Shown here: positions 1 to 64,000 of the stretch, in pieces
How positions within the stretch are numbered: the first letter of the stretch is position 1
Layout of the letters: each line of letters opens with the position of its first letter
Source of the DNA: an uncultured Gemmatimonadaceae bacterium
Lineage (GTDB): Bacteria > Gemmatimonadota > Gemmatimonadetes > Gemmatimonadales > Gemmatimonadaceae
Length of the DNA: 64,000 nt
Assembly: GCA_963829055.1 (NCBI GenBank)
Contig: CAWHHI010000020.1
Location: forward strand, 64,001-128,000
Direction of reading: 5' to 3'
Notes under the pieces: model-generated
The model's input: the letters and a program-made list of their open reading frames with translations, nothing else
Database searches by the model: none
Told to the model about the DNA's origin: nothing
Program-made: the position numbers and the translations under genes

Positions 1-414
1 ATTGTCGTGGCGACGTCGGGCCCGCTCGTGTTCTCGTTCTTCGTGCATCGCCGCATGCACGAGCGTCCAGCGCTGTTCGGCTTCTACGAGGTCGACCAGT
101 TCGTGCGCGACGGAACACCGGTCGCACCAATCCTCGCGGAGCCCGAGAGGTGGCGCAGCGTGGTGTTCGGGAGACCGGGCGCGGTGTCCATCAGATTCAT
201 GAGCGACAGAATCCGTGTGCTCGATGCGACGGTCGACACGGTCGCGCATCGCCTCACGCTTTCACCGCGCGACAACTCGCGCATCTCGGGCGTGCTCGCG
301 TACGAGCAACTGCCCGACAGCGGTCTACGAATTCGAGGGAAGCTGGTCGTGGGCAGCGTCGATGTGACACTCCGACGTTTGGATGAGCGATTGATGTTCC
401 GGCTGCTGCGTTGA
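1..414 (+). CDS. 3' part of a hypothetical, probably membrane-anchored protein (DoxX-associated C-terminal region-like); 5' end outside the window
   Basis: Open frame from the window edge to TGA at 412-414; FGFYEVDQFVRDG...ERWRSVVF segment. Confidence 0.5.
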   Translation: MVVATSGPLVFSFFVHRRMHERPALFGFYEVDQFVRDGTPVAPILAEPERWRSVVFGRPGAVSIRFMSDRIRVLDATVDTVAHRLTLSPRDNSRISGVLAYEQLPDSGLRIRGKLVVGSVDVTLRRLDERLMFRLLR

Positions 415-462
415 CCTAACGATGACTCGTCGATGATCGAGCTGCCATTCCGAGCGACAGCA

Positions 463-597
463 TTGTCATCCCGAGGAGCGCCAGAGCCTGCCCTGAGGAG
501 CGCAGCGACGAAGGGAGGGACCTTCCGTGATGCCATCGTGGCTTCTCTGGCCACGAGTACTCCACACGAGGTCCCTCGCTGCCGCTCGGGATGACAA
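463..597. repeat. REP/MITE-like palindromic element
   Basis: 13-bp terminal inverted repeat TTGTCATCCCGAG/CTCGGGATGACAA, inner GAGGGACCT/AGGTCCCTC pair; same family as 11716-11866. Confidence 0.75.
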
Positions 598-611
598 CGC
601 CTTTCCCGCCG

Positions 612-650
612 TCCGCCCTCCGCCCTCCGCCCTCCGCCCTCCGCCCTCCG
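612..650. repeat. Heptamer tandem repeat (TCCGCCC)x5
   Basis: Five perfect units plus a partial unit, read directly. Confidence 0.9.
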
Positions 651-662
651 AAGGCCTCCTTC

Positions 663-1199
663 CTATGGCCCCACTCGGGTCAACAGAAGAAGTCCTACGA
701 GTCCCGGACCATGCACGAGCAACGCCGCCGGCCACAACGCGCGCCACGCAGTCCGCGGCAGCCAACGCTCCCGCGCGGCACGCTGAAATAGATACACCGA
801 GACCGGCGCGTTGATGAGAACGGCCGACGCGAGTCCGGGGCTGTAGCCACGCATGACGACCGCGGCGACCACCAGGTGCGACGCAACGTTGACGGCAACG
901 ACGGCCTGCACGAGGAGCGCGCACCAGCGCGCACCTAACGACGCTGGCCGCAACGTCACCCACAGCAGCACCATGAATGGGACCGCCGTCGCCCACAAGA
1001 GTGCAACACGAAGACCGTCCGGCTCCACCTCAGCCATGAACGGCTGGATGGACGCGGGAAGCGCCGCTCGCACGACGGGCAGGTACGCGGGGAACGTGAT
1101 CGCCTCCTCCGCGTTGTGCACCGCGAGCGCGATCGGGATCATCCACAGCGCCTGAAGCCGGCTCAATGACACGTGGGCATGAACGAGGGGCTCTGTCAT
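663..1199 (-). CDS. HXXEE domain membrane protein
   Basis: AVHNAEEA motif, hydrophobic helices, YSPGL motif. Confidence 0.85.
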   Translation of the reverse strand: MTEPLVHAHVSLSRLQALWMIPIALAVHNAEEAITFPAYLPVVRAALPASIQPFMAEVEPDGLRVALLWATAVPFMVLLWVTLRPASLGARWCALLVQAVVAVNVASHLVVAAVVMRGYSPGLASAVLINAPVSVYLFQRAARERWLPRTAWRALWPAALLVHGPGLVGLLLLTRVGP

Positions 1200-1323
1200 C
1201 CGGAACGACGATGTTCCTTTCGCGACGCCAGCGGTAGCGGCCGCAACTCCGCAGGCGCTGGCAGCGGTCGCGCCCTTCATTTATTCTGAACCGAGCGACA
1301 CGCGCGGTCAGGCGAAGAGGCCG

Positions 1324-2425
1324 ATGCAACAGCAAATCCGATTCTGTAAGACCGCCGACGGGGTTCGGATCGCCTACGCCACGGTCGGCGCGCGGCCAGC
1401 CGCTCGTGAAGGCCGCGAACTGGCTCAGTCACATCGAGTACGACTGGCGTACTCCTGTCTGGCGCCCGCTATTCGAGCGACTCGCTCGCAATCGACGCCT
1501 CGTACGCTACGACGCGCGCGGCTGTGGGTTATCCGATTGGGACGTCGACGAATTCTCGCTCGAAGTGTGGGTGCGAGACCTCGAAGCCGTCGTCGACGCG
1601 GCCGGTCTCAAGCGCTTCTCGCTGCTCGGCATTCCGCAGGGCGGTCCGATCGCCATCACGTACGCCGTTCGTCATCCCGAGCGCGTGAGCCGGCTCGTGC
1701 TGCTCGGCGCGTACGCGCGCGGCTACATGAAGCGGGACCCGACACCGGCGCAGATCGAAGAATGGCGAATTCTGACCGACCTCATGCGGATTGGGTGGGG
1801 TCGCGAGACCGCGGCATTCCGGCAGGTATTCACGTCGATGTTCGTCCCTGACGGGTCGCCTGAACAACTCCGCTGGTTCGACGACCTGCAGCGCCAGTCG
1901 ACGTCGCCGGAAAACGCGGCGCGCATCATGACGACGTTCGGCACGCTCGATGTCCGCGACGTGACCCCGACGGTGAGCGTCCCCACGCTGGTGCTGCACG
2001 CGCGAGGCGACATGCGCGTGCCGTTCGAGGAAGGGCGACAGCTCGGCGCGCTCATCCCCGACGCGCGGTTCGTGCCGCTCGATACCAGGAACCATCTCCT
2101 CCTGGAGGGGGAGCCCGCGTTCGGCCAGTTCATGGCCGAGGTCGATGCATTTCTGGATGCCGACGCGGACGGCAACACATCCCCGGTGCGCACCCCGTTC
2201 CCTGAGCTCACCGACCGCGAGGCAGAAGTGTTGAACCTCATCGCGCGCGGGCTCGGCAACGGCACCATCGCCGAGCGGTTGCGCATCAGCGACAAGACCG
2301 TGCGCAATCACGTCACGAACATCTTCTGGAAGCTCGGTGCGACCACGCGCGCCGAGGCGATCGTCCGCGCGCGAGACGCAGGACTCGGCGTCGAGCCGGA
2401 CCATCCGGCACGGGCGCGAGAGTAG
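1324..2425 (+). CDS. Alpha/beta-hydrolase-fold sensor fused to a C-terminal LuxR HTH (frameshift near 1390)
   Basis: MQQQIRFCKTADGVRIAYA continues into KAANWLSHIEYDW in another frame; C-terminal LTDREAEVLNLIARGL...VRNHVTNIF. Confidence 0.88.
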
Positions 2426-2509
2426 TCGCGCCGTCCAACCGGGACTGAACGACCGGCCCGAGAGGCCAGGCATTGGCGGCGACACGGCCAGTACCAAGTG
2501 CGTCAGCGC

Positions 2510-2616
2510 TCAGTAGGAGGTCTCAGGCATCAGGCCCCGTATCCGCCGGCTTGGGCTCGCCGTTACCCGCAGTCGCCGTTAGCCGCCGTACCCTGATGCC
2601 TGACACCTCGTACTGA
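2510..2616. repeat. Long imperfect inverted repeat (25-bp arms, 2 mismatches)
   Basis: TCAGTAGGAGGTCTCAGGCATCAGG ... CCTGATGCCTGACACCTCGTACTGA. Confidence 0.75.
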
Positions 2617-2883
2617 CGCGACTCAGTGCTGAGTCACTGGCCAGGCCGCCGCGACGATGCCGGAGACTCTCAGACGGTGTCGAATCGGCGTCACAACCCG
2701 ACTTCCGGGACAGCAGCCCCACGAATCGAGGCCCGTTCGCCGCCTGGCTCGAATGTCCCGGGACTTCCGCCTCATGTGGGTATGAGCGCGTCCACATACG
2801 TTGCCCTCGTCGGAAGCATTCCGACCTCATGACACACTGACCGCCTAACCAGCGGCCATCCACATATAGCGGAGGATCTCACT

Positions 2884-4305
2884 ATGGGACGCTGGCGCCC
2901 CGACCCCACATTCTACGCGTCGCCCACACTGGCGGCGGAAGCTCCGGCCGAGTCGCTCGCCTACGTGGCGATGATCGCGCCGGAAGGCAACGGCAAGCGC
3001 GACGCGATCGGCGTCGTCGATACCGATCCGAGCTCGCCCACGTTCGGGAAGCTCGTCGGCCAGACCAACCTGCCGACAGCCGGCAACGAGCTACACCACT
3101 TCGGGTGGAACGCGTGCAGCTCGCACCTCTGTCCGTACGCGCCTCACGCGCACGTCGAGCGCCGCTTTCTCGTGGTGCCCGGCACCGGCTCGTCGCGCAT
3201 TCACATCCTCGACACGAAGGCCGACCCGCGGAACCCGGAGCTCGTGAAGCTCATCGAGGCGAGCGAAGTCGCCGCGAAGACCGGCTACGCCGCGCCGCAC
3301 ACCGTGCACTGCGGGACCGACGGCATCTACATCAACGCGTTAGGCGCGGTCGACGGCAATGGCCCCGGCGGCATCTTCATGCTCGACCACGAGACGTTCG
3401 ACGTGATGGGCCCATGGGAGCACGACCGCGGACCGCAGCACCTCGCGTACGACTTCTGGTGGCACCTCGGTCACGACACCATGATCTCGAGCGAGTGGGG
3501 CACGCCAAACATGGTGAAGGACGGCGTGAATCCCGAGCTGCTGCTTGGCGGCAAGTACGGCCACGCGCTGCACGTCTGGGACCTGCGCACGCGCAAGCAT
3601 CTCCAGACCCTCGACCTCGGCGCCGAGCAGCAGATGGTGCTCGAGCTGCGTCCGGCACACAATCCGCAGCGCGCTTACGGCTTCGTCGGCGTCGTGATCT
3701 CGCTCAAGGATCTCTCGTCGTCGATCTGGATGTGGTACCTCGACACGACGAACGCGCACGGCAAGAACAAGGGCGAGTGGAAGGTGAAGAAGGTCATCGA
3801 GATTCCCGCCGAGCCAGCGGACGCCGAGCACCTGCCGCCGCTGCTCAAGGGCTTCGGTGCCGTGCCGCCGCTCGTGACGGATCTCAACCTCTCGCTCGAC
3901 GACCGCTTCCTCTATGTCTCGTGCTGGGGAACGGGTGAGATGCGGCAGTACGACGTGTCGAATCCGCACGAGCCGAAGTTCGTGGGCTCCGTACACATCG
4001 GCGGAATCGTCAGGCGCACCTCGCATCCGAGCGCGCCGGACAAGCCACTCAACGGCGCGCCACAGATGGTCGAGGTGAGCCGCGACGGTAAGCGCGTGTA
4101 CCTGACGAATTCGCTGTACACGCCGTGGGACGCGCAGTTCTACCCTGACGGCATCAACGGCTGGATGACGAAGCTCGACGTCGGACCGGAGGGCGGTATC
4201 ACGTTCGATCCGAACTTCCTGCTCGAGTTCGAGGACGGCTTCCGTCCGCACCAGGTACGACTCCAGGGCGGCGATGCATCGTCCGACTCGTTCTGCTTCG
4301 GGTGA
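2884..4305 (+). CDS. Selenium-binding protein SBP56 family (methanethiol oxidase/SELENBP1-like)
   Basis: ELHHFGWNACSS, PHTVHC, YDFWW, ISSEWG, WDAQFYP, GGDASSD motifs; GGAGG RBS. Confidence 0.93.
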   Translation: MGRWRPDPTFYASPTLAAEAPAESLAYVAMIAPEGNGKRDAIGVVDTDPSSPTFGKLVGQTNLPTAGNELHHFGWNACSSHLCPYAPHAHVERRFLVVPGTGSSRIHILDTKADPRNPELVKLIEASEVAAKTGYAAPHTVHCGTDGIYINALGAVDGNGPGGIFMLDHETFDVMGPWEHDRGPQHLAYDFWWHLGHDTMISSEWGTPNMVKDGVNPELLLGGKYGHALHVWDLRTRKHLQTLDLGAEQQMVLELRPAHNPQRAYGFVGVVISLKDLSSSIWMWYLDTTNAHGKNKGEWKVKKVIEIPAEPADAEHLPPLLKGFGAVPPLVTDLNLSLDDRFLYVSCWGTGEMRQYDVSNPHEPKFVGSVHIGGIVRRTSHPSAPDKPLNGAPQMVEVSRDGKRVYLTNSLYTPWDAQFYPDGINGWMTKLDVGPEGGITFDPNFLLEFEDGFRPHQVRLQGGDASSDSFCFG

Positions 4306-4309
4306 CGCG

Positions 4310-5001
4310 ATGCACGTCCACCAGATGGCGCCTAACGTGGCGCACGGTGTGTGGCCCTGGGCAGCGCTGCTGCTGCTCGGGGCTGTGCACGGGATCAATC
4401 CCGGCATGGGGTGGTTGTTCGCGGTGGCGCTCGGGATGCAGCGGCAGGAGCGGGGCGCGGTATGGCGCGCCCTGCTCCCGCTGGCCGGCGGTCACGCGGC
4501 GGCGATCGCGGTGGCGGCGATCATCGTCGGCCTGGCCGGCATGGCGCTGTCGCTCGACACCATGAAGTGGATCGTCGCGGCGGTTCTGCTCGCGGTCGGC
4601 GTGTCGAAGCTCGTTCGGACGAAACACCCACGCTGGGGCGGGATGGCGGTCGGAAGCTGGCAGCTTGGCGTGTGGTCGTTCTCATGGCGTCGGCGCACGG
4701 GGCAGGATTGATGGCGGTGCCGTTCCTGCTGCGGATCGCTCGACCCGGCTCCACTCCGGTCGAGGGTATGGCCATGCATCATGCGGCGTTAGGCATGAGC
4801 GACCTGCCGCAGGTACCGGTCGCGGGCGTCGGCGTCGCAGTCGTCCACACGGTGGGGTACCTGCTCGTGACCGGCATCATCGCGGTCATCGTCTACGAGC
4901 GGCTGGGCCTCCGCCTGCTCGGCCGCGCGTGGTTCAACGTGGATCGCTTGTGGGCGGGCGCACTCATCGCCACGGCGTCGGTCACACCGTTTCTCGGATG
5001 A
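4310..5001 (+). CDS. SBP56-associated membrane protein (frameshift near 4682)
   Basis: GAVHGINPGMGWLFAVALG continues into LMASAHGAGLM in another frame; multiple TM helices. Confidence 0.8.
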
Positions 5002-5019
5002 GTGTGCGGGGCCTCGAGA

Positions 5020-8000
5020 CTACTGCCGCTCCGTCCGCTGAAGCCGCGCCAGCTTCTCCTTCACTTCGCGGACGTGCGGCTGCAGCTCGGGGTCCGCGTT
5101 CTTCCACAGCTCGATGAACTTCGCGTAGTCGAGACGCGGCCTTCTCTCGCTCACCCTTCGCCTCGTACAGCTCACCGAGCCGCTTGTGTGCGCCGGCAAG
5201 CGCGATCGCGTCGACCTCGATGCGTACGCCGCTCGCTGGCGCCTGGATGTAGCGCTCGAACACAGCGGCCGCCGAGTCGGCGTTGCCCGCGAGGTCGTAC
5301 GCCCGGGCGATGTTCGGCAGCGCGCACGGCTCGCACACCCCGACGTCCGCCGCACGGTACTCGCGCACTGCGTCGTCGTACCGTTTTTCGGCGACAGCGA
5401 TGTGGCCGAGCATTCGGTGACGTGCCTCCTCATCCTCGAGGATACGAGCCTCTGCGCGACTCTTGTCGAAACCCGCCAGCATCGCCTTCGCCCGATCCGG
5501 ACGTCCAGCCAGCGAGGCTACCCAGACGAGGCGCTCGTACGGTCGGTCGAGCGGTGGCAGTGAGTCGAGTGGCTGTGCGACCAACGCCTGCTCGAGCGCG
5601 TGCTCCGCGCGCGGCTTGTCTCCGCGGAACCAGGCAGAGACCTCGACCTCGTCGAGCAAGGACATGAGCGCTGCGTTCGCAGTACCCATCCGCAGAGCGG
5701 CGTCATTCGACTGCCGGCTCAAACGCAATCCGTTGGCGAGCTGACCGCGCATCGTGGCAATCAGGCCGAGTCTCCAGTTCATCTCGGTCTGGGTATCGAG
5801 GTCACTCGACCGGGCCTGACGCAGGCTGTCGAGTATCACGACCGCGCTGTCGACCTGCCCCCGCGCGGCCGCGGTGAGCGCGCGCAGAACTGCAGACACA
5901 GGGTTTCGCGGCAGGTTCCGCGCGGCCAGGTCCGCTGTCTGCTGCGCCTCGCGAAGTTTGCCCTGGTCGATCTGGCTGTAGGCGAGGTTGTTGTAAAACA
6001 CGCCGGCAGTGCTCTGCACGGCGATCGCGCGTTTCGCCAGTTCCTCGGCTTTCGCGTAATCGCGCCGGTAGCGGTATTGAAGAGCGAGGTTGTTGAGCGC
6101 CGTGACGTTGTCCGGCTGAAGGTCGAGCAGTGACTCGTACGCGGAGATGATCTTCGCGCGATCCGGCGTCGGCCCGTAGTTGTAATACGCGGCTACCGTG
6201 AGGTAGCGCTCCGCATCGCTCAGCCGATCGCGGTGCTCGTACGCTTTCTGGATCGCCGACTGGCTGCGCGCTCGCGACATGTCTCGGTTGCGTAGCTCGA
6301 CCGCGAGCTTTCGGTACGCCATGGCGAAGCCGCTGTCGAGTGCGATCGCCTCCTCGAGCAGCGCCACGCCCTTCGGGGAAGTCGCCCTCGATTTCGAGGG
6401 CACGATTCCCGGCCACGTATTTCTGGAGCGCGGCCAGTGACGGCGTGCTGACCTTGTCGAGCGTGCGGGCGTTCTGGATCGTCTTCAGCGACTCGCCGAC
6501 CTTCGAGCGCAGCTTGCGCGAGAGCTTGTCGATCGCCGGGATGATGTCCTTCGCCTCTGCCGCGGTCTCGCGGAAGGTCGCCATCTCCTCGCCGGTCTGC
6601 GCACGAGACGAGACGCGCGGACAGTACGTAGCTGCCACCGAGCTCCGTGACAGTGCCGTCGACGACCGCCTTGATGCCTTCGCGCGTCGCGATCTCGCGC
6701 GCGATCGCAAAGTCCACCTTCGACGACGACGGGCGCTGCATCCGGCGGAGCACCTCGCGCACGTCGCTCGCCGGCATCACGTGCAGGTTCTCGGACTCGG
6801 CGAGATTGGTACGGAACGCCTCGGTCACCGTGGGGCCGAGCATCGAATCGCTCGCCGGACTCGCGAACTCGGTGAGGATCACCCGCTCGCGCTGGCCCAT
6901 TTGCCCGGCCGCCATCAGCGACGCCGCCGGCCCGATCCCCATCGCGCGCATGATCATCCACGCCGCGGTGAGCGCGACGAATCCACCGACGGCAACGAGT
7001 CCGCCCATGGTCGTGCGACGCCAGCTCACGTGCGGGCTCGCCTTCATCGCGATCGTCGCCATGGTGCCCCGAGCGAGCGATGGCGTTCCGCCGGGCGTCA
7101 GCGTCGGTGTGGACGTGAGCGCGCGATGCGTCGTACGGTGGACGTACGCGGTGAAGAGGATCACCGGCAGGCCGAGCGCCATGACGATGATCGCGCCCGG
7201 GAAGACCCAGCTCGGCAGCCCGATGCCGACGATCGCCGCCTTGGCGACGACGGCCACGAGCACGAACGCCGCGGCGTAGAACGCGAGCGCCTTGCGCAGC
7301 ATGCCACGTCCGGCGAGCAGCACCTCGGGCATGGCGGATTGTGCACCGCCGCTCCCGCTCGTCACCGCTTCCAGCACGCGCGCGATGTCGGACGCATTCT
7401 GCGGCCGGGCGTCAGGGTCCTTCTCGAGCAGCCGCGTCACCAGATCGGCGAGCAGCGGCGGCGTGTCCGGCCGTAGCTCGAGGATCGGCTGCGGACGCTC
7501 GCCCATGTGCGCCGCCATCAGCTTGTGCGGCGCGAGCCCGTGGAATGGCGGACGGCCGGCGAGCATCTCGTACGCCATGACGCCGAAGGCGTAGAGATCG
7601 GCGCGATGGTTCGTCGCCGGATCGCCGGCCGCCTGCTCGGGCGCCATGTACTGCGGCGTGCCGATCGAGGTGCCCAGCTGCGTCAGCGTGGCCCCGGGCG
7701 CCGCGATCTTCGCGGCCGAGAGGGCCTTCGCGATCCCGAAGTCGGTCACGACGGCGCTTCCGCCGGACAGCAGCACGTTGTCGGGCTTGATGTCTCGATG
7801 GACGACGCCGTGGTCGTGCGCGTACGCCAGCGCGCGTGCGACGTCGCGCAGGATGCCGACGGTCTCGCCGATCGTCACGCCGCCGCGCGCGAGCCGCGCC
7901 CGCAGGCTCGCGCCTTCGACGAACGGCATCGTATAGAACGGCAGCCCGTCGGTCTCGCCGGCGGAGAGCACGGGCACGATGTGCGGGTGCTGCAGCCGCG

Positions 8001-8205
8001 CCGCGAGCTGGATCTCGCGCTTGAAGCGGTCGACGCTGACGCCGGCCGCCAGCTCGGGCGGGAGCACCTTCACCACCACGCTGCGGCCGAGCGCCATTTC
8101 CTCGGCCACGAAGACGCGCGACATGCCGCCGCCGCCGAGCTCACGCTCGAGGGTATAGGCGTTGCCCAGCGAGGCCTGAAGGCGGTCGCGCAGTTCGGTT
8201 GTCAT
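5020..8205 (-). CDS. Ser/Thr protein kinase with TM segments and TPR C-terminus (frameshifts near 6600, 6380, 5130)
   Basis: ERELGGGGMSRVF, HRDIKPDN, DFG, GTPQYMAPE; C-terminus YAKFIELWKNADPELQP. Confidence 0.9.
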
Positions 8206-8388
8206 CGTATTCGGCGGGGGGAGTGCTGGTGGGACGAGACCGAACTTACGATGACGAACCGTTGCTGGCCAGCCACGAAGCGAGAACCGCTGCTCGTCCT
8301 CGCCGAATGCCAGTGAGGGGATTGCAATCGTGGGTGCCCGCTGTTCCCGACGCCTGTCGTTAGGCGCGCCTCGCCGCGGAACGTAGCC

Positions 8389-9172
8389 CTAGCGCCAGAT
8401 CGATGACGATGAGGCCGCGGCCATCTCGTACCACTTCTTCTCATCGACGCCGCGAATCAACAGCCAGCCGATGGTTACCGCGCAACCGAACAGCGCAAAG
8501 AGTGCTATCGGCAGGAAGAGCTTGCTGCCGAGCGGCGGATAGACGAACGTCAGCCAGCCTGCTCCGCCGATCAGAGAGAGAACACCCAGTACACGCGGAA
8601 GGAACGTCGCTCGAAACATCAGGTACCCGGTCAGTACGGTGCTGACGCCGAAGAAAACCAGCGCGATTTGTGTCCCCAGGGCGTTGATGCGAATCAGGAG
8701 ATACGCCATCGCCTCGAGCTGTCTGGCGTCGAAGGCCGAGAGATACGACGCGCCGCCTAACACGAAGAGCGGAGCGTAGAAGAACAGGCGCGCCAGGGCC
8801 TTGATCCCGGATCCAACGTATCCGAACACCGCCGCTGTTCTCGCCAGGCTGCGATCGACGGGCATGAGCAGGTCATACATCACGCGCGGTCGTCGCTGTC
8901 TGGCACGCCATCTCGATCATGAAAATGGCGAACGCCACGCGAATGAGCGTCTGATTCGCGACAAAATTGCGAGCGGTCGCGGCCGCATCGCCCGTCACGA
9001 CCAGCCGGTCGCTGATGAAACCCTGAGCGACGACTCCACCAACGATCGTGGCGAGGAACAACGCGCCACCGAGCCTCGCTTTTGTCTTCGGTGACATCTC
9101 CTTCGTTCGTGGTGCCGGTGCTGCCGCATCCGCGAACGGTTGTCGTACGGCAACGCTGGCGACGGTAGACAT
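8389..9172 (-). CDS. DUF4386 family membrane protein (frameshift near 8880)
   Basis: GDAAATARNFVAN, FLPRVLG, WLLIRGV motifs across two frames. Confidence 0.75.
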
Positions 9173-9204
9173 CGTGCTCTCCCAATGGTTAGGCGGCAGT
9201 GGGC

Positions 9205-9447
9205 TCACGCCCGGTGTCGTTCTCGATCGCGATCGCTTTCATCGCTCTCGCGGAATTCCAGAAGGTCCCCGGGTTGGCACTGCAGCGCGTCGCAGATCGC
9301 CTCGAGCGTAGAGAAGCGAATGGCGCGTGCCTTTCCGGTTTTGAGGACCGAGAGGTTGGCGAGCGTGATGCCGATCTTTTCCGACAGCTCCGTGAGCGAC
9401 ATCCGGCGCGCGTACAGCATGTCGTCGAGCTTGACGTTGATCGCCAT
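9205..9447 (-). CDS. XRE-family HTH regulator (YozG-like)
   Basis: ITLANLSVLKTGKARAIRFSTLEAICDALQCQPGDLL. Confidence 0.92.
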   Translation of the reverse strand: MAINVKLDDMLYARRMSLTELSEKIGITLANLSVLKTGKARAIRFSTLEAICDALQCQPGDLLEFRESDESDRDRERHRA

Positions 9448-9449
9448 GA

Positions 9450-9980
9450 CTACACCGTCCCGTCGAGATCCTCGCGCATGCGAGCACCGTGGTCGAAGAC
9501 GCGCGCCAGCACGAACAGCAGGAGCACCGCCAGCCACGGCGTGACGGAGAAATTCAGGTCGATGTGGACTGGGCGAGCCGCCGTAGACACGCTGTTCGCA
9601 ATTCCAACGACGACGAAACGGCTCAGCTCCAGCGCGAGCACCGACCAGGCGATGGTCTGCAACCGCGACGCATTCTCGGTCACGAATGGATCGCCGGCGC
9701 GGACCGTCTCGACGATGCAGAGCAGTCGGGAGAGAATCGCGTTCGTGATGGGGGCTGCAACGACGCCGATCACCATGATGAGGCGCATGCCCAGCAGCGC
9801 GCGCGGACTGTCGTCCGTGCCCAGTGCGCGCGCTACGAATTCCGCGGCGAGGAACGTCCAGATGAGGAGGCCGAGAATCGCGGCGCCAAACAGCCAGTTC
9901 AGCGTGATCAGGATTCGGAGAACCTTGTGCGATACCGCTAACGCGCCGGCGTTCGGCTGGAGCATTGATTCGTGCCTCAT
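9450..9980 (-). CDS. DUF2975 membrane protein
   Basis: GDPFVTENASRLQ, VFDHGARMREDLDGTV; usual partner of YozG-like HTH. Confidence 0.88.
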   Translation of the reverse strand: MRHESMLQPNAGALAVSHKVLRILITLNWLFGAAILGLLIWTFLAAEFVARALGTDDSPRALLGMRLIMVIGVVAAPITNAILSRLLCIVETVRAGDPFVTENASRLQTIAWSVLALELSRFVVVGIANSVSTAARPVHIDLNFSVTPWLAVLLLFVLARVFDHGARMREDLDGTV

Positions 9981-9998
9981 GGCTGCGGATGGCTCACA

Positions 9999-10060
9999 TT
10001 TCGATAAACGATAAGACATTTATCGAAATTCAGCAAGCCATGTGTTGATAGTCGATAATT
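9999..10060. promoter_or_regulatory. Putative operator/promoter of the DUF2975-HTH operon
   Basis: AT-rich stretch with repeated CGATAA/TTATCG half-sites. Confidence 0.55.
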
Positions 10061-10177
10061 CTGCCGTGGTGGATGCCGCCTGCCCCAGCGGTTATTATCA
10101 GCCCGCCCAACGACCGCGACCTCCAGGAGTGAGCGTTGTCGCTCACTCCAACTCGTGTCAGAGTGCAACCCACCTCG

Positions 10178-11707
10178 ATGCAGGACGACCCCCGCGAAAC
10201 GGCTGCGCGCAGAGCCATCGATGCCGGCGACTGGCAGACGGCTCGCGACCTGTACGAGGCGCTCGCGCGGGAAACGAACGCGCCCGAGGCATGGGCGGGC
10301 CTCGCCGAGGCGGCGTGGCTGCAGCAGGACTCGCGGCTCATGATCGACGCGCGGCTGACCGCGTATCGCCTGCATCGCGAGCGCGGCAACGACGTCGCCG
10401 CCGCGCGCATGGCCATCGCGCTCGGCAACGACTTTCTCGACTTCCGCGGCGATGCCGCCGTCGCCAACGGCTGGTTCAAGTACGCGCGGCGGTTGCTCAA
10501 GCCGTTGCCGCCCTCGGCGGAGCATGCGCGGCTCAACGTCTGGGAAGCGCGTCTCGCGTTGATCGGCCGACAGGATACGGCCGAAGGCGCGCGCCTCGCC
10601 GAGGAAGCGTTAGGCCTCGCGCGCGAGAGCAATTGTCCGGATGTGGAGGTGCTCGCGACCGCGATGAGCGGGCTCGCGCTCGTCATGAACGCGCAGCCGG
10701 ATCGAGGGCTCGCCCTTCTCGACGAGGCGGCCGCCGCGGCGCTCGCCGGTGACATCTCCGATCCGTACGCGGCGGGGCTGACGTGCTGCTATCTGATCAG
10801 CGCCTGCGACCGCGTGCGCGACTACGACCGCGCCGCTCAATGGTGCGCGCGACTGCGCGAATTCTCCACGCGCCAGCGCTTCGCGATTCTGATGACCACG
10901 TGCCGCTTGCAGTACGGGAGCGTGCTGATCTCGCGCGGCGAGTGGGCTGAAGCCGAAGCGGAGCTGCAGGCGGCGATCGCCGATCTCCGCGAAGTCCGCC
11001 CGGTCGTCCTGCCGGCGGCGTATGCGAGACTCGGCGAGCTGCGTCGTCGCCAGGGCCGGACGGACGAAGCGGTCGAACTGTTCGAGCAGGCGGGCAGCCA
11101 TCCGCTCGCGCTGCTCGGCGGCGCCTGGATCGACATCGAGCAGGGCAATCTGACTCGCGCGCTCGAGCGGGCCCGCGCGTACTTGCGGCGCTTTCCGGAA
11201 GACGCGCTGCTCGAGCGTGCGCCCGCCAACGAGCTCATGGTTCGGATTGCGGCGGCATCCGGAAAACCGGCAGACGCCCAGCAGGCCCTCGCCGAATTGG
11301 AGAAGGCGGCCGCGAAGTACGAGCTGCCGCTGCTGCGCGCGGCGGTGCTGTCCGCCAAGGCCATCCTCGCGGCCGCCGATGGCGACGACGCGCGCGCCGC
11401 GGAATTGATGGAGGACGCGGCGGCGTTGTACGACAATGCCGGCTTCGTTCATGAAGCAGCGACGGCGCGCCGCGAGCTGGAGAAAACCAGGGGCAGCGGT
11501 TCAGTCGCGCCTAACGCGCCGCTCACGCAGCGCGAGATGGAAGTGCTCCGTCTGGTCGCGAAAGGCCTGAGTGAGCGCGAGGTCGCGGACAAGCTGTTCA
11601 TCAGCCATCACACCGCGCATCGGCATCTCTCCAACATTCGGCTCAAGCTCAACGCCGCGACGCAGGCGGCGGCCGTGGCGCACGCCGCTCGCATTGGTCT
11701 GATCTAG
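10178..11707 (+). CDS. TPR-LuxR (MalT-like) transcriptional regulator
   Basis: Helical repeats plus LTQREMEVLRLVAKGLS...HRHLSNIRLKL. Confidence 0.88.
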   Translation: MQDDPRETAARRAIDAGDWQTARDLYEALARETNAPEAWAGLAEAAWLQQDSRLMIDARLTAYRLHRERGNDVAAARMAIALGNDFLDFRGDAAVANGWFKYARRLLKPLPPSAEHARLNVWEARLALIGRQDTAEGARLAEEALGLARESNCPDVEVLATAMSGLALVMNAQPDRGLALLDEAAAAALAGDISDPYAAGLTCCYLISACDRVRDYDRAAQWCARLREFSTRQRFAILMTTCRLQYGSVLISRGEWAEAEAELQAAIADLREVRPVVLPAAYARLGELRRRQGRTDEAVELFEQAGSHPLALLGGAWIDIEQGNLTRALERARAYLRRFPEDALLERAPANELMVRIAAASGKPADAQQALAELEKAAAKYELPLLRAAVLSAKAILAAADGDDARAAELMEDAAALYDNAGFVHEAATARRELEKTRGSGSVAPNAPLTQREMEVLRLVAKGLSEREVADKLFISHHTAHRHLSNIRLKLNAATQAAAVAHAARIGLI

Positions 11708-11715
11708 CGGTGCCT

Positions 11716-11866
11716 GTCATTCCGAGCGAGCGTAGCGAGTCGAGGAATCGCGCTCGTCCGGATAGAGAGGCCCCTCCGCGACGATCGCGATTCCTCGACT
11801 GCGGCCTGCGGCCTCGCTCGGAATGACGGTCCTCGACTCCGCGCCTCGGCCTCCGCTCGGAATGAC
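11716..11866. repeat. REP/MITE-like palindromic element with a duplicated right arm
   Basis: GTCATTCCGAGCG (11716) pairs with CGCTCGGAATGAC (11815 and 11854); inner AGTCGAGGAATCGCG/CGCGATTCCTCGACT. Confidence 0.8.
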
Positions 11867-11997
11867 GTGTTCCCTAGCCCCATGGCCCAATGGGGCCATG
11901 CCGGCACGTCGCGAAAAAATGGCACGTCCAGGCGAAGTTGCAGCGCTTCGCCACCGGTACCTTCGGCTCACGAATTTCACCTCAGCCGGAGGTACCT

Positions 11998-12294
11998 ATG
12001 AAGAAATACGTGATCGAGCGCCCGATTCCCGGAGTCGGCTCGCTCACCCGAGACGAGCTGCACGCCGCGTCGACGAGGTCCTGCGTCGCCCTCGATGAGC
12101 TCGGACCCGACATTCAGTGGGTCCACAGCTACGTGACGGACGACAAGATCTACTGCGTGTACCTCGCCGCGAACGAGCAGCTCATCCGCGAGCACGCGCG
12201 AGCGCGCGCGATTTCCCGCGGTGAGGATTTCCGCCGTGCGCGCAATGATCGATCCCACGATGCGGATCGCGACGTGCCGGCCGCCGTCGCGTAA
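11998..12294 (+). CDS. DUF4242 protein (frameshift near 12205)
   Basis: KYVIER, IQWVHSYVTDDKIYCVY, FPA...ISAV...IDPT in another frame; GGAGG RBS. Confidence 0.85.
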   Translation: MKKYVIERPIPGVGSLTRDELHAASTRSCVALDELGPDIQWVHSYVTDDKIYCVYLAANEQLIREHARARAISRGEDFRRARNDRSHDADRDVPAAVA

Positions 12295-12355
12295 CTGGTC
12301 GCGACCGTGACGTCCTCGATCCCAAACACTCGAACACTCGACACCGAGACGACAT

Positions 12356-12954
12356 ATGACACGCCTCATCCTCATCCATCGCCTTCGCGCTCGTGCTTTC
12401 CGCCGCGCTGACTGCCTGTCAGGACAACGCGGGATCGACCGGAGCCTGTCATGGCACCCACGTTCGCACGGTCCGCCGGCGACGCCGCGCCGATCACCGA
12501 CGAGACGCAGCTCTCGGAGCTGCGCCGAGTGACCGCCAAGTTCCACTCGATCGACGCGGCGAAGCAGGCCGGTTACTCGACGCAGATCACGCCGTGCTGG
12601 GCGCACCATTCCGCCGGCGGCATGGGCTACCATTTCGGCAACACGAACCTGTTCGACGCGACCGTCGCTCTGCTGCACCCGGAGACGGTGATCTACGAGC
12701 CGCAGGCCGGCGGCCACATGAAGCTGGTGGGAATGGAGTACATCGTTCCGCTGGACGCGTGGGCAGCCGCGAAGCACGATCTGAATGATCCGAACGATGT
12801 GCCGCAGCTCCTGGGACAGCGTTTCACGCGGCATTCCTTCCTGCCGATTTTCAAGCTGCACATCTGGCTGTGGAAGAACAATCCGTCCGGCACGTTCGCG
12901 GACTGGAATCCCAAGGTCTCGTGTCAGTACGCTGACTCGACCGAGGTCTTCTGA
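12356..12954 (+). CDS. Hypothetical lipoprotein (N-terminus frameshifted)
   Basis: Lipobox-like ALTAC; GGMGYHF, PETVIYEP, LHIWLWKNNPSGTFADWNP. Confidence 0.75.
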
Positions 12955-12985
12955 CCGAGGTCGTCCAGCAAGTCGTTAGGCGAAC

Positions 12986-13023
12986 AAGAGGGGAGCGGCG
13001 CCACGCGGCACCGCTCTTCTTTT
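12986..13023 (+). terminator. Rho-independent terminator
   Basis: AAGAGGGGAGCGG...CCGCTCTTCTTTT hairpin with T-tract. Confidence 0.6.
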
Positions 13024-13343
13024 GTCAGTGCAGCGCAGGAGCATCGCGCACGGTTCCAGGTTCAGGTGCCGAACCAGCGCCTCCGCTGAAGACGAAACGT
13101 CAGATAGATCAATCGGTGCGGCGGTACCAGAAGAACAGCGCGTACTTGAGCACGATGAAGGTCGCGGCCACCGCTGAAGGCACGATGTCGCCACATCGAC
13201 GGGCGATACCTAACGTGGAATGCCCGGGTCTGCTGCGCTCCGCGTCACGAGCAGAACGAACGGCGTCGCGGCGAACGCGGCGACGAGCGCCAGCGTCGGG
13301 TACCCCCACGCGCCCACGATCACGCCGGAGAGTGCGCCCGCCG

Positions 13344-14035
13344 ATGCGCCAGCCAGTCGTGCGTGAGCCCATTGCGCGCGCGCACGAGGACGAGCTGCTG
13401 GCGGCGCTGGCTCGACTCCACGGGCGATTCTGGCGCTCAGCAGCGCTCTCGATCCCCTGGCTAGCGCGTGCGTCGTGGACGTCGGAGGTCGTATTCCCGG
13501 CCGTGCTCGACGATACCGCAGCGCTCGCGCTCATGCCGCCCCCGCTTCGCGAATGGCTTCGCCTCGGCTGGGACGCCGCCCTCGCGCGCGTGTCGGCACG
13601 CGCGGCGAGCGTGCTTCGTCTTCCGGCGCGGGTCGTTCACGAAGCATGGGCGACCTGCCGCAGACGCTCGTCCATGGCGACATTAAAGTCGCGAACTTCG
13701 CGGTCATTCCAGACCGCGGCGTCGCCGCATTCGACTGGGCAATGATCGGGGTGGGTCCATCGACGACTGACCTTGGCTGGTACCTCGCCGTGAACGCGAG
13801 CCGGCTCGCGCGCAGCAAGGAGGCGGTCATCGCGCGCTACCGCGAGCTGCTCGAGCGCGAGCTCGGACAGGAGCTCGATGACGCGCTGTGGGCTCGGCTC
13901 GAGGATATCGCCGTGATCTACGGCGCGCGCACCATGCTCTGGGCCAAGGGCGCGCAGGTCGCGACCGGTAGCGACGCGGCGCGGGCCGAGTGGGACTGGT
14001 GGGCCCTGCGGCTCGAGGACGCCGCCAAGCGCTGA
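13344..14035 (+). pseudogene. APH/choline-kinase-like phosphotransferase, 5'-truncated and frameshifted
   Basis: LARLHGRFW, LVHGDIKVANF, FDW, DLGWYL; N-lobe missing. Confidence 0.7.
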
Positions 14036-14200
14036 CCTCGAGAGGGAAGGCGCTCCGTGACGTTAGGCACGGCCAGCCAGGCAGCCTCTACCGCGCGATG
14101 CGTTGCGCGCAGGCCGATCGGTACTTTCTAGCGTCGCACCGTGACGGTAATCTGTCAGGCGACCGGGACACCATCGAATCTCTTTATGGGGAGGTGCGCC

Positions 14201-14629
14201 ATGGATGTTCGACAAACGATTACGCAACTCTACCGTGACTATGAGAATCGGGACCTACCGAAGATTCTGGCCGCGCTGCCGAACGACTTCGTGTTCGAAT
14301 GGCATCATGACCCGACTACGGCCCGGGAGGCCGGCATCTCTCGCAGCAAGGACGAGTTGGTCCACCATCTGAAGGATATTGCAGAACACTTTCGTTTCAA
14401 CGCGTATCACGCAACCAATATCCTGGTCGATGGAGATCGCGCCGCAGCGCAGCTTGAGGCCGACCTGACGTCTGTGGCCACCGGCAGCCGCTTCTCGATC
14501 CAGATCGCTCATTTCTGGTCGTTCGAGGACGGGATTCCGGTGCACCTCGTCGAGTACATGGATTCTGCGGTGATGGCGAGACACAGCACGCCGGCAGAAA
14601 GCGACGCTCCGTCCCCTGTGAGTGCCTAA
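14201..14629 (+). CDS. SnoaL/NTF2-like protein
   Basis: ILVDGDRAAA, HFWSFEDG, VEYMDS; GGAGG RBS; stop lies inside GCCTAAC. Confidence 0.85.
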   Translation: MDVRQTITQLYRDYENRDLPKILAALPNDFVFEWHHDPTTAREAGISRSKDELVHHLKDIAEHFRFNAYHATNILVDGDRAAAQLEADLTSVATGSRFSIQIAHFWSFEDGIPVHLVEYMDSAVMARHSTPAESDAPSPVSA

Positions 14630-14904
14630 CGACGAAAGGAACGCATCGGTTCGGCGTCCACACCTCGCAGCGTGACCGTCGCGATCGTGCCGCGTGGTTC
14701 CGTGCCGACGGTCCCCGCAAAGCGCCGCGCTGGTGTTCGATCGGACGGGATTGCCGGGGCTCCAGGTCATCCAGGATCCACTGGCTTACGAAAGCCGCAC
14801 CCAGCGCTCCAACATGGACGTGTTCGATCGTTGTACCTAGCAGCCGATGCGAAACCAGCCGCTGCCGCGTGAGGGCCGCTGAGCGCAGCCTCAGGAGGCC
14901 GTGT

Positions 14905-15990
14905 TCACATGGGAAGCGGCTCGTGCCTCAGCCGCGCCACGAGCGCCGGGTACCGCGCGTCGCTCCACAGCGGTTCGTACGCCGGAATGGTCGCAAGCCC
15001 GTTGAGGTGCGGGTCACGCTCCTCGAACGCGCGCTCGATCCATTGGATTGCCGTGTCCATGTCACCGAGAGCCACATACGCGTAAGCGACCTGGCAGGAC
15101 GGCGCGTGAGGCAGCTCGTCCGGCGCCTCCAGCTCGGCCAGGATCGCGCGCGCCTCGGCGGCGCGCCCCTGTGTGGCGTGCACGTAGGCATTGAGGGCTC
15201 GGTCGCGGCGACCTCCGACCTCCACCGCGCGTCGAACTTCGCGAAGGGCGTCTTCGTGCCGCGCGAGCGCGAGATACGCGTGCACGAGGATCTCGCGGCC
15301 TAACGTGAAGTACGGTGCGATCTCCACCGCTCGCTCGAGGTAGGGGAGCCCCTGCGTCGCGCGACCGGTCTCCAGATAGATCCACCCAAGCGTCAGGTGC
15401 ATGAACGGGTGCAGCGGATCGCCGGCGAGCGCCCGCAACGCATGCGCCTCCGCGTCGCTGAAATGCCGCTCGCACTTGAGGACGATCGCGTAGAACTGGT
15501 GCGCGTCGGGGTTTCCCGGGTCGAGCTCGATCGCGCGCCGGACGTTGCGCGCGGCGGCCGACACGTCGAGGTCCGATGAGAAGCACACGTGGCCCATCGC
15601 GAGATGCGCGGCGGCGAGCCGGTCGTCGAGCTCCACCGCCCGCGCTGCGACCCGGTGTGCCGGCGCCGCAGTCTCACGTGCCGGCTGATCGCCGACGATG
15701 GGAAGCATAATGTAGCTGTACGCCATGGCGGCCCACGCGGCCGCGAATCCGGGGTCGCGTTCGACCGCTTGCTCGTAGAGCGCGACCGAGCGGCGCAGGG
15801 CGTCGGGGTGCCCCTCGCGCAGGGCGGCGCGTCCCTTGAGATACAGGTCGTGCGCGACGATGTCGGTCGTCGGTGGCCTAACGATCGGACCGTGCCCAGC
15901 GCCGAGCTTCACGCGGAGCGCGTTCACCACCGCCTGCGCGATCTCCTCCTGGACCTCGAACACGTCCGCCGGCGTGCGGTCGTAGGCGCT
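14905..15990 (-). pseudogene. TolB-N/TPR C-terminal fragment of a kinase/regulator, N-terminus absent
   Basis: YDRTPADVFEVQEEIAQAVV, AHDLYLKGR, TPRs, PLWSDARY; upstream sequence unrelated. Confidence 0.75.
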
Positions 15991-16029
15991 CGGCCCTGAC
16001 AAGACGTTTCCGGGTCGGTACCCGCTCAC

Positions 16030-17340
16030 GAGCATCGGACGCGAGCCTTGAGCCGGTGCCGCGCGGCGCGGGCTACCGCGTCCAGCCATGGTGTCGACGC
16101 CGAGCGATGCGGGCCACGAGGTCCGAGACGTCCGAGGCCCTTGCCCTCGAGGGCGAAGGACGACGCTACGCCCGGTGAGCGGAGCCGGGCACGGCGCTGA
16201 GGCGCGCCGATGAGAAGCTCGTCCGCTCAGTCTGTCGCTGGAATGCTCGTTCTCGGGGTCGCCGACCGTGTGAAAGACGCCATCGGATCGGCGATCAGGC
16301 CAGCAGTGCCAGCGTTCGCCAGCGCGGGCACCGCTGAGGAAATCGTGACGAGCGTGTCGCCGCTGTAGCGGAGGCGGCTGAATCCTGGACGCATGTTGCC
16401 CGGCCCCGCCGGACGCGAGGTCTCGGACGAGACGCGCACGCTGGCGGACGTCTGACCTCCGTCGAGCGCGTCGAGAAATACACGTCGTACGCGTCGGCAG
16501 CCGCGGATGGGCGCGTGTCCAGCCACATGACCCCAACCACGCCCGAGTCGCTCACGGCAATGGCGGGTAGGAACTGCGACGCAAGACGCGGCGCCGACAC
16601 GTCTATGAGGGTAGGCGCGCTCCACGAGCACCGCGATTGGACGTCACGACCGCATCGCGGCCAGGGGAGCCCGAATTCGGGGAACGCGGCGTACACCGAT
16701 CGCGATAGCGGCCGATCGCACGTCGGCGAAAGGTCCCGTGTTGTCGCCACGATGCGTCCCCCACGCCAGCGCCCCAGGGTGGAGTCGGCGCTGTACCGTT
16801 GCTGCTCGACGCCTGGGCGCAGCCCGCTGAACGTCGCGCCACCATCGCTGGCGAGCACGGTCGAGTAGGCAGTCATCAGGTTCCCGCGGCTCTCCGGGAG
16901 GCGGAGGTCGGGCCCGGTGTACAGCGGCACGATCACGGCGCCTCGCTCAGCACCACGACGTCGGTCCGGCGATTCCCGGCAGCGTCACCGGACCTCGAAG
17001 GTGCGTCCGTCGTCGGCGGAGCGATGCAGACGCGGGCCAGCGTCGAGGTTGCCCGTCACGTAGATCCGACCCGCGGTCGACCCCGTGGAGTGATCGACCG
17101 CGATGGCGACGCGGTCGTAGCCACGTCCAGGCGGGCCGGCGCGAGCCAGCTCCGCCCGCCATCCTCGGAGCGATACACCGACATGCCCTGCCCGAGGCCG
17201 ACCTGCAGCGCCGTGCCTTTGGGAGTGAACGCGAGCATCGGATCGAACGAGCGAGTTCGGATCTTCGGGAAGCCGTGCGTCGTACCAGGAGACCGCGAAC
17301 GTCGCGTAGGTCTGTTGACGTAACCGCCCGGCGGGAGAGT
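16030..17340 (-). pseudogene. Degraded BNR/Asp-box (sialidase-like) protein
   Basis: YRSEDGGRSW, RSADDGRTF, ASDGGATF, GVVGVMWLDTR spread over several frames. Confidence 0.65.
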
Positions 17341-17440
17341 CAAGGTGATCGCGGTCGCGACGAGATTGCGTGGGTCTGCGGGGACGGCGACAGCGGTTGA
17401 CGACGGAAACGTCGCCGACCCAAGTCACCTGTTCGTTAGG

Positions 17441-17545
17441 CCCGACCGCAATGCGAACGCGACATCGTCCGCGGCCGAGCTCACGCTCGAGTCGGTAGGC
17501 GTCCCCGAGAGCCGATTGCAGGCGTGTCGCGAGATCGTTGACCAC
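17441..17545 (-). pseudogene. N-terminal remnant of a Ser/Thr kinase
   Basis: RLQSALGDAYRLERELG closely matches the start of the kinase at 8205; similarity stops just before CCTAAC. Confidence 0.7.
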
Positions 17546-17827
17546 GGCGCCGCGGCCGAGCGGTGGACGGAGAGAAAACTGTGCATCCCGGCCGTGCCGA
17601 AGGTTTCATCGCGCACGATGTCGTGTCCCTGCCCGTACGCGAACGACAACGCGGATGCCGATCCGTCGCTCGCGTTAGGCGGCGCTGATGTCGACCGTCG
17701 GGCCATTCACCGTCGTCGCGCCCGTGCCGAGACCACCATACGCCACCGGAGTCCACTCGCTGCCGGCGTCGCGACCCGGAGTCTGAAGTCCACCGCCCCG
17801 TGCAGCACGTTAGGCGGCTGCGGGCGA

Positions 17828-18082
17828 CTAGCGAGGAAGCGTGTCCGGGGTGGCAGACGACAGGACAAATCCCGCGTCGATGACTCCCGCGATGCGTCGC
17901 GTGTCGCGAATATCCGCAAGAGGATTCGCCTCCAACAGCACCAGGTCGGCCACGTATCCGGAGTCCACCCTGCCGACACTGCCGGCGATGCCGAGCCAGA
18001 CGCCGTTTCGGTGGAGATGCCCCAACAGGTGCTCGAGCACTGGCGGCCGACACCTGACCGGCCGCCGTCCGAGTGAAACCAA
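17828..18082 (-). pseudogene. Amidohydrolase C-terminal remnant
   Basis: GRVDSGYVADLVLLEANPLADIRDTRRIAGVI. Confidence 0.7.
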
Positions 18083-18198
18083 TGCATCGGCCCAGGCTTG
18101 GCTTGTCGGACTGTGGATGGCGTCTCCGACCGACGGCCCTCGCTGGCCTCCCTCTTAACCCAGGTGAGCTGCGCAAGGGTGTCATTGCCTCGCCATCG

Positions 18199-19557
18199 TT
18201 AGGGTACGCGCGTCGCCGTGGTCACCATCCCGCCCTGATGCCGCACCATGCTCGGCGCCGGCGCCCCCGCGGGAAACTCGAATTGCACGTCGTCGTTATC
18301 GTCCCGCACGAAGCGCTCGCCACCGACGTGCTTGAGGCCGAACGCCGGATTTCCCTGTTGTTGCACGCGGAGGCGGCCGTTCTCGACGAACACCCGAACG
18401 GGCGTACTCCCGACCGCGTACTGCCCGACAAGCCGCTCGAGCGCCGACGCGGCGATCGGTACCGCCGGCAGGTCCTTGATCCCGAGCGCGCGGCGCGCGA
18501 TGAGCCGCTCGAGCTGCACCGCCGTGAGCGCTCCAGTATTGGTCAACACGACGGTCACGAGCGAGTCGTCGGGGTAGTGGTGCAACTCCGAGATGAACCC
18601 GTTGATGCCGCCGTTGTGACTCACCTGCCGGTGTCCGCCGAGCACGCCAGTGCCCAGGCCGAAGCCGTACGTGAGCGGCTTGCCGTCGTTCAGCGTACCC
18701 GGCGTCGACATCAGTTTGTACGACGCCGGGCTCACCACCTTGCCGCTCGACAGCGCGAGGGTCCACGCGGCGAGGTCGTTCACCGTCGAGCAGAGCGAGC
18801 CCGCTGCGTACGGCTGCGTCATGCTCAGCGGCTCGGCGTTGATGAACTTCCCGTCGGGTCGCAGGGCGTACCCCTGCGCGCGGTGCTTGATGAGCGGCGC
18901 CTGGTCACAGTAGATCGTGCTCTTGAGACCTAACGGTGTGAAGAGCTCGTCCTGCACGTACTGCCCATACGTCTTCCCGCTCAGCTTCTCGATGATCATG
19001 CCGAGCAGGAAATAGCCCGAGTTGTCGTACGACCACGCATTGCCCGGCTTGAAGTCGAACGGCTCGTTGGCGAACAGCGCGATCAACGAGTCGGGAGCGA
19101 GGTCGAGCCGCACGCCGCGCGCCCACTTGGGCCCAAGGCTCGTGTAGCTCTTGATCCCGGACGTGTGGTTGAGCAGGTGCCGCACGGTGACGCGGTTCCC
19201 CTGCGCCGGGAAGTTGGGCAGAAACTTCTGCAACGTGTCGTCGAGCGAGAGCTTTCCCTGCTCCATCAGCTTCATGATGGCCGCGCTCGTGAACTGCTTG
19301 GTGATCGAGCCGATGCGGAAGACGGTCTCTGCGGTTGCCGGCACGTCGTTCTCGAGGTCCGCGAAGCCGTACCCCTTCGCGAGGACCGTTCGGCCGTTCT
19401 TCACGACCGCCACGGAGACGCCCGCCGTGCGGTGCTCGGCAACGGCGGCGGTGGCGACCGAGTCGACGTAGCGAACGAGGGCGCGCGTGTCCTGCGCGCG
19501 TGCGGCGGTGGTCACGAGCGCGGCGGCGAGCAGCGCGAGACCGTACGTGTGGCGCAT
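18199..19557 (-). CDS. Secreted serine hydrolase, beta-lactamase class C/AmpC-like family
   Basis: Signal peptide; FRIGSITK (SxxK), LLNHTSG, YDN, HNGG. Confidence 0.9.
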   Translation of the reverse strand: MRHTYGLALLAAALVTTAARAQDTRALVRYVDSVATAAVAEHRTAGVSVAVVKNGRTVLAKGYGFADLENDVPATAETVFRIGSITKQFTSAAIMKLMEQGKLSLDDTLQKFLPNFPAQGNRVTVRHLLNHTSGIKSYTSLGPKWARGVRLDLAPDSLIALFANEPFDFKPGNAWSYDNSGYFLLGMIIEKLSGKTYGQYVQDELFTPLGLKSTIYCDQAPLIKHRAQGYALRPDGKFINAEPLSMTQPYAAGSLCSTVNDLAAWTLALSSGKVVSPASYKLMSTPGTLNDGKPLTYGFGLGTGVLGGHRQVSHNGGINGFISELHHYPDDSLVTVVLTNTGALTAVQLERLIARRALGIKDLPAVPIAASALERLVGQYAVGSTPVRVFVENGRLRVQQQGNPAFGLKHVGGERFVRDDNDDVQFEFPAGAPAPSMVRHQGGMVTTATRVP

Positions 19558-19609
19558 GAGCAATCTGGAGGAGAGGGAGTATTCCGTTCGCATTGACTTA
19601 CGAGCGAGC

Positions 19610-19709
19610 TCGTAAGATGCGGCGGCGGCGCTACCGCTGCCATGCCTCGCCACGCGAACCGCGACGTCTGACGCCGCTCCCTCACGGCACGGGTGCACGC
19701 ACGTTAGGC
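19610..19709 (-). mobile_element. Degenerate attC-like remnant
   Basis: Minus strand GCCTAACGTGCGTGCAC nearly matches the left end of attC 55424-55513 (GCCTAACGTGCGTTGCAC); distal GTT box not found. Confidence 0.45.
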
Positions 19710-19841
19710 GACCGTCTACTCCGGTCGCCCTACGCGCTCGGTGCTGGTGCGAGAGAAAAAAATCATTTGAAATCGCGGCTCGCACATGTATCGTCCAAGG
19801 GCAGCGCGGCATTCTCGTGTCCGGCGACGCCCGAGGCCCTC

Positions 19842-22802
19842 ATGCGCGCAATCTCGTTGGGCCTCACCCTATCGACCGGCGCGTGGGTAGTCGCTCAGCC
19901 TGAACGCTCAGACAATCGCGTATCAGAGCTACGGTGCCAAAGCGGGGATTCCCGTCGCCAATGCCATCGCCTTCGACCCGAACGGGGCGCTCGTCGCCGG
20001 GACGAACGACGGAGTCGTCCGATTCGACGGCTTCCGCTTCGAGCCGGTGCCGCTTCCCGGCCTCGCTCAGGCGCGCATTGTTCGCATCACCGCCGCACCG
20101 GATTCGTCACTCTGGATCCAGAGCGACGCCGGCGACCTGTTCCACCTTGGCGGGGACGACCGGATCACACGGGTGAACGTACCGTCGGTGCTCGCCACCG
20201 AGCTCGCCGCGTATCGCTCCTGGCAGCGCTTGCGAGTCGACACCCGCGGGCACGTCTGGATCAACGGGTGGGGACCAGGGCTGTGGCGCTTCGATCCGGC
20301 GACGACGCGCTGGTCTCACGTCGACCTGCCGGGAGACGAGCGCATCGTCGACTTCTTCTTCGAGGGACCGGACCTCCTCTGGCTCGCCTCCGAGCGAAAA
20401 GTCGGGCGCGTCGCGCTAAACAGCGAGCACGGGACCCCGCCGCAGTGGTCGCCGCTCCCCAGGCGCATCCTGTTCATGCGCCCTCATTCTCCGGGACGTG
20501 CCTGGATCGGCACCGATGCCGGCGTGTACGTGCGGGGCGGCGATGGCTCCATGCGTCGGGCTCTTGGCGGCGAGTACGCCGCGGGCAGGCACGCCGAGCC
20601 TGACGCCGATGCGTCCGGTCGACTGCTCGCGACCGCCGGCGCGATCCTCCCGGGTCAGGGCCGGCGGACGGGCGTCGTACGACTCGGTGGGGACGGGGGC
20701 GTCGAGTTCCCCCGATCGGCTGGCGCGGCGTTCGACGCAGCTCCTGCCGCGACAGTTGTTGTTCGGTCGCGAGGGTGATTTCTGGCTGGCGCACGAGGGC
20801 GGGCTCATTCACGTGGACCAGGAGTACCTCGTGTCCTATCCCCGTACGGGCGCCTAACGGGCCAGCAGAATTCCTCACGGGACTCACCGGCGACTCGGTG
20901 AGCGGGAGTCTCTGGATCAGCACCTGGGGTGGGATGTATCGGCTTCGCAACCAACGGGTCGAGCGCATGAGTGACCTCACCCGTCGCGCCACTACACAAC
21001 CGACGGCGGGCCACGACGGCCGTCACTGGTGGAGGGAGTATGGCGACCTTGGGTTCGTCGCCGATGCTGCCTCACGCGCCGCGCCGACCGGGAGCTCCGA
21101 CCACCTCGTCTACGAGACGCGTGCTGGCGTGAGGTTCGTGGCGCGGCCGGATGGCATGTACCGCATGACGGGGCAACGCGCGGCGCGGATCAGTGGTCGC
21201 CGCTTCGTCTCGGCGTACGTCGCCGAGGCCGGTGATGGACGGATCTGGATGGCGCCGATATCCAGCGTGTCGACGCGCCTCGATACGGTGGAGGGAGACT
21301 CGCTTGGCACGGAGTGCCGGGCCTGTCTGCCGTCATCGCTGCGGGCGGTCCTCGACACGCTGCGGTCTCTGGAAATCGTCGACATGGGAGCGGATGCGTT
21401 CGGGCGCGTGTGGATCGCGGCGGGTCGGTCAGGACTGGTCTGCATCTACCAGACAGAACAGGGTACGTGGGAAAGCCGACGACTCCAAACCAGCGACGGC
21501 CTCCTGAGCGATGAGGTCCACGCGCTTTTTCCCACGCCGGACGGTCGGCTCTGGGTGGGGACACCTCGAGGAGTCCAGGGATTCCGGCTGCGGCCTGGTG
21601 CGCCGAGCCTCGATGCCGTGCTCGAGTTTCGCGCGCGGGATGGGATCTCGCGCGAATTCGTGAGCGCGGTGTTCGAGGATCGTGACGGGTTTCTCTCGGT
21701 TCGGCGCAGCACCCGGCGAGCTCCATCGACTCGACTACCGACACATGCCGCGTCTGAGCTCTCCCCGCGTACGCCTAACCAGGCTGGAGATCGACGGCGT
21801 GCGACAACGCGAGAGCAACGAGCCGCTCCGGCTTCGCGCAGGCAACAGCCATTCGTCGATAACCCTCGCGGCGCAGACGTACCGTCAGGAAGAGCGGGTG
21901 CGCGTCGAGTACCGGCTCGCGTCGAGTGACACCTCGTGGACGATCCTCGGGTCCGGGCGCACGATTCAGATCGCGTCGATCGCGCCGGGTCGGCACCGTT
22001 TCGAGGCGCGCGCCGTGAGACCGGGCGAGCCTCCCGGACCAGTGGTGCGGCAGGACTTCGTTGCGACACCGCTGTTCTACCGAACCTGGTGGTTCGCCAT
22101 CGCCGTCATCATCGCGTTCGCATTGCCACCGGCGCTCTGGTATCGAAACCGTGTGGAGCGGCGGCTGGCCATCGAGAGGCTCCGCCTTCGCATCGCCACG
22201 GATCTGCATGACGACCTTGGCAGCGGCCTCACGCAGGTGTCGTTGTACAGCGAGTTGATACGCCGCGCATCGGAGCCCCAGGTCGCCGCATGGGCCGAGC
22301 AGGTCGGTGACCAGGCGCGTTCGCTCTCCGAAGGGATGCGCGACATCATTCTGGGCAATTCATCCGCAGCACGAGAGCTGGGAGTCACTGGAGTCACGGA
22401 TCAAGGACTACGCGGTCGCCCTGCTCGCCCCCCGCGGCATCCGGCTCGACATGCAGGGAACTGCGGAGCGCACGTCGCCGCCCGGCCTGTCGACCGACGT
22501 GCGCCACAACGTGCTGCTGCTGGTGAAGGAAGCGCTGCATAACGCGGTGCGCCACGCGGGGAGCAGGTCCATCGAGATCCGCTGGCACATCACCACAAAC
22601 CGGCTGCTGCTCACCGTTCGAGACGACGGAGCGGGCTTCGAGCCATTCTCGGGAATCGGGCGGGAACGGGCTCGAGAACTTCCGGCGACGTGCCGCAGCG
22701 ATTCGTGCCGAGCTTCGGCTGGATACCGCGCCCGGCGACGGGACGCGTGTCGAAGTCGACGTACCGTTGCGAGGGCGGCGGCCGAGCTACCCGAGTATGT
22801 AG
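19842..22802 (+). CDS. Sensor histidine kinase: regulator beta-propeller, Y_Y_Y, HisKA_3, HATPase (several frameshifts)
   Basis: DGLLSDEV, FYRTWWF, RIATDLHDDLGSGLT, KEALHNAVRHA, DDGAGF, GNGLENF...GDGTRV. Confidence 0.85.
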
Positions 22803-22803
22803 T
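22787..22803. promoter_or_regulatory. Putative response-regulator site, copy 1
   Basis: CTACCCGAGTATGTAGT (CTAC-N8-GTAG), identical to 23513-23529. Confidence 0.6.
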
Positions 22804-22829
22804 AGGCAGCGTTCGCCACGCCGACTAGA

Positions 22830-23528
22830 ATGAGTCGCATGTCTGATGACGCCGCCGCGGCGGTGGGCGTGACCACTGCCCTTCGGGTCTTCGTGATCGA
22901 GGACTCATCATCGGTGCGCGAAGCGCTGGAGCTCCTCCTCAATGGAGCCCCCGGCTTCGCCAGTGCGGGGACGGCCGGCGACGCGGAAAGCGCGCTCGCC
23001 ACGCATCCCGACCCTCCTCCCGACGTTGTCCTGGTCGACATCGGGCTCCCCGGAATGAGCGGCACCGATGCGCTTCCGCTTCTCCGCCGCCACTGGCCCC
23101 ACGCCGAGCTGCTCATGCTCACCGTCCACGACGAAGGGGAGCGCATTTTCGGGGCGCTCTGTGCCGGCGCGACGGGCTATCTCCTCAAGGCCACGCCGCC
23201 GACGGCGCTGCTCGACGCGATCCGCGAGGCGCACGACGGTGGTGCCCCGATGACTGCTTCGGTGGCGCGGCAGGTCGTGCGCGTGTTTCGCGCACCCGAT
23301 CCGGCGGCAGGCCTGCTCTCGCCGCGCGAGCGCGATGTTCTGCAGGGACTCGTCGACGGCAGGACGTACAAGCAGATCGGCGACGGCCTGTTCATCAGCG
23401 TCAACACGGTCGCCTTCCACGTCAAACAGATCTACCAGAAGCTCCACGTCCATTCACGCGCCGAGGCGACCGCCCGAACCGCGTCACGACCTCCCGGATC
23501 CGCCCCGAAAAACTACCCGAGTATGTAG
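22830..23528 (+). CDS. NarL/FixJ family response regulator
   Basis: IED, DVVLVDIGLPGMSG, GATGYLLK, LSPRERDVL HTH. Confidence 0.93.
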   Translation: MSRMSDDAAAAVGVTTALRVFVIEDSSSVREALELLLNGAPGFASAGTAGDAESALATHPDPPPDVVLVDIGLPGMSGTDALPLLRRHWPHAELLMLTVHDEGERIFGALCAGATGYLLKATPPTALLDAIREAHDGGAPMTASVARQVVRVFRAPDPAAGLLSPRERDVLQGLVDGRTYKQIGDGLFISVNTVAFHVKQIYQKLHVHSRAEATARTASRPPGSAPKNYPSM

Positions 23529-23529
23529 T
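23513..23529. promoter_or_regulatory. Putative response-regulator site, copy 2
   Basis: Identical 17-mer, ~80 bp upstream of the 23608 gene. Confidence 0.6.
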
Positions 23530-23607
23530 TGTGCGGTGTGGTCGATCGCCTAACGTGTAGCACCGATGGGCCGCTCGACCGTCATCCGACCCGGAGACGA
23601 CGCGACA

Positions 23608-24927
23608 ATGCGTGGATCGACAATCACCCGCGCCCGTGCGTTCCGGGCAGCGCTCGGCACACTGGCCCTCGCCGGTTGTGGTACAGACCAGCCGACGGCT
23701 CCGCCTCCAACCGCCGCCACATGCATCACGGGACTCTCGGCGCAGGCCACCTGCTATAGCGGGACACAGCTCAGCGGAGCGTCCTATCAGATTGCCGTGC
23801 CGACGAACTGGAATGGCATCCTGGTCGTCGTGGCCCGCGGTGCGACGCCAGTGCCGGCAACAGATCTCCGCACGTTCGGTGCTGCCCGCAACCTGCTGCG
23901 CGACGGAGGACTCGCGCTCGCCGCGACCACGTACCGCAGCGACACGCCACTTGCGCGAGACGCGACGGATGACGTCGAGGAGCTGCGACAGATCTTCGTC
24001 GCGAAGTTCGGCCGCCCGAAGCGCACGATCGTCTGGGGACTGTCGTTCGGCGGTCTGGTGGCGGCGCGTTGTGCGGAGCGGTTCGGGACCTTCGACGGTG
24101 TGGTGTCGCTGTGCGGACTGATGGCGGGGACGCTGCGGAGTCTCTACACACAGTTGGACGCGCGCACCGTGTACCAGTATTACTGCCGCAATCTTCCACG
24201 CAGCGACGAGCCGCGGTACGACCTGTTCCTCGGTCTCGCGCCACAGACCACGCTGACGGCGGCGGAGCTCCAGGCCCGCGTCAACGAGTGCACCGGCATC
24301 AGTCTCCCCGCGGCGCAGCGCTCGGCCGCGCAGCGTGAGAACCTGGCGAACATCCTCGCCGTGCTGCGCATCCCGGAATCGGGGCTCCTGACGAACATGG
24401 ACGCCGCGACCGCCCTGCTGAAGACGTTCCTCCAGGAGACGTTAGGCGGACACAACCCGCTGCAGAACACGAACGTCCGATACAGTGGGTCGACCGACGA
24501 CGTCGCGCTGAACCGTGACGTGCCCCGGTACCCCGCCGAGAACCAGACCGCCACCGTGCTGGCCTCGGCCGATGACCCGACGGGACGCCCGCGAGCTCCG
24601 GTGCTGACATTGCACGCCATCGACGACCCTCGCGCGTTCGTCGAAAACCAGTCGGCGTATCGCGCAGCGGTCACCAAGGCTGGCGCGTTAGGCAATCTCT
24701 TCCAGGCGTTCACGAATCAGGGCGGGCATTGTCAGTTCACCACGGCCGAGCAACTCGGGGCGCTCCAGGTGGTACTCGATTGGATCGAACGCAAAACGCC
24801 GCCTACGAACGAAGCGCTCGCTGCGGCGTGCGAGAAGTATCGACTCGAGTTCGGCACCAGCTGTCGCTTCAATGCGGGCTATCAGCCGGCCGCACTGGAA
24901 ACGCGACTCTATCCGCGACAGCCGTGA
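23608..24927 (+). CDS. Lipoprotein alpha/beta hydrolase
   Basis: Lipobox LAGC; GLSFGG nucleophile elbow; HAIDDP; GGHC. Confidence 0.8.
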   Translation: MRGSTITRARAFRAALGTLALAGCGTDQPTAPPPTAATCITGLSAQATCYSGTQLSGASYQIAVPTNWNGILVVVARGATPVPATDLRTFGAARNLLRDGGLALAATTYRSDTPLARDATDDVEELRQIFVAKFGRPKRTIVWGLSFGGLVAARCAERFGTFDGVVSLCGLMAGTLRSLYTQLDARTVYQYYCRNLPRSDEPRYDLFLGLAPQTTLTAAELQARVNECTGISLPAAQRSAAQRENLANILAVLRIPESGLLTNMDAATALLKTFLQETLGGHNPLQNTNVRYSGSTDDVALNRDVPRYPAENQTATVLASADDPTGRPRAPVLTLHAIDDPRAFVENQSAYRAAVTKAGALGNLFQAFTNQGGHCQFTTAEQLGALQVVLDWIERKTPPTNEALAAACEKYRLEFGTSCRFNAGYQPAALETRLYPRQP

Positions 24928-24989
24928 CGCGCGCGACCACCACCGCATCGATGCTGTCCGCAACCTCACACCTTCTTCAGGAGGCCCTC

Positions 24990-25832
24990 GTGCGTTCGCT
25001 CCGCGGCTTCATACTCGCACTCCCGGTGTTGACGGCCTGCGCGGACGGCGGGACCACGTCCCCGCCGCCAACGGCGCGCACCGATGGGCCGAGCCCGTCG
25101 GTCGCGGTCACGAGCGCCGCATGCGGGGACGTCGTCGTGTCAGACCTGCGGCTGGAGAACGACCTGGTGTGTGCAGGCGATGGACTCACCGTCTCCGCGA
25201 CCGGCGTCCGGATCAACCTGCACGGCCACACCATCAGCGGGAATGGCACGGGCGTCGGCATCAGAGTCAACGCCAGTCAGGACGTCTCGATTCAGGACGG
25301 CACCATCCGCGGGTTCCTCCAGGGGATGTTCGTCGCGTCGTCCACGGGAATCGTCATCAAGAACAACGAGCTCACCCAGAACGCGACCGCGGTCCTCCTG
25401 CAGGCGTCGAGCGGCAACACGATCAAGGCGAACATCGCGCGGCAAAATTCCGTTCGGGCATTCATGTTCCGCCCGAACCTGACCGGCGTGGTGTCCACCG
25501 ACAATGACGTCGTCGACAACGACATCATCGACAATCCCACAGGGATTCTCCTGATCTCGCAGCCGGGGAACACCTTCAAGGGGAACACGATCTCGGGGAG
25601 TACGGTCGCAGCGATCGACATGACCTCTCCGCCAGGCGCGAGCGGCAACGTGATCAAGGGCAACTTGCTGACGACGAGCGCCGTGGGCATCCGACTCGCC
25701 GGCGGATGGACCGGCAACACTATCCGTGGCAACACCCTTCAGGCGAACAGCTGTGCACTGCAGGGGCCGACCGCGGGCAACACGCTCCAGGGAAATACGT
25801 TCGCCGGGAACTCGGCGAATCTCTGTCCGTAG
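24990..25832 (+). CDS. Lipoprotein with parallel beta-helix (NosD/PbH1) repeats
   Basis: AGGAGG RBS plus GTG; LTAC lipobox; INLHGHTISG and repeated SGNTIKxN. Confidence 0.85.
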   Translation: MRSLRGFILALPVLTACADGGTTSPPPTARTDGPSPSVAVTSAACGDVVVSDLRLENDLVCAGDGLTVSATGVRINLHGHTISGNGTGVGIRVNASQDVSIQDGTIRGFLQGMFVASSTGIVIKNNELTQNATAVLLQASSGNTIKANIARQNSVRAFMFRPNLTGVVSTDNDVVDNDIIDNPTGILLISQPGNTFKGNTISGSTVAAIDMTSPPGASGNVIKGNLLTTSAVGIRLAGGWTGNTIRGNTLQANSCALQGPTAGNTLQGNTFAGNSANLCP

Positions 25833-25859
25833 CGGCGAGAACCCCGGTTGTCATCCCCA

Positions 25860-25975
25860 GTGGCGGCTCGTTTCCGAAGTTGCCGGACGGTGGGAGCGGC
25901 ACCGTAGAAAGCACCTGCCCGTAGTTGGGCGATTTGCGATCGAAGTCGATGACCGCGAGGAAGTCGGGCTGCCCT
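25860..25975 (-). pseudogene. Short fragment of a second SBP56-family gene
   Basis: PDFLAVIDFDRKSPNYGQVLSTVPLPPSGNFGNEP parallels DAIGVVDTDPSSPTFGKLV...GNELHH of 2884-4305. Confidence 0.65.
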
Positions 25976-27000
25976 TGGCTTCGTAGAGCTCGCCCAAGCG
26001 CTGTTGGACGCCGGCGAGGTTCAGAGATTCGTTGAACGCCGCGCCAGGCCGTTTCTGCGCCAGGTATGCGTCGCCTGTGGCAATGGTTGAATCGGGGCGC
26101 TCGAGCCGGTCGAGCACGACGAAGCGAAGCGACAGCAGGCATTCCGTGCACACGTGGAGGCGTCGATCCGCCTCGGCGACTTTCGCCAGCGACTCATCGA
26201 GTCGGCCCGCCGAAGTCCGCCAGCGCGTCGCTGAACACCTCCGCCGCGGGACGATCGACGGTCCTTCCGAGCGCGGCGAGCTGTCTCATGTAGTCCGCGC
26301 GCACCTGCTGCGCGAGCGGTGTATCGCCGGCAAAGCCCGCGGCGGCGAGCAGGTACGCGTTGAGGCGATCGACCAGCGGGAACGAATCCGGCGGCATGCG
26401 ACGCATCGTCTGGTGGAGCACGTCACGCGCGGCAGCCCGGTCCTCCTGCACAAAGGCAGCGACCAGCGCCGAGTCTATCCCGGCATTCCGGGATCGCCGC
26501 GTTGTCGCCACGCTCGAGCTGCCGCGTGCGCATCTCGCTCCGGTACTGCAGCCCTTCGCGGATCCGTCCGCGAGCGATGAGCACGGCACCAAGCTCGCCC
26601 AGCACCGAGTTCGTGATCGTTCGGCTCGTCGCGACCTTCGGCCGAATGTCCCTGTAGACCCGTTCGGCGCTGTCGTATGCGTGGAGAAAGGCCAGGTGCC
26701 GTGCCTGCGTGAGCAGCACGGTCGGCTCGTTGGGCGCGCGTCGGGCCCACTCGCGCATGAGACTATCGGCGGCGGCTTCCTGACCGGCGGCGGAGAGCCC
26801 GGAAGCCGCGTTACTCCACGTGATCGGGTTGATCGTCTCGCGATCCTGTTGCGCTGCCTTCAGGCGGTATCGCGCGGCGCGTTCGTATTCTCGGCGCTTC
26901 GTGAGAATCAGTGAGGCATTGTTGAGCGCAATGAGGTTCGTCGGCTCTCGCGCGAGCGCGGCCTCGAACGCCTCGAGCGCGCGCTCCTCGTCGACCGCCG
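25976..27000 (-). pseudogene. Kinase-type TPR C-terminal fragment, degraded
   Basis: ALEAFEAALAREP, NLAGVQQRLGELYEAKG (compare AGAHKRLGELYEAKG in the 5020-8205 gene). Confidence 0.65.
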
Positions 27001-27009
27001 GTCCGTCGC

Positions 27010-27216
27010 GTGACGCTGAACGGCTGTGCGTTCGGGAGTAACAACGTGATGTACGCCGCGTTCATGGACGCGCCATACACCACACCGATCAAACTTGGCG
27101 GCGTTGGTGGGCATAACAACAATCTCGTAACCGGGATTTCGCCGTCAGGTCAGTACATGGTGGGGCACGGCGTCACGTCGGGGAATGTCCAAGTTGGCGT
27201 GTACTGGGTCCCCTAA
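27010..27216 (+). pseudogene. C-terminal fragment of a secreted beta-repeat (HAF-like) protein
   Basis: LGGVGGHNNNLVTGISPSGQYMVG; lower GC; stop inside CCCTAAC. Confidence 0.4.
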
Positions 27217-27342
27217 CGTTGCGGACACCAGCAGATTCACGTTCGCGTGGACGATCGAAGAGGGGATTGGGCCGGCCTCTCGGCCGCGAGCAGATTGCGA
27301 GTCGACGTCGACCACGACGGAGCAGCAATCTAGTTTTCGCAC

Positions 27343-27735
27343 ATGTCCACCTCGACCCCAACTCCGTTCGAACAGCTTGGCGGCGATCCAGGCGTACGTC
27401 GTCTCGTCGATCGCTTCTACGACCTCGTCGACAGCGCGCCGGAAGCCGCGACCATCCGCCGGCTGCACGCCACGAGCCTCAAGGCATCGCGCGATAAGCT
27501 GCACCTGTATCTGATGATGTGGACGGGCGGCCCGCAGACCTACGTGGAGCGGAACGGGCACCCGCGCCTGCGCATGCGGCACTTCCCTTTTCAGATCGGC
27601 ACGCGCGAGCGTGATGAGTGGCTCTGGTGCATGGACCGCGCGCTGGATGAGCACGAGATGCCTGACGAGTTGCGCTCGCAGCTCCGGGAACGCTTCCACG
27701 CGCTCGCCGATCACATGCGGAACCAGGCGGAGTAA
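27343..27735 (+). CDS. Group II truncated hemoglobin
   Basis: LGGDPGVRRLVDRFY, WTGGPQTY, GHPRLRMRH, ERDEWL, ADHMRN. Confidence 0.93.
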   Translation: MSTSTPTPFEQLGGDPGVRRLVDRFYDLVDSAPEAATIRRLHATSLKASRDKLHLYLMMWTGGPQTYVERNGHPRLRMRHFPFQIGTRERDEWLWCMDRALDEHEMPDELRSQLRERFHALADHMRNQAE

Positions 27736-27744
27736 GGCCGGGAA

Positions 27745-28090
27745 ACGGCAACTGCAACCGCAACGGCAAATTCAACTGCAACTGCAGGACAGGATGGCCA
27801 GGATGGACAGGATTGAACAGAGCCTCCGTGTCGCATTAAGGGCCCCTCCCACAACGAGCCCAGGATGAGGGGCACGGCCGCTCGGGACGCCACTCTCCCC
27901 GAGATGTGTTCCCCACATTCGTTAGGCCCCCGGCGACACGCGCTCGACGCCGAGGCAGTCATCTTCCCAATCCTGTCCATCCTGCCAATCCTGTCTTGCA
28001 GTTGCCGTTGCCGTTTCCAGCCCATGGCATGCAAAGCCGTCATCCTGCCAATCCTGTCCATCCCGGCCATCCTGTCCTGCAGTTGCTGTT
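27745..28090. repeat. Inverted blocks of 6-mer (CAACTG) and 9-mer (CAGGATKGN) short repeats
   Basis: CAACTGCAGGACAGGATGGCCAGGATGGACAGGATTG on +, two reverse-complement copies at ~27961-28015 and ~28040-28088. Confidence 0.8.
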
Positions 28091-28162
28091 CACGCTTTAG
28101 ATCCGGACTGATGCCTGATCCTGCGCGCGAACTGTGGTCTTGACTTTGGCACGCAGCGTCTA

Positions 28163-28196
28163 TATTTAACCACTACGTTAATTAACCAACCGGTTC
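28163..28196. promoter_or_regulatory. Putative ArsR operator
   Basis: Tandem imperfect TTAACC-N-GGTTAA-type palindromes just before the ATG. Confidence 0.6.
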
Positions 28197-28203
28197 ACCG
28201 CGT

Positions 28204-28563
28204 ATGCCGACCGACCAACTGAGCATGACGTTCGCTGCCCTGGCCGACCCAACTCGACGCGCAATTCTCGCCCGGCTCATCACCGGCGAGCGCACCGTCA
28301 ATGAGTTGGCCGAGCCCTTCACGATGAGCCTGCCGGCCGTCTCGAAGCATCTGCGGGTGCTGGAGCGCGCGGGTCTCATCGCACGCGGCCGCGAGGCGCA
28401 GTGGCGACCGTGCCGCCTCGAAGCCACGCCGCTCAAGGAAGTCGCGGACTGGACCGAGCCCTATCGCGCGATCTGGGAAAAACGGTTCGATCGCCTCGAG
28501 ACCTACCTCCAACAACTCCAAACCAAGGAGAAGAGCAATGCCCGTCGGAAGCGTGGCAAATAG
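28204..28563 (+). CDS. ArsR/SmtB family regulator
   Basis: FAALADPTRRAIL, AVSKHLRVLERAGLI. Confidence 0.95.
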   Translation: MPTDQLSMTFAALADPTRRAILARLITGERTVNELAEPFTMSLPAVSKHLRVLERAGLIARGREAQWRPCRLEATPLKEVADWTEPYRAIWEKRFDRLETYLQQLQTKEKSNARRKRGK

Positions 28564-29044
28564 CGAGAGCTTCAGGATGACGACGCCGTCGGATCTCGAG
28601 ATCCGGCTGACGCGCCTGTTCGACGCACCGCGTGCGCTCGTGTTCGAGGCAATGCACACCCCTGAGCATGTGAAACAGTGGTGGGGGTGCCTGGCCCAGG
28701 GCTATTCCGTTCCTGTCTGCGAGATCGACCTGCGTCCGGGCGGCGCGTGGCGGTTCGTCAACCGGCTGCCTAACGGCAAGGAGGTCGCGTTCCACGGCGT
28801 CTACCGCGAGATCGCACGGCCAGAACGCGTCGTGAACACGGAGATCTTCGAGGAGTATCCCGACGTCGAATCTCTCGTGACGACCGTGCTGACCGAGGAG
28901 AGCGGGAAGACACGACTTACCGTGACGGCGCGATATCCGTCGGCCGAAGTCCGCGACATCGTCCTCAAGTCCGGGATGGACAGAGGCGCCGCACTGAGCT
29001 ACGACCATCTCGAGGAAGTGGCAGCGGCCCTCAACGGGTCCTGA
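28538..29044 (+). CDS. SRPBCC/AHSA1 (activator of Hsp90 ATPase-like) protein
   Basis: TRLFDAPRALVF, EIDLRPGGAWRF, SGMDRG. Confidence 0.92.
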   Translation: MPVGSVANSESFRMTTPSDLEIRLTRLFDAPRALVFEAMHTPEHVKQWWGCLAQGYSVPVCEIDLRPGGAWRFVNRLPNGKEVAFHGVYREIARPERVVNTEIFEEYPDVESLVTTVLTEESGKTRLTVTARYPSAEVRDIVLKSGMDRGAALSYDHLEEVAAALNGS

Positions 29045-29065
29045 GCGGTCCGGAGCTCCAGTATC

Positions 29066-29096
29066 GCGGGGTGCGGCGCCTAACGCCGCACCCCGC
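29066..29096. terminator. Perfect hairpin between convergent genes; loop is CCTAA
   Basis: GCGGGGTGCGGCG-CCTAA-CGCCGCACCCCGC. Confidence 0.6.
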
Positions 29097-29111
29097 TCGA
29101 CCATCGTGCGC

Positions 29112-31736
29112 CTACTCGGCTCTGAGCGTCACACCCGGATCCGCTGCCGCGGCGCGCCGAGCCGGGATGTAGCTCGCGATCGCTGCGACACTCATCAACA
29201 GCGCCGCCGATCCCAGCAGGCTCGCCAGATCTCTCGGCGCCACGCCATACACCAGGTTGCTCATGACCCCGGACAGCGCGATCGCGAGCACCAGGCCGAT
29301 GATCGAGCCCGCGACCGCCATCGACGTCCCGTTCCATATCACGAGACGCGTGACGTCGCGACCCGTCGCGCCGAGCGCAACGCGAATCCCGAATTCACGC
29401 AAGCGTTGCGTGACGCCGTACGCGACGACGCCGTAGATCCCCACTGCCGCCAGCAGGAGCGCGACACCGCCGAATGACGCCATCAGGAGCGTCGTCAACT
29501 GGCGCTGCGCCAACGAACGATCGATGATCGCGGTCATCGTGCGGACGTTGTAGACGCTCTGCTCGGGATCGACAGAGCGTATCGCGTTGGCGACCGATGC
29601 AATGGACACTCCCGGCTCTGCCGCACTCCGGACCGCGAGCACCATCCGATCCTGTGTCCACTGCCGATAGCTCCAGTACACCTGCGGTAGCGGATCGACC
29701 TCCAACCCGACGGCGCGCACATGCGCCACGACGCCGATGACGGTCGTCCAGCGACCACCGCGCCACTCCGGTTCGCGAAAGCGCTTGCCGATGGCCGTCT
29801 CGCCTGGCCACATCGTTCGCGCGACGCGCTCATCGATGATCGCGACCGGGGGTGCGTTCGCGTCGTCGTGCTCGGTAAAGCCGCGACCCGCGATGAGCCG
29901 AATGCCGAGCGTCGCGAAGTAGTCGGGCGTCACCGTTCGCGTCTCGACGTTGGTCAGCTCGCTGGCCGTTCCCGCCGCGGTCTCGAAGTGCACCGGATTG
30001 GTCTGCTCACCGGAGAGCGGAATCCTGTTGGTCAGACTCGCATTCGCCACTCCGGGCACCGCGCGCACTGCTTCGATCAATCGCCCGTAGTAGTCGGCGA
30101 CTTCCTGATCCGAGGAATGCTTGCTGCGCGACACCTCGAGTGCCAGCGTCGCGACGCCGTCGGGTCTGAAGCCGGGGTCGACTTGCGCGACATTGAGCGC
30201 GCTCTTGAGCAGGAGGCTCGCGCCGGCGAGCAGCGGAAGCGCGAACGCGACCTGCGCGGCGACGCCGATGCGCCGCGCCGTCGCGCGCCCGCGCCCGGAC
30301 GTCGACGACCGACCTCCATCCTTCATGATCGTCGTGAAGTCGGACGCCCACGCGTGCGCGGCGGGCGCGATGCTCGCCGCGAAGCCGGTGATGACCAGCA
30401 GCGCGAGCGAGAAGGCAACGACCGGCGCGCTCAGTGAGATGTTCTCGACGCGCGGGAGTCCCGCCGGCGCGTTCGCCACGAACGCGCGGACCGCCCATTC
30501 GGCCATCGCCACGCCGACCGCCCCGCCTAACGCAAGCACCGGCACCGTCTCGGCGATGGCTTGCGCCATCAACCGTGCGCGTGAGGCGCCGAGCGCCAGT
30601 CGCAACGCGAACTCTCCGCTCCGAGCGGTGGCCCGCGCGCCGAACAGGTTCGAGAGATTCACGCACGCGATGAGCAGCAGGAACGCGACCGCGGCGAGCA
30701 GGAGCGCCAGGACGGGGCGAACGTCGCGCACGGCGTCGTCGAGCATCGAGTCCACCGTCATACCGAGCTCGGTGTCGGCGGTATTCGACGTCGTTAGGCG
30801 TGCAGCCAGCGCGGCGACCTCCTGGCGCGCACGACTCAGCGTCGCGGAGGGAGCGAGGCGGGCCACGACACGGTAATTGTCCGTCACCTGACGCGTGAGC
30901 TCACCGGGTTCCAGAACGAGCGGCACCCACGCCTGGTAGGCGCTCGACGGATACTGAAAGCTCGGTGGCATCACGCCGACGATCGTGTGCGGCGATCCGT
31001 TGAGACGAATCTCGCGGCCGACGATGGTAGAATCGGCGTTGAACCGGCCACGCCAGAGTGCGTCGCTCAACAGCACGACGTGCTCGCGGCCGGGTTGATC
31101 CTCGTCGCGAGCGAACGTCCGGCCCAGTGCCGCGGACACACCCAGTACCGAAAAAAGATTGGGTGAGACGCTCACGCCCTCGAGGCGTTGCGGTTCCCCG
31201 TCGCCGACGAGGTTGAGATTCACGTTCTCGAACAGCGCGACATCATCGAACACGCCGCGGAGCTGACGAAGCTCCATGGCGTCGGCCGCCGCCGGCAAGT
31301 TGCGAACGCCGTGTCTCGTCAACCAGACGCTGACGAGCCGGTCCGGCTCCCGAAAAGGGAGCGGCCGCAGCATCACGCCGTGGACGACGCTGAAGATCGC
31401 CGTTGCCGTGCCGATCCCTAACGCGACGATCGCGACGCCGGTGAGCCCGAACACTGGTGATTTGCCGAGGAGCCGCACGCCGAACCAAATGTCGCGGAGT
31501 ACCTGGCGCATGCTCGCGCCGGGTCGGTCGTCACGTGACTGTTCCTGCATCGTGTCGACGCTGCCGAACCGCAACCGCGCTTCGCGGCGGGCGGCCGCGG
31601 GAGACATCCCGCGGGCGACGTTCGCCTCGATCTCGCGCTCGACGTGAAACCGCATCTCGTCGGCGAGGTCCGCATCGATGCGCTCGCTCCGGAAGAGTGA
31701 CCGCCAGAGCATGAGAAGCTGGTGGATGATGCGCAC
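29112..31736 (-). CDS. Duplicated orphan ABC permease (ADOP/MacB-FtsX type)
   Basis: DLADEMRFH...RFG N-terminus, two MacB_PCD+FtsX halves, REFGIRVALGA, PARRA. Confidence 0.92.
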   Translation of the reverse strand: MRIIHQLLMLWRSLFRSERIDADLADEMRFHVEREIEANVARGMSPAAARREARLRFGSVDTMQEQSRDDRPGASMRQVLRDIWFGVRLLGKSPVFGLTGVAIVALGIGTATAIFSVVHGVMLRPLPFREPDRLVSVWLTRHGVRNLPAAADAMELRQLRGVFDDVALFENVNLNLVGDGEPQRLEGVSVSPNLFSVLGVSAALGRTFARDEDQPGREHVVLLSDALWRGRFNADSTIVGREIRLNGSPHTIVGVMPPSFQYPSSAYQAWVPLVLEPGELTRQVTDNYRVVARLAPSATLSRARQEVAALAARLTTSNTADTELGMTVDSMLDDAVRDVRPVLALLLAAVAFLLLIACVNLSNLFGARATARSGEFALRLALGASRARLMAQAIAETVPVLALGGAVGVAMAEWAVRAFVANAPAGLPRVENISLSAPVVAFSLALLVITGFAASIAPAAHAWASDFTTIMKDGGRSSTSGRGRATARRIGVAAQVAFALPLLAGASLLLKSALNVAQVDPGFRPDGVATLALEVSRSKHSSDQEVADYYGRLIEAVRAVPGVANASLTNRIPLSGEQTNPVHFETAAGTASELTNVETRTVTPDYFATLGIRLIAGRGFTEHDDANAPPVAIIDERVARTMWPGETAIGKRFREPEWRGGRWTTVIGVVAHVRAVGLEVDPLPQVYWSYRQWTQDRMVLAVRSAAEPGVSIASVANAIRSVDPEQSVYNVRTMTAIIDRSLAQRQLTTLLMASFGGVALLLAAVGIYGVVAYGVTQRLREFGIRVALGATGRDVTRLVIWNGTSMAVAGSIIGLVLAIALSGVMSNLVYGVAPRDLASLLGSAALLMSVAAIASYIPARRAAAADPGVTLRAE

Positions 31737-31753
31737 TGAGCCCTCCTTTCCAA

Positions 31754-32083
31754 CTATGCGAGCCGCATAACGAGTGAGATCGCCGCCGACAATCGTTCCC
31801 AGTCGGCACGTTCCTTTTCCAGGCGACGTCGGCCCGGGGCGGTCAGTCGATAGAACCGGGCGCGTCTATTGTTTTCCGAGACGCCCCAATCGGCAGTGAT
31901 CCATCCCTGTCGCTCCAGTCGTTGAAGCGCCGGGTAGAGCGAGCCTTGATTGACGCGTAGCACGTCGCTCGACAGCAGCTGGATCCGCTGCGCGATCGCC
32001 CAGCCATGCAGCTGCTCGGTGGCGATGGTGCGCATGATGAGGAGGTCGAGCGTCCCCTGGACGAGATCGGCTGGTCTGGTCAT
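31754..32083 (-). CDS. PadR family regulator (ADOP-associated)
   Basis: [38 protein letters not shown]. Confidence 0.95.
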
Positions 32084-32094
32084 GCTGTCCTAGG

Positions 32095-32132
32095 TTATCT
32101 ACAAGAGAGCATAAATCTGGTGTTGTAGATAA
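32095..32132. promoter_or_regulatory. Putative PadR operator
   Basis: TTATCTACAA ... TTGTAGATAA inverted repeat upstream of padR. Confidence 0.6.
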
Positions 32133-32149
32133 ACAAGGGGAGGCACTCC

Positions 32150-32201
32150 GACTCGAGGAGCGACCCCAACACCGCCCGCCTGCTGCAGCGGCACGTTAGG
32201 T
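32150..32201 (-). mobile_element. Left half of an attC site
   Basis: Gene stop inside ACCTAAC, followed by GTGCCGCTGCAGCAGGCGGG; distal half missing. Confidence 0.55.
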
Positions 32202-32720
32202 GGTGTCGCGCTGCGACTCGTGACGACGAGGGCTCCGCGAGTCGTCGGCCAGATCCGCGAACGCAATGTCGCCGCGCCCATCGACCTCACACCGGTAGAT
32301 CGCCACAGCAGCCGCACCGGCCCATTCTTCGCGGCTTTCGCGCAGTTCCTCCGCGTCCTGCTCCTGTCGGCCCCGCAACTCCGCCACCGAGGCCCACGGC
32401 AGCTTGCGCCGGTAGTCGGCACACGCCGCGGCAAGTGGGCCGCCCATTGCCGGAGCATGAAACAGCAGGACGATGTGGCGAACAGCGTGCAGCTCGACCA
32501 GGTACCGACACTCGCGCCGAAGTTGCCGTGCGCGCAGGAAGTCTCGCCCACTCGCAGCGAGCGCGCCCGCACCACCGGGCACGTAGAATCGATCATACCG
32601 AGTCACCTGGAGATGGTATGCGAGGAACTCGTCGGTCGCCTCCTGAAGTCGTCCGTCGGAGCACGCGATGACCAGCGTGCTCGGACGATCTGGCGACCAT
32701 TGCCCAAATGCCCGCGTCAT
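32196..32720 (-). CDS. Beta-carbonic-anhydrase-like small protein
   Basis: CSDGR, VPGG, H...CADY ligand pattern. Confidence 0.6.
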   Translation of the reverse strand: MTRAFGQWSPDRPSTLVIACSDGRLQEATDEFLAYHLQVTRYDRFYVPGGAGALAASGRDFLRARQLRRECRYLVELHAVRHIVLLFHAPAMGGPLAAACADYRRKLPWASVAELRGRQEQDAEELRESREEWAGAAAVAIYRCEVDGRGDIAFADLADDSRSPRRHESQRDTT

Positions 32721-32796
32721 TATCGTTTCCCTCGCATGTCACCTTGGTCGCACGCCCGACGCGAAGGCGCGAACGTCCCCACCGCCCTGATTCCCT

Positions 32797-33189
32797 TCAC
32801 TGTGGCGCAGAGAGCGCACTGATCGTGATGTAGTATCCGTCAGGATCCCGGAGTGAGAACTCCGGTGTTCGAGTGTTCGGGTTCACGTGGGGCTCCTCCT
32901 CGAATCGCTCGACGAGAGCGCGTGCCCTCTTCAGTGCCATCTCGTAGTCATCGACACGGAAGAACAAGAGGAGCCCGTTGCCAGGTGAGGCCTCCTCCGC
33001 GCTCATCAAGGATGGATGCTCGTGCGCGCCCCACCGGTGCAGGCAGAGCAGGACAGTTCCATCCGTATCCAGGATCTGACCAAAGTGGTCATGGGCCGGA
33101 GGCGTCTCGGGCTGGCCGAAGAGCGACTGGTACCACTTGAAGCTGCCGGGAACGTCGCTTACGCCGATGATCGTCCACGTGCGTTTCAT
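32797..33189 (-). CDS. VOC/glyoxalase family protein (cassette-like)
   Basis: PGNGLLLFFRVDD, EFSLRDPDGY; starts 16 nt after GTTAGGT. Confidence 0.9.
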   Translation of the reverse strand: MKRTWTIIGVSDVPGSFKWYQSLFGQPETPPAHDHFGQILDTDGTVLLCLHRWGAHEHPSLMSAEEASPGNGLLLFFRVDDYEMALKRARALVERFEEEPHVNPNTRTPEFSLRDPDGYYITISALSAPQ

Positions 33190-33205
33190 AGCGTGACCGT
33201 TGTCA

Positions 33206-33290
33206 ACCTAACGCCAAGGTTCAGCCGCAAGCGAATCCAATAAGAGCGCGTGACGGAGCCACGCGCAATCCGAAGTCCGCTCAGCTGGGA
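33206..33290 (-). mobile_element. Right part of an attC site
   Basis: Minus strand ...CTCTTATTGGATTCGCTTGCGGCTGAACCTTGGCGTTAGGT resembles the attC ends at 39363 and 55251. Confidence 0.65.
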
Positions 33291-33420
33291 TGCTGATGCA
33301 GATGTTGATGCAGGTGCAACCGTCGCGCAGTACGGGGCCGGGCAGCCGAAATGGTCGGCGCTCGGCGCGAACACCGGGCGGCGCTTTCCCGATGACGACG
33401 CTGGGCACTATCTTGGAGGC

Positions 33421-33486
33421 ATGACCTACTCGATCGCGCGTACACGGACGTCCTGGTGGTGGCCCTCTCTCCGAGCGGCCCGCTAG
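33421..33486 (+). CDS. Trp-rich leader peptide [21 protein letters not shown]
   Basis: Three tandem TGG at 33454-33462; -10-like TATCTT ends 6 nt before the ATG; directly upstream of trpS. Confidence 0.8.
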
Positions 33487-33545
33487 CGCACGTCCATCCG
33501 CCTGCGCTCGAACTTCGGGGTCGCTCGCCATCGAGCGGCCCTTTT
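33472..33545 (+). terminator. Attenuator (antiterminator/terminator)
   Basis: GGGTCGCTCG (33518) can pair with CGAGCGGCCC at 33532 (followed by TTTT) or at 33472. Confidence 0.8.
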
Positions 33546-33608
33546 GCGTTTCGCCCGGTGTCGAGCCGACCTCGCTCACGTTCCATTGGTTCCGAGGAGC
33601 TTCACACC

Positions 33609-34657
33609 ATGTCCGCCAACATGCTCGCGCACGCTCGCGCCGACGATCGCCAGAGCCAGGTCGACGCCACCGACGTCATACTCACCGGCGACCGCCCGAC
33701 TGGCCCGCTTCATCTCGGGCACTACGCCGGCTCGCTGCGCTCCCGACTCGCCCTTCAGGGCCAGTGTGCACAGACGCTGCTGATCGCCGACCTGCAGGCG
33801 CTCACCGACTCGAGCGGACGCGCCGCGCACGTGGCGGAGCACGTGCCCGAAGTCGCGCTCGATTACCTCGCCGCCGGGATAGACCCCGCGAGACCACGAT
33901 CGCGGTGCAGTCACGGCTGAGCGCCCTCGCCGAGCTGACGGTGTTGTACCTGAATCTCGTCACCGTCGCTCGGCTCGAGCGCAACCCGACGGTGAAGGCG
34001 GAGGTGGAGCTGCGCGGCTTCGAGCGCGACATCCCCGCAGGGTTCCTGTGTTATCCCGTCAGCCAGGCCGCGGATATCACCGGGTTCCGCGCGACGCTCG
34101 TCCCCGTGGGGGACGACCAGCTCCCGATGATCGAGCAGACGAACGAGATCGTGCGGCGGGTGAACCGCCTCGCGAGCGCTGCCGTGCTGCCGGAGTGTCG
34201 GGCGCTGCTCTCGAGCACCCCACGCCTTCCGGGCGTGGACGGCCGGAAGGCCAGCAAGTCGTTAGGCAACGCGATCCCGTTGAGCGCCACGGCCGACGAG
34301 ATCCGCGGACTGGTGCGCGCGATGTACACCGACCCGGGCCACGCGCGGGCGTCGGACCCGGGCCGCGTCGAGGGGAACGTCGTGTTCGCCTACCTGGACG
34401 CGTTCGACCCGGACCTGACGACGGTCAACGAGTTGAAGGAGCGCTACCGCGGTGGTGGACTCGGCGACATGGCGCTCAAGCGGCGTCTCGAGGGCGTGCT
34501 CGAGGCGCTCGTCGCGCCGATCCGCGCCCGGCGCGCCGAGCTCGCGCGCGACCGCGCGTACGTCATGGATGTCCTGCGCGCGGGCAGCGAGCGCGCCAAC
34601 GCCACGACGCAGGCTGTCCTCCGCGACGTGCGCGGGGCGTTCGCCCTCGACACGTAG
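33609..34657 (+). CDS. trpS: Tryptophan--tRNA ligase, TrpRS II type (frameshift near 33890)
   Basis: [36 protein letters not shown] (KMSKS variant). Confidence 0.95.
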
Positions 34658-34796
34658 CGCCCAGGTGCCGCGGAATACGTGCGCCGGGCAGCGCAACTCG
34701 GAACAGCCAACTCCCGTAGGGGCTACGAATGACGTGAGCCGTAACAGAGACACTCGGCTTCCGCCAAGGATCACACTGCGACCGTGGGAGACTCCA

Positions 34797-35096
34797 ATGC
34801 GCGTTCTCTGGATGCTGATCAAGATCATAGTCGGACTTGCGATCGCGATTCCGCTCGGAGTCCTTGCCCTCGCGCTGACGCTGGGCCTGGTAGGAACGCT
34901 GGTCGGCATCGCGATCCTCGTCCTCAAGCTCGCGTGCGTGGGACTGCTCGGGTACGGCTTGTATCGCGTCGCCCGGCTCGCCTTCGGGCCGTCGAAGACG
35001 TCGCCGCCTCCGGTACGCGAGCTGCCGCCCGTCGACAAATATTACGAAGCGGCAATGCGCGAGATCGACTCGGAGCTCGGGCCACCAGTGCGCTAA
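34797..35096 (+). CDS. Hypothetical membrane protein
   Basis: GGAG RBS, two TM helices, DKYYEAAMREID tail. Confidence 0.75.
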   Translation: MRVLWMLIKIIVGLAIAIPLGVLALALTLGLVGTLVGIAILVLKLACVGLLGYGLYRVARLAFGPSKTSPPPVRELPPVDKYYEAAMREIDSELGPPVR

Positions 35097-35111
35097 CGCG
35101 GGGAGGCACGC

Positions 35112-35717
35112 GTGTTTCGCCTGTCTTCTTTGCTCACGACGTTGGTGTTTGGCGTGGCCGAAGCGAGTGTCGCGCAGAACAGCCCCGCGACCATCGCGGC
35201 CGCGGAGGCGGAAGGGGCGAGCTATCCGCGGGCGCCGATGCCGGGAACCGTCTCATGGGCGTTCAATAAGCCGTTCGGCGGGACGGCCGAGCGAAAGTGC
35301 GTTGCGGTCCGCCTGACGTGCCGACGCCGGGCGGATCATTGCGGTCTGGCGACTTCATCATCCGCTCGGGGTTGCTCCTCGGTATGGCCGCAGGCGAACG
35401 GGAACTACAAGGTCCTCTGGCTCCCGCTACACACACCGCCTGACATCCGAGCAACGTTGCTGCTTCGCGCCACGCGCATCGGGCAGCCGGCCGACTCGAT
35501 TCGAACCCGAATTCCTGCGGCAGGGACTCCCCGGAGCGCCGAGCTCGGCGGCTGGGTTCCCGAGCGGCGTCAGCTTCCCCGAGGCCGGCGAGTGGGTCGT
35601 CGTAGCAACGACAGGAAGCGATTGGGGATGTTTCCTGTTCAGGATTTCGTCGGTGTCGTTCAACGGGTCTCCCCTGGATTTCCCTGGGAGAACGCGATGG
35701 ACCAGACCGGCGCATGA
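35112..35717 (+). CDS. Hypothetical secreted protein (frameshifted)
   Basis: GGAGG plus GTG, signal peptide, KVLWLPLH, FPEAGEWVVVATTGSDWGCF in another frame. Confidence 0.5.
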   Translation: MFRLSSLLTTLVFGVAEASVAQNSPATIAAAEAEGASYPRAPMPGTVSWAFNKPFGGTAERKCVAVRLTCRRRADHCGLATSSSARGCSSVWPQANGNYKVLWLPLHTPPDIRATLLLRATRIGQPADSIRTRIPAAGTPRSAELGGWVPERRQLPRGRRVGRRSNDRKRLGMFPVQDFVGVVQRVSPGFPWENAMDQTGA

Positions 35718-35789
35718 GTAGGCGTGCGGGGCACGGCCTAACGTGGGCGCTGCCGAGGACGCGTCGAAGAGGGTGTCCGTGATCCTCAC

Positions 35790-38217
35790 CTACTCGGCAC
35801 GAATGGCGACGACCGGATCGACCCGCGTCGCGCGAAACAGTGGTCCGGCGCACGCGGCCAAACACGCAAGCAGCATCGACGCCGCAGCGACGATCAACGT
35901 GATCGTGTCGAAGCTCTGGACACCATAGAACGACATCCGAATGAGCCGCGCTACACCTAACGCGCCCGCGAGACCTATCCCCGTCCCGAGCACCGCCTGA
36001 CCCAGCGCATCACGGACGAACAAACCGGCGATGTTTCGGCGCGTCGCACCGAGCGTGATCCGCACGCCGATTTCCCGTGTTCGCATGCCGAGAGTGTAGG
36101 ACATCACTCCGAACAGGCCAATTGCCGCGAGTAGCACGCCCGACACGGCGAACAGCACGAGCACGAACATCGTGAACCGCGGCTCGGCGAGCGATTGTTC
36201 GACCTCCGCATTCATGTCAGTGACGCGCCACGTCAACGGATCGGGGTGCACCGACCTGGCAAAGCGCCTGACAACGTCCACCGCATCCTTTCGGGATAAG
36301 CGCACAATGAGCGCCGTTCCGAAGTCGGTTTCGGGAAACGGCCGATACAGCGTTGGTCTCGTCGCGCGGTCGAGACGGTTGACGAGAATATCCGGAACGA
36401 TTCCGACCACCGTTTGCCATTGTTGGAGTGCCCCTTCCCGCCGGGAATTGCGAAACTGCCGCCCGACGACGTTGCCGTCGGGCCAGAGCTGCTGAGCGAG
36501 GGACCGGCTCACGATGACCTCGGCGCGCGAGGACGACCCCTCGTCGAACGTTCGTCCCGCGATGAGCGGCATTCGCAGTACCGAGAAATAGTCCGGTGCC
36601 ACGTAGTTGACGCCGGTGAAGCCCGACGGGCCTACGGCTCCGGGACGCTCGCTCGTCTCGAACGCCGAAGCGAATGATATGCCATCCGCGGTCGCTTCCC
36701 CGGCAATCGTTAGGTTCCGCGATCCCAGATGGCGCTCCGCCAGACCGCGAACCATGCTGGCGAAGGCGACTCGGCGCTCTCGGGGCTGGACCGCGTTCAG
36801 GTCGCGCTCGCGAAAGTCCACCGCGTAGAGGTCGTGCGGGTCGAATCCCAGTCGCACGCGTTCGAAGTCGAACACCGTGCGGATGAGAAGTATCGCTCCG
36901 GCGAGCAGGATCGCGGAGAGCGCGATCTGTCCAACGACCAGCGTCCCGCGCAGCCGGCGGTGACCGAGCGGGGCGCTCGACGCACCGGTTCGCAGCGCTT
37001 GTCCCAGATGCCCGTGCGCAACGTGCAATGCGCCGAGCACGCCGACTATCAGGCCCACGGCGATCGCCAGACCCGCGGCGAACGGGACTACTCCACGAGT
37101 CGTCGTTAGGTGAGACAGGGCCGGCAGGCTCGTCGGCCGCAACCACGCCAACACCTCGAGCGTTCCCCAGCCCACGAGCATGGCAAGTGCTCCCCCTGCC
37201 AGGCCGAGCAAGGCGCTCTCCGTGACCAGCTGGCGAACCAGCCGTGCGCGGTGCGCGCCAAGCGCATGACGCACGGCAAGCTCACGCTCGCGCGCCACAC
37301 CGCGTTGCAGTAACAAATGCGACACGTTGCTGCAGGCGATGAGAAGCAGGAAGATGACCGCACCCGTCAGGAGCAGCAGCGCCTGACGAAATGGAAGGTC
37401 GTCCTGGGGGCGGCTGAAGCGAATGCTCGGCTGGAGCGTCCGGTCGTCCGGATCGATGCCCCCCGCACGTTCGAGAATGGCGGTCAGCTCCTCGCTCGCC
37501 GCTTTCGGCGATGCGCCGGGCGTCAGGCGCACGGCGATTGCTCTCACACGCTTCCCGTGAATGAACGGGAGCCAGACGTCGGGTCTTTCGAATCTGAAGT
37601 CCGGAAGGACGAGTGACGCCGGCACCACGCCCACGATGGTGCTCGGGCGCGACTCCGGCTCCCCACCCAACTCCAGCCGCACGACCCTACCCAGGACGTC
37701 GGGCGATCCACCGAATTGCCGTCGCCAGAAGCCCTCGGACAGGAGGATCGCACGCGGCCCGTTAGGCGTGACCTCCTGCGATGTAAAATTGCGTCCGATC
37801 ACCGGCCGCGCCCCGGCAAAGGCGAGGAAGGCACTGTCGGCGAATACGGTCTTGATGCTGACATCCGCAGGGTCACCACGGAGATACGCGCTCGGCCCAC
37901 CGTCGTACGTTGCCGCGGCTTCGAGCGTGCGCGCGCTGTTTCGCCATTCCCGTACGACGTCGGCGGGTATCGGAAGCGAGATCGCTTCCCCTGAGAATGC
38001 TCCCTTGCAGAGCGACGGTGTAGACGCGCGACGCGTCGCGGTAGGCGAGCGGCCGGATGAGAAACGTGTCTGCGACACTGAACACGGCGGTGCTAGCCCC
38101 GACGCCCAACGCAATCGTCAGGAGCGTGACGAAGGTCCAGCCGGGAGAGCGCCGGAACTAGCGGAGTGCGAACGCCGAGTCCGTTACCACATCGCTCACG
38201 ACTTGCCACGTGCGCAT
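35790..38217 (-). CDS. Duplicated orphan ABC permease (N-terminal frameshifts)
   Basis: GVGASTAVFSV, LLIACSNV, REIGVRITLGA, DPVVAIRAE. Confidence 0.85.
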
Positions 38218-38231
38218 GGAATGCCTGGTCG

Positions 38232-38811
38232 TTAGGCGGTGTCGGTCGCCACGTTCGGGCGCGCGACGAGCATCAGGATGGCGCCCACGACCGCCGGGAT
38301 CGCGAACAAGGATACCATCACGGCGGCCATGAACGTGTTCCTTCGCGCCGAATGCTCCGAAGTCGGCCGCAATGACGAAGTAGTACGGCACCCAGACGAC
38401 GCCGCTGACGAGCAGCACCCACGGCGCCCAGCGCGCACCGCGGCGGGCCGCGAACCAGGCAACGCCGAGAAACGCCGCCGCCATGGCCATCATCTGGGCA
38501 CACATGCCAAGCATGGTGTCGACGAGGAGTTTATCAAGCTTCGGGTTGTTCTGGTGGAGCTGCGCGTACGTGGTGCCGAGCATGTATTCCTCGGGCTGGG
38601 TCCCGAGGAGGACGGCCCCATCCCCGAGCCCACTGACTGCCCGAGCCTCGAGCGCGATCGGCACCGCGAGAGCTGAAACGACGTTCAGTGTGCCGTAACC
38701 GAGAAGCAATACGAGCCCGACGCCGGATAGACTCTTCCAGCGGACCTTCGTGCCAGGTGCGATGGCGTCCACGGGAATCTCCGCGCGATAGCGCGATGGA
38801 ATGACGAGCAT
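38232..38811 (-). CDS. Hypothetical membrane protein (frameshift near 38340)
   Basis: Hydrophobic helices over two frames; stop inside GCCTAAC. Confidence 0.55.
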
Positions 38812-38826
38812 GGTCAGCGCCGGTGC

Positions 38827-38874
38827 GGTGCGTGAGCCCAGCCGCAACGAATCTCGCGGCTGGGCTCACGCACC
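38827..38874. repeat. Perfect 19-bp stem hairpin
   Basis: GGTGCGTGAGCCCAGCCGC ... GCGGCTGGGCTCACGCACC. Confidence 0.8.
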
Positions 38875-38932
38875 GGGCAACCCGCGCCAACTCCGGACCG
38901 CACGGCGGGAATCACGTGCTCCGGCGGTGCTC

Positions 38933-39337
38933 TCACGCACCCTTGTTCTTGTCGTCCCAGGCCTTCGGCTCCCACAGCTCGATCTTGTTTTCGTCCGGAT
39001 CCATGATCCACGCGAACTTGCCATTCTCGTGCGACTCGGGTCCCTGGATGACTTCCACACCCCCCGCACGTAGTTGCTCGAGCAACTCGCCGAGGTTGTC
39101 GACCCGGTAGTTGATCATGAACGACGATGTACTCGGGCTGAACCACTTGCTGTCTTTCTGCGCGACATGCCACACCGTGAGGCCTTGATCCTCGGCCTTG
39201 TCGTCCGGCCATCTGAGTATGGCGCCGCCAAAGTCTTCCAGCGGCATGCCCAAGTGCTTCCGATACCACGCTGCCAATGCAGCGCTGTCGCCTTTGCTCT
39301 TGAAGAAGACGCCGCCGACTCCGGTAACCTTCGCCAT
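38933..39337 (-). CDS. VOC/glyoxalase family protein (gene cassette)
   Basis: VTGVGGVFF, FMINYRVDNL, GKFAWIMDPDENKIELWEP; GTTAGGC, AGGAGG, ATG within ~30 nt. Confidence 0.92.
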   Translation of the reverse strand: MAKVTGVGGVFFKSKGDSAALAAWYRKHLGMPLEDFGGAILRWPDDKAEDQGLTVWHVAQKDSKWFSPSTSSFMINYRVDNLGELLEQLRAGGVEVIQGPESHENGKFAWIMDPDENKIELWEPKAWDDKNKGA

Positions 39338-39362
39338 CGTTCACCTCCTACCCGGTTAAAAC

Positions 39363-39460
39363 GCCTAACGCCTGAAGTTGAACTATGAGCGAATCAAACA
39401 AGAGCGAGCGAAGCGAGCAACCATAGTCCGCCCGCTCGACAGTCCCAACGTACGTAGCAG
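39363..39460 (-). mobile_element. attC site with degenerate R'' box
   Basis: Ends ...AGTTCAACTTCAGGCGTTAGGC; begins a few nt after the stop of the upstream ORF. Confidence 0.75.
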
Positions 39461-39466
39461 CGAGGC

Positions 39467-39936
39467 TCACCAGATCCGCCACCATGGCAGGCGGCGTGCC
39501 CTAATGCCATCCTCGCACAGAGAGACCGCGCCCCGCTCGAGGCGGAGCGTCGCGACGGCACCCGTGTCGGGTCCGAAGTCGAACGTCGCCGTGAGCGGGT
39601 GATGGGCGATCGCGAGCGCGCGGAGCACGTAGCGCCCAGCGCCGAGCCCCAGCACGGCAAGCCCGGTGTCGCTCACCGCCCGGAGCAGCGCCGCCGTGTC
39701 CCCCGCGCCGCCAGTTGGTAGACGACGGGCAGCGGTGTGCCCAGGTCGTCACCCCCGCGCACGCGAAGCACGCCGGGCGTTCCCCGCTCGAATGCAGCCA
39801 GTGCCGGCTCCGCGTCCCCCGGGGCGTACGGCCCGCAGTGTCCATAGGGCTCCATCACGGTGCGGGGGTGACACCCGAAGGACGCGAAGGTCATGCAGGC
39901 GCCGAGCGCGCCGCGCCAAATCGTGCTCAGTCCCAC
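39467..39936 (-). pseudogene. Cassette-borne hypothetical protein, frameshifted
   Basis: Two overlapping ORFs ending ...RLPWWRIW directly before attC. Confidence 0.5.
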
Positions 39937-40330
39937 GACGGCTCGAGATCTGGACCGGTACTCACTTGCAGCTCGGTCACCTGACCGGAAAGCGTTCGAA
40001 ACACAAGAACGTGTTCGAACCGCGTGACATAGACGTTAGCGCGAGACGAGTCGGTGTGTTCGCCCGACGACGAGGCGTAGTCATGCTCCGCCAGCAGAAC
40101 CAACCACACGCGATCACACTTCTCGCGATACCGGTCGAAGAGCTGCTCCTTCTTGTTGATGGCCGCCTGAATGAACGACGGCGACCACGTTGGTACCACG
40201 GCACCTTGCTTGAAATCCCAGAATCCCTCTGCCCAGTCATGGACCCGCTGGACGTCCATGCGTTCTACACCATTCGGCAGCTGGATCCCTCCGTGGCCGG
40301 AGTACTCAATGTGAACTTCTCTATCGCGAG
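39927..40330 (-). pseudogene. Low-GC hypothetical C-terminal fragment
   Basis: IQAAINKKEQLFDRYREKCDRVWLVL; composition differs from the flanks. Confidence 0.45.
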
Positions 40331-40687
40331 TGGCCGCGATGATTTGTTCGACAGTAGCGGCTATGGACCGACTGGTCCGCGTTCCTCCCTCACGCGACCG
40401 TGTCGGTGGCCCGTGCCACTCGATTATGACGTGGCACGGCGACAGGTTGTCGCGCTTGTACTCCGCTCACGCGTCAGCGCCCGCGACCCAGCCGACGCCG
40501 GCCATGCCGCAAAACAGCAGTCCGAGCCACGGGCGCCGTGTGCCTCGGAGGAATGGACGGCCAAGGTGCGCCTCTCCTCAAAGCGAGCGTCAGGCGATCG
40601 CGGCTGTGACTCGGTATCGCACCGAGCGAGATACGGCGTTCGAACGCCATCGCGGTAGGCTGGCCAATCACTGCAGCTGGATGACAC

Positions 40688-40765
40688 GCTCAAACGTGCG
40701 GGCCGTTCAGCAAGCGAGCTCCGCTCCCACGCTCGCTTGACCTTGCAGCGCACGAGGTCCGGCGC
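40688..40765 (-). mobile_element. Eroded attC-like hairpin
   Basis: GTTCAGCAAGCGAGC ... GCTCGCTTGACCTTGCAGCGCACG resembles the attC arms at 55251; core boxes mutated. Confidence 0.4.
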
Positions 40766-40997
40766 GAGTTAGTTCGTGACGCCGTCGAGTGCGATGATGA
40801 TGCGATGTACTCGACGTCAGCGGAGTTCGCTCGGTTGTGTCTAAGGCATGAGGGTACCGTCCAAAGGCCAGCTCGCCGTGAGCCAGCGCGGGAGAGGCTG
40901 CGCATGGGCGGCGCGGCTGTGAAACTCGGTGATCGTCACGGCGTGCTCGCACGTGTAGCAGATCGGCAATGTGCATGACACGAGTGGCGTGTGAGCG

Positions 40998-41288
40998 GCC
41001 TAACGCCGACTATACGACTATAGCCTGACATCAGCATGCGGCCTCGCGCCGCAAACGCGGCAGGGTGTCGCCGTCTAATTCGAAGCGGTGCGGCGAGTGA
41101 CGCACCGACAATGCAACTGCCGTACATGCAATCGCTTACAATGCCAGTCGCCAAGGCGCCGTGTTAGACGGCGAGCGGTGCCGTCTAACACAATGGCGAC
41201 AGAGCACTCGTTTCGAGGTCTCGGGCGGGCGGCGCCAGAGCCAGACGCCCGTCCCCGCCGGCTCTGAACACGCGCGCCCGTGCCTAAC
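40998..41288. mobile_element. Integron-platform-like element, copy A (putative attI, promoter region and intI start remnant)
   Basis: Homologous to 56026-56282 with conserved box spacing; palindrome GTGTTAGACGGC-N7-GCCGTCTAACAC. Confidence 0.6.
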
Positions 41289-41307
41289 GCGTCCGCCCCA
41301 CCCGCCA

Positions 41308-44300
41308 CTACGGCTGCCCGACCCCCGGCGTGATCGCCTTCTTGTCCGCCTTCAACGCGTCGGGATTCACCCACCAGTGCGCCCCGAACGGCGTCTTCGC
41401 CGGCCACACCTCGTCGAGCGTCATCGCGTCGTACACGATCCCGCCCTTCACCACATAGCGGATATTCCGCGTCTGGCGAATGTCATCGAGCGGATTGCCG
41501 TCGAGCACCAGCATGTCCGCGAGCTTGCCGACCGCCAGCGATCCCGTCTCCTTCTCGATCCCGATGAATCGCGCACCATCGATCGTGCCCACCTCCAGCG
41601 CGCCCATCGGCCCCATCGCCGACGCGGCCATCCACACCTCCCAGTGCGACCCCATCCCATGCTGCTGCCCATGGGAACCGATCGTGCCGTAGCCGCCCTC
41701 GGCGATGATGTCCGCGAGGCCGCGCGCGAGCAGCGGGAAGCTGTAGTCCGTCGCCGGCCGCAGCATGCGCCGCCGCGTCTGCGGAATGAGCATCTGCCAC
41801 GGGAGCCACGACTGCAGCTTCGGATCCTTGAACACGTCACTCTCGGCGTACCAGTAGTCCTCGTTCCACGACGACGGCCCCGCCACCATGAACGTCGGAC
41901 TGTAGAACGCGTGCGCCTTGCCGAAGAACTTCGCGACGTCGGCGTAGATCGGCACATTCCCCCACGGATGCTCCCATCCCGTCTGCCCGTCCATGATCAT
42001 CGAGAGGTTGTACTCGATGTCGCCACCCTCGGCCGTGACGCGCAATCCGAAGCGGCGCGCCGCATCGCTCACCCACTGGCGCTGATCGCGGCGCGGCTGT
42101 GAGTACTGCTTCATCGTCACCGCGCCCCACGACTGGAGGCGCCTAACGTTCTGCTCCGTCACGGCCAGCGACGTGAGATCGTTCTGCCGCGGCGCGTCGC
42201 CGGCGTACAGCGGATCGCCGGTGCTGTAGGTGCGCGGCCCGATCATCATCCCCGCCTCGATCATCTGCGCCGTCGGGAAGACGTTGCCCGACCACATCGA
42301 GTTGTCGAGCGTCGTCGTCACGCCGTACGCCATGTAGATCGCGGACTCCCAGTTCTTCCTCGGCAGCACACCCTCGTGGTCGCGATGGTGGTGCGCGTGC
42401 ATGTCGATGAAACCGGGCATGATCGTCTTTCCACTGGCGTCGATCACCTGCGCACCCTGCGTGGTGCACTCGCCAATGCAGGTGATCCGCCCACCCTTCA
42501 CGAGGACGGTGCCGCTCGGGATTACGCGACGATCCTCCATCGTAATGATGCGCGCGCCCGTGAACGCCACCGTGCCTGACGGGACGCGCTTCGGGACCTT
42601 GAGGCCGATCGTGACGGTGTCCGCCTTGTACGTCCGCGTGTCGACGGTGACGATGCGATTCCCGCTCGCGAACTCCGCGGTCACGCTGTCGCGCCAGTGC
42701 GGGAAGAGCCCACCTTCGAGCGAGAGCTGGCGCACCGGGAACCGGCTGTTTCGACCGTGCTCGATGCGCGGCTCGACCTCGCCCGTTCCAGCGAGCGGGA
42801 ACGGAATCAGATACGCGTTGTCGCCCTCCTGAAACAGCAGCTGTCGCCCGTCCGGCGAGACGGCGGCCTCGTCGACGTACGGCATCGTCAGGTACACCTT
42901 CCGGTCGCCGCCGTCGCGATTCACCGAGACGAAGTCAGTGCCCGCCGGACCTCGGCCGCAACACCTGGCCGCGCCGCTTCGGCGCCGTGCGTCTCGGGAA
43001 AGAAGATCCGCCCTCCCGGGCCATACGACGCCTGCACGATCGGACGCCGCGGCATCCCGGGGCGGCTGGCCGAGTAGGGGCGGTTCACCTCGGTGATGAG
43101 GCGCTCGCCGGTGCCGTCGGCGCCGATGCGACGAAGCTCGTACCACGTGTTGTTGGACATCGAGTGCTGACGCAGGAATCCGCCGTTCCCGCGCGTGACG
43201 ACGAGCTCACGTCCGTCAGGCGCCCATGCGGGCTGGAGGTACTCGCCGGCGACCTTCGTCAGGCGAACGGGCTCGCCGCCGGTCGCGCGCACCTTCCAGA
43301 GGTGCCCGAGCTTCTCATCGTCGAAGGTGGTGAACGCGATCCACTGTCCGTCCGGCGACCAGGCCGGCGAGAGCTCGACCGTGGTGAACGACGCGGGCGT
43401 CAGTCGTTTCGGCGTGCCGTTAGGCACGTCGACGACCCAGAGCTTCCCCGCTCCCTCGAATGCCGCTCGCTTCCCGTCCGCCGACCGCGACGCCCAGCGG
43501 AGGTACTGCACGTCGAGCGTGTCGTCGCGCACCGTGCGCGAGGCCATCGCCTGCTCGGAGAGCGTGCGATGCACGCGCGCCGTGAACGGGATCTCCGCGA
43601 CCTGCCGAGACGCAACATCGAGCCGGCGGATCTTCCCGCCCTGCGTGATGACGATCGACTTCCCGTCGGACGTCCACGCGTACCCCGGCAGCACGCGCGA
43701 CACCTTCCCGCCCTCGGCCATATCGACCTCGACGGGATCCATGATCACGCGCTCGGTCCCGCTCTCGAGGTCACGCAACCAGAGCGCCGTGCGCGGCCCG
43801 AACTCGAGGCCTTTGAACTCGATCGTCCCGTTAGGTATGCGTCGACCAAACGCCAGCCAGCGCCCGTCCGGCGAGATCTGCGGCGCGACCGCGCCTCCGC
43901 TCGAGCCCTGGTACTGCTGCTCCGACACGCCTTCGGTCACCATGAGCGTGCGTCCCGTGGCCAGCTCCAGGCGACGAAGCTGTCGCGAACCTTGCGTGAC
44001 GTCGTTCTTGCCGGAGACGATCCCGTCGGTGATCGATACCTGGTAGTACAGGAAGCGGCCGTCGCGGGAGAGCGAAGGCGATTCGGGGCGTCCCTGCGTG
44101 ACGAGGGAGATGCCGCTGCCGCCGTCCTTCGAGTACATCCAGAGCCCGCTGCCGCCTCCTTCCCCTCCGCCCGGCCCACCTAACGCTGATCGGCGGACGA
44201 TGATGAAGTTGCCGTCGGCGCTCCAGGCTGGCTCGGCGACGCGGACAGCGAGGTCGTTGAAGACCGCGCGCGGGTTGGAGCCGTCGGCGTTCATGACCCA

Positions 44301-44648
44301 CAGGTTGTTCTGCCCGCGCCGGTCGCTCACGAACGCAATGAGCTTTCCGTCAGGGGAGATGCGCGGATGGAAGTTGAGCGCGACGCCGCTGTTCTGCGTG
44401 AGCGCCGTGGCTTCCCCACCGGAACTGGACATCCGATAAATGTGGCCGAGCAGGTCGAAGACGATCCACGCCCCGTCGGGCGAGATGTCGACGGACATCC
44501 AGGTGCCTTCGCTGGTCGTGAAGTCGACGTCGCGCGTCTTGCCGCGAGCCTGGGTGACGTCCCACGTTGGGGCGGGAGTGGCCGGCGCGGGAGTTTGCGC
44601 GGCGAGGGGAGCGGCGACGAATAGGGCGAGCGCGAGCGAGGTGCGCAT
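41308..44648 (-). CDS. Secreted PD40/TolB beta-propeller plus amidohydrolase (frameshift near 42940)
   Basis: EGTWMSVDISPDG, multiple SPDG repeats, MPGFIDMHAH, GSHGQQHG, GKLADMLVLDGNP. Confidence 0.9.
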
Positions 44649-44859
44649 CGGAGGACATGTTCGGGTGGGGCGGGCAACGCGGCCGAATGGGCGACTGCGC
44701 AACGATGGCCCGAACACGGCTCTACCTCAATGGCGGCCTCGATCCCAGGTGGGGAGACCGATGTAGAGTTCCGGCCGGCGGCTCCGACTACCGGCATAGC
44801 CCCGAAGTCGGGCCACCGACCGGGATCCTCTCTCCACCGCCAGTCCTGGAGCCGCCACC

Positions 44860-45318
44860 ATGTCCGCCCCTATCGCTCCCGCCAATACCGGTAGCCGCCA
44901 ACTCGGCCGCAGTTTCGCCGCGATCGCCGTGGCAATAGTCGCGAACGTCGTCCTGTCGCTCGGAATCGACCAGGGGTTACACGTGCTGGGCGTCTACCCG
45001 CCGTGGGGACAACCGATGTTCGACGCATCGCTCAACCTGCTCGCGCTGAGCTATCGGCTCGCGTTCGGCGTACTGGCCGGCTACCTCGTCGCGCGACTCG
45101 CTCCGCGGGCCCCCATGCGTCATGCCGCCATCCTTGGAATGATCGCCATCGCACTCAGCACGTTAGGCGCGATCGGCTCGATCACGCAGTACGACCTCGG
45201 TCCCGACTGGTACCCGATCGCGATCGTCGTCACGGCATTCCCGTGCATCTGGGTTGGCGCCGCCCTCCGGACGCGGCGCTGGACGCGTGAGACGTTGATC
45301 GGTAAGGTTCCGGCGTAA
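44860..45318 (+). CDS. Hypothetical 4-TM membrane protein
   Basis: GVYPPWGQPM, ARLAPRAPMRHA, GPDWYP. Confidence 0.8.
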   Translation: MSAPIAPANTGSRQLGRSFAAIAVAIVANVVLSLGIDQGLHVLGVYPPWGQPMFDASLNLLALSYRLAFGVLAGYLVARLAPRAPMRHAAILGMIAIALSTLGAIGSITQYDLGPDWYPIAIVVTAFPCIWVGAALRTRRWTRETLIGKVPA

Positions 45319-45353
45319 GCTCGGCCGTACTTCGCAAAGAGGCTGGGGCAGCC

Positions 45354-46352
45354 ATGTCGACGCGCCTAACGACTCCACAAGCACCGATCGGTTCTGGTTT
45401 CGGCCCGGCGTCGACGGCGGCCGAGGTGATCAGCGGAATCGACCTGTCGAACAAGGTCGCGATCGTGACTGGCGGCTACTCCGGCATCGGCCTCGAGACC
45501 GCGCGAGTGCTGCGCGCCGCCGGGGCGAAGGTGATCGTCCCCGCTCGCGATCTCGACAGGGCAACGCGCGCGCTCGACGGTGTCGGTGTCGAGATCGCGC
45601 CGATGGATCTCATGGATCCGGCGTCGATCGACGCCTTCGCGGATGATTTCATGGCGACCGGCCAGCCGCTCCACATGCTGGTGAACAGCGCCGGGATCAT
45701 GGCGGGGCCGCTGGTGCGCGACGCCCGGGGATACGAGTCGCAGTTCGCGACGAACCACCTCGGGCACTTTCAGCTGACCACGCGGCTGTGGCCCGCGCTG
45801 CGCCGGGCGAACGGCGCACGCGTCGTCGCGGTGTCGTCCTGGGGACATCGGCGCTCGCCCGTCGTGTTCGACGATCCGAACTACGAGCGTCGCCCCTACG
45901 ACGGCTGGCTCGCGTACGGGCAGTCGAAGACGGCGAACATCCTGTTCGCGCTCGCGGCGGACGAGCGTGGCAAGGCAGACGGCGTGCGTGCGTTCTCGCT
46001 TCATCCCGGCAGCATCGCGGGCACGGGCCTGGAGCGGCACGTGTCACGCGAGGCACTGCAGGCCGGTGGCGTTCTCGACGAGGACGGCCGTCCCATCATC
46101 GATCCGGCGAGAGGCTTCAAGACGGTCGAGCAGGGCGCGGCGACGAGCGTCTGGTGCGCGACGAGTCCCCAGCTCGAAGGCATGGGTGGCGTCTATTGTC
46201 AGGACTGCGACATAGCGCCGCTCGTATCCGAGACGAACTTCGCCGCGCAGCTCGGATCTCTGCCGTTAGGCGTGCTGCCGTACGCCGTGGACCCGGAAGC
46301 GGCGAATCGTCTCTGGGACCTGAGCCAGCTGCTCCTGCAAGCCGGTGCGTGA
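45354..46352 (+). CDS. SDR oxidoreductase (retinol dehydrogenase-like)
   Basis: TGGYSGIG, FATNHLGHF, YGQSK. Confidence 0.93.
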   Translation: MSTRLTTPQAPIGSGFGPASTAAEVISGIDLSNKVAIVTGGYSGIGLETARVLRAAGAKVIVPARDLDRATRALDGVGVEIAPMDLMDPASIDAFADDFMATGQPLHMLVNSAGIMAGPLVRDARGYESQFATNHLGHFQLTTRLWPALRRANGARVVAVSSWGHRRSPVVFDDPNYERRPYDGWLAYGQSKTANILFALAADERGKADGVRAFSLHPGSIAGTGLERHVSREALQAGGVLDEDGRPIIDPARGFKTVEQGAATSVWCATSPQLEGMGGVYCQDCDIAPLVSETNFAAQLGSLPLGVLPYAVDPEAANRLWDLSQLLLQAGA

Positions 46353-46443
46353 ATGCTGCGTGCGCGGCGCTCGGCCGCGCTGCTGCTTCACGGTTCAGCC
46401 GGCAGCATGAATGCCTGCGCGGTGATGGCGGCGCGACCCTCCC

Positions 46444-48882
46444 TCAATCGGTGCGCAACGCCTGAACGGGATCGATTGACGTCGCGCGCCGTGCAGGCAG
46501 ATACGCCGCCGCGGCTGCAACACCGAGCAGCACCAGACACGCCGCCCCAAGCGCGACCGGATCGGTCGGACTGATCTGGAACAGCAGTGTGGTCAACAAC
46601 CGCGACATCATGAGCGCGATACCGAGGCCGGCAGCGGCACCAATCCCGGTGATGATGCCGGCACGACGCAGTACGTCTGCCCGGACTCGTCCCGACGTGG
46701 CGCCTAACGCCATCCGGATCCCGAACTCGCGCGTCTGATCGCGCACGAGTGCCGCCATCACACCGAACAACCCGATGGCCGCGAGGAGGAGCGCGACGCC
46801 ACCGAACGCGGTCATCAACAGCGCTCCCAGCCGCGGCTGTGAGAGAGGCTCCGCGAGAATCTGATCCATCGTCTGCGGACTCCACAGCGCCATGTCGGGA
46901 TCGACGTCGTGTCCCGCCGCGCGCAGAGCGGGCAGCAACGCCGACAGAGCCACGGTGCTGCGAATGGCGATCGAGCCTTGCCAGTATCCCTGCAAGGACG
47001 GCAGGAACACCATCGGCGACGCCTCCCGCAGCGTGCGCAGATGCGTCTCGTGCGCGACGCCGACGACGGTGCGCCATCCATCGCCACCGACGATACTCTC
47101 CGGCTTCGCTCCGGGCACTCGAATACGCTTTCCGATCGGATCCTCGTTAGGCCACAAGCGCCGCGCGACCGACTGACTCACGATCGCGACGAGTGGCGCC
47201 GAGCCGTTGTCCTGCTCACCGAACGCCCGCCCCTGCAGGAGCGACACACCGAACGTCTTGAAGAACTCCGGCCCGGCCATCTCGGTCGGGAACATTGGAT
47301 TCGTCGCCGCGCCAGGAGCCGGGTCCCCCTCGATCTCGTACCGGATTTGCCAGACGCCGTTGCCGAGCATTGGCGGCGCGACCATTGGCGTCGCCGCAGT
47401 CACGCCTCGAATCGCGCGGACGCGGTGCAGCACGCGATCGCCGAGGATGACCATCTTCGAGACCGAATCGAACCGCTTCGCATTCCACGAATACCAGACG
47501 ATCGAGAGATGGTCGCTCCTGAATCCCTTGTCCTGCGTCTCGAGCCGCGCGAGGCTCCGCGCGAGGAGCGCCGCGCCGCCGAGCATCACCATGGCGAGCG
47601 CGATCTGTGAAGCGACGAGCGCCTGTCGCAACCGGCGTCGCCGAGTCGTTTCGGTTCCGGTTCGCGAGTCGAGCCGGAGCGGCGACGCGAGGTTCGCGCG
47701 CGCGGCGAACACCGCGGGCCCAACGCCGAAGAGCAGCACGGTGATCGACGTGATCATCGCGGCGACGCCCACCGGCGCACCAGCGATCTGCACGTCGTCG
47801 AGGCGCGGAAGTCCCGCTGGGGCATACGCGATGAGCAGGCGCAGCACCACGGTCGCAATGCCGAGGCCGAGTACGCCACCGACCACCGCGATCGCCAGCG
47901 CCTCGACGAGAAGCTGGCGCACAATGTCAGTGACGCGCGCGCCGAGGGCACGGCGTACGGCAATCTCTCGCGTTCGCGACGACGCGCGCAGGAGCAGCAG
48001 GTTGCCGACGTTCAGACAGGCGATGAGCAGCAGGAGCCCTACCGCCGCCGTCAGCAGCGCGAGCACCGGACGCACGTTCCCGAGCACGGTCTCAGCGAAC
48101 GTCGCGACGTGCGCGCCGCGGAAGGTGAGCGTCGGCGACAGCCGCTGTTCAATGGCGAGGTATTCGTCGCGCGCAGCGTTAGGCGTTGCTCCAGGCGCCA
48201 GGCGCGCGACGGCGAATGCGGATACGGTCGACTGCCATCCCGACCACATCGGGATCCAGTAGTCGGCGTCGGCCGGATAGTCGAAGCCCGAGGGCGCGAC
48301 GCCGATGATGGTGTAATCGATGCGGTTCAGTGGATCGATGAGATGTCGGCCGACGACGGACGAGTCGCCAGCGAAGTTCTCGCGCCAGGCGCGATAGCTG
48401 AGAACGAGATTGCGGCCGACAGCCGGATCGGCGGGTGCCGCGACACTCGGTTCGTCATCACTCGGGCGAAAGAGTCGCCCCAGTGCGGGACGCACGCCGA
48501 GGACATCGAAGAAGTTGCCCGTCACCATGCCGCGATTCAGCTCGATGGGCTCCTGGCCATACATGAATGGCGAGGAAGTGGCCGGCCAGTGAGCGACCGC
48601 GGCGATCTCGCGCATCGTGCGCGATTCCTTCCGCACGACCGACAGCTCCCTGGTACCTGTCGTGAGCTCAGTGGCTGGATCCGCGGCGTACGTCCACATG
48701 ACGACGACGCGATCCTGATCGACCACCGGGAGCCGTCGCACGAGCACCGTTCGAAATACGGTGAACATCGCCACCGACGCGCCGATGCCGAGCGCGAGGA
48801 TGACCAGCGCGGTGACGACGAAGCTTGGGCTTCGGCGGAAGCCGCGGAGCGCGAACCGGATGTCCTGCCAGGTACGATCCAT
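46444..48882 (-). CDS. Duplicated orphan ABC permease
   Basis: QDIRFALR, LLIACLNV, REFGIRMALGA, PARRATSIDP. Confidence 0.92.
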   Translation of the reverse strand: MDRTWQDIRFALRGFRRSPSFVVTALVILALGIGASVAMFTVFRTVLVRRLPVVDQDRVVVMWTYAADPATELTTGTRELSVVRKESRTMREIAAVAHWPATSSPFMYGQEPIELNRGMVTGNFFDVLGVRPALGRLFRPSDDEPSVAAPADPAVGRNLVLSYRAWRENFAGDSSVVGRHLIDPLNRIDYTIIGVAPSGFDYPADADYWIPMWSGWQSTVSAFAVARLAPGATPNAARDEYLAIEQRLSPTLTFRGAHVATFAETVLGNVRPVLALLTAAVGLLLLIACLNVGNLLLLRASSRTREIAVRRALGARVTDIVRQLLVEALAIAVVGGVLGLGIATVVLRLLIAYAPAGLPRLDDVQIAGAPVGVAAMITSITVLLFGVGPAVFAARANLASPLRLDSRTGTETTRRRRLRQALVASQIALAMVMLGGAALLARSLARLETQDKGFRSDHLSIVWYSWNAKRFDSVSKMVILGDRVLHRVRAIRGVTAATPMVAPPMLGNGVWQIRYEIEGDPAPGAATNPMFPTEMAGPEFFKTFGVSLLQGRAFGEQDNGSAPLVAIVSQSVARRLWPNEDPIGKRIRVPGAKPESIVGGDGWRTVVGVAHETHLRTLREASPMVFLPSLQGYWQGSIAIRSTVALSALLPALRAAGHDVDPDMALWSPQTMDQILAEPLSQPRLGALLMTAFGGVALLLAAIGLFGVMAALVRDQTREFGIRMALGATSGRVRADVLRRAGIITGIGAAAGLGIALMMSRLLTTLLFQISPTDPVALGAACLVLLGVAAAAAYLPARRATSIDPVQALRTD

Positions 48883-48896
48883 GGTAGTTAGTGCAG

Positions 48897-49490
48897 TTAC
48901 TCCGGTGCGCGTGTCGACTCGCTTGTCGTTGCGGCACCCCAACGGTGACCCGGCGCAGTCAGCGACAGCGCATCTCGAAGCCAGGCGCGTTGCCTGGCTC
49001 GAAGGAACGGTCTCACCGACTCGAAGTCGGCGTCGTCCTTCGCGCTTGGCGCCTTGGATTTGTACAGCAGAACGATCTCCGGGGCCAGATAGCGCACTGC
49101 CCGGTCACCGCAAAACGCCGCGCCGATTGGGAGACGGATCCGTGGATCGCGACGATAGACCCACTCGCCCGTCTGCCGATCCTGTTCGTTCAACAGAAAC
49201 TCGAGATGGTATCCGTCCGGCCACGTCGCGTGGACTTCGTGAATGGGCGGCGCGAGCGTCTCGTCGACCGCCCAGTGGACAAGCTGGTGCGCCGCGACCT
49301 TCTCTACTCGGGCACTGGAGAGCCGAGTGTGGAGCTCGCGCTGGTCGTCGCGGAGAATGGCCACGTCGATATCGGCGTGCGGTCGCGATTCCCGCCCGAG
49401 AAACAGATCGATCGCCCACCCGCCCGCTATTCCCCAGGGGCTGTGGAATCCGCTCATGAGCGCCGCCGCGCGTTCGATGGCAGGGTTCAT
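48897..49490 (-). CDS. Nucleotidyltransferase (aminoglycoside-2''-adenylyltransferase-like family)
   Basis: AGGWAIDLFLG...HADID, LAPEIVLLYK, KDDADF. Confidence 0.85.
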   Translation of the reverse strand: MNPAIERAAALMSGFHSPWGIAGGWAIDLFLGRESRPHADIDVAILRDDQRELHTRLSSARVEKVAAHQLVHWAVDETLAPPIHEVHATWPDGYHLEFLLNEQDRQTGEWVYRRDPRIRLPIGAAFCGDRAVRYLAPEIVLLYKSKAPSAKDDADFESVRPFLRARQRAWLRDALSLTAPGHRWGAATTSESTRAPE

Positions 49491-49538
49491 GGGCGTGGGG
49501 TGGCCGAGCGACGACTGGCGTGGACGCCTAACGTCACG

Positions 49539-50060
49539 TCAGCCGCTTTCGGAATACCTCCGTTGGCGGACCAGGTCGGCGTCTCCCTCCGTCGGGCGCT
49601 CCTCGATCAGCTCGTGGTCCAGCACCGTATGGAACGAGACCACCGCCCAGTCCTCCGCACCCACCACGCCCTGGTGCCACACGCTCGGTGGGATGGAGAT
49701 CCACCGCTCCTCCAGCGGAGCGTCGGGATCGCTGCGGAGGCGGTGCGAGATCCACTCGCTCCCCGGCCGCGTGGGAAAGTCGCCGCGACCGCGGAACGAC
49801 ATCATGCGCTGATGGCTGTTCGGATGCCGCTCGGCGCCAGTGGTCGTGTTCGCGCGCAGGACGAAGACCCAGCTCGAGCGGATCGAATCCGGGAGCGGAA
49901 CCTGGTAGAGGTCGAGCGGAACGGTCGCCCACGCGTACACCTCGCCCGGGGCGTCGCGGAGCTTACGATCGACGTCGGCGACGATCGGCTCGATTGAAGC
50001 CGCGGCGGCTCGTACGGCGGCGTCCAGAAGTTCGAGCGTTTCGCGTTCGTGTGCGTTCAT
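49539..50060 (-). CDS. Hypothetical cupin-like protein
   Basis: ERHPNSHQ, IPPSVWHQ, VSFHT. Confidence 0.65.
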   Translation of the reverse strand: MNAHERETLELLDAAVRAAAASIEPIVADVDRKLRDAPGEVYAWATVPLDLYQVPLPDSIRSSWVFVLRANTTTGAERHPNSHQRMMSFRGRGDFPTRPGSEWISHRLRSDPDAPLEERWISIPPSVWHQGVVGAEDWAVVSFHTVLDHELIEERPTEGDADLVRQRRYSESG

Positions 50061-50102
50061 GGCGCCTCCAGACGCGTTCGGTTCGGTGATATCAGGCAGC
50101 GC

Positions 50103-50948
50103 CTAACGACCACTCGCGAGCGGGCTGCTCGCGAAGCCGCGCAGCGCCTTCATCCATTGCTGCGTCATGATGCCGAGGACGCGCCTTCCCTTCTCCGCGG
50201 TCGCGAGCGTCGGGTCGCCGAACACGCCGCTCGTCGAGAAATCGGGATCTCCAGGACGGCGCGAAAAGTCGGTCGGCCGGTAGCCGGGGTAGGCCGCGAC
50301 GGTGTCCCCTCGGTAGTCGCGCACGGCGCGGTCCATGTGTACCAGTTCCGGCCGCAGCGCCAGGATGACCGAGGTCTCGAGATCATCGGCATGAGTGCCC
50401 GCACGCTGGGTCGTGAGAGCCTTCATCGCCGCCGTCTCGAGGTCGTCCCAGGAGATGACGAGTGTCGGCACTCGCTCCTGCGCGTAAAGTGTCCGAGCGG
50501 CAAGCGTGATGGGGATGCCGGTCGACCGTGTCACGCCGGTGTTCAGGAACACCACGCGCCTGGCGCCGTGCCGCACGAGCGAGCGCCCAGCCTCGAGCAT
50601 GTAGTGCCAGAACACGTCGGGGTCGCCAATGGTGAGCCCCGGAAACTCCGCGAAGGCTGGGAACCAGCCGTGCAAGATCGGCGGTGCGACCACCACGGGC
50701 AGCGAGTCGACGGCGATCTTCGCGAGGTACTCCATTACGATCTGGTCGCTTGCGAGCGGGAGGTGCGGCCCGTGCTCCTTCGCTCCGGCACCGAACGGCA
50801 GGATGACCATCGGCGCGTCACGCAGCCGGCGTTCCGCCTCAGGCCATGTCAGGTCGCCCAGGAATACACCACGGGTCTGCGCAGTGGCGGGCACCGCGAC
50901 GGTCGTGCTGAGAGCGATCGTGGCCACGATGCGAAGCGAGAGTGACAT
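50103..50948 (-). CDS. Creatininase family protein with signal peptide
   Basis: KEHGPHLPLASD, HADDLETS, SGVFGDPTLATAEKG. Confidence 0.9.
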   Translation of the reverse strand: MSLSLRIVATIALSTTVAVPATAQTRGVFLGDLTWPEAERRLRDAPMVILPFGAGAKEHGPHLPLASDQIVMEYLAKIAVDSLPVVVAPPILHGWFPAFAEFPGLTIGDPDVFWHYMLEAGRSLVRHGARRVVFLNTGVTRSTGIPITLAARTLYAQERVPTLVISWDDLETAAMKALTTQRAGTHADDLETSVILALRPELVHMDRAVRDYRGDTVAAYPGYRPTDFSRRPGDPDFSTSGVFGDPTLATAEKGRRVLGIMTQQWMKALRGFASSPLASGR

Positions 50949-51039
50949 TGTGCGCTAGCCTCCGGGAGATTTCACGGTCTACGCTACCGCCGCGCGGAAC
51001 GGCCCACACCTGGAGTTCACCTCACAGGAATCTGCCAAG

Positions 51040-51228
51040 ATGCGGCGGCGTGGCCGCCGCCACCATACTCCGACGGCGGTGCTGCTTCTGCTCGAACGAG
51101 GGGCTGACTGGAAGCAGGGGAAGTCCGTCAACGGACTGCCGTTCGCGAGCGTGATCGACGGCGAGGTCGGCTCGCAGGGCAACGACAGCGCGTTCGTGGA
51201 CGTTAGGCGATACCTGCAGCAGCACTGA
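51040..51228 (+). pseudogene. Ankyrin-like C-terminal fragment
   Basis: AVLLLLERGADWKQG. Confidence 0.4.
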
Positions 51229-51269
51229 GTGGAACGCGCCTGGCGGGTCGGTCACCAGGGCCGCGACCG

Positions 51270-51782
51270 ATGTACTACGAGGAGCTGCACGGTGGCGTGT
51301 GGGAGCGCATCGCCATCGACGGCGAGATGCTCACGGGGCGCGCGCATCACGTCATCTACTTCGCGACCCCCGAACGGTGGCTCCAGTATCCCGAGTGGGC
51401 GAAGGCGCGGCGTGATGAGATCATCGCACGCGTCGTGAGCGAGTTCCGCGAGCCGGACTACGAGTATCACAGTGCCGGCGCCGGCAGCACGGTCGCGCGA
51501 GCGGCACCCGTGGTGTCAACGCCGAGTGGAAAGCGCGCACTGTTCATCGCAGTGCTGATGCTCTTCGCGGTCGCCGGCGGGATGGGATGGCTGGTCACGC
51601 GCGGCGTTGTCGGTGGCGAGACGTATTACCCCAACACGCGACCATCTCTGCGACGCATGGTGTCGCGTCCGCGGGAGCCCGTCATGTTCTGGGCGTCGAT
51701 CGGCGTGTACGCCGTCATCGGAGCAGGCACGCTGACGCTTGGCGTGCTTGGCGTGCGCGCGGGACGACGGCTGGGGAAGTGA
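51270..51782 (+). CDS. Hypothetical protein, soluble N-domain plus 2 TM
   Basis: YPEWAKARRDEIIARV; followed by GCCTAAC. Confidence 0.6.
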   Translation: MYYEELHGGVWERIAIDGEMLTGRAHHVIYFATPERWLQYPEWAKARRDEIIARVVSEFREPDYEYHSAGAGSTVARAAPVVSTPSGKRALFIAVLMLFAVAGGMGWLVTRGVVGGETYYPNTRPSLRRMVSRPREPVMFWASIGVYAVIGAGTLTLGVLGVRAGRRLGK

Positions 51783-52009
51783 GCGCCTAACGCCAGATGG
51801 TTCGCTCGCCCGTCATGCCATTTCATTGACGCGTTCTACCAGCCGAACACCGTGCCGCGGGCGAATCGGCGAGATCTGCGTGCATGCGACAGCAGTCGGC
51901 CGTCGGCATCGACAGTGACGTCGCCGAACGTGTCGAGGCCGAGTTCGAGAGTGGCGGTGGGAGTGGGGTGGAGCTCATGGCCAAAAACCACACTGCTGCC
52001 CGCGTGCCA

Positions 52010-52073
52010 CCATTCTGTCAATGCGTGAGCCGAATGAGCAAAAAGACGCCACGAACAGTCATTCAGCGGCTCG
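52010..52073 (+). promoter_or_regulatory. Putative AraC-dependent promoter/operator, copy 1
   Basis: 64 bp, ~6 mismatches to 55090-55153. Confidence 0.65.
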
Positions 52074-52123
52074 CCAACGCCACGTATGGTACTCCCATCA
52101 TCAATATCCCTATGGAGAGTGCC

Positions 52124-52846
52124 ATGCAAATCAAGGATTCGGTCGCCCTGGTCACCGGAGCGAACCGTGGAATTGGCCGCGCGTTCGTCGAAGCGCTGCT
52201 CGAACGGGGCGCGAGCCGCATCTACGCGGCGGCGCGGGATCTCGCGAGTCTGGACGCGGTCGTTCGTCTCGACCCGAAGCGCATCCGCGCCCTGAAGCTC
52301 GACGTCACGAGCGCCGAGGATGCGCGCGCGGCGGCCGCGCAGGCGAAGGACCTCACGCTGCTGATCAACAACGCCGGGGCGCTCGCCTGGGGCGGCCTCA
52401 CCGATATCTCAGTGGATGCGGTGCGAGGCAACATGGAAACGAACTTCTTCGGCTTGCTCAACGTGATCACGGCCTTCGTGCCCGTCCTCGAGCGGAGCGA
52501 GGGGAGCATCGTCAACATCCTGACGTTCCTCTCGCTGGTCAGCGCGCCAGGCGTCGCCGCCTACAATGCCTCCAAGGCCGCGGGGTGGTCGCTCACGCAG
52601 TCGTTCCGCGCCGACCTGGCCAAGCGCGGGATCCGGGTGCACGGCGTCTTCCCCGGTCTCGTGGACACGGACATGGCGCGCCCGTTCGAGATGGCGAAAA
52701 CCCCAGCGATCGACGTGGCTCGCGCCACGCTCGCCGGCGTCGACGCGAATGAGGAAGACATTTATCCGGACCCCATGTCGCAGCAGCAGTACGCCGCCTG
52801 GCGGGAGGATCACAAGGCGGTGGAGCGTCAATTCGCGGCCATGTGA
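52124..52846 (+). CDS. SDR oxidoreductase
   Basis: TGANRGIG, NNAG, YNASK. Confidence 0.93.
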   Translation: MQIKDSVALVTGANRGIGRAFVEALLERGASRIYAAARDLASLDAVVRLDPKRIRALKLDVTSAEDARAAAAQAKDLTLLINNAGALAWGGLTDISVDAVRGNMETNFFGLLNVITAFVPVLERSEGSIVNILTFLSLVSAPGVAAYNASKAAGWSLTQSFRADLAKRGIRVHGVFPGLVDTDMARPFEMAKTPAIDVARATLAGVDANEEDIYPDPMSQQQYAAWREDHKAVERQFAAM

Positions 52847-52893
52847 GCGAGCGCGGGAAGTTGGGAGGGGCGTTCCTCTTTTCGTCGCCGTTG

Positions 52894-52921
52894 CCCCGCG
52901 GACGATACATCGTCCGCGGGG
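52894..52921. repeat. Perfect hairpin
   Basis: CCCCGCGGACGAT-AC-ATCGTCCGCGGGG. Confidence 0.7.
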
Positions 52922-52986
52922 CGTGCTCGACCCGACGTTAGGCGACGTAGGGCGTCCCCGAAATCCTGACGATGCGAAGCACTGAT

Positions 52987-54060
52987 ATGGCAACAGACCT
53001 GTTCACCCCGATCAGGCTGGGCGGTCTGGAACTGCCCAACCGCATCGTGATGGCGCCGCTGACCCGCAACCGCGCGGGGCAGCCCGGCAACGTGCCACAG
53101 CCGATCAACGCCACCTACTACGCGCAGCGTGCCTCGGCGGGCCTCATCATCACCGAGGGCTCACCGATATCGGATATGGCGCACGGGTACCCCGGCACCC
53201 CCGGTATTCACAGCCCAGCGCAGGTGGCCGGCTGGAAGCGGGTGACGGACACGGTGCATGCCGAGGGCGGGCGCATCTTCCTGCAGCTGTGGCACGTCGG
53301 ACGGATCTCTCACCCGTCGCTGCTGCCTAACGATGCGCTGCCAGTGGCTCCCTCCGCCATCAAACCGGCGGGCAAGGCATTTACGCATCAGGGGAGGACG
53401 GATTTCGTCACGCCGCGTGCGCTGGAGACCTCGGAGATTCCGGCGCTGATCGAGGATTTCCGCGTTGCGGCGCACAATGCCACGACTGCTGGGTTTGACG
53501 GAGTGGAAGTGCATGGCGCCAACGGCTACCTGCTCGACCAGTTTCTCCGTGATGGCAGCAATCACAGAACGGACCAGTATGGCGGCTCAATCGCCAACCG
53601 AACGCGGCTGCTGCAGGAAGTGGTGGCGGCTGTGTGCGAGGTGTGGGGCGCCGATCGCGTCGGCGTCCGCATTTCGCCGCTCAACCAGTACAACGACATG
53701 CGCGATTCCAACCCGCAGGCGCTGTTCAACCACGTGGGCGATACGCTCCGTCCATTCGGTCTGGCCTATCTGCACGTGATGGAGCGTGACGTGCACGGCT
53801 CGGAGGTGCCGCTCGACTTCCCCGAGTTGCGGCGTCGTTTCAATGGGCATTACATGGCGAACGGCGGCTACGACAAGCGACGCGCCAACGCGGCAATCGC
53901 GGCGAGTCGAGCCGATTGCGTCGCGTTCGGCACATCGTACATCGCCAACCCCGATCTGGTCGAACGCTATGCCCAGGATGCGCCGCTCAACGTGGCTGAC
54001 CCCAGCACGTTCTACGGGGGTCGCGAACAGGGATACACGGACTATCCGGCGCTGACCGGC
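52987..54060 (+). CDS. Alkene reductase (old yellow enzyme/NemA-like); expected stop missing, ORF reads on to 54459
   Basis: NRIVMAPLTR, QLWHVGR, HGANGYLLDQF, GYTDYP. Confidence 0.93.
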
Positions 54061-54098
54061 GACCACGTTGCGCGCTTGCGGTTACCATGCCGCGCGTC

Positions 54099-55064
54099 TC
54101 ACTGCGCCGCGGCTCCTGCCTCGCGCCTTTGTCGCAGCTCGGCCCGATACCGACCTGGCGGGAGCCCGCGTAGCCGCGAGAATGCGCGCGAGAATGCGAA
54201 CTCGGAGGTGTACCCGACGTCGCGCGCGATCATGCTCACGGCCTTGTCCGTCTCGCGCAGGTGCCGCGCGGCCAGCTCCATGCGCCAGCGCGTGAGATAC
54301 GAAAGCGGTGGCTCGCCGACCAGGGTCGAGAAGCGGCGCGTCAGTGTGGCCCGCGACAGGCTCACCTCGCGCGCGAGGGTCTCGATCGTCCATGGCGCTG
54401 CGGGGTCCGCGTGCAAGATCGAGAGCGCGCGCCCAATGGTCGGGTCACGCAGTGCCTGAAGCCAGGACGTCCCGGAGCAGTCCTCGGTGCCTAACCACGC
54501 GCGGATCACCTGAACGAACAGGACGTCGATCAGCCGGTCGATCACGGTCGCCGACCCGGACGTTCTTGCGGCGAGCTCGTGACGGAGGACGCGTAGCGTC
54601 GCCTGCACGGGGCTCCCCTCCGCCATCTCCTGTCCCGACAGGAACAGCACGGGTGGCATCAGCGACAGGAGCGGTTGTGCGACCTCGTGATCGTACTCGA
54701 ACCCCGCGCAGATGACGTGTGTCGAGCTCCCCCCGCCGGGGCCGTCGAACACGCATTCGTGCGCGGGATTCCCAGCTTGCCCCTCGGCGACCTTGCCCCA
54801 CGTTCGCGTCGGTCCGGCAGGAGCGCTCGCCACGATATGCGCTGCTCCGGTCGCCAGCAGTACGACGTCGCCCGGAAGCTGTTCGATTGGCGGTTGTCCT
54901 TTGACGCGCACCCAACACACGCCGGCGGTCACGGCGTGCAGCGTCGCCTTCGGGGTCCGCGGAAGGCTAATGCCCCACGGTCCTCGGGCGCGCAGGTTCG
55001 CCATCACGGCGCCACGCACACGCAGCACGTCGAGGACGTCGTCGAGCGGGCAACGGAGCTCCAT
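54099..55064 (-). CDS. AraC family regulator with Cupin_6 domain
   Basis: WTIETLAREVSLSRA, YLTRWRM, GYTSEFAFSRAF. Confidence 0.93.
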   Translation of the reverse strand: MELRCPLDDVLDVLRVRGAVMANLRARGPWGISLPRTPKATLHAVTAGVCWVRVKGQPPIEQLPGDVVLLATGAAHIVASAPAGPTRTWGKVAEGQAGNPAHECVFDGPGGGSSTHVICAGFEYDHEVAQPLLSLMPPVLFLSGQEMAEGSPVQATLRVLRHELAARTSGSATVIDRLIDVLFVQVIRAWLGTEDCSGTSWLQALRDPTIGRALSILHADPAAPWTIETLAREVSLSRATLTRRFSTLVGEPPLSYLTRWRMELAARHLRETDKAVSMIARDVGYTSEFAFSRAFSRLRGLPPGRYRAELRQRREAGAAAQ

Positions 55065-55089
55065 GCCAGGAAATATAGCCGAACAATGT

Positions 55090-55153
55090 CCATTCGCTGA
55101 ATGCGTGAGCCGAATGGGCAAAAAGACGCCACAGACAGTCATTCAGCGGCTCG
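55090..55153 (+). promoter_or_regulatory. Putative AraC-dependent promoter/operator, copy 2 (no target gene downstream)
   Basis: Direct repeat of 52010-52073, divergent from the araC start. Confidence 0.65.
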
Positions 55154-55250
55154 GCGTCGTCGGTTTGCTCGACCGGGCGTGACGGGCCACGTCGTCAGAT
55201 CATGCTGCTCCGTAGACTGAGTATCGAACGCTCGAGGATCTGTGGAAACC

Positions 55251-55341
55251 GCCTAACGCATAAGTTGAGCTGCAAGCGAACGCAGTAAGAGCGCGGCCCG
55301 CCGCTTCGGTAGCCCCCTTGTCAATGCAACGCACGTTAGGC
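55251..55341 (-). mobile_element. attC site (91 bp)
   Basis: GCCTAAC GTGCGTTGCATTGACAAG ... CTTGCAGCTCAACTTATGC GTTAGGC. Confidence 0.85.
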
Positions 55342-55423
55342 GACCGGTCACGATGCCGACTTCGTGTCGGCGCTGCTGATAGGAAGGCCTGCATACGCTG
55401 CTTACCCCAGAATATGGGCATTC

Positions 55424-55513
55424 GCCTAACGCCTGAAGTTCACCTGCAAGGTTGATCCGGCGGCACAACCGCCAGCACGATAGCGCCCTTGGCGAGTGCA
55501 ACGCACGTTAGGC
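55424..55513 (-). mobile_element. attC site (90 bp)
   Basis: GCCTAAC GTGCGTTGCAC...CAAG ... CTTGCAGGTGAACTTCAGGC GTTAGGC, 10 nt after the hicA stop. Confidence 0.88.
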
Positions 55514-55523
55514 GGTTACCGCG

Positions 55524-55746
55524 CTACGCCGCCACGAACTCTGGGACGGTGATCCGGATGTCGCGACAGATCTGGCGGAGTAGTGTGGGTGAGATATCTC
55601 GCCCCCGCGTGCATCGGGACAGTCGTGACGCGGCCGTCCGTGTGCCGAAACTGTTTGTGCGAGCCGCGTTGGCGGACCTCGACGAACCCGAGTCGCTCAA
55701 GGCGGGCGACCACTTCGCGCGGCTTGAGGACGGGGACGGACCCCAT
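55524..55746 (-). CDS. hicA: HicA toxin (frameshift near 55600)
   Basis: [16 protein letters not shown]...TTVPMH continuing as [12 protein letters not shown]. Confidence 0.9.
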
Positions 55747-55758
55747 GGTGTCGGCGGC

Positions 55759-55968
55759 CTACGCCACGAGGATAGTCTGCGTTCCAACGAACTCCGCCTC
55801 GAGCGGCGGGTCCCCGTCCTCCAGGAGCATCGCGATTACCTCGCGGAGGTTGGCATGCAACTCGTCGAGGCTGTCCCCCTGAGTGTGTGCCCCCGGAAAC
55901 CCGGGAACGTACCCGACGAAGACACCCGTCTCTGGATCGCGCTCAATTACGGCGGTGTAAGTGCGCAT
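55759..55968 (-). CDS. hicB: Short HicB antitoxin
   Basis: YVPGFPGAHTQGDSLDELHANLREVI. Confidence 0.9.
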   Translation of the reverse strand: MRTYTAVIERDPETGVFVGYVPGFPGAHTQGDSLDELHANLREVIAMLLEDGDPPLEAEFVGTQTILVA

Positions 55969-56025
55969 AATAGCTGAACTTATGCGGCATTCCAATCCAT
56001 GCAAGTCGATGGGTCCGGTGCATCC

Positions 56026-56282
56026 GCCTAACGCTCATCGTGCGGCGTTCGTGAAACGGATAACGGGGCGTGACCGCGCGAATACAGCGCTTCTTCGCCG
56101 TCTAATTCACGACAATGCGGCGAGGCTCAGGCCGCAGATGTAACCCCCGTCGTGCCAACCTGATACTTCCGAGCGACGCCACCGTCCGTGTTAGGCGGCG
56201 AGGCTCGCCGTATAACACAATGGCGACAGAGCACGTTTCGAACACACCCTGACCCCGCCGCTCTACATGCCGGACGCCTAAC
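56026..56282. mobile_element. Integron-platform-like element, copy B
   Basis: Homologous to 40998-41288; abuts the first cassette (hicBA) at GTTAGGC. Confidence 0.6.
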
Positions 56283-56402
56283 GCGCCATACCACCGGACG
56301 CCGGGTGCACAAGCGGGGCGGCTATCGTGTCAGCCCACGAAGCCTCGGCAGCCAGCACGATGGCTATTCCCAGCTACGCTGCAAGCTGATGTCTGGCCCA
56401 TT

Positions 56403-56810
56403 CTAGCGCGCGCGAACAGTCCGGACGTCGCGAAACTTCGTATTGTCCGCGAGTCGCAGTTCACCAACGAGACTGTCATTGCGTACGCGAAACTGCCAGG
56501 TGCCCTGCGGCATCACGCAGGTCAGCGGCCCATTTGTCGACGCGAAACGGCAGGTGAGGACCCCCATCTCCTGTTCCTCGCCGCGTACGATCTTTCGCGC
56601 GTCCACCGTCAGGCTGTCCGCGGCGTTCGTATGTGCTATCCGATAGACGACGATTTCGTCGTTGCAGGCCGAGGGGCGCACCAGGCACACCGAGGTACCG
56701 CGCCAGGTGCCCACTGGGGTCGCCGCCGCTGGCTGTGGAGATGGCGATTGAGCGCCCACGCCGCGCGCGAGCATGCTCACGACGACAAGGCCAGTAAGCC
56801 GAATCCTCAT
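56403..56810 (-). CDS. Hypothetical secreted protein
   Basis: Signal peptide; GTWRGTSVC...ACNDEIVVYRI. Confidence 0.75.
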   Translation of the reverse strand: MRIRLTGLVVVSMLARGVGAQSPSPQPAAATPVGTWRGTSVCLVRPSACNDEIVVYRIAHTNAADSLTVDARKIVRGEEQEMGVLTCRFASTNGPLTCVMPQGTWQFRVRNDSLVGELRLADNTKFRDVRTVRAR

Positions 56811-56866
56811 AGCCCCGCCTATCCTCACGTCCATTGGGATGCACCCCGTCGACATTGATGGTTCGT

Positions 56867-57217
56867 CTACGTTCGCAGGATCTTCTGCATGGGCCTGCCC
56901 TTCGCCAGTTCATCCACCAACTTGTCCAAGTATCGGATGTTGCGCATCAGCGGATCCTCGATCTCCTCGATTCGGACGCCGCAGATGATGCCGGTGATCT
57001 TGCTGGCATTTGGATGCAGCGCTGGCGCTTCGCTGAAGAAGGTCTCGAAGTCCTTCTTTCGTTCAATCTGCTCCGCGAGCGCGCTCGGACTGTAGCCCGT
57101 CAGCCAGCAGATGACTTCGTCCACTTCCTGCCGCGTGCGTCCTTTCGCTTCGGCTTTCTGGACGTAGTGGGGATATACGCTGGCGAAGGAAGTGGTGAAG
57201 ATCCGGTGCTTCTTCAT
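56867..57217 (-). CDS. DUF2200 protein
   Basis: [38 protein letters not shown]. Confidence 0.92.
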
Positions 57218-57285
57218 GGGTTCCTCGGGTAGGCGCGGTCGAGCTCATACAACACCGCGGCGCCAGCCGCCGCTACCATCAAACA

Positions 57286-58905
57286 CTAGGCCCTGACCGT
57301 TCGACGAGCGCGGTCCTCCTCCCACTCGACGAATGGGCCATCGAAGTCCGTGAGCTGCGTGCCGTCGAACGACCACACGCGCGTTGCTACCTCGCGCAGG
57401 AACGCGCGGTCGTGACTCACCAGGAGCACGGAGCCTTCGTATTCGTCGAGCGCATCCTCGAGCGCCTCGATGTTCTCGACATCGAGATGGTTGGTCGGCT
57501 CATCGAGAATCAGGAGATTGGCACGCGCGAGCGTCATGAGCGCGAGCGCCACGCGAGCCCGCTCGCCACCGCTCAGTGTGCCGATCTCGCGTTGCACTTC
57601 GTCGCCGCTGAATCCGAACGCACCGAGACAATTCTGCACCTGGCCCCGGCTCCAGAGCGGCCGCTGATCCTGGATCGCATCAAACAGCGACTTGCGGAGC
57701 GGGAGGTCCGCGAGATCCTGCCGAAACCACGCGGGGGTGATCGATCCGCCGATCCTTGCCTCGCCACCCGCCGGTGCGCGATCGCCAATGATCGTGGAGA
57801 TGAACGATGACTTGCCCGCGCCGTTAGGCCCGACGAGCGCGACGAAGTCGTTCCGTCGGAGCACCGCCGTGAAATCCTCCACGAGGACGCGTCCGGGGAC
57901 TTCCACGCGCAGGTCCTCGATCGCGACCACCTGGTCGCCGCCGCGTTCCGCGGTTTCGAACTGCAGCGACATCGTCGCTGGGTCGCCAGGCGGCGGTGCG
58001 AGACGCGGCAGGCGCTCGAGTCGCTTGCGCTTGCCCTTGGCCTGGAAGGAGTTGACGCCGGCCAGGTTGCGACGGATGTACTCCTCTTCCTTCTTCACGT
58101 ACGCCCGCTGCTTTTCCAGCTCGCGCTCACGCGTTAGGCGTCGCTCGGCGCGCTGCGGGACGAACTGGCTGTAGTTCCCTCTGTACCACTCGCTCGTGCG
58201 CGCTTCCAGGTGCAGGATGTGCGTGGCGATGGCATCGAGGAACGCCCGGTCATGCGAGACGACGATGACCGTCTCGTTCGCGTCGCCGAGCCATTCCTGG
58301 AGCCACGTCGTGGTGTCGAGGTCGAGGTGGTTCGTGGGCTCGTCGAGGAGGAGCAGGTCAGCGGGCGCGATGAGCTGCGCCGCCAGGCCGACGCGTCCCC
58401 GCTCGCCACCCGAGAGCGACGACACCGGGCGCACCTTGGACTCCTCGGCGTCGAAGCCGAGGCCCTGAAGCACCGCGTCGACGCGAGCGTGGTAGATGTA
58501 GCCGCCCAGGTCCGCGAAGCGCTCCTGGTCGTTCCCGAACTGTTCGAGGAATTCGTCCGTGACGCGGTCGCCGAGCTCACCCAACTCGATGGCCTGTTCG
58601 GCGATTCGCTTCTCGAGAGCGATCACTTCGCGCCACGCCGCCGCGCCCGCGTCCCACACCGTGGTCGCGCCCTCGAAGGCGCGGTGCTGGTCGAGCAGGG
58701 CATGCCGAAGTCCCGGCTTGCGTGCAACGCTCCCCACCGTGGGTTTGAGATCCCCGGTGATGAGTTTGAAGATCGACGACTTGCCAGCGCCGTTGCGTCC
58801 AATGATGCCCCACCGCTCGCCGTCGGCGACGGTGAAGGTGATGTTCTTGAAGAGTTCCGTCGCGCCGAAGGAGACGCCGACGTTGGCGAGCGAGAGAAGG
58901 GTCAC
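57286..58905 (-). CDS. ABC-F family ATPase
   Basis: Two NBDs (GRNGAGKS/LSGGE/DEPTNHLD), no TM. Confidence 0.95.
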   Translation of the reverse strand: MTLLSLANVGVSFGATELFKNITFTVADGERWGIIGRNGAGKSSIFKLITGDLKPTVGSVARKPGLRHALLDQHRAFEGATTVWDAGAAAWREVIALEKRIAEQAIELGELGDRVTDEFLEQFGNDQERFADLGGYIYHARVDAVLQGLGFDAEESKVRPVSSLSGGERGRVGLAAQLIAPADLLLLDEPTNHLDLDTTTWLQEWLGDANETVIVVSHDRAFLDAIATHILHLEARTSEWYRGNYSQFVPQRAERRLTRERELEKQRAYVKKEEEYIRRNLAGVNSFQAKGKRKRLERLPRLAPPPGDPATMSLQFETAERGGDQVVAIEDLRVEVPGRVLVEDFTAVLRRNDFVALVGPNGAGKSSFISTIIGDRAPAGGEARIGGSITPAWFRQDLADLPLRKSLFDAIQDQRPLWSRGQVQNCLGAFGFSGDEVQREIGTLSGGERARVALALMTLARANLLILDEPTNHLDVENIEALEDALDEYEGSVLLVSHDRAFLREVATRVWSFDGTQLTDFDGPFVEWEEDRARRTVRA

Positions 58906-60377
58906 GCGGAGATGGAGGAAGGCTCAGGGAAGCTTTGGCGGGGCGCTGCTGCACGTGCACTCGGCCCCTTCATGCGCGACACGTCTCGAGCCACGCCGGC
59001 CAGCATGGAGTCGAGCTTCGCGCGATCGAGGTATCGCCCGCGCACCACGATACCATGGATGCGCCTGGTCGCGCTGATGTCGGCGACCGGGTTGCCGTCG
59101 AGGATCACCAGGTCCGACGCGGACCCTCGCGACAGCACGCCATGGCGCGACTCCCTGCCGAGCCAGCGCGCCCCGTTGATCGTCGACGCCTGCAGAGCCT
59201 GGAGCGGCGTCAACCCGGCCTTTACGAGGAGTCCCAGTTCATCGTGCAGGCCAATTCCGGGATAGTCGTACGAGTTCAGGAATCCGGCGTCGGTGCCGGC
59301 CAGGATCAGCACGCCCGATTGCTGCAGCAATGGAAGCTTCGAGCTCGAGAACTCGTAGTTCGCGTGCCGTCTCGCGATCGCTTCTGGCGTCGAGCCGGCC
59401 TGTCGCTCGATGCGCCAGGCATACGTCGCCCGCAGTCCGGGTCCAATGTACTTCAGGTATTCGTCCCTGGTGTGGTCCTCGCTGTCGAGCCAGGCCAGCG
59501 TGCGACTGATGTTGAGCGTCGGCGTAATCGCGGTGCCTCGTTCCGCCATGAATCGGTAGAGCGCGACCGCATTTGCCGAGTCGAATGATGACTGGTTGTC
59601 GGCGCCCGGCGCCCTCGGGATTCCCTCGCTGCCTCCGCGGATGGCGTACGACAGGTGTTCGATCGAGCCGAGTCCGAGCTCCACGGCCTCCCTGACAGGC
59701 ACGCCCGAAGGAATGTGCGCCGAGCTCTTCATGCCGCGCCGCCGGATCTCGCCTAACGCGTACCGGAACAGCTCGGGCTTGAGGGTGTTGTCCGTGAGTT
59801 TCACGAAGTCGACGCGCAGCCGCTGTAGGTTGTCGAGCGCGCTGTCCACGCCGGCCTGAGTCTCCACTTCGGTGTCGCCAGGCCAGATCGAGTTCTTCCC
59901 TTCGATCTTCGGGCCTGACGTGAAGATCATCGGACCGTCCAGCGACCCTCGGGCGACGGAATCACGCCAGGCCAGCACCGTCGACGACAGGTCTCCTGCG
60001 GCGTCGCGAACCGCCGTCACACCATGCGCGAGATACAGCGGCAGCAGCACGCGGTTCTCGTTGATCAGCGTGTCGCCGCCGCCGAAGTGCATGTGCATGT
60101 CCCACAGTCCGGGAATGACATGGCGCCCCGCGGCATTGATGACCTGCCGGGCGCGAAAGCGCGAGCCCTCGGCGGAATCGCCGATCGCGACGATCGTGTC
60201 CCCTCTGATGGCGATGACGCGACCCGGCGTGATGGCACCTGATCGCGTGTCCACCACGCGCGCCCGGGTGATGAGAAGGTCGACCGGGGTTCCTTGCGGC
60301 GCGCGGGCAGCCAGCGGCACCACCATTCCCGCCGCGACCAGCCCGACCATCGATACTGCATGGAGCCTGCGCATCAT
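58902..60377 (-). CDS. Secreted amidohydrolase
   Basis: IPGLWDMHMH, SIEH, AGTDAG, DLVILDGNP. Confidence 0.92.
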   Translation of the reverse strand: MMRRLHAVSMVGLVAAGMVVPLAARAPQGTPVDLLITRARVVDTRSGAITPGRVIAIRGDTIVAIGDSAEGSRFRARQVINAAGRHVIPGLWDMHMHFGGGDTLINENRVLLPLYLAHGVTAVRDAAGDLSSTVLAWRDSVARGSLDGPMIFTSGPKIEGKNSIWPGDTEVETQAGVDSALDNLQRLRVDFVKLTDNTLKPELFRYALGEIRRRGMKSSAHIPSGVPVREAVELGLGSIEHLSYAIRGGSEGIPRAPGADNQSSFDSANAVALYRFMAERGTAITPTLNISRTLAWLDSEDHTRDEYLKYIGPGLRATYAWRIERQAGSTPEAIARRHANYEFSSSKLPLLQQSGVLILAGTDAGFLNSYDYPGIGLHDELGLLVKAGLTPLQALQASTINGARWLGRESRHGVLSRGSASDLVILDGNPVADISATRRIHGIVVRGRYLDRAKLDSMLAGVARDVSRMKGPSARAAAPRQSFPEPSSISA

Positions 60378-60456
60378 CCTTCCTTGCGGGATCGTGCTTC
60401 AACACTCATGGAACCGTGCCGCGGTGTGACGCCCGAGTGCAGACGGCCCTGGAGAG

Positions 60457-61143
60457 TCAAGAGCGCGACCAGTTTGCTACAACTTGCTCGATCGTGGAAC
60501 GAACATGGGCGCGGGCCTCATGCCTGTCCCAGCCGGCGCCGAGCAGGCGATCGTAGTCGGTGTGAACGTGGCGAATGTGAGCGTTCACGGCCAGAGTAAT
60601 CGCCTCGGCGTCGAAGCGTTTGGCCTCGGCTGTCCGTCCAACTCTCCCCGAGTACTTGCGGCAGGCGTGTTCCGCGATCGCGACCGACTCCGGCTCGGGA
60701 CAGCTCGGATACAGAGCGCGAACGTGTCGAGCAAACTCGTCTCGGTAGTGCGCGTCGAGTTGAGCGTCACGTTCTGCTCGCCGCTCACGCATGCGTGCCC
60801 GAGCGTCGGCATCGGCGAGACACTCCTGCTCGGCTCGCGCCAGCGCGTTCTCCTCAACCAGGACTCCCTGACGTTCGTAGCGGTTCCGAGCACGACTGAA
60901 GCGGACGACGACCGCTTTCAAGGACGAATAGCGGCCGGCCCGTCGGGTCAGCGCTGCGTCGCCGCTGGGTAGGAAGACGAGGTGAGCCAGGTCGGCGCAA
61001 GAGAGACAGAGCGGACGCTCGCCCTCGAGGCGAAGCCATCGACCCTTGCCGAGCTCCTCGCCGCACTCGGCGCAGGTCGAATCGCGAAGGATCTCGAAGA
61101 CGACAAGATCCTCAGGTTTTGCTTTCTGCGGAGAGGAAGGCAT
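60457..61143 (-). CDS. DUF2293 domain protein with an N-terminal Zn ribbon
   Basis: CAEC...CLSC; SGRVGRT; AHIRHVHTDYDRLL. Confidence 0.85.
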   Translation of the reverse strand: MPSSPQKAKPEDLVVFEILRDSTCAECGEELGKGRWLRLEGERPLCLSCADLAHLVFLPSGDAALTRRAGRYSSLKAVVVRFSRARNRYERQGVLVEENALARAEQECLADADARARMRERRAERDAQLDAHYRDEFARHVRALYPSCPEPESVAIAEHACRKYSGRVGRTAEAKRFDAEAITLAVNAHIRHVHTDYDRLLGAGWDRHEARAHVRSTIEQVVANWSRS

Positions 61144-61196
61144 ACGCAGTGAACGACAAACGCAATGCCGTCGGCCACGCCGGTCGATACGAGTTG

Positions 61197-61637
61197 CTAG
61201 TGCGCGGCGCGTTGTGCCGCGACGTAGTCGCGGAGCACGTCTGCCTCTGTCTCGAGCTGCCGAAGGCGATCCTTGAGGAGGTCGCCCACCGAGAGCACGC
61301 CGACGAGCTTGCCCTCGTCGAGCACCAAAAAGTGTCGCTGCCGCTGCGCCGTCATGCGATGCATCGCGTCTGCGATCGCGTCGTCGGCCTCGCATGTGGG
61401 CGCCGGGCGCATCAGGTCGTGAACACGACGCGAGCCAAACGTGAACGGCGTTTCGTGCGCGGCGCGCACGACGTCACGCTCGGCGAGAATTCCGACGACG
61501 CTGCCGTCATCGGCGAGCACCGGCAGACCACCGATGTTGTGTCTCATGAGCAGGCCGATTGCCGTGCTCAGGTCGTCTTTCGCCTGAACGGTAATGACCT
61601 TGTCCGCCTTGGCCCTGATCAGATCTCGAACGCGCAT
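61197..61637 (-). CDS. CBS domain protein
   Basis: VGILAERDVV, LVGVLSVGDLLK. Confidence 0.9.
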   Translation of the reverse strand: MRVRDLIRAKADKVITVQAKDDLSTAIGLLMRHNIGGLPVLADDGSVVGILAERDVVRAAHETPFTFGSRRVHDLMRPAPTCEADDAIADAMHRMTAQRQRHFLVLDEGKLVGVLSVGDLLKDRLRQLETEADVLRDYVAAQRAAH

Positions 61638-61844
61638 ACGTGCCTCGAATTCTTATGTGCCCATCTATCAATATAGAGGCGTCGCGAGCAGGAGGTATCG
61701 CCCGAACGTACCATGACACCGTCTCGTGTGGCGGCCATTTCCACGATACGAAAACGGGCGAGAGGTGGGTGAATGGCGCGCGAAGCGGCCCCGAGGATAG
61801 GGCTCGCGCCGAGATGAACGGTGAGCCGGCACCCTGTCTCGTGC

Positions 61845-64000
61845 CTACGCGGCGGATCCTCCTCGCGATCCAGGCGAGTGAGGCGATGCACGCAGACGAT
61901 CGATGGGACTGCGACGATCCGTCCTTTCGCCGGGCCACCAGTTCCACCGCCCTGCGAGCACCAGCAACGCTGGACTCACCGCCAAACGCATCACCGTCGC
62001 ATCGAGCAACACCGCGACGGCGAGCGCGAAGCCGAGCATCTTCATCAGCAGAAACTCCCCGAACATGAACGCGCCGAACACCACGAGCATGATCGCCGCC
62101 GCGCTCGTGATCAGTCGTCCAGTGTGCACCAGCCCGGAAGCGATCGCGTCGCGCTCGCCGAGGCCGGCCAGACGCGCCTCACGCACACGCGCGACGAGAA
62201 ACACCTCGTAGTCCATGCTCAGACCGAAAACGACACAGAAGACGAGCACCGGAATCGCCGGAAAGATGCCGTCGAGCGGACCTGCCACTCCCAGCAGCGA
62301 CGCGCCGATCCCATCCTGAAAGACGACCGTCACGGCGCCGAACGCGCCAGCTACTACCAACAGGTTGAGCACGATCGCCTTGAGCGGCACGAGCACCGAC
62401 CGAAAGCCGACCGCGAGCACGAGAAAGGTCGCGACTACGATCAGCATCACCACCTGCATGAAACGCGATCGCCCCGCAACCGCCGCCTCGTAGTCGACGT
62501 TGAGCGCCGGAAGTCCGCCAACGCTGAGACGTGCTGCTCCCACGGGAGTGACCATCAACGGTTGCACGGAGCGAATGCGCCTGACGAGCGCCGCGAGGTC
62601 GTGCGGCGTCGTTGCTTCGCGCGGAATTACCTCCAGCAGTGCGACACGCCCATCGCGGCTGACGAACGATCGTCGCACGTCGTCCGGAAGCGCCGCGAGC
62701 AACGCCTCTCTCGCTATCAGACTGCCCATCGGCGCGAGCAGCCCAGGCAGAGACCGCACGCGCTCCACCGCGGAATCAGCAACGAGCGAACGCGCGAGAC
62801 GAGTGGTTGCCGCCCAACCGCTGTCATCCACCGCTGAGACGCCGCGCGGGAATTCCAGCGTCAGGCGGATGGTCTGGACGACAGCACTCCGGCCCATCGC
62901 TCCGAGAGAGCGCAGCGCGATAGCCGACTCCATCTCCTTCGGGAGCCAGTCCCCGCGCGGCTGCGTCGCATTCAGCCGCAAGCCCTGCCACGCCAACAGG
63001 CATACCGGAAGACCTGACAACAGCAGTACGCGGCTTGGATGACGCGTGACGAAGTCAGCCCACGCACGCCATCCAAATCCGGAGCGCGACGCGTCTCTGC
63101 ATGACGCGCAAGCGTCCTGCGTCTACCCGGTGGCCGAGGGCCGCCAGAATTCCCGGAAGCAGCGTCGTTGCCACGAGCATCGAGACGCCAGTCACGAGCA
63201 GTCCGCCAATCGCCACCGAGCGCAGCTCGTTGACGGGCATCACGGCCAGCGCACTGAAGCCGATCGCTACCGCGCATCCCGCCAGAAGAATCGTTGGTCC
63301 GGCATGACGGAGGGCCTCGCGTGCCGCGAGCTCACGCTCATGCCCAACGCGCAACTCCTCACGGAAGCGCGCGAGCACCAGCAGCGAGTAGTCGATGCCG
63401 AGTCCCAAACCGATCATCGTGACGACGTTCTGCAGCAGAATCGACAGCGACCACGCATGCGCGACGAACGCGGCGATGCCTAACGTCACGCCGATTGCGA
63501 GCAGCGCGCCGGCCACTGGCAGAAACGCGGCGACGATTGCGCCGAACGCAACGAACAGCAACACCAGCGTCACCGGAGCCGCACGCCACTCGGCGCTCCG
63601 CGCATCAGCCGCGCTCGTCCGGCGGAGGTCGGCGTTGAGCGCCACTTGTCCGGTCCATCGCATCGTCGCGGCGGGATGGTCGCGCCGGAGCGCTATCTCG
63701 AATCGGCGCGTCGCCTGGCGCAGCGTGTCGAGCAGTACATCTGCCTGACGCTGCTCGTCGAGACCCACGATCATGAATGTGCCACGCGCGGTGTCACTCC
63801 GCGTGTCGACGAAGAGCGGCTCGTGTCCATCGAGATAGGAGATCACGCGAGTCACGCCGCGAATCGCCTGCACCGAGTCGACGAGCGTGCGCAACACATC
63901 GCCGCCGAGCGGTGTTTGTGGCGATGGAACACCCGTCGCCGCCAGAACGACGGACTGCGCGAACGGCGACTGGAAGCGGCGCGCCAGCTGTTCATCCACC
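61845..64000 (-). CDS. MMPL/RND family transporter (5' end outside the window, frameshift near 63060)
   Basis: GLGLGIDYSLL, FGLSMDYEVFL, TGRLITSAAAIM, GRWNWWP. Confidence 0.92.

What the first reader, a model, noticed from the sequence alone, without database searches (positions are those of the whole stretch)
415..63484. Highly iterated non-palindromic motif CCTAACG/CGTTAGG written into genes in every reading frame
Seen (manual count, may miss some): 75 CCTAAC/GTTAGG hexamers, 40 in one orientation and 35 in the other; 69 extend to CCTAACG, mostly GCCTAACG. A zero-order estimate at ~68% GC gives about 7 heptamers, so the excess is roughly tenfold. About half lie inside conserved CDS and use codons rare in high-GC genes: TTA-GGN Leu-Gly (3339, 4788, 10609, 24441, 34261 next to the TrpRS KASKS loop, 59752), CCT-AAC Pro-Asn (4331, 28769, 57823 in an ABC Walker A), CTA-ACG Leu-Thr (30793, 45365, 58133) and GTT-AGG Val-Arg (15877, 42142). 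Others supply stop codons (14625, 18198, 38231, 50102). Frame and strand independence points to DNA-level selection or drive. Established parallels are Neisseria DUS, Pasteurellaceae USS and cyanobacterial HIP1. Inference: this is a lineage-specific uptake, protein-binding, modification or recombination signal that I do not know to be described in this group, and it matches the integron core site GTTAGGC.
Basis: partly seen in the sequence, partly recalled or inferred. Interest (0 to 1): 0.9.

Follow-up and report, generated by a model that had tools for sequence, protein, structure and literature searches.

The report
Hyper-abundant GCCTAACG genome word
This soil bacterium has written one eight-letter DNA word into its genes, stop codons and spacers about once every 1.5 kb, far beyond chance and against its own codon habits, much like the self-recognition tags of Neisseria and Haemophilus, but the protein that reads the word is still unknown.

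Summary
Genome-wide, (R)CCTAACG occurs 6391 times and GCCTAACG 5004 times in 7.78 Mb. That is 42-260x a motif-masked Markov expectation and 11.5x a synonymous-codon shuffle.

The word is strand-symmetric and shows no replication polarity. It uses all four stop-free frames, supplies 285 of 3791 stop codons, crowds just past gene ends, and avoids close neighbours. It is kept in congeners about twice as often as random 7-mers.

It is rich in 68 of 251 family genomes and depleted in 148. Four Verrucomicrobiota genomes carry a 9-letter dialect, GCCTAACGA. The word equals the R'' box of this order's integron attC sites, yet 65 of 69 window copies lie outside attC-like hairpins.

Integron integrase, an AddAB-type nuclease, FtsK-gamma, methyltransferases, ComEC and pilus genes do not track the word.

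The best reading (0.4) is a DUS/USS-like tag kept up by an unknown reader. The scan has reported this word before on other DNA (at least ten notes). I found no paper describing it.

The parts
415..421 (+). word aCCTAACGa; intergenic, directly after the CDS that ends at 414
934..940 (+). word in CDS 663-1280(-): TCG-TTA-GGT Ser-Leu-Gly
3338..3344 (-). word in CDS 2884-4305(+) (SBP56 family): GCG-TTA-GGC Ala-Leu-Gly
4331..4337 (+). word in CDS 4310-4711(+): CCT-AAC-GTG Pro-Asn-Val
4787..4793 (-). word in CDS 4672-5001(+): GCG-TTA-GGC
8358..8364 (-). word, intergenic, about 25 nt past the 3' end of CDS 8389-8883(-)
10608..10614 (-). word in CDS 10163-11707(+) (TPR/LuxR regulator): GCG-TTA-GGC
11510..11516 (+). 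word in the same CDS: CCT-AAC-GCG Pro-Asn-Ala
12974..12980 (-). word, intergenic, 20 nt after CDS 12451-12954(+)
13209..13215 (+). word, intergenic by my gene calls
14061..14067 (-). word, intergenic, 26 nt after CDS 13646-14035(+)
14625..14631 (+). word whose TAA is the stop codon of CDS 14141-14629(+) (SnoaL-like)
15299..15305 (+). word in CDS 14905-16035(-) (TPR): ACG-TTA-GGC
15877..15883 (+). word in the same CDS: ATC-GTT-AGG Ile-Val-Arg
17434..17440 (-). word, intergenic by my gene calls
17673..17679 (-). word, intergenic by my gene calls
17808..17814 (-). word, intergenic by my gene calls
18197..18203 (-). word whose TAA is the stop codon of CDS 18199-19593(-) (beta-lactamase family)
18929..18935 (+). 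word in CDS 18199-19593(-): CCG-TTA-GGT
19702..19708 (-). word, intergenic by my gene calls
20853..20859 (+). word, intergenic by my gene calls
23549..23555 (+). word, intergenic, 21 nt after CDS 22830-23528(+)
24440..24446 (-). word in CDS 23566-24927(+): ACG-TTA-GGC
24686..24692 (-). word in CDS 23566-24927(+): GCG-TTA-GGC
27212..27218 (+). word whose TAA is the stop codon of CDS 27010-27216(+)
27920..27926 (-). word, intergenic by my gene calls
28769..28775 (+). word in CDS 28538-29044(+) (AHSA1-like): CCT-AAC-GGC
29079..29085 (+). word, intergenic, between two converging gene ends (29044 and 29112)
30526..30532 (+). word in CDS 29112-31736(-) (MacB/FtsX permease): GCG-TTA-GGC
30792..30798 (-). 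word in the same CDS: CGC-CTA-ACG Arg-Leu-Thr
31417..31423 (+). word in the same CDS: GCG-TTA-GGG
32194..32200 (-). word whose TAA is the stop codon of CDS 32196-32720(-)
33207..33213 (+). word, intergenic
34260..34266 (-). word in CDS 33905-34657(+) (class I Trp/Tyr tRNA synthetase family): TCG-TTA-GGC
35737..35743 (+). word, intergenic, 20 nt after CDS 35112-35717(+)
35956..35962 (+). word in CDS 35790-38078(-) (MacB/FtsX permease): GCG-TTA-GGT
36708..36714 (-). word in the same CDS: AAC-CTA-ACG
37104..37110 (-). word in the same CDS: CAC-CTA-ACG
37760..37766 (-). word in the same CDS: CCT-AAC-GGG
39364..39370 (+). word, intergenic
40999..41005 (+). word, intergenic by my gene calls
41283..41289 (+). 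word, intergenic, 19 nt past the 3' end of CDS 41308-42924(-)
42142..42148 (+). word in CDS 41308-42924(-) (amidohydrolase): AAC-GTT-AGG
43418..43424 (-). word in CDS 42921-44648(-) (PD40 beta-propeller): CCT-AAC-GGC; also present in the G005 orthologue
43829..43835 (-). word in the same CDS: CCT-AAC-GGG; also present in the G005 orthologue
44179..44185 (+). word in the same CDS: GCG-TTA-GGT; not present in the G005 orthologue
45161..45167 (-). word in CDS 44860-45318(+): ACG-TTA-GGC
45365..45371 (+). word in CDS 45354-46352(+) (short-chain dehydrogenase): CGC-CTA-ACG
46264..46270 (-). word in the same CDS: CCG-TTA-GGC
46703..46709 (+). word in CDS 46444-48882(-) (MacB/FtsX permease): GCG-TTA-GGC
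47145..47151 (-). word in the same CDS: CCT-AAC-GAG
48177..48183 (-). word in the same CDS: CCT-AAC-GCT
49527..49533 (+). word, intergenic, 6 nt past the 3' end of CDS 49539-50060(-)
50102..50108 (+). word whose complement supplies the TAG stop codon of CDS 50103-50948(-) (creatininase family)
51201..51207 (-). word in a weak 49-aa call 51079-51228(+): GAC-GTT-AGG
51786..51792 (+). word, intergenic, 4 nt after CDS 51270-51782(+)
52936..52942 (-). word, intergenic
53326..53332 (+). word in CDS 52972-54459(+) (NADH:flavin oxidoreductase): CCT-AAC-GAT; the G002 orthologue has CCGAACG
55252..55258 (+). word; left arm (R''-like) of attC-like element 1
55334..55340 (-). word; right arm (R'-like) of attC-like element 1
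55425..55431 (+). word; left arm of attC-like element 2
55506..55512 (-). word; right arm of attC-like element 2
56027..56033 (+). word, intergenic, 50 nt after CDS 55609-55977(+)
56277..56283 (+). word, intergenic
57822..57828 (-). word in CDS 57286-58905(-) (ABC-F ATPase): CCT-AAC-GGC; kept in the G001 orthologue, CCGAACG in G003 and G002
58132..58138 (-). word in the same CDS: CGC-CTA-ACG; not present in 3 orthologues
59752..59758 (+). word in CDS 58902-60377(-) (amidohydrolase): GCG-TTA-GGC; kept in the G002 orthologue
63479..63485 (+). word in CDS 63055-64155(-) (MMPL family): ACG-TTA-GGC
55248..55344 (+). attC-like element 1: inverted words about 75 nt apart with short L-box-like pairing. 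Weak: 15.2 bits, E 0.61 with the attC model; DNA fold z -0.7 to -1.2
55421..55516 (+). attC-like element 2. Weak: 17.3 bits, E 0.2; DNA fold z -1.9 to -2.1

Best explanation
(R)CCTAACG, mostly GCCTAACG, is a self-tag in double-stranded DNA that an unidentified sequence-specific reader recognises. The most likely route is preferential uptake by the type IV pilus/ComEC transformation machinery followed by homologous recombination, the molecular-drive model proposed for DUS in Neisseriaceae and USS in Pasteurellaceae. Under this model copies build up wherever they are cheap: synonymous rare codons, stop codons and the first 60 nt after genes. Shown here: the statistics, placement, conservation, phyletic pattern and dialects of the word, and that the uptake machinery is encoded. 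Inferred only: that uptake is the step that reads the word, and that a drive rather than per-site selection maintains it.
For: Excess. There are 6391 CCTAACG and 5004 GCCTAACG in 7.78 Mb. GCCTAACG is the top-ranked 8-mer. Motif-masked Markov models of order 1-3 expect 120, 57.5 and 19.2 copies. Inside called genes there are 4273 copies against 371 +/- 18 after synonymous-codon shuffling.

DNA-level signal. The strands are balanced (3154/3237) with no polarity in 100-kb bins. All four stop-free frames are used: 1642, 1264, 802 and 565 copies. The word holds 57% of all TTA codons and 21% of CTA codons.

Cheap placement, as reported for USS. The word supplies 285 of 3791 stop codons, and density is 2-3x higher in the 60 nt after genes. 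The abstract of PMC2346458 reports that uptake sequences in Pasteurellaceae are biased towards gene termini.

Even spacing. Gaps under 100 bp number 149 against 509 expected; gaps of 400-1200 bp run at 1.25-1.32x expectation.

Maintenance with turnover. 47 of 79 G000 sites in 104 kb aligned to G001 and G004 are kept, against 31-33% of all aligned 7-mers.

Lineage pattern and dialects. 68 of 251 family genomes are rich and 148 depleted. Genera g1, g9 and g5 share one specificity profile, including the secondary word GCATAACG. Four Verrucomicrobiota genomes use GCCTAACGA in 85-97% of copies, against 25-31% in G000 and G014. DUS dialects are documented in passages of PMC3630211.

Machinery. ComEC is found in 31 of 31 relatives and PilM in 31 of 31. 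G000 has a pilin cluster at C12:397.8-402.8 kb.

Word-free stretches of 31-50 kb exist.
Against: No reader was found, and no uptake experiment exists. ComEC, PilM and the pilM-linked minor pilin occur in rich and poor genomes alike. The minor pilin of rich G014 is no closer to G000's (31% identity) than those of poor genomes are (34-38%).

Close inverted pairs of the terminator type seen with DUS/USS are not enriched.

One-letter variants of the inner CCTAAC sit at background, about 0.4-3x expected, rather than in the clear excess a decaying tag might leave. Bias against AT-rich rare codons may explain this.

Word-poor relatives carry no alternative word, so the trait is present or absent within the family, not a dialect continuum as in Neisseriaceae.

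The identity with the integron R'' box in two phyla is left unexplained by plain uptake.

In the window's own small orthologue sample only 4 of 13 sites were shared.

The largest word-free stretches hold housekeeping genes, some duplicated, and may be mis-binned DNA rather than recent imports.
Confidence: 0.4

Rival explanations
1. The word is the binding site of an abundant cytoplasmic DNA-binding protein. Candidates are a nucleoid-organising factor, a loader, or the self-marker of a defence system. Each site is kept by ordinary selection, not by uptake drive.
For: It fits the same statistics: even spacing with short-range repulsion, conservation above background, strand symmetry and absence from some long stretches. 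It also explains why competence genes do not track the word and why no terminator-like pairs occur.
Against: No candidate protein tracks the word. A binding site needed for chromosome function would not be expected to be absent or depleted in 148 of 251 family members, nor to flip within one genus: g56 has 5 rich genomes and 1 poor one. About 40% of sites turn over between congeners, which argues against strong per-site selection.
Confidence: 0.25
2. The genome-wide copies are read by the integron integrase (IntI) or a derivative. They would act as secondary attI/attG-like half-sites or decoys, because the word is the R box of attC.
For: The word is identical to the R'' box plus one base in the attC arrays of G021, G019 and G029. 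G000 carries an integron: IntI at C20:208041-208958, with 8 attC-model hits at E <= 0.0035 between C20:173.5 and 205.8 kb. The first position is R (G 78%, A 13%), as in the RYYYAAC consensus (the consensus is recalled). IntI-like matches are somewhat commoner in rich genomes: 50 of 68 against 107 of 183, odds ratio 1.97, Fisher p 0.03, not corrected for relatedness or genome size.
Against: IntI is neither necessary nor sufficient. 18 of 68 rich genomes have no match, among them G070, G114, G128, G203 and G232 at 95-99% completeness, while 107 non-rich genomes do have one. The densest Verrucomicrobiota genome, G031, has none. 65 of 69 window copies, and the genome at large, lack the partner arm and hairpin that IntI recognises. 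Insertion sites inside genes should be selected against, not enriched. YYY variants allowed by the attC consensus (GCTTAACG, GTCTAACG, GCCCAACG) are not enriched, whereas GCATAACG, which breaks the consensus, is.
Confidence: 0.1
3. The word is a Chi-like or KOPS-like signal for a DNA-end-processing nuclease or a translocase.
For: It is an 8-letter asymmetric word, over-represented in resident DNA. G000 encodes an AddAB-type pair of PD-(D/E)XK nuclease domains at C15:11.7-16.0 kb and FtsK with a gamma domain.
Against: There is no replichore polarity; an apparent polarity in genus g55 was an artefact of listing order. No RecC was found. The AddAB-type domain is found in 13 of 31 relatives with no relation to the word: none in rich G001, G002, G005 and G014, but present in poor G008, G009, G011, G016, G020, G026, G028 and G029. 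FtsK-gamma is single-copy in 29 of 31 relatives; G015 has none and G000's second copy lies in a word-free stretch.
Confidence: 0.03
4. The word is the target of a DNA modification or restriction-modification system, and its abundance is a by-product.
For: Asymmetric 6-8 bp sites are typical of Type IIG, III and ISP enzymes (established knowledge). G000 has an Eco57I-family adenine methyltransferase next to an SNF2 helicase (C8:73.5-78.3 kb) and a D12-class methyltransferase (C8:134.6-135.6 kb).
Against: G000 (86% complete) has no hit to the N6_N4, C5 or N6_Mtase families. The Eco57I-family protein occurs in 29 of 31 relatives, rich and poor, with identity that follows kinship. The D12 enzyme is found in poor G007, G009, G013, G015, G017 and G018 but not in rich G014. 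Restriction targets are normally avoided, not enriched (established knowledge).
Confidence: 0.05
5. A context-specific mutation or repair bias creates the word without any reader acting on the finished word.
For: The commonest alternates in orthologues are one or two steps away: CCGAGCG, CCGAACG and CCTGACG.
Against: Different substitution types at different positions all converge on one word. Neighbours one step away are not depleted in a way that fits a single repair reaction. Nearby copies repel each other, and sites are conserved above background; neither follows from a mutational process. No C5 methyltransferase was found that could pair with a Vsr-type repair enzyme; Vsr itself was not searched.
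Confidence: 0.04

Closest known systems
DNA uptake sequences: DUS of Neisseriaceae (read by the minor pilin ComP) and USS of Pasteurellaceae
   Same: A short non-palindromic word at about one per kb on both strands. It is written into coding DNA in several frames and is limited by an in-frame stop. It is biased to gene ends, spaced more evenly than chance, conserved yet turning over, and has lineage dialects. A type IV pilus and ComEC are encoded. For comparison I read passages of PMC3630211 and the abstract of PMC2346458.
   Different: Only 8 letters (9 in Verrucomicrobiota). No terminator-like inverted pairs. Present in only 68 of 251 genomes of one family, although the competence genes searched (ComEC, PilM) were found in all 31 relatives searched. 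No excess of one-letter variants in the core. No receptor known and no transformation data. The same core recurs in two phyla and equals the integron R box.
Integron attC core sites (R'' RYYYAAC / R' GTTRRRY; consensus recalled)
   Same: Letter-for-letter identity with the R'' box of this order's attC sites, GCCTAAC plus G. G000 itself has an integron.
   Different: The genomic copies are solitary. They have no partner arm, no hairpin, no co-oriented array and no tie to IntI. Most lie inside ordinary genes.
Chi (RecBCD/AddAB) and KOPS/AIMS (FtsK) octamers
   Same: Asymmetric words of about 8 letters over-represented in resident DNA.
   Different: Those are polarised along the replichores. This word is not, and the enzymes do not track it.
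HIP1 of cyanobacteria (GCGATCGC; recalled)
   Same: A hyper-abundant octamer written into genes.
   Different: HIP1 is a palindrome linked to a methyltransferase. This word is asymmetric, and no methyltransferase tracks it.

Membership tests
DNA uptake sequence (DUS/USS) | Short word hugely over-represented, about one per kb, equal on both strands | tested here: met
   5004 GCCTAACG in 7.78 Mb against 19-120 expected; 2457 on one strand and 2547 on the other; no polarity
DNA uptake sequence (DUS/USS) | Sits in coding and non-coding DNA regardless of frame, with a bias to gene termini | tested here: met
   All four stop-free frames are used; 285 of 3791 stop codons lie in the word; density is 2-3x higher in the 60 nt after genes
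DNA uptake sequence (DUS/USS) | Lineage-specific dialects | tested here: met
   GCCTAACGA makes up 85-97% of copies in four Verrucomicrobiota genomes and 25-31% in G000 and G014. However, word-poor relatives have no word at all
DNA uptake sequence (DUS/USS) | Scarce in recently acquired DNA | tested here: inconclusive
   Word-free stretches of 49.6, 44 and 31.5 kb exist, but they carry housekeeping genes, including a second FtsK, and may be mis-binned DNA
DNA uptake sequence (DUS/USS) | Host encodes a transformation machinery (type IV pilus, ComEC) | tested here: met
   ComEC in 31 of 31 and PilM in 31 of 31 relatives; pilin genes in G000. This does not discriminate, because poor genomes have them too
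DNA uptake sequence (DUS/USS) | A sequence-specific receptor (ComP in Neisseria) | tested here: inconclusive
   The pilM-linked minor pilin is present in 29 of 31 relatives and is no more alike among rich genomes. The ComP_DUS family itself was not searched
DNA uptake sequence (DUS/USS) | Frequent inverted pairs acting as terminators | tested here: not met
   Convergent, divergent and same-strand neighbours are equally rare at short range
DNA uptake sequence (DUS/USS) | Word-dependent DNA uptake or transformation | not testable with these tools
   Needs an experiment in a word-rich strain
Integron attC site | R''-L''...L'-R' imperfect hairpin of about 60-140 nt | tested here: not met
   The attC model built from 23 sites of G021 and G019 finds 9 sites in G029 and 8 at E <= 0.0035 in G000's integron region. 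In the window it gives only three marginal hits (E 0.09-0.6), two of which hold words (4 of 69). Close inverted pairs are not enriched genome-wide
Integron attC site | Co-oriented array next to an integron integrase; presence tied to IntI | tested here: not met
   The window lies 80-144 kb from IntI (C20:208 kb) and its words point both ways. IntI-like match in 50 of 68 rich against 107 of 183 other genomes
Chi site | Orientation bias along replichores and a RecBCD/AddAB enzyme that co-occurs | tested here: not met
   No polarity; no RecC; AddAB-type domain in 13 of 31 relatives, unrelated to the word
KOPS/AIMS | Strong replichore polarity read by FtsK-gamma | tested here: not met
   No polarity; single FtsK-gamma in 29 of 31 relatives (none in G015, two in G000)
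HIP1-type palindrome / methylation motif | Palindromic word with a cognate methyltransferase | tested here: not met
   The word is asymmetric. G000 has no N6_N4, C5 or N6_Mtase hit. The D12 and Eco57I-family enzymes do not track the word

The most novel reading that the evidence does not exclude
An undiscovered reader protein recognises the integron R-box word GCCTAACG in duplex DNA and biases DNA uptake or recombination towards DNA that carries it. Because every integron cassette carries the word in its attC site, such a system would fish gene cassettes as well as kin DNA out of the soil DNA pool. The thousands of genomic copies would be the footprint of that drive. This would tie natural transformation to the integron cassette economy.
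Probability: 0.12. Interest if true: 0.95.

Novelty: new variant of a known kind. Interest (0 to 1): 0.8.

Why it matters
Sequence-specific self-tags for DNA uptake are established in only two families of Proteobacteria, and what reads the Pasteurellaceae tag is still debated. Here an equally strong tag fills large soil genomes of two other phyla. It switches on and off between close relatives, and it is letter-for-letter the recombination core of integron cassettes.

The material for that search now exists. There are 68 rich and 148 depleted genomes in one family. Genus g56 offers a within-genus contrast (G129 against five rich genomes). A second phylum carries a distinct dialect.

In practice, the word also works as a barcode for spotting foreign or mis-binned DNA in these metagenome-assembled genomes.

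Tried and rejected
1. Replichore polarity. The 100-kb bins show none. The listing made genus g55 look fully polarised. Fetching G170:C1 showed 30 plus and 32 minus sites interleaved, so this was an artefact of listing order.

2. Integron integrase as reader. No useful association across 31 relatives, 5 Verrucomicrobiota genomes or 251 family genomes.

3. Second FtsK-like translocase. Only G000 has two gamma domains, and the second lies in a word-free stretch.

4. AddAB/Chi. Patchy and unrelated to the word.

5. Methyltransferases. Three families were not found in G000. The D12 and Eco57I-family enzymes are unrelated to the word.

6. Competence genes as discriminators. ComEC, PilM and the pilM-linked minor pilin are found almost everywhere.

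7. Dialects in word-poor relatives. Samples of 200 kb from G008, 200 kb from G017 and 60 kb from G018 show no hyper-abundant word.

8. Cross-phylum search for a shared reader. I ran 7427 G000 proteins by tblastn against 1.14 Mb (about 36%) of Chthoniobacterales genome G031. The high-identity hits were housekeeping or metabolic genes. The one nuclease-like unknown (C19:8758-9423, 67% identity, no Pfam family) is found in G000 alone among the 31 relatives. The other 64% of G031 was not examined.

9. Word-free stretches as mobile islands. They carry aromatic amino-acid, FtsK and other housekeeping genes, so they look more like mis-binned or mis-joined DNA.

10. The window's inverted word pairs as bona fide attC sites. 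The support is marginal: E 0.2 and 0.61, and fold z between -0.7 and -2.1, against -7.9 for a real attC of G021.

11. A partner motif at a variable distance. No 6-mer is enriched within 100 nt of the word other than GC-rich coding words.

Full report
**Observation.** The window holds 69 exact CCTAACG/CGTTAGG sites, 36 on the plus strand and 33 on the minus. Dinucleotide-preserving shuffles gave 3.01 +/- 1.89 (maximum 9; 0 of 100 reached 69). There are 75 hexamers (40 and 35) and 55 octamers GCCTAACG. There my crude gene calls prefer the other strand.

**Whole genome.** The window is C20:64001-128000 of a 7.78-Mb, 20-contig, 66.7% G+C assembly. It is 86% complete with 4% contamination. No tool names the organism. 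I infer the family Gemmatimonadaceae from the record titles and from earlier notes of this scan.
- CCTAACG occurs 3154 + 3237 times and GCCTAACG 2457 + 2547 times, about one octamer per 1.55 kb. GCCTAACG is the top-ranked 8-mer under an order-3 Markov model.
- The word itself supplies most CCTAA in the genome (3494 of 3637 on one strand). I therefore masked it before building backgrounds. Expectations are then 120, 57.5 and 19.2 copies for orders 1 to 3, an excess of 42-260x.
- My gene calls come from a self-trained codon log-odds ORF picker and cover 79% of the genome, so they are rough. Inside these calls there are 4273 copies. Ten shuffles that permute synonymous codons within each gene gave 371 +/- 18. 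That control is conservative, because it keeps the rare codons that the word itself contributes.

**Anatomy.**
- *Logo.* The motif is R-CCTAACG. Position -1 is G 78%, A 13%, C 7%, T 2%. The flanks carry almost no information. Position +7 is C 41%, A 28%.
- *Neighbours.* One-letter variants of the inner CCTAAC lie at about 0.4-3x the masked expectation. Examples: GCCTAATG 13 copies, GTCTAACG 24, GCTTAACG 24. Two stand out: GCATAACG (583 copies, 11x) and GCCTGACG (2-3x, made of common codons). At the edges the order is G>A>C>>T at position 1 and G>>A at position 8.
- *Strand.* Balanced in every 100-kb bin of the long contigs, with no relation to GC skew.
- *Frames.* All four frames that avoid the in-frame TAA or TAG are used: xCG-TTA-GGx 1642, CCT-AAC-Gxx 1264, xxC-CTA-ACG 802, xxC-GTT-AGG 565.
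- *Rare codons.* In 5231 better-supported genes the word holds 57% of all TTA, 21% of CTA, 14% of CCT and 9% of AGG codons. It also holds 222 of 685 TAA stops and 163 of 1361 TAG stops.
- *Gene ends.* Among 3791 genes with room on both sides, 161 end in CC-TAA-CG and 124 in CGT-TAG-G. The 60 nt after the stop carry 2-3x the in-gene density, in both orientations.
- *Spacing.* Copies avoid each other at short range. Gaps of 0-100 bp number 149 against 509 expected under a Poisson model. Gaps of 400-1200 bp run at 1.25-1.32x.
- *Pairs and partners.* Close inverted pairs are no commoner than other arrangements. No partner motif is enriched within 100 nt.

**Evolution.**
- *Conservation.* In 104 kb of alignment to congeners G001 and G004 (82-83% identity), 47 of 79 G000 sites carry the word in the other genome. 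Only 31-33% of all aligned 7-mers are identical. 22 sites are present only in the congener. The small sample from the window itself gave 4 of 13 shared. Pooled, that is 51 of 92.
- *Alternates.* Where the word is missing, the partner usually has common-codon versions such as CCGAGCG, CCGAACG or CCTGACG.
- *Family spread.* I scored 251 genomes from 77 genera by word count over reversed-word count. 148 are depleted (ratio up to 0.3), 68 are rich (ratio 3 or more; 30 of them above 10) and 35 are intermediate. 21 of 77 genera are rich by median. Two genera are mixed: g56 has five genomes at 13-16x and G129 at 0.35x; g23 ranges from 0.77 to 6. These tallies include the unpublished genomes G013, G056, G057 and G155. 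None of them is rich, and no named example rests on them.
- *No substitute word.* Samples of word-poor relatives (G008 200 kb, G017 200 kb, G018 60 kb) contain no other hyper-abundant word.
- *Shared profile.* Rich G014 and weakly rich G010 show the same specificity profile as G000, including GCATAACG.

**A second phylum and a dialect.** I scanned 185,579 species genomes for three co-oriented words 250-280 nt apart. It returned Gemmatimonadaceae MAGs, dispersed hits in Chthoniobacterales MAGs, and integron arrays from many phyla. Whole-genome counts confirm the Verrucomicrobiota cases:

| Genome | Size | Word count (+ / -) | Reversed control (+ / -) |
|---|---|---|---|
| G031 | 3.2 Mb | 2282 / 2280 | 141 / 144 |
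| G032 | 4.3 Mb | 2584 / 2602 | 138 / 119 |
| G033 | 2.4 Mb | 708 / 757 | 120 / 109 |
| G035 | 3.2 Mb | 569 / 586 | 150 / 151 |
| G034 | 3.3 Mb | 153 / 154 | 152 / 143 |

G034 is not enriched. In these genomes the word has a ninth letter. GCCTAACGA accounts for 95%, 89%, 97% and 85% of the octamers in G031, G032, G033 and G035. The share is 31% in G014 and 25% in G000. GCATAACG is not enriched in G031: 29 copies against 1668 octamers in 1.14 Mb.

**The integron link.**
- In G021, G019 and G029 (same order, other families) the few octamers form co-oriented arrays every 500-600 bp. These are textbook attC sites: R'' GCCTAACG, then L'' ... L', then R' TGTTAGGC. One example folds at -37.3 kcal/mol with z -7.9.
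- A covariance model built from 23 of these sites finds 9 sites in G029.
- In G000 it finds 8 sites at E <= 0.0035, all on one strand, between C20:173.5 and 205.8 kb. These lie beside an integron integrase at C20:208041-208958 (265.7 bits against a cut-off of 265).
- In the window the model gives only three marginal hits. Two are the inverted word pairs at 55248-55344 and 55421-55516 (E 0.61 and 0.2; fold z -0.7 to -2.1). The third is at 8026-8109 and holds no word.
- So 65 of 69 window words are solitary.
- Integrase does not track the word: 50 of 68 rich genomes against 107 of 183 others have an IntI-like match (odds ratio 1.97, p 0.03, uncorrected for kinship and genome size). Rich genomes of 95-99% completeness lack a match, and the densest Verrucomicrobiota genome, G031, has none.

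- ComEC is found in 31 of 31 relatives and PilM in 31 of 31. The pilM-linked minor pilin is found in 29 of 31, and rich genomes are not more alike in it.
- FtsK-gamma is single-copy in 29 of 31 relatives; G015 has none. G000's second copy lies in a word-free stretch.
- RecC was not found. An AddAB-type nuclease domain occurs in 13 of 31 relatives, unrelated to the word.
- G000 gives no hit to the N6_N4, C5 or N6_Mtase families. A D12 methyltransferase occurs in 13 of 31 relatives, including six poor genomes, but not in rich G014. An Eco57I-family protein of about 1070 aa next to an SNF2 helicase occurs in 29 of 31, with identity that follows kinship.
- A tblastn of 7427 G000 proteins against 36% of G031 produced no shared DNA-binding candidate. 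The one nuclease-like unknown is confined to G000.

**Interpretation.** Taken together, the features are those of DUS and USS: size of the excess, strand symmetry, use of every open frame, placement at the cheapest positions, one copy per few hundred to about 1600 bp, conservation above background with steady turnover, dialects, and complete loss in sister lineages. I hold that reading at 0.4.

It is not shown, for five reasons:
- Competence genes do not discriminate between rich and poor genomes.
- There are no terminator-type pairs.
- The trait is patchy within one family.
- Plain uptake does not explain why the word equals the integron R box in two phyla.

A cytoplasmic binding protein under selection fits nearly as well (0.25). 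The integrase, Chi/KOPS, modification and mutational readings each fail at least one direct test.

**Literature.**
- The literal octamer occurs in 280 papers. The 20 listed are unrelated and appear to be primers or constructs, judging from titles and abstracts in the listing.
- No paper combines Gemmatimonad* with GTTAGGC or with 'uptake sequence', nor GTTAGGC with 'uptake sequence'.
- A search on 'DNA uptake sequence', 'overrepresented' and 'Verrucomicrobia' surfaced only Neisseriaceae and Pasteurellaceae work among its 12 listed results.
- I read passages of PMC3630211 and the outline and abstract of PMC2346458. I opened no supplements.
- The consensus forms RYYYAAC/GTTRRRY, the HIP1 sequence and the behaviour of Chi and KOPS are recalled, not taken from a call.

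**Caveats.**
- G000 and most relatives are metagenome-assembled genomes, so an unfound gene is not shown to be absent.
- My gene calls are crude.
- Kinship inflates any across-genome statistic.
- Only 36% of one Verrucomicrobiota genome was compared at the protein level.

**Earlier notes of this scan.** At least ten notes describe the same word on other Gemmatimonadaceae DNA and reach the same comparison. They gave me the family name and the lead to an unrelated group. I checked both here.

Noticed in passing
G000 C20:173500-208958 (loci L088-L090), outside the window: A chromosomal integron. An integron integrase sits at C20:208041-208958(-), scoring 265.7 bits, right at the family cut-off. 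There are 8 attC-model hits at E <= 0.0035, all on the + strand and spread over about 32 kb. The window's two weak attC-like elements lie a further 54 kb away.
   Followed up: partly
G000 C6:5440-55038, C11:1-44055, C6:591808-623330: Three stretches of 31-50 kb lack any copy of the word (G+C 0.66-0.73). They carry housekeeping genes, several split as if by frameshifts: trp and aromatic amino-acid biosynthesis, chorismate synthase and a second FtsK. They look like mis-binned or mis-joined DNA from a word-poor organism rather than mobile islands.
   Followed up: partly
G000 genome-wide: A second abundant repeat, core GCTCGGAATGAC(A), has about 670-690 copies, with a variant GCTCGGGATGAC. It may be a REP- or MITE-like element. 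I did not examine it.
   Followed up: no
G000 genome-wide; also samples of G014 and G010: A secondary word GCATAACG has 583 copies (about 11x expected). It is co-enriched in G014 (17 in 120 kb) and G010 (7 in 220 kb) but not in Chthoniobacterales G031 (29 in 1.14 Mb).
   Followed up: partly
G000 C8:73551-78317: An Eco57I-family adenine methyltransferase (motifs DPACGSG and NPPW) sits next to an SNF2 helicase. It is about 1070 aa long in relatives and is split by apparent frameshifts in G000. The methyltransferase is conserved in 29 of 31 genomes of the order, with identity following kinship, which is unusual for a defence-type gene.
   Followed up: partly
window 32797-33189 (-): A 130-aa protein that looks like a small glyoxalase-family protein (judged by eye; not run through Pfam) is 74% identical to a translated stretch of Chthoniobacterales genome G031 (C10:3485-3895). 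That is far above the 38% median for proteins shared between the two genomes. It suggests cross-phylum transfer, perhaps as a cassette.
   Followed up: no
G000 C19:8758-9423 (+), locus L282: A 222-aa protein with no Pfam family and a PD...D-x-K-like motif (by eye) is 67% identical to G031. It is found in G000 alone among the 31 relatives. It looks like a sporadically transferred nuclease-like gene.
   Followed up: partly
window 8026-8109 (-): A marginal attC-model hit (18.7 bits, E 0.094) that contains no copy of the word. I did not examine it further.
   Followed up: no
family genomes, genus g56 (G129 against G071, G171, G203, G232, G259): One genome of an otherwise word-rich genus is depleted: 66 copies against 190 of the reversed control, at 96% completeness. 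It still has an integron integrase (457.5 bits).
   Followed up: no

Follow-up and report, generated by a model that had tools for sequence, protein, structure and literature searches.

Two non-coding blocks of about 210 bp in the window (the whole stretch of 64,000 nucleotides of Gemmatimonadaceae DNA that was analysed), here called platforms A and B, are in all likelihood orphan attI platforms of an inverted-type integron, whose cassettes vary between strains and are probably loaded in trans by an intact IntI encoded elsewhere. At the end of each block is a G↓TTRRRY core, beyond which attC cassettes lie on the same strand. A preliminary description had proposed satellite platforms served in trans, and this proposal fits the strain and species comparisons given below.

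The two elements carry the same boxes at near-equal spacing, every one at the position first described. With start positions given as A/B, the boxes were GCCTAACGC (40998/56026), TCGCCGTCTAATTC (41068/56095, +70/+69), TGCGGCGAG (41089/56116, +21 from TCGCCGTCTAATTC), the palindrome (41161/56188, +93 from TGCGGCGAG), AATGGCGACAGAGCAC (41192/56219), CCCCGCCG(G)CTCT (41253/56253) and CCTAACGCG (41283/56277). A and B aligned at 137 of 214 columns and scored 173; the best of 1,000 doublet shuffles scored 75. The GCCTAACG boxes alone were given little weight because this octamer is hyper-abundant genome-wide, with 5,004 copies in the genome (G000), 49 times the order-2 Markov expectation. Full copies of the palindrome, searched for with up to two mismatches in the 7.78-Mb genome, were carried by six platforms only and not found upstream of many unrelated genes; a LexA-type or other regulon operator is therefore unlikely. 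The GCCGTMTAA boxes, earlier regarded as protein-binding sites, do resemble integrase-type binding boxes, a function predicted by sequence. The second box corresponds to one arm of a palindrome 2 that is complete in other family members. No sigma-70 promoter consensus was found within A or B, no terminal repeats were evident in the platform alignments, and Rfam gave zero matches in the window. Visual inspection showed a TTGCAG-17-TAGAAC-like pair in only a few family copies.

Table 1 Features of platforms A and B and their surroundings in the window
Feature	Position	Strand	Basis
Glyoxalase gene after attC of array A	38933-39337	-	Pfam
attC of array A	39363..39459	-	attC covariance model, 47 bits
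Strain-variable segment after A	40479..40997	-	L142/L143 comparison
Platform A: likely non-coding attI platform of inverted-type integron, no adjoining intI	40998..41207	-	Homology to intI-abutting copy C20:207783-207998; no IntI profile match 5 kb upstream
attI core of A, G↓TTAGGC	40998..41004	-	Strain contig L142/L143 diverges right after heptamer
Second box of A and conserved TCGCCGCA box	41070..41097	-	Alignments
Palindrome 1 of A, 9-N7-9, candidate accessory integrase-type site	41164..41188	.	Pattern specific to six platforms; half-site like attI1 DR1/DR2 (L138)
Upstream GCGTTAGGC of A, the genome-wide octamer	41282..41290	-	Common to B and C20:185304 copy
Host amidohydrolase gene, ending about 100 bp upstream of A, same strand	41308..43146	-	Pfam
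Second cassette of B, apparently ORF-less, attC 55251-55341	55251..55423	-	attC 72.3 bits
First cassette of B: hicB-like gene, hicA-like gene, attC 55424-55513	55424..56025	-	HicB Pfam match; attC 71.8 bits
Platform B: likely second orphan attI platform	56026..56234	-	Homology to other copies
attI core of B, G↓TTAGGC	56026..56032	-	Strain contig L140 breaks at core
Second box and TCGCCGCA box of B	56097..56124	-	Alignments
Palindrome 1 of B	56191..56215	.	Pattern search
Upstream GCGTTAGGC of B	56276..56284	-	Shared with A and C20:185304 copy
Two small genes upstream of B (one unknown; DUF2200)	56403..57217	-	Homologs downstream of platforms in relatives

The genome contains six copies of the element, of which five are orphans and one abuts the 3' end of the sole full-length intI, as the preliminary description had anticipated when it expected some copies to adjoin a full intI. 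A family search returned 37 matches, and 36 copies in 11 genomes were tallied overall. The tally omits one short G130 match without a locus, four weak extra hits in G000, two weak genus hits, one weak G003 hit, and weak single-genome hits with E above about 3e-5, six of which resembled coding false positives while two adjoined intI remains. Also kept outside the 36 was G001:C326, with a weak score (E 0.17) and a long unplaced branch; it is a degenerate platform-like stretch behind the same ABC-F gene that precedes B.

Seven of the 36 copies lie at the homologous position 3' of an intI, as an attI of this type does, and 29 do not follow one. In all seven linked copies, intI was on the cassette strand and transcribed toward the platform, its 3' end 24–173 bp upstream of it, and the integron is therefore of the inverted type. 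No IntI match was found upstream of any of the 29 orphans (1.5–5 kb of upstream DNA; 248 bp for one). A and B, with no IntI match within 5 kb upstream, are not complete integrons; the nearest intI is 88–103 kb away on C20. They are homologous to the intI-linked copy, as expected of attI platforms without intI. Same-strand attC sites were detected downstream of 24 of 27 orphans and not of the other three; one orphan at a contig end and one outside the attC-model search were dropped from this count. In a Gemmatirosa record (L139), 11 same-strand attC sites follow intI, and the platform is of another type.

In the tree, the six copies of G000 formed one clade (100/99), as did the three of G130 and the two of G128; the copies of G046 and those of G079 formed no supported within-genome clades. 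Overall, platform copies group mostly by lineage. The similarity between B and the C20:185304 copy extends about 30 bp beyond the upstream GTT, and the upstream GCGTTAGGC of A, a candidate boundary, may mark the upstream limit of the block that was copied. Comparison with four empty sites, where the platform is missing, gave no case of a clean G↓TT insertion; three of these sites are at orthologs of the gene beside the C20:193862 copy, and the fourth is at the G005 ortholog of the amidohydrolase of A. In six genus genomes, no ortholog was found for the HI0933 gene that accompanies the C20:185304 copy, and a related-locus search of genome contigs gave six distant loci, none with a platform.

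The preliminary description had read A and B as integrons of the canonical divergent layout that had lost all of intI but its first 25–30 codons or so, on account of a divergent frame beginning MATEH. These frames and the RPRRL stretch exist as written, but they are not an IntI start: the peptides reached at best −2.9 bits against the IntI profile (six frames tested), and the frames are 24 and 10 codons long. The same ATG in the linked copy (MAAEHRF, then stop) runs away from the array, toward the intI tail and on the opposite strand. With intI co-directional with the cassettes in 7/7 linked copies, the divergent arrangement is almost certainly wrong.

Both platforms do head minus-strand cassette arrays, as first described, but the arrays are short. 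Because a simple hairpin attC scan was noisy, profile models were used instead. Array A has one strong attC 1.5 kb from the platform and a weak one 6 kb further (33206-33307; E 0.093), with decayed sequence between them, and is SALIN-like; B, with two attC sites and no nearby intI, falls under the CALIN definition (at least two attC). The attC at 55251-55341 belonged to the attC model's own seeds. The hicA-like frame in the first cassette of B was judged by eye; it is apparently frameshifted and had no Pfam match. The two small genes upstream of B are probably older cassettes, judging from their homologs, and the amidohydrolase gene is a possible source of read-through transcription for the cassettes of A.

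All four metagenome contigs retrieved match the flanks of A or B at 93–99%. At site B, L140 was 96.8% identical over 1,367 bp up to GTTAGG, and then continued with another ORF and the beginning of a further attC. At site A, L142 and L143 (99.5% alike and counted once) carried other cassettes from the core on. Here 1.3 kb stands in place of 40479..40997, comprising one cassette (ORF+attC), a Dabb gene and a 5' portion of the gene that follows. The first cassette was unchanged in L141. The crossovers would thus fall between 41004 and 41003 at A and between 56032 and 56031 at B. The distal junction of the variable segment at A is inside a gene, so the G000 state also needs a deletion or a non-canonical event. 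In two orthologous orphan pairs (G003:C886/G004:C1 and G003:C834/G004:C22), the upstream flank and the platform are common to both members; the sequences part at the core and come together again at the R' of the last attC. Homology therefore breaks at the G↓TTRRRY core, where cassettes start in an attI, between strains and between sister species. Since other strains have different cassettes at exactly A and B, these sites are likely still loaded by an integrase elsewhere. Read depth was lowest just 3' of A and B in most runs, with no junction listed, and was not counted as evidence.

The IntI of G000 begins MNATGDERLL. In the intI linked to the sixth copy, the positions R146, K171, H277, R280, H303 and Y312 read R, D, R, R, H and Y; with K171 and H277 absent, it does not qualify as an active integrase by the residue roles given in PMC9229058. 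A conserved group of relatives also lacks K171 and H277, and 21 proteins carry H277R. IntI1 is reported to lose its binding to attI1 when H277 is substituted (PMC3146285, citing Messier and Roy), a report that weakens the case for binding by the linked IntI. A second intI, on C4, is truncated: its 5' fragment spans 125 codons and is joined there to an ABC-transporter gene. A 350-aa protein from public metagenomes (P0121) is 98% identical to this fragment and has all six residues intact. The G000 assembly, representing a genome 86% complete, contains no intact catalytic IntI.

The arrays might instead be fossils, in which whole integrons were duplicated, each lost its intI and the arrays became static, the strain differences being older than the loss. 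Decay of array A is in line with this, as is its L-box region, which in G000 is a short tandem repeat unlike the strain version and looks altered; truncations or internal deletions also affect some of the linked intI genes (G001:C250, G046:C101). Loss of intI is a recognised origin of CALINs (PMC4889954), and Xanthomonas arrays are described as stabilising once intI is inactivated (10.1101/2025.06.18.660453). However, no protein-level intI relic was found beside any of the 29 orphans, and a DNA-level intI tail profile reached p ≤ 0.01 at one of them. Strains with 97–99% identity in the flanks, all intI-less at these sites, diverge at the core, and in one orthologous pair a single cassette is swapped between identical flanks, which requires precise integrase events under either reading. 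We consider the fossil account unlikely: its static part seems largely refuted by these comparisons, whereas an origin by duplication and clean deletion is possible. A pairwise match to an intI tail upstream of B (p 0.023) was rejected as a relic; a seven-sequence tail profile gave p 0.12 at another place, and because it failed to confirm the match, no relic is claimed at B.

Spread of the platforms could also be driven by the genome-wide GCGTTAGGC octamer, which would offer thousands of ready integrase targets. The octamer is identical to the attC/attI core and has 2,500–5,100 copies in all six other genus genomes, it stands upstream of three of the five orphans of G000, and genus members reach 6–8 platform matches. 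This is nevertheless very unlikely as the driver, given that orphans also occur in 5/5 family genomes tested with just 7–66 octamers and that, at the sole empty site to carry one, the octamer lies on the wrong strand. It is highly improbable, too, that the element represents an attC of unusual length or was carried as cargo in the form of a promoter cassette without an ORF. Its GCCTAAC...GTTAG ends, 171–172 bp apart, pair in the minimum-energy fold, and B lies between two same-strand GTTAGGC cores with cassette-like genes upstream. Yet the fold had a z-score of −0.73, with 43/200 shuffles equally stable, and the attC model had no match on A or B, so the platforms lack the imperfect hairpin with R''/L''/L'/R' of an attC. 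An attC right-arm profile gave 0 sites upstream of the 36 copies (up to 3 kb), although the attC covariance model had two weak upstream matches at G004:C187, and the block lies 3' of intI in all linked copies.

For platforms loaded in trans, the catalyst would be a canonical IntI of the C4-fragment type, a choice made because the intI beside the sixth copy lacks K171 and H277. The palindromic boxes may serve as accessory integrase-binding sites, by their likeness to attI1 DR1/DR2. In the inverted orientation neither the attI nor any promoter overlaps intI, so the block would be separable from the gene and could be copied or kept without it. Copying of the block alone is the favoured mode of multiplication and the weakest step of the model; IntI excision at an upstream secondary GTT site is a candidate route. 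Transcription of first cassettes would start at a promoter within the platform or reach them as read-through from the upstream host gene, which has the same orientation. More tentatively, and with less than even confidence on our part, one catalytic IntI may serve many self-standing attI platforms behind host genes as a distributed integron, with a conserved impaired IntI paralogue at the parent platform binding the palindromes as an architectural or regulatory partner.

A and B resemble CALINs and SALINs, the attC clusters or single attC sites without intI (Cury 2016 PMC4889954; Loot, bioRxiv 10.1101/2022.09.11.507474), in having short arrays far from intI and mostly without intI pseudogenes, for which mobilisation in trans has been proposed. 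As these sources present them, CALINs are defined by attC alone and tools match class 1–3 attI only, whereas here each array has a full attI, platforms have multiplied within lineages, and cassette exchange was traced to the attI core. Since a full attI is kept and exchange occurs at its core, such arrays would act as receiving sites rather than mere reservoirs. As in inverted-integrase integrons (Treponema, PMC3607928; group named in PMC3575428; archaeal attI downstream of intI, bioRxiv 10.1101/2022.02.06.479319), intI is transcribed toward an attI in the 3' intergenic region with a GTTRRRY core. Those papers, in the parts relevant here, describe one attI per integron and call the T. phagedenis array without intI static. 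The present family, by contrast, reaches six platforms per intI-linked copy in one genome, and its accessory boxes are palindromic and not direct repeats. The L/R simple site ending G↓TTAG is shared with class 1 attI1 (plasmid record L138), whose upstream boxes GTTATGGAGC and GTTACGCAGC resemble the platform half-site TTA(G/T)(G/A)C(G/T)GC, but attI1 spans about 65 bp with two direct repeats near the core, whereas the platform is about 210 bp long and has its 9-N7-9 palindromes some 70 and 165 bp upstream.

In Xanthomonas (bioRxiv 10.1101/2025.06.18.660453), too, intI loss is common and CALINs are fixed beside host genes, one of them a FAD-dependent oxidoreductase gene; that account gives inactivation with stable arrays and reports no attI at CALINs in its relevant sections, whereas the orphan sites here are strain-variable. 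The delta-attI cassettes of mobile integrons (PMC12901181) are likewise attI-derived sites away from their normal place, described as still recombinogenic, but they are truncated sites closing resistance cassettes inside arrays, unlike whole platforms heading separate chromosomal arrays. Our literature search, thin on subscription journals, found no paper on orphan attI platforms, on the genomic octamer or on a conserved dead IntI in this group.

The origin, expression and continued gene capture of CALINs are stated as open questions in PMC4889954 and bioRxiv 10.1101/2022.09.11.507474, and are largely open because attI is unrecognisable outside classes 1–3. The platform family provides an alignable attI in dozens of copies, natural comparisons with and without intI, and strain pairs that differ at the crossover, so that capture in trans is directly testable by a standard assay. 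If such a distributed integron exists, many CALINs in other bacteria would be live capture sites with an unrecognised attI. The findings suggest that counts of intI genes underestimate the live gene-capture sites of soil bacteria.

Platforms A and B, in the window G000:C20:64001-128000, contain all the boxes and spacings given in the preliminary description, and their homology was upheld (137 of 214 columns alike; score 173 vs at most 75 in 1,000 shuffles). Read on the cassette strand, the platform block starts with a GCTCGG-GCCA box, a 9-N7-9 palindrome and ~75 variable bases, and continues with a TCGCCGCA box, a second palindrome (one arm only in the source genome, G000) and ~60 bases that precede the core AATT(N)GC-G|TTAGGC. 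Across G000, the full 9-N7-9 palindrome was confined to the six platforms. The half-site is similar to DR1 and DR2 in the attI1 of a plasmid record, and the palindrome is a putative integrase-binding site. No sigma-70 consensus was found inside A or B, and a co-oriented gene lies 40–170 bp upstream of four of the five G000 orphans (platforms without intI beside them). The platform was rejected as an attC, with no match to a model from 10 local attC sites and a fold z of -0.73. A stretch at window 56360-56390, between gene 56403-56855 and B, looks by eye like a decayed right arm of an attC and was not detected by profiles. A 64-bp direct repeat (91% identical; window 52010-52073 and 55090-55153) occurs close to where an SDR gene and an AraC-family regulator gene begin and is possibly shared operator DNA.

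The GCCTAACGC boxes of A and B represent the hyper-abundant octamer of G000 (5,004 copies), and alone they are weak evidence for platforms. The octamer (GCCTAACG/CGTTAGGC) is the attC/attI core sequence and occurs in genes on both strands, using rare codons (1,505 TTA-GGC pairs among 2,690 TTA codons). It numbers 2,500–6,400 copies in all seven genus genomes and G014 and <70 in many relatives, where several of the matches listed lie within cassette-like runs. The octamer as a requirement for orphans was rejected, since orphans also occur in genomes without it.

Locations of the two platforms and the integrase genes of G000
Feature	Location	Description
Platform A	window 40998..41207 (-)	
Platform B	window 56026..56234 (-)	
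Linked IntI gene (L001)	G000:C20:208008-208985	full-length
C4 intI (L002)	G000:C4:2850-3239	5' third of canonical intI, joined to ABC-transporter gene

A platform profile search of G000 yielded six copies, five in the same orientation on contig C20 (between 104,995 and 207,998) and one on C17; a 36-copy profile gave the same count. As the preliminary description had anticipated for some copies, one (C20:207,783) adjoins a full intI, at the stop codon of G000's single full-length copy (TIGR02249, 265.7 bits). This linked intI lies on the cassette strand, an arrangement also described for Treponema inverted-integrase integrons (PMC3607928). The "MATEH" frame, previously read as the start of a cut-off divergent intI, therefore has the wrong orientation for that role, and it gave no positive score against an IntI profile. 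C20:97,000-208,000 carries ~20 attC calls and the five platforms on a single strand, spread over 110 kb among non-cassette genes, and several attC sites there precede genes without any attC after them. A 52-bp near-perfect palindrome of two attC right arms (C20:163143-163194) is possibly a collapsed attC. Groups of attC without a clear platform occur at C9:92-93 kb, C9:208-210 kb and C10:178-190 kb, the last headed by a weak platform-like match (C10:191122-191297; E 0.087).

The platform model matched 19 of 121 family genomes and all five further genus genomes, and our tally comprised 36 well-aligned copies from 11 genomes. Relatives do not count as independent cases here, and the majority of these genomes are fragmented. 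The homologues adjoin both integron components: seven of the 36 lie 24–173 bp downstream of a co-directional intI, and same-strand attC follow 24 of the 27 orphans examined. The chance of an attC within 1.6 kb of a given G000 position is ~0.3%, because only ~27 attC were called in 7.78 Mb. Upstream of the other 29 copies, no IntI-profile match was found (1.5–5 kb covered; 248 bp for G001:C11). Three orphans occur in G079 (99% complete), whose two high-scoring intI genes lie elsewhere in the genome. Canonical intI copies that are 5'-truncated or frameshifted, with the 3' end kept, occur in G022 (up to four), G036, G038 and G025 (L060-L066), and in G019 and G001 (L013, L028) intI is followed on its own strand, a few hundred bases past the 3' end, by another tyrosine recombinase gene.

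Copying of the platform block alone is favoured as the origin of the orphans, because the copies group mostly by lineage and intI relics are scarce. In the platform tree, the six G000 copies formed one clade (100/99), as did those of G130 and of G128; the copies of G003 and G004 were interleaved in one group (93/74), and those of G046 and G079 were not resolved. An intI-tail DNA profile detected a relic (p<=0.01) at only one of the 29 orphans. As a possible rival origin, whole integrons may have been duplicated and then undergone clean deletion. The non-intI upstream DNA common to G001:C130 and G001:C11 spans at least 240 bp, and that of G130:C30 and G130:C84 only ~30 bp. Cassettes inserted in the genome can be cut out by IntI at nearby secondary sites (bioRxiv 10.1101/2022.09.11.507474); in the G000 copies, a GTT was seen by eye ~50–95 bp upstream of the palindrome, and empty-site comparisons found no clean G|TT insertion.

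In the linked IntI, K171 is replaced by D and H277 by R, positions among the catalytic residues with assigned roles (PMC9229058). Among 242 aligned full-length IntI, a set biased by collection through similarity to the linked IntI and by its restriction to intact frames, 209 kept all six residues and 21 combined H277R with K171 loss, Y312 also being absent in eight and R146 in seven. The linked IntI and its conserved group of 21 are probably impaired integrases, judging by these substitutions. The nine-member group around the linked IntI has a mean identity of 72%; within it, invariant columns make up 69% of the family-conserved and 27% of the variable ones, which suggests continued selection. 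Another member of the impaired group also lies directly upstream of a platform (G128:C61). H277 substitutions are reported to abolish IntI1 binding to attI1 (PMC3146285), which makes it less likely that the impaired paralogue acts by binding. The best plasmid match to the G000 IntI is from Gemmatirosa, and several homologues bear the name Gemmatimonadaceae, so the organism probably belongs to this family. The C4 intI fragment lies 2.9 kb from a contig end, and its junction is possibly a mis-assembly, because a full-length protein (350 aa) is 98% identical over the fragment. That protein has every catalytic residue, and we infer that the species has an IntI of this canonical type as its working enzyme.

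An exact 28-base pattern retrieved four metagenome contigs, of which L142 and L143 (99.5% alike) were counted once. L140 is 96.8% identical to B over 1,367 bp of upstream flank and platform; past GTTAGG it departs from B, with a different ORF and a truncated attC. L141 retains B's first cassette. L142/L143 are 93–99% identical to A in the platform and both flanks; from the core on, they carry 1.3 kb vs 0.5 kb at A in G000, opening with an ORF and attC (62.8 bits) not present in G000. The distal end of A's variable segment in G000 lies inside a gene; therefore, a deletion or non-canonical event also happened there. G003:C834 and G004:C22 have upstream flank and platform in common, then a single cassette that differs between the two, and become alike again at the R' box, a pattern repeated between G003:C886 and G004:C1. 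No version seen of these strain and sister-species loci contains intI, so the integrase events would most simply postdate its absence there. L141 comes from a related strain and has an inserted IS110-family transposase (PF02371; 3722-4708) where the first attC of B begins; attC-targeting IS110 elements exist.

B falls within the definition of a CALIN, A is SALIN-like, and neither of the two is a complete integron. What sets them apart from published CALINs (PMC4889954) is that they have a recognisable, multiplied and, by sequence comparison, apparently still-used attI. No paper on such orphan attI platforms was found in the literature covered, which includes only a minority of subscription journals. 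There is good comparative evidence for activity in trans at platforms of the A/B type.
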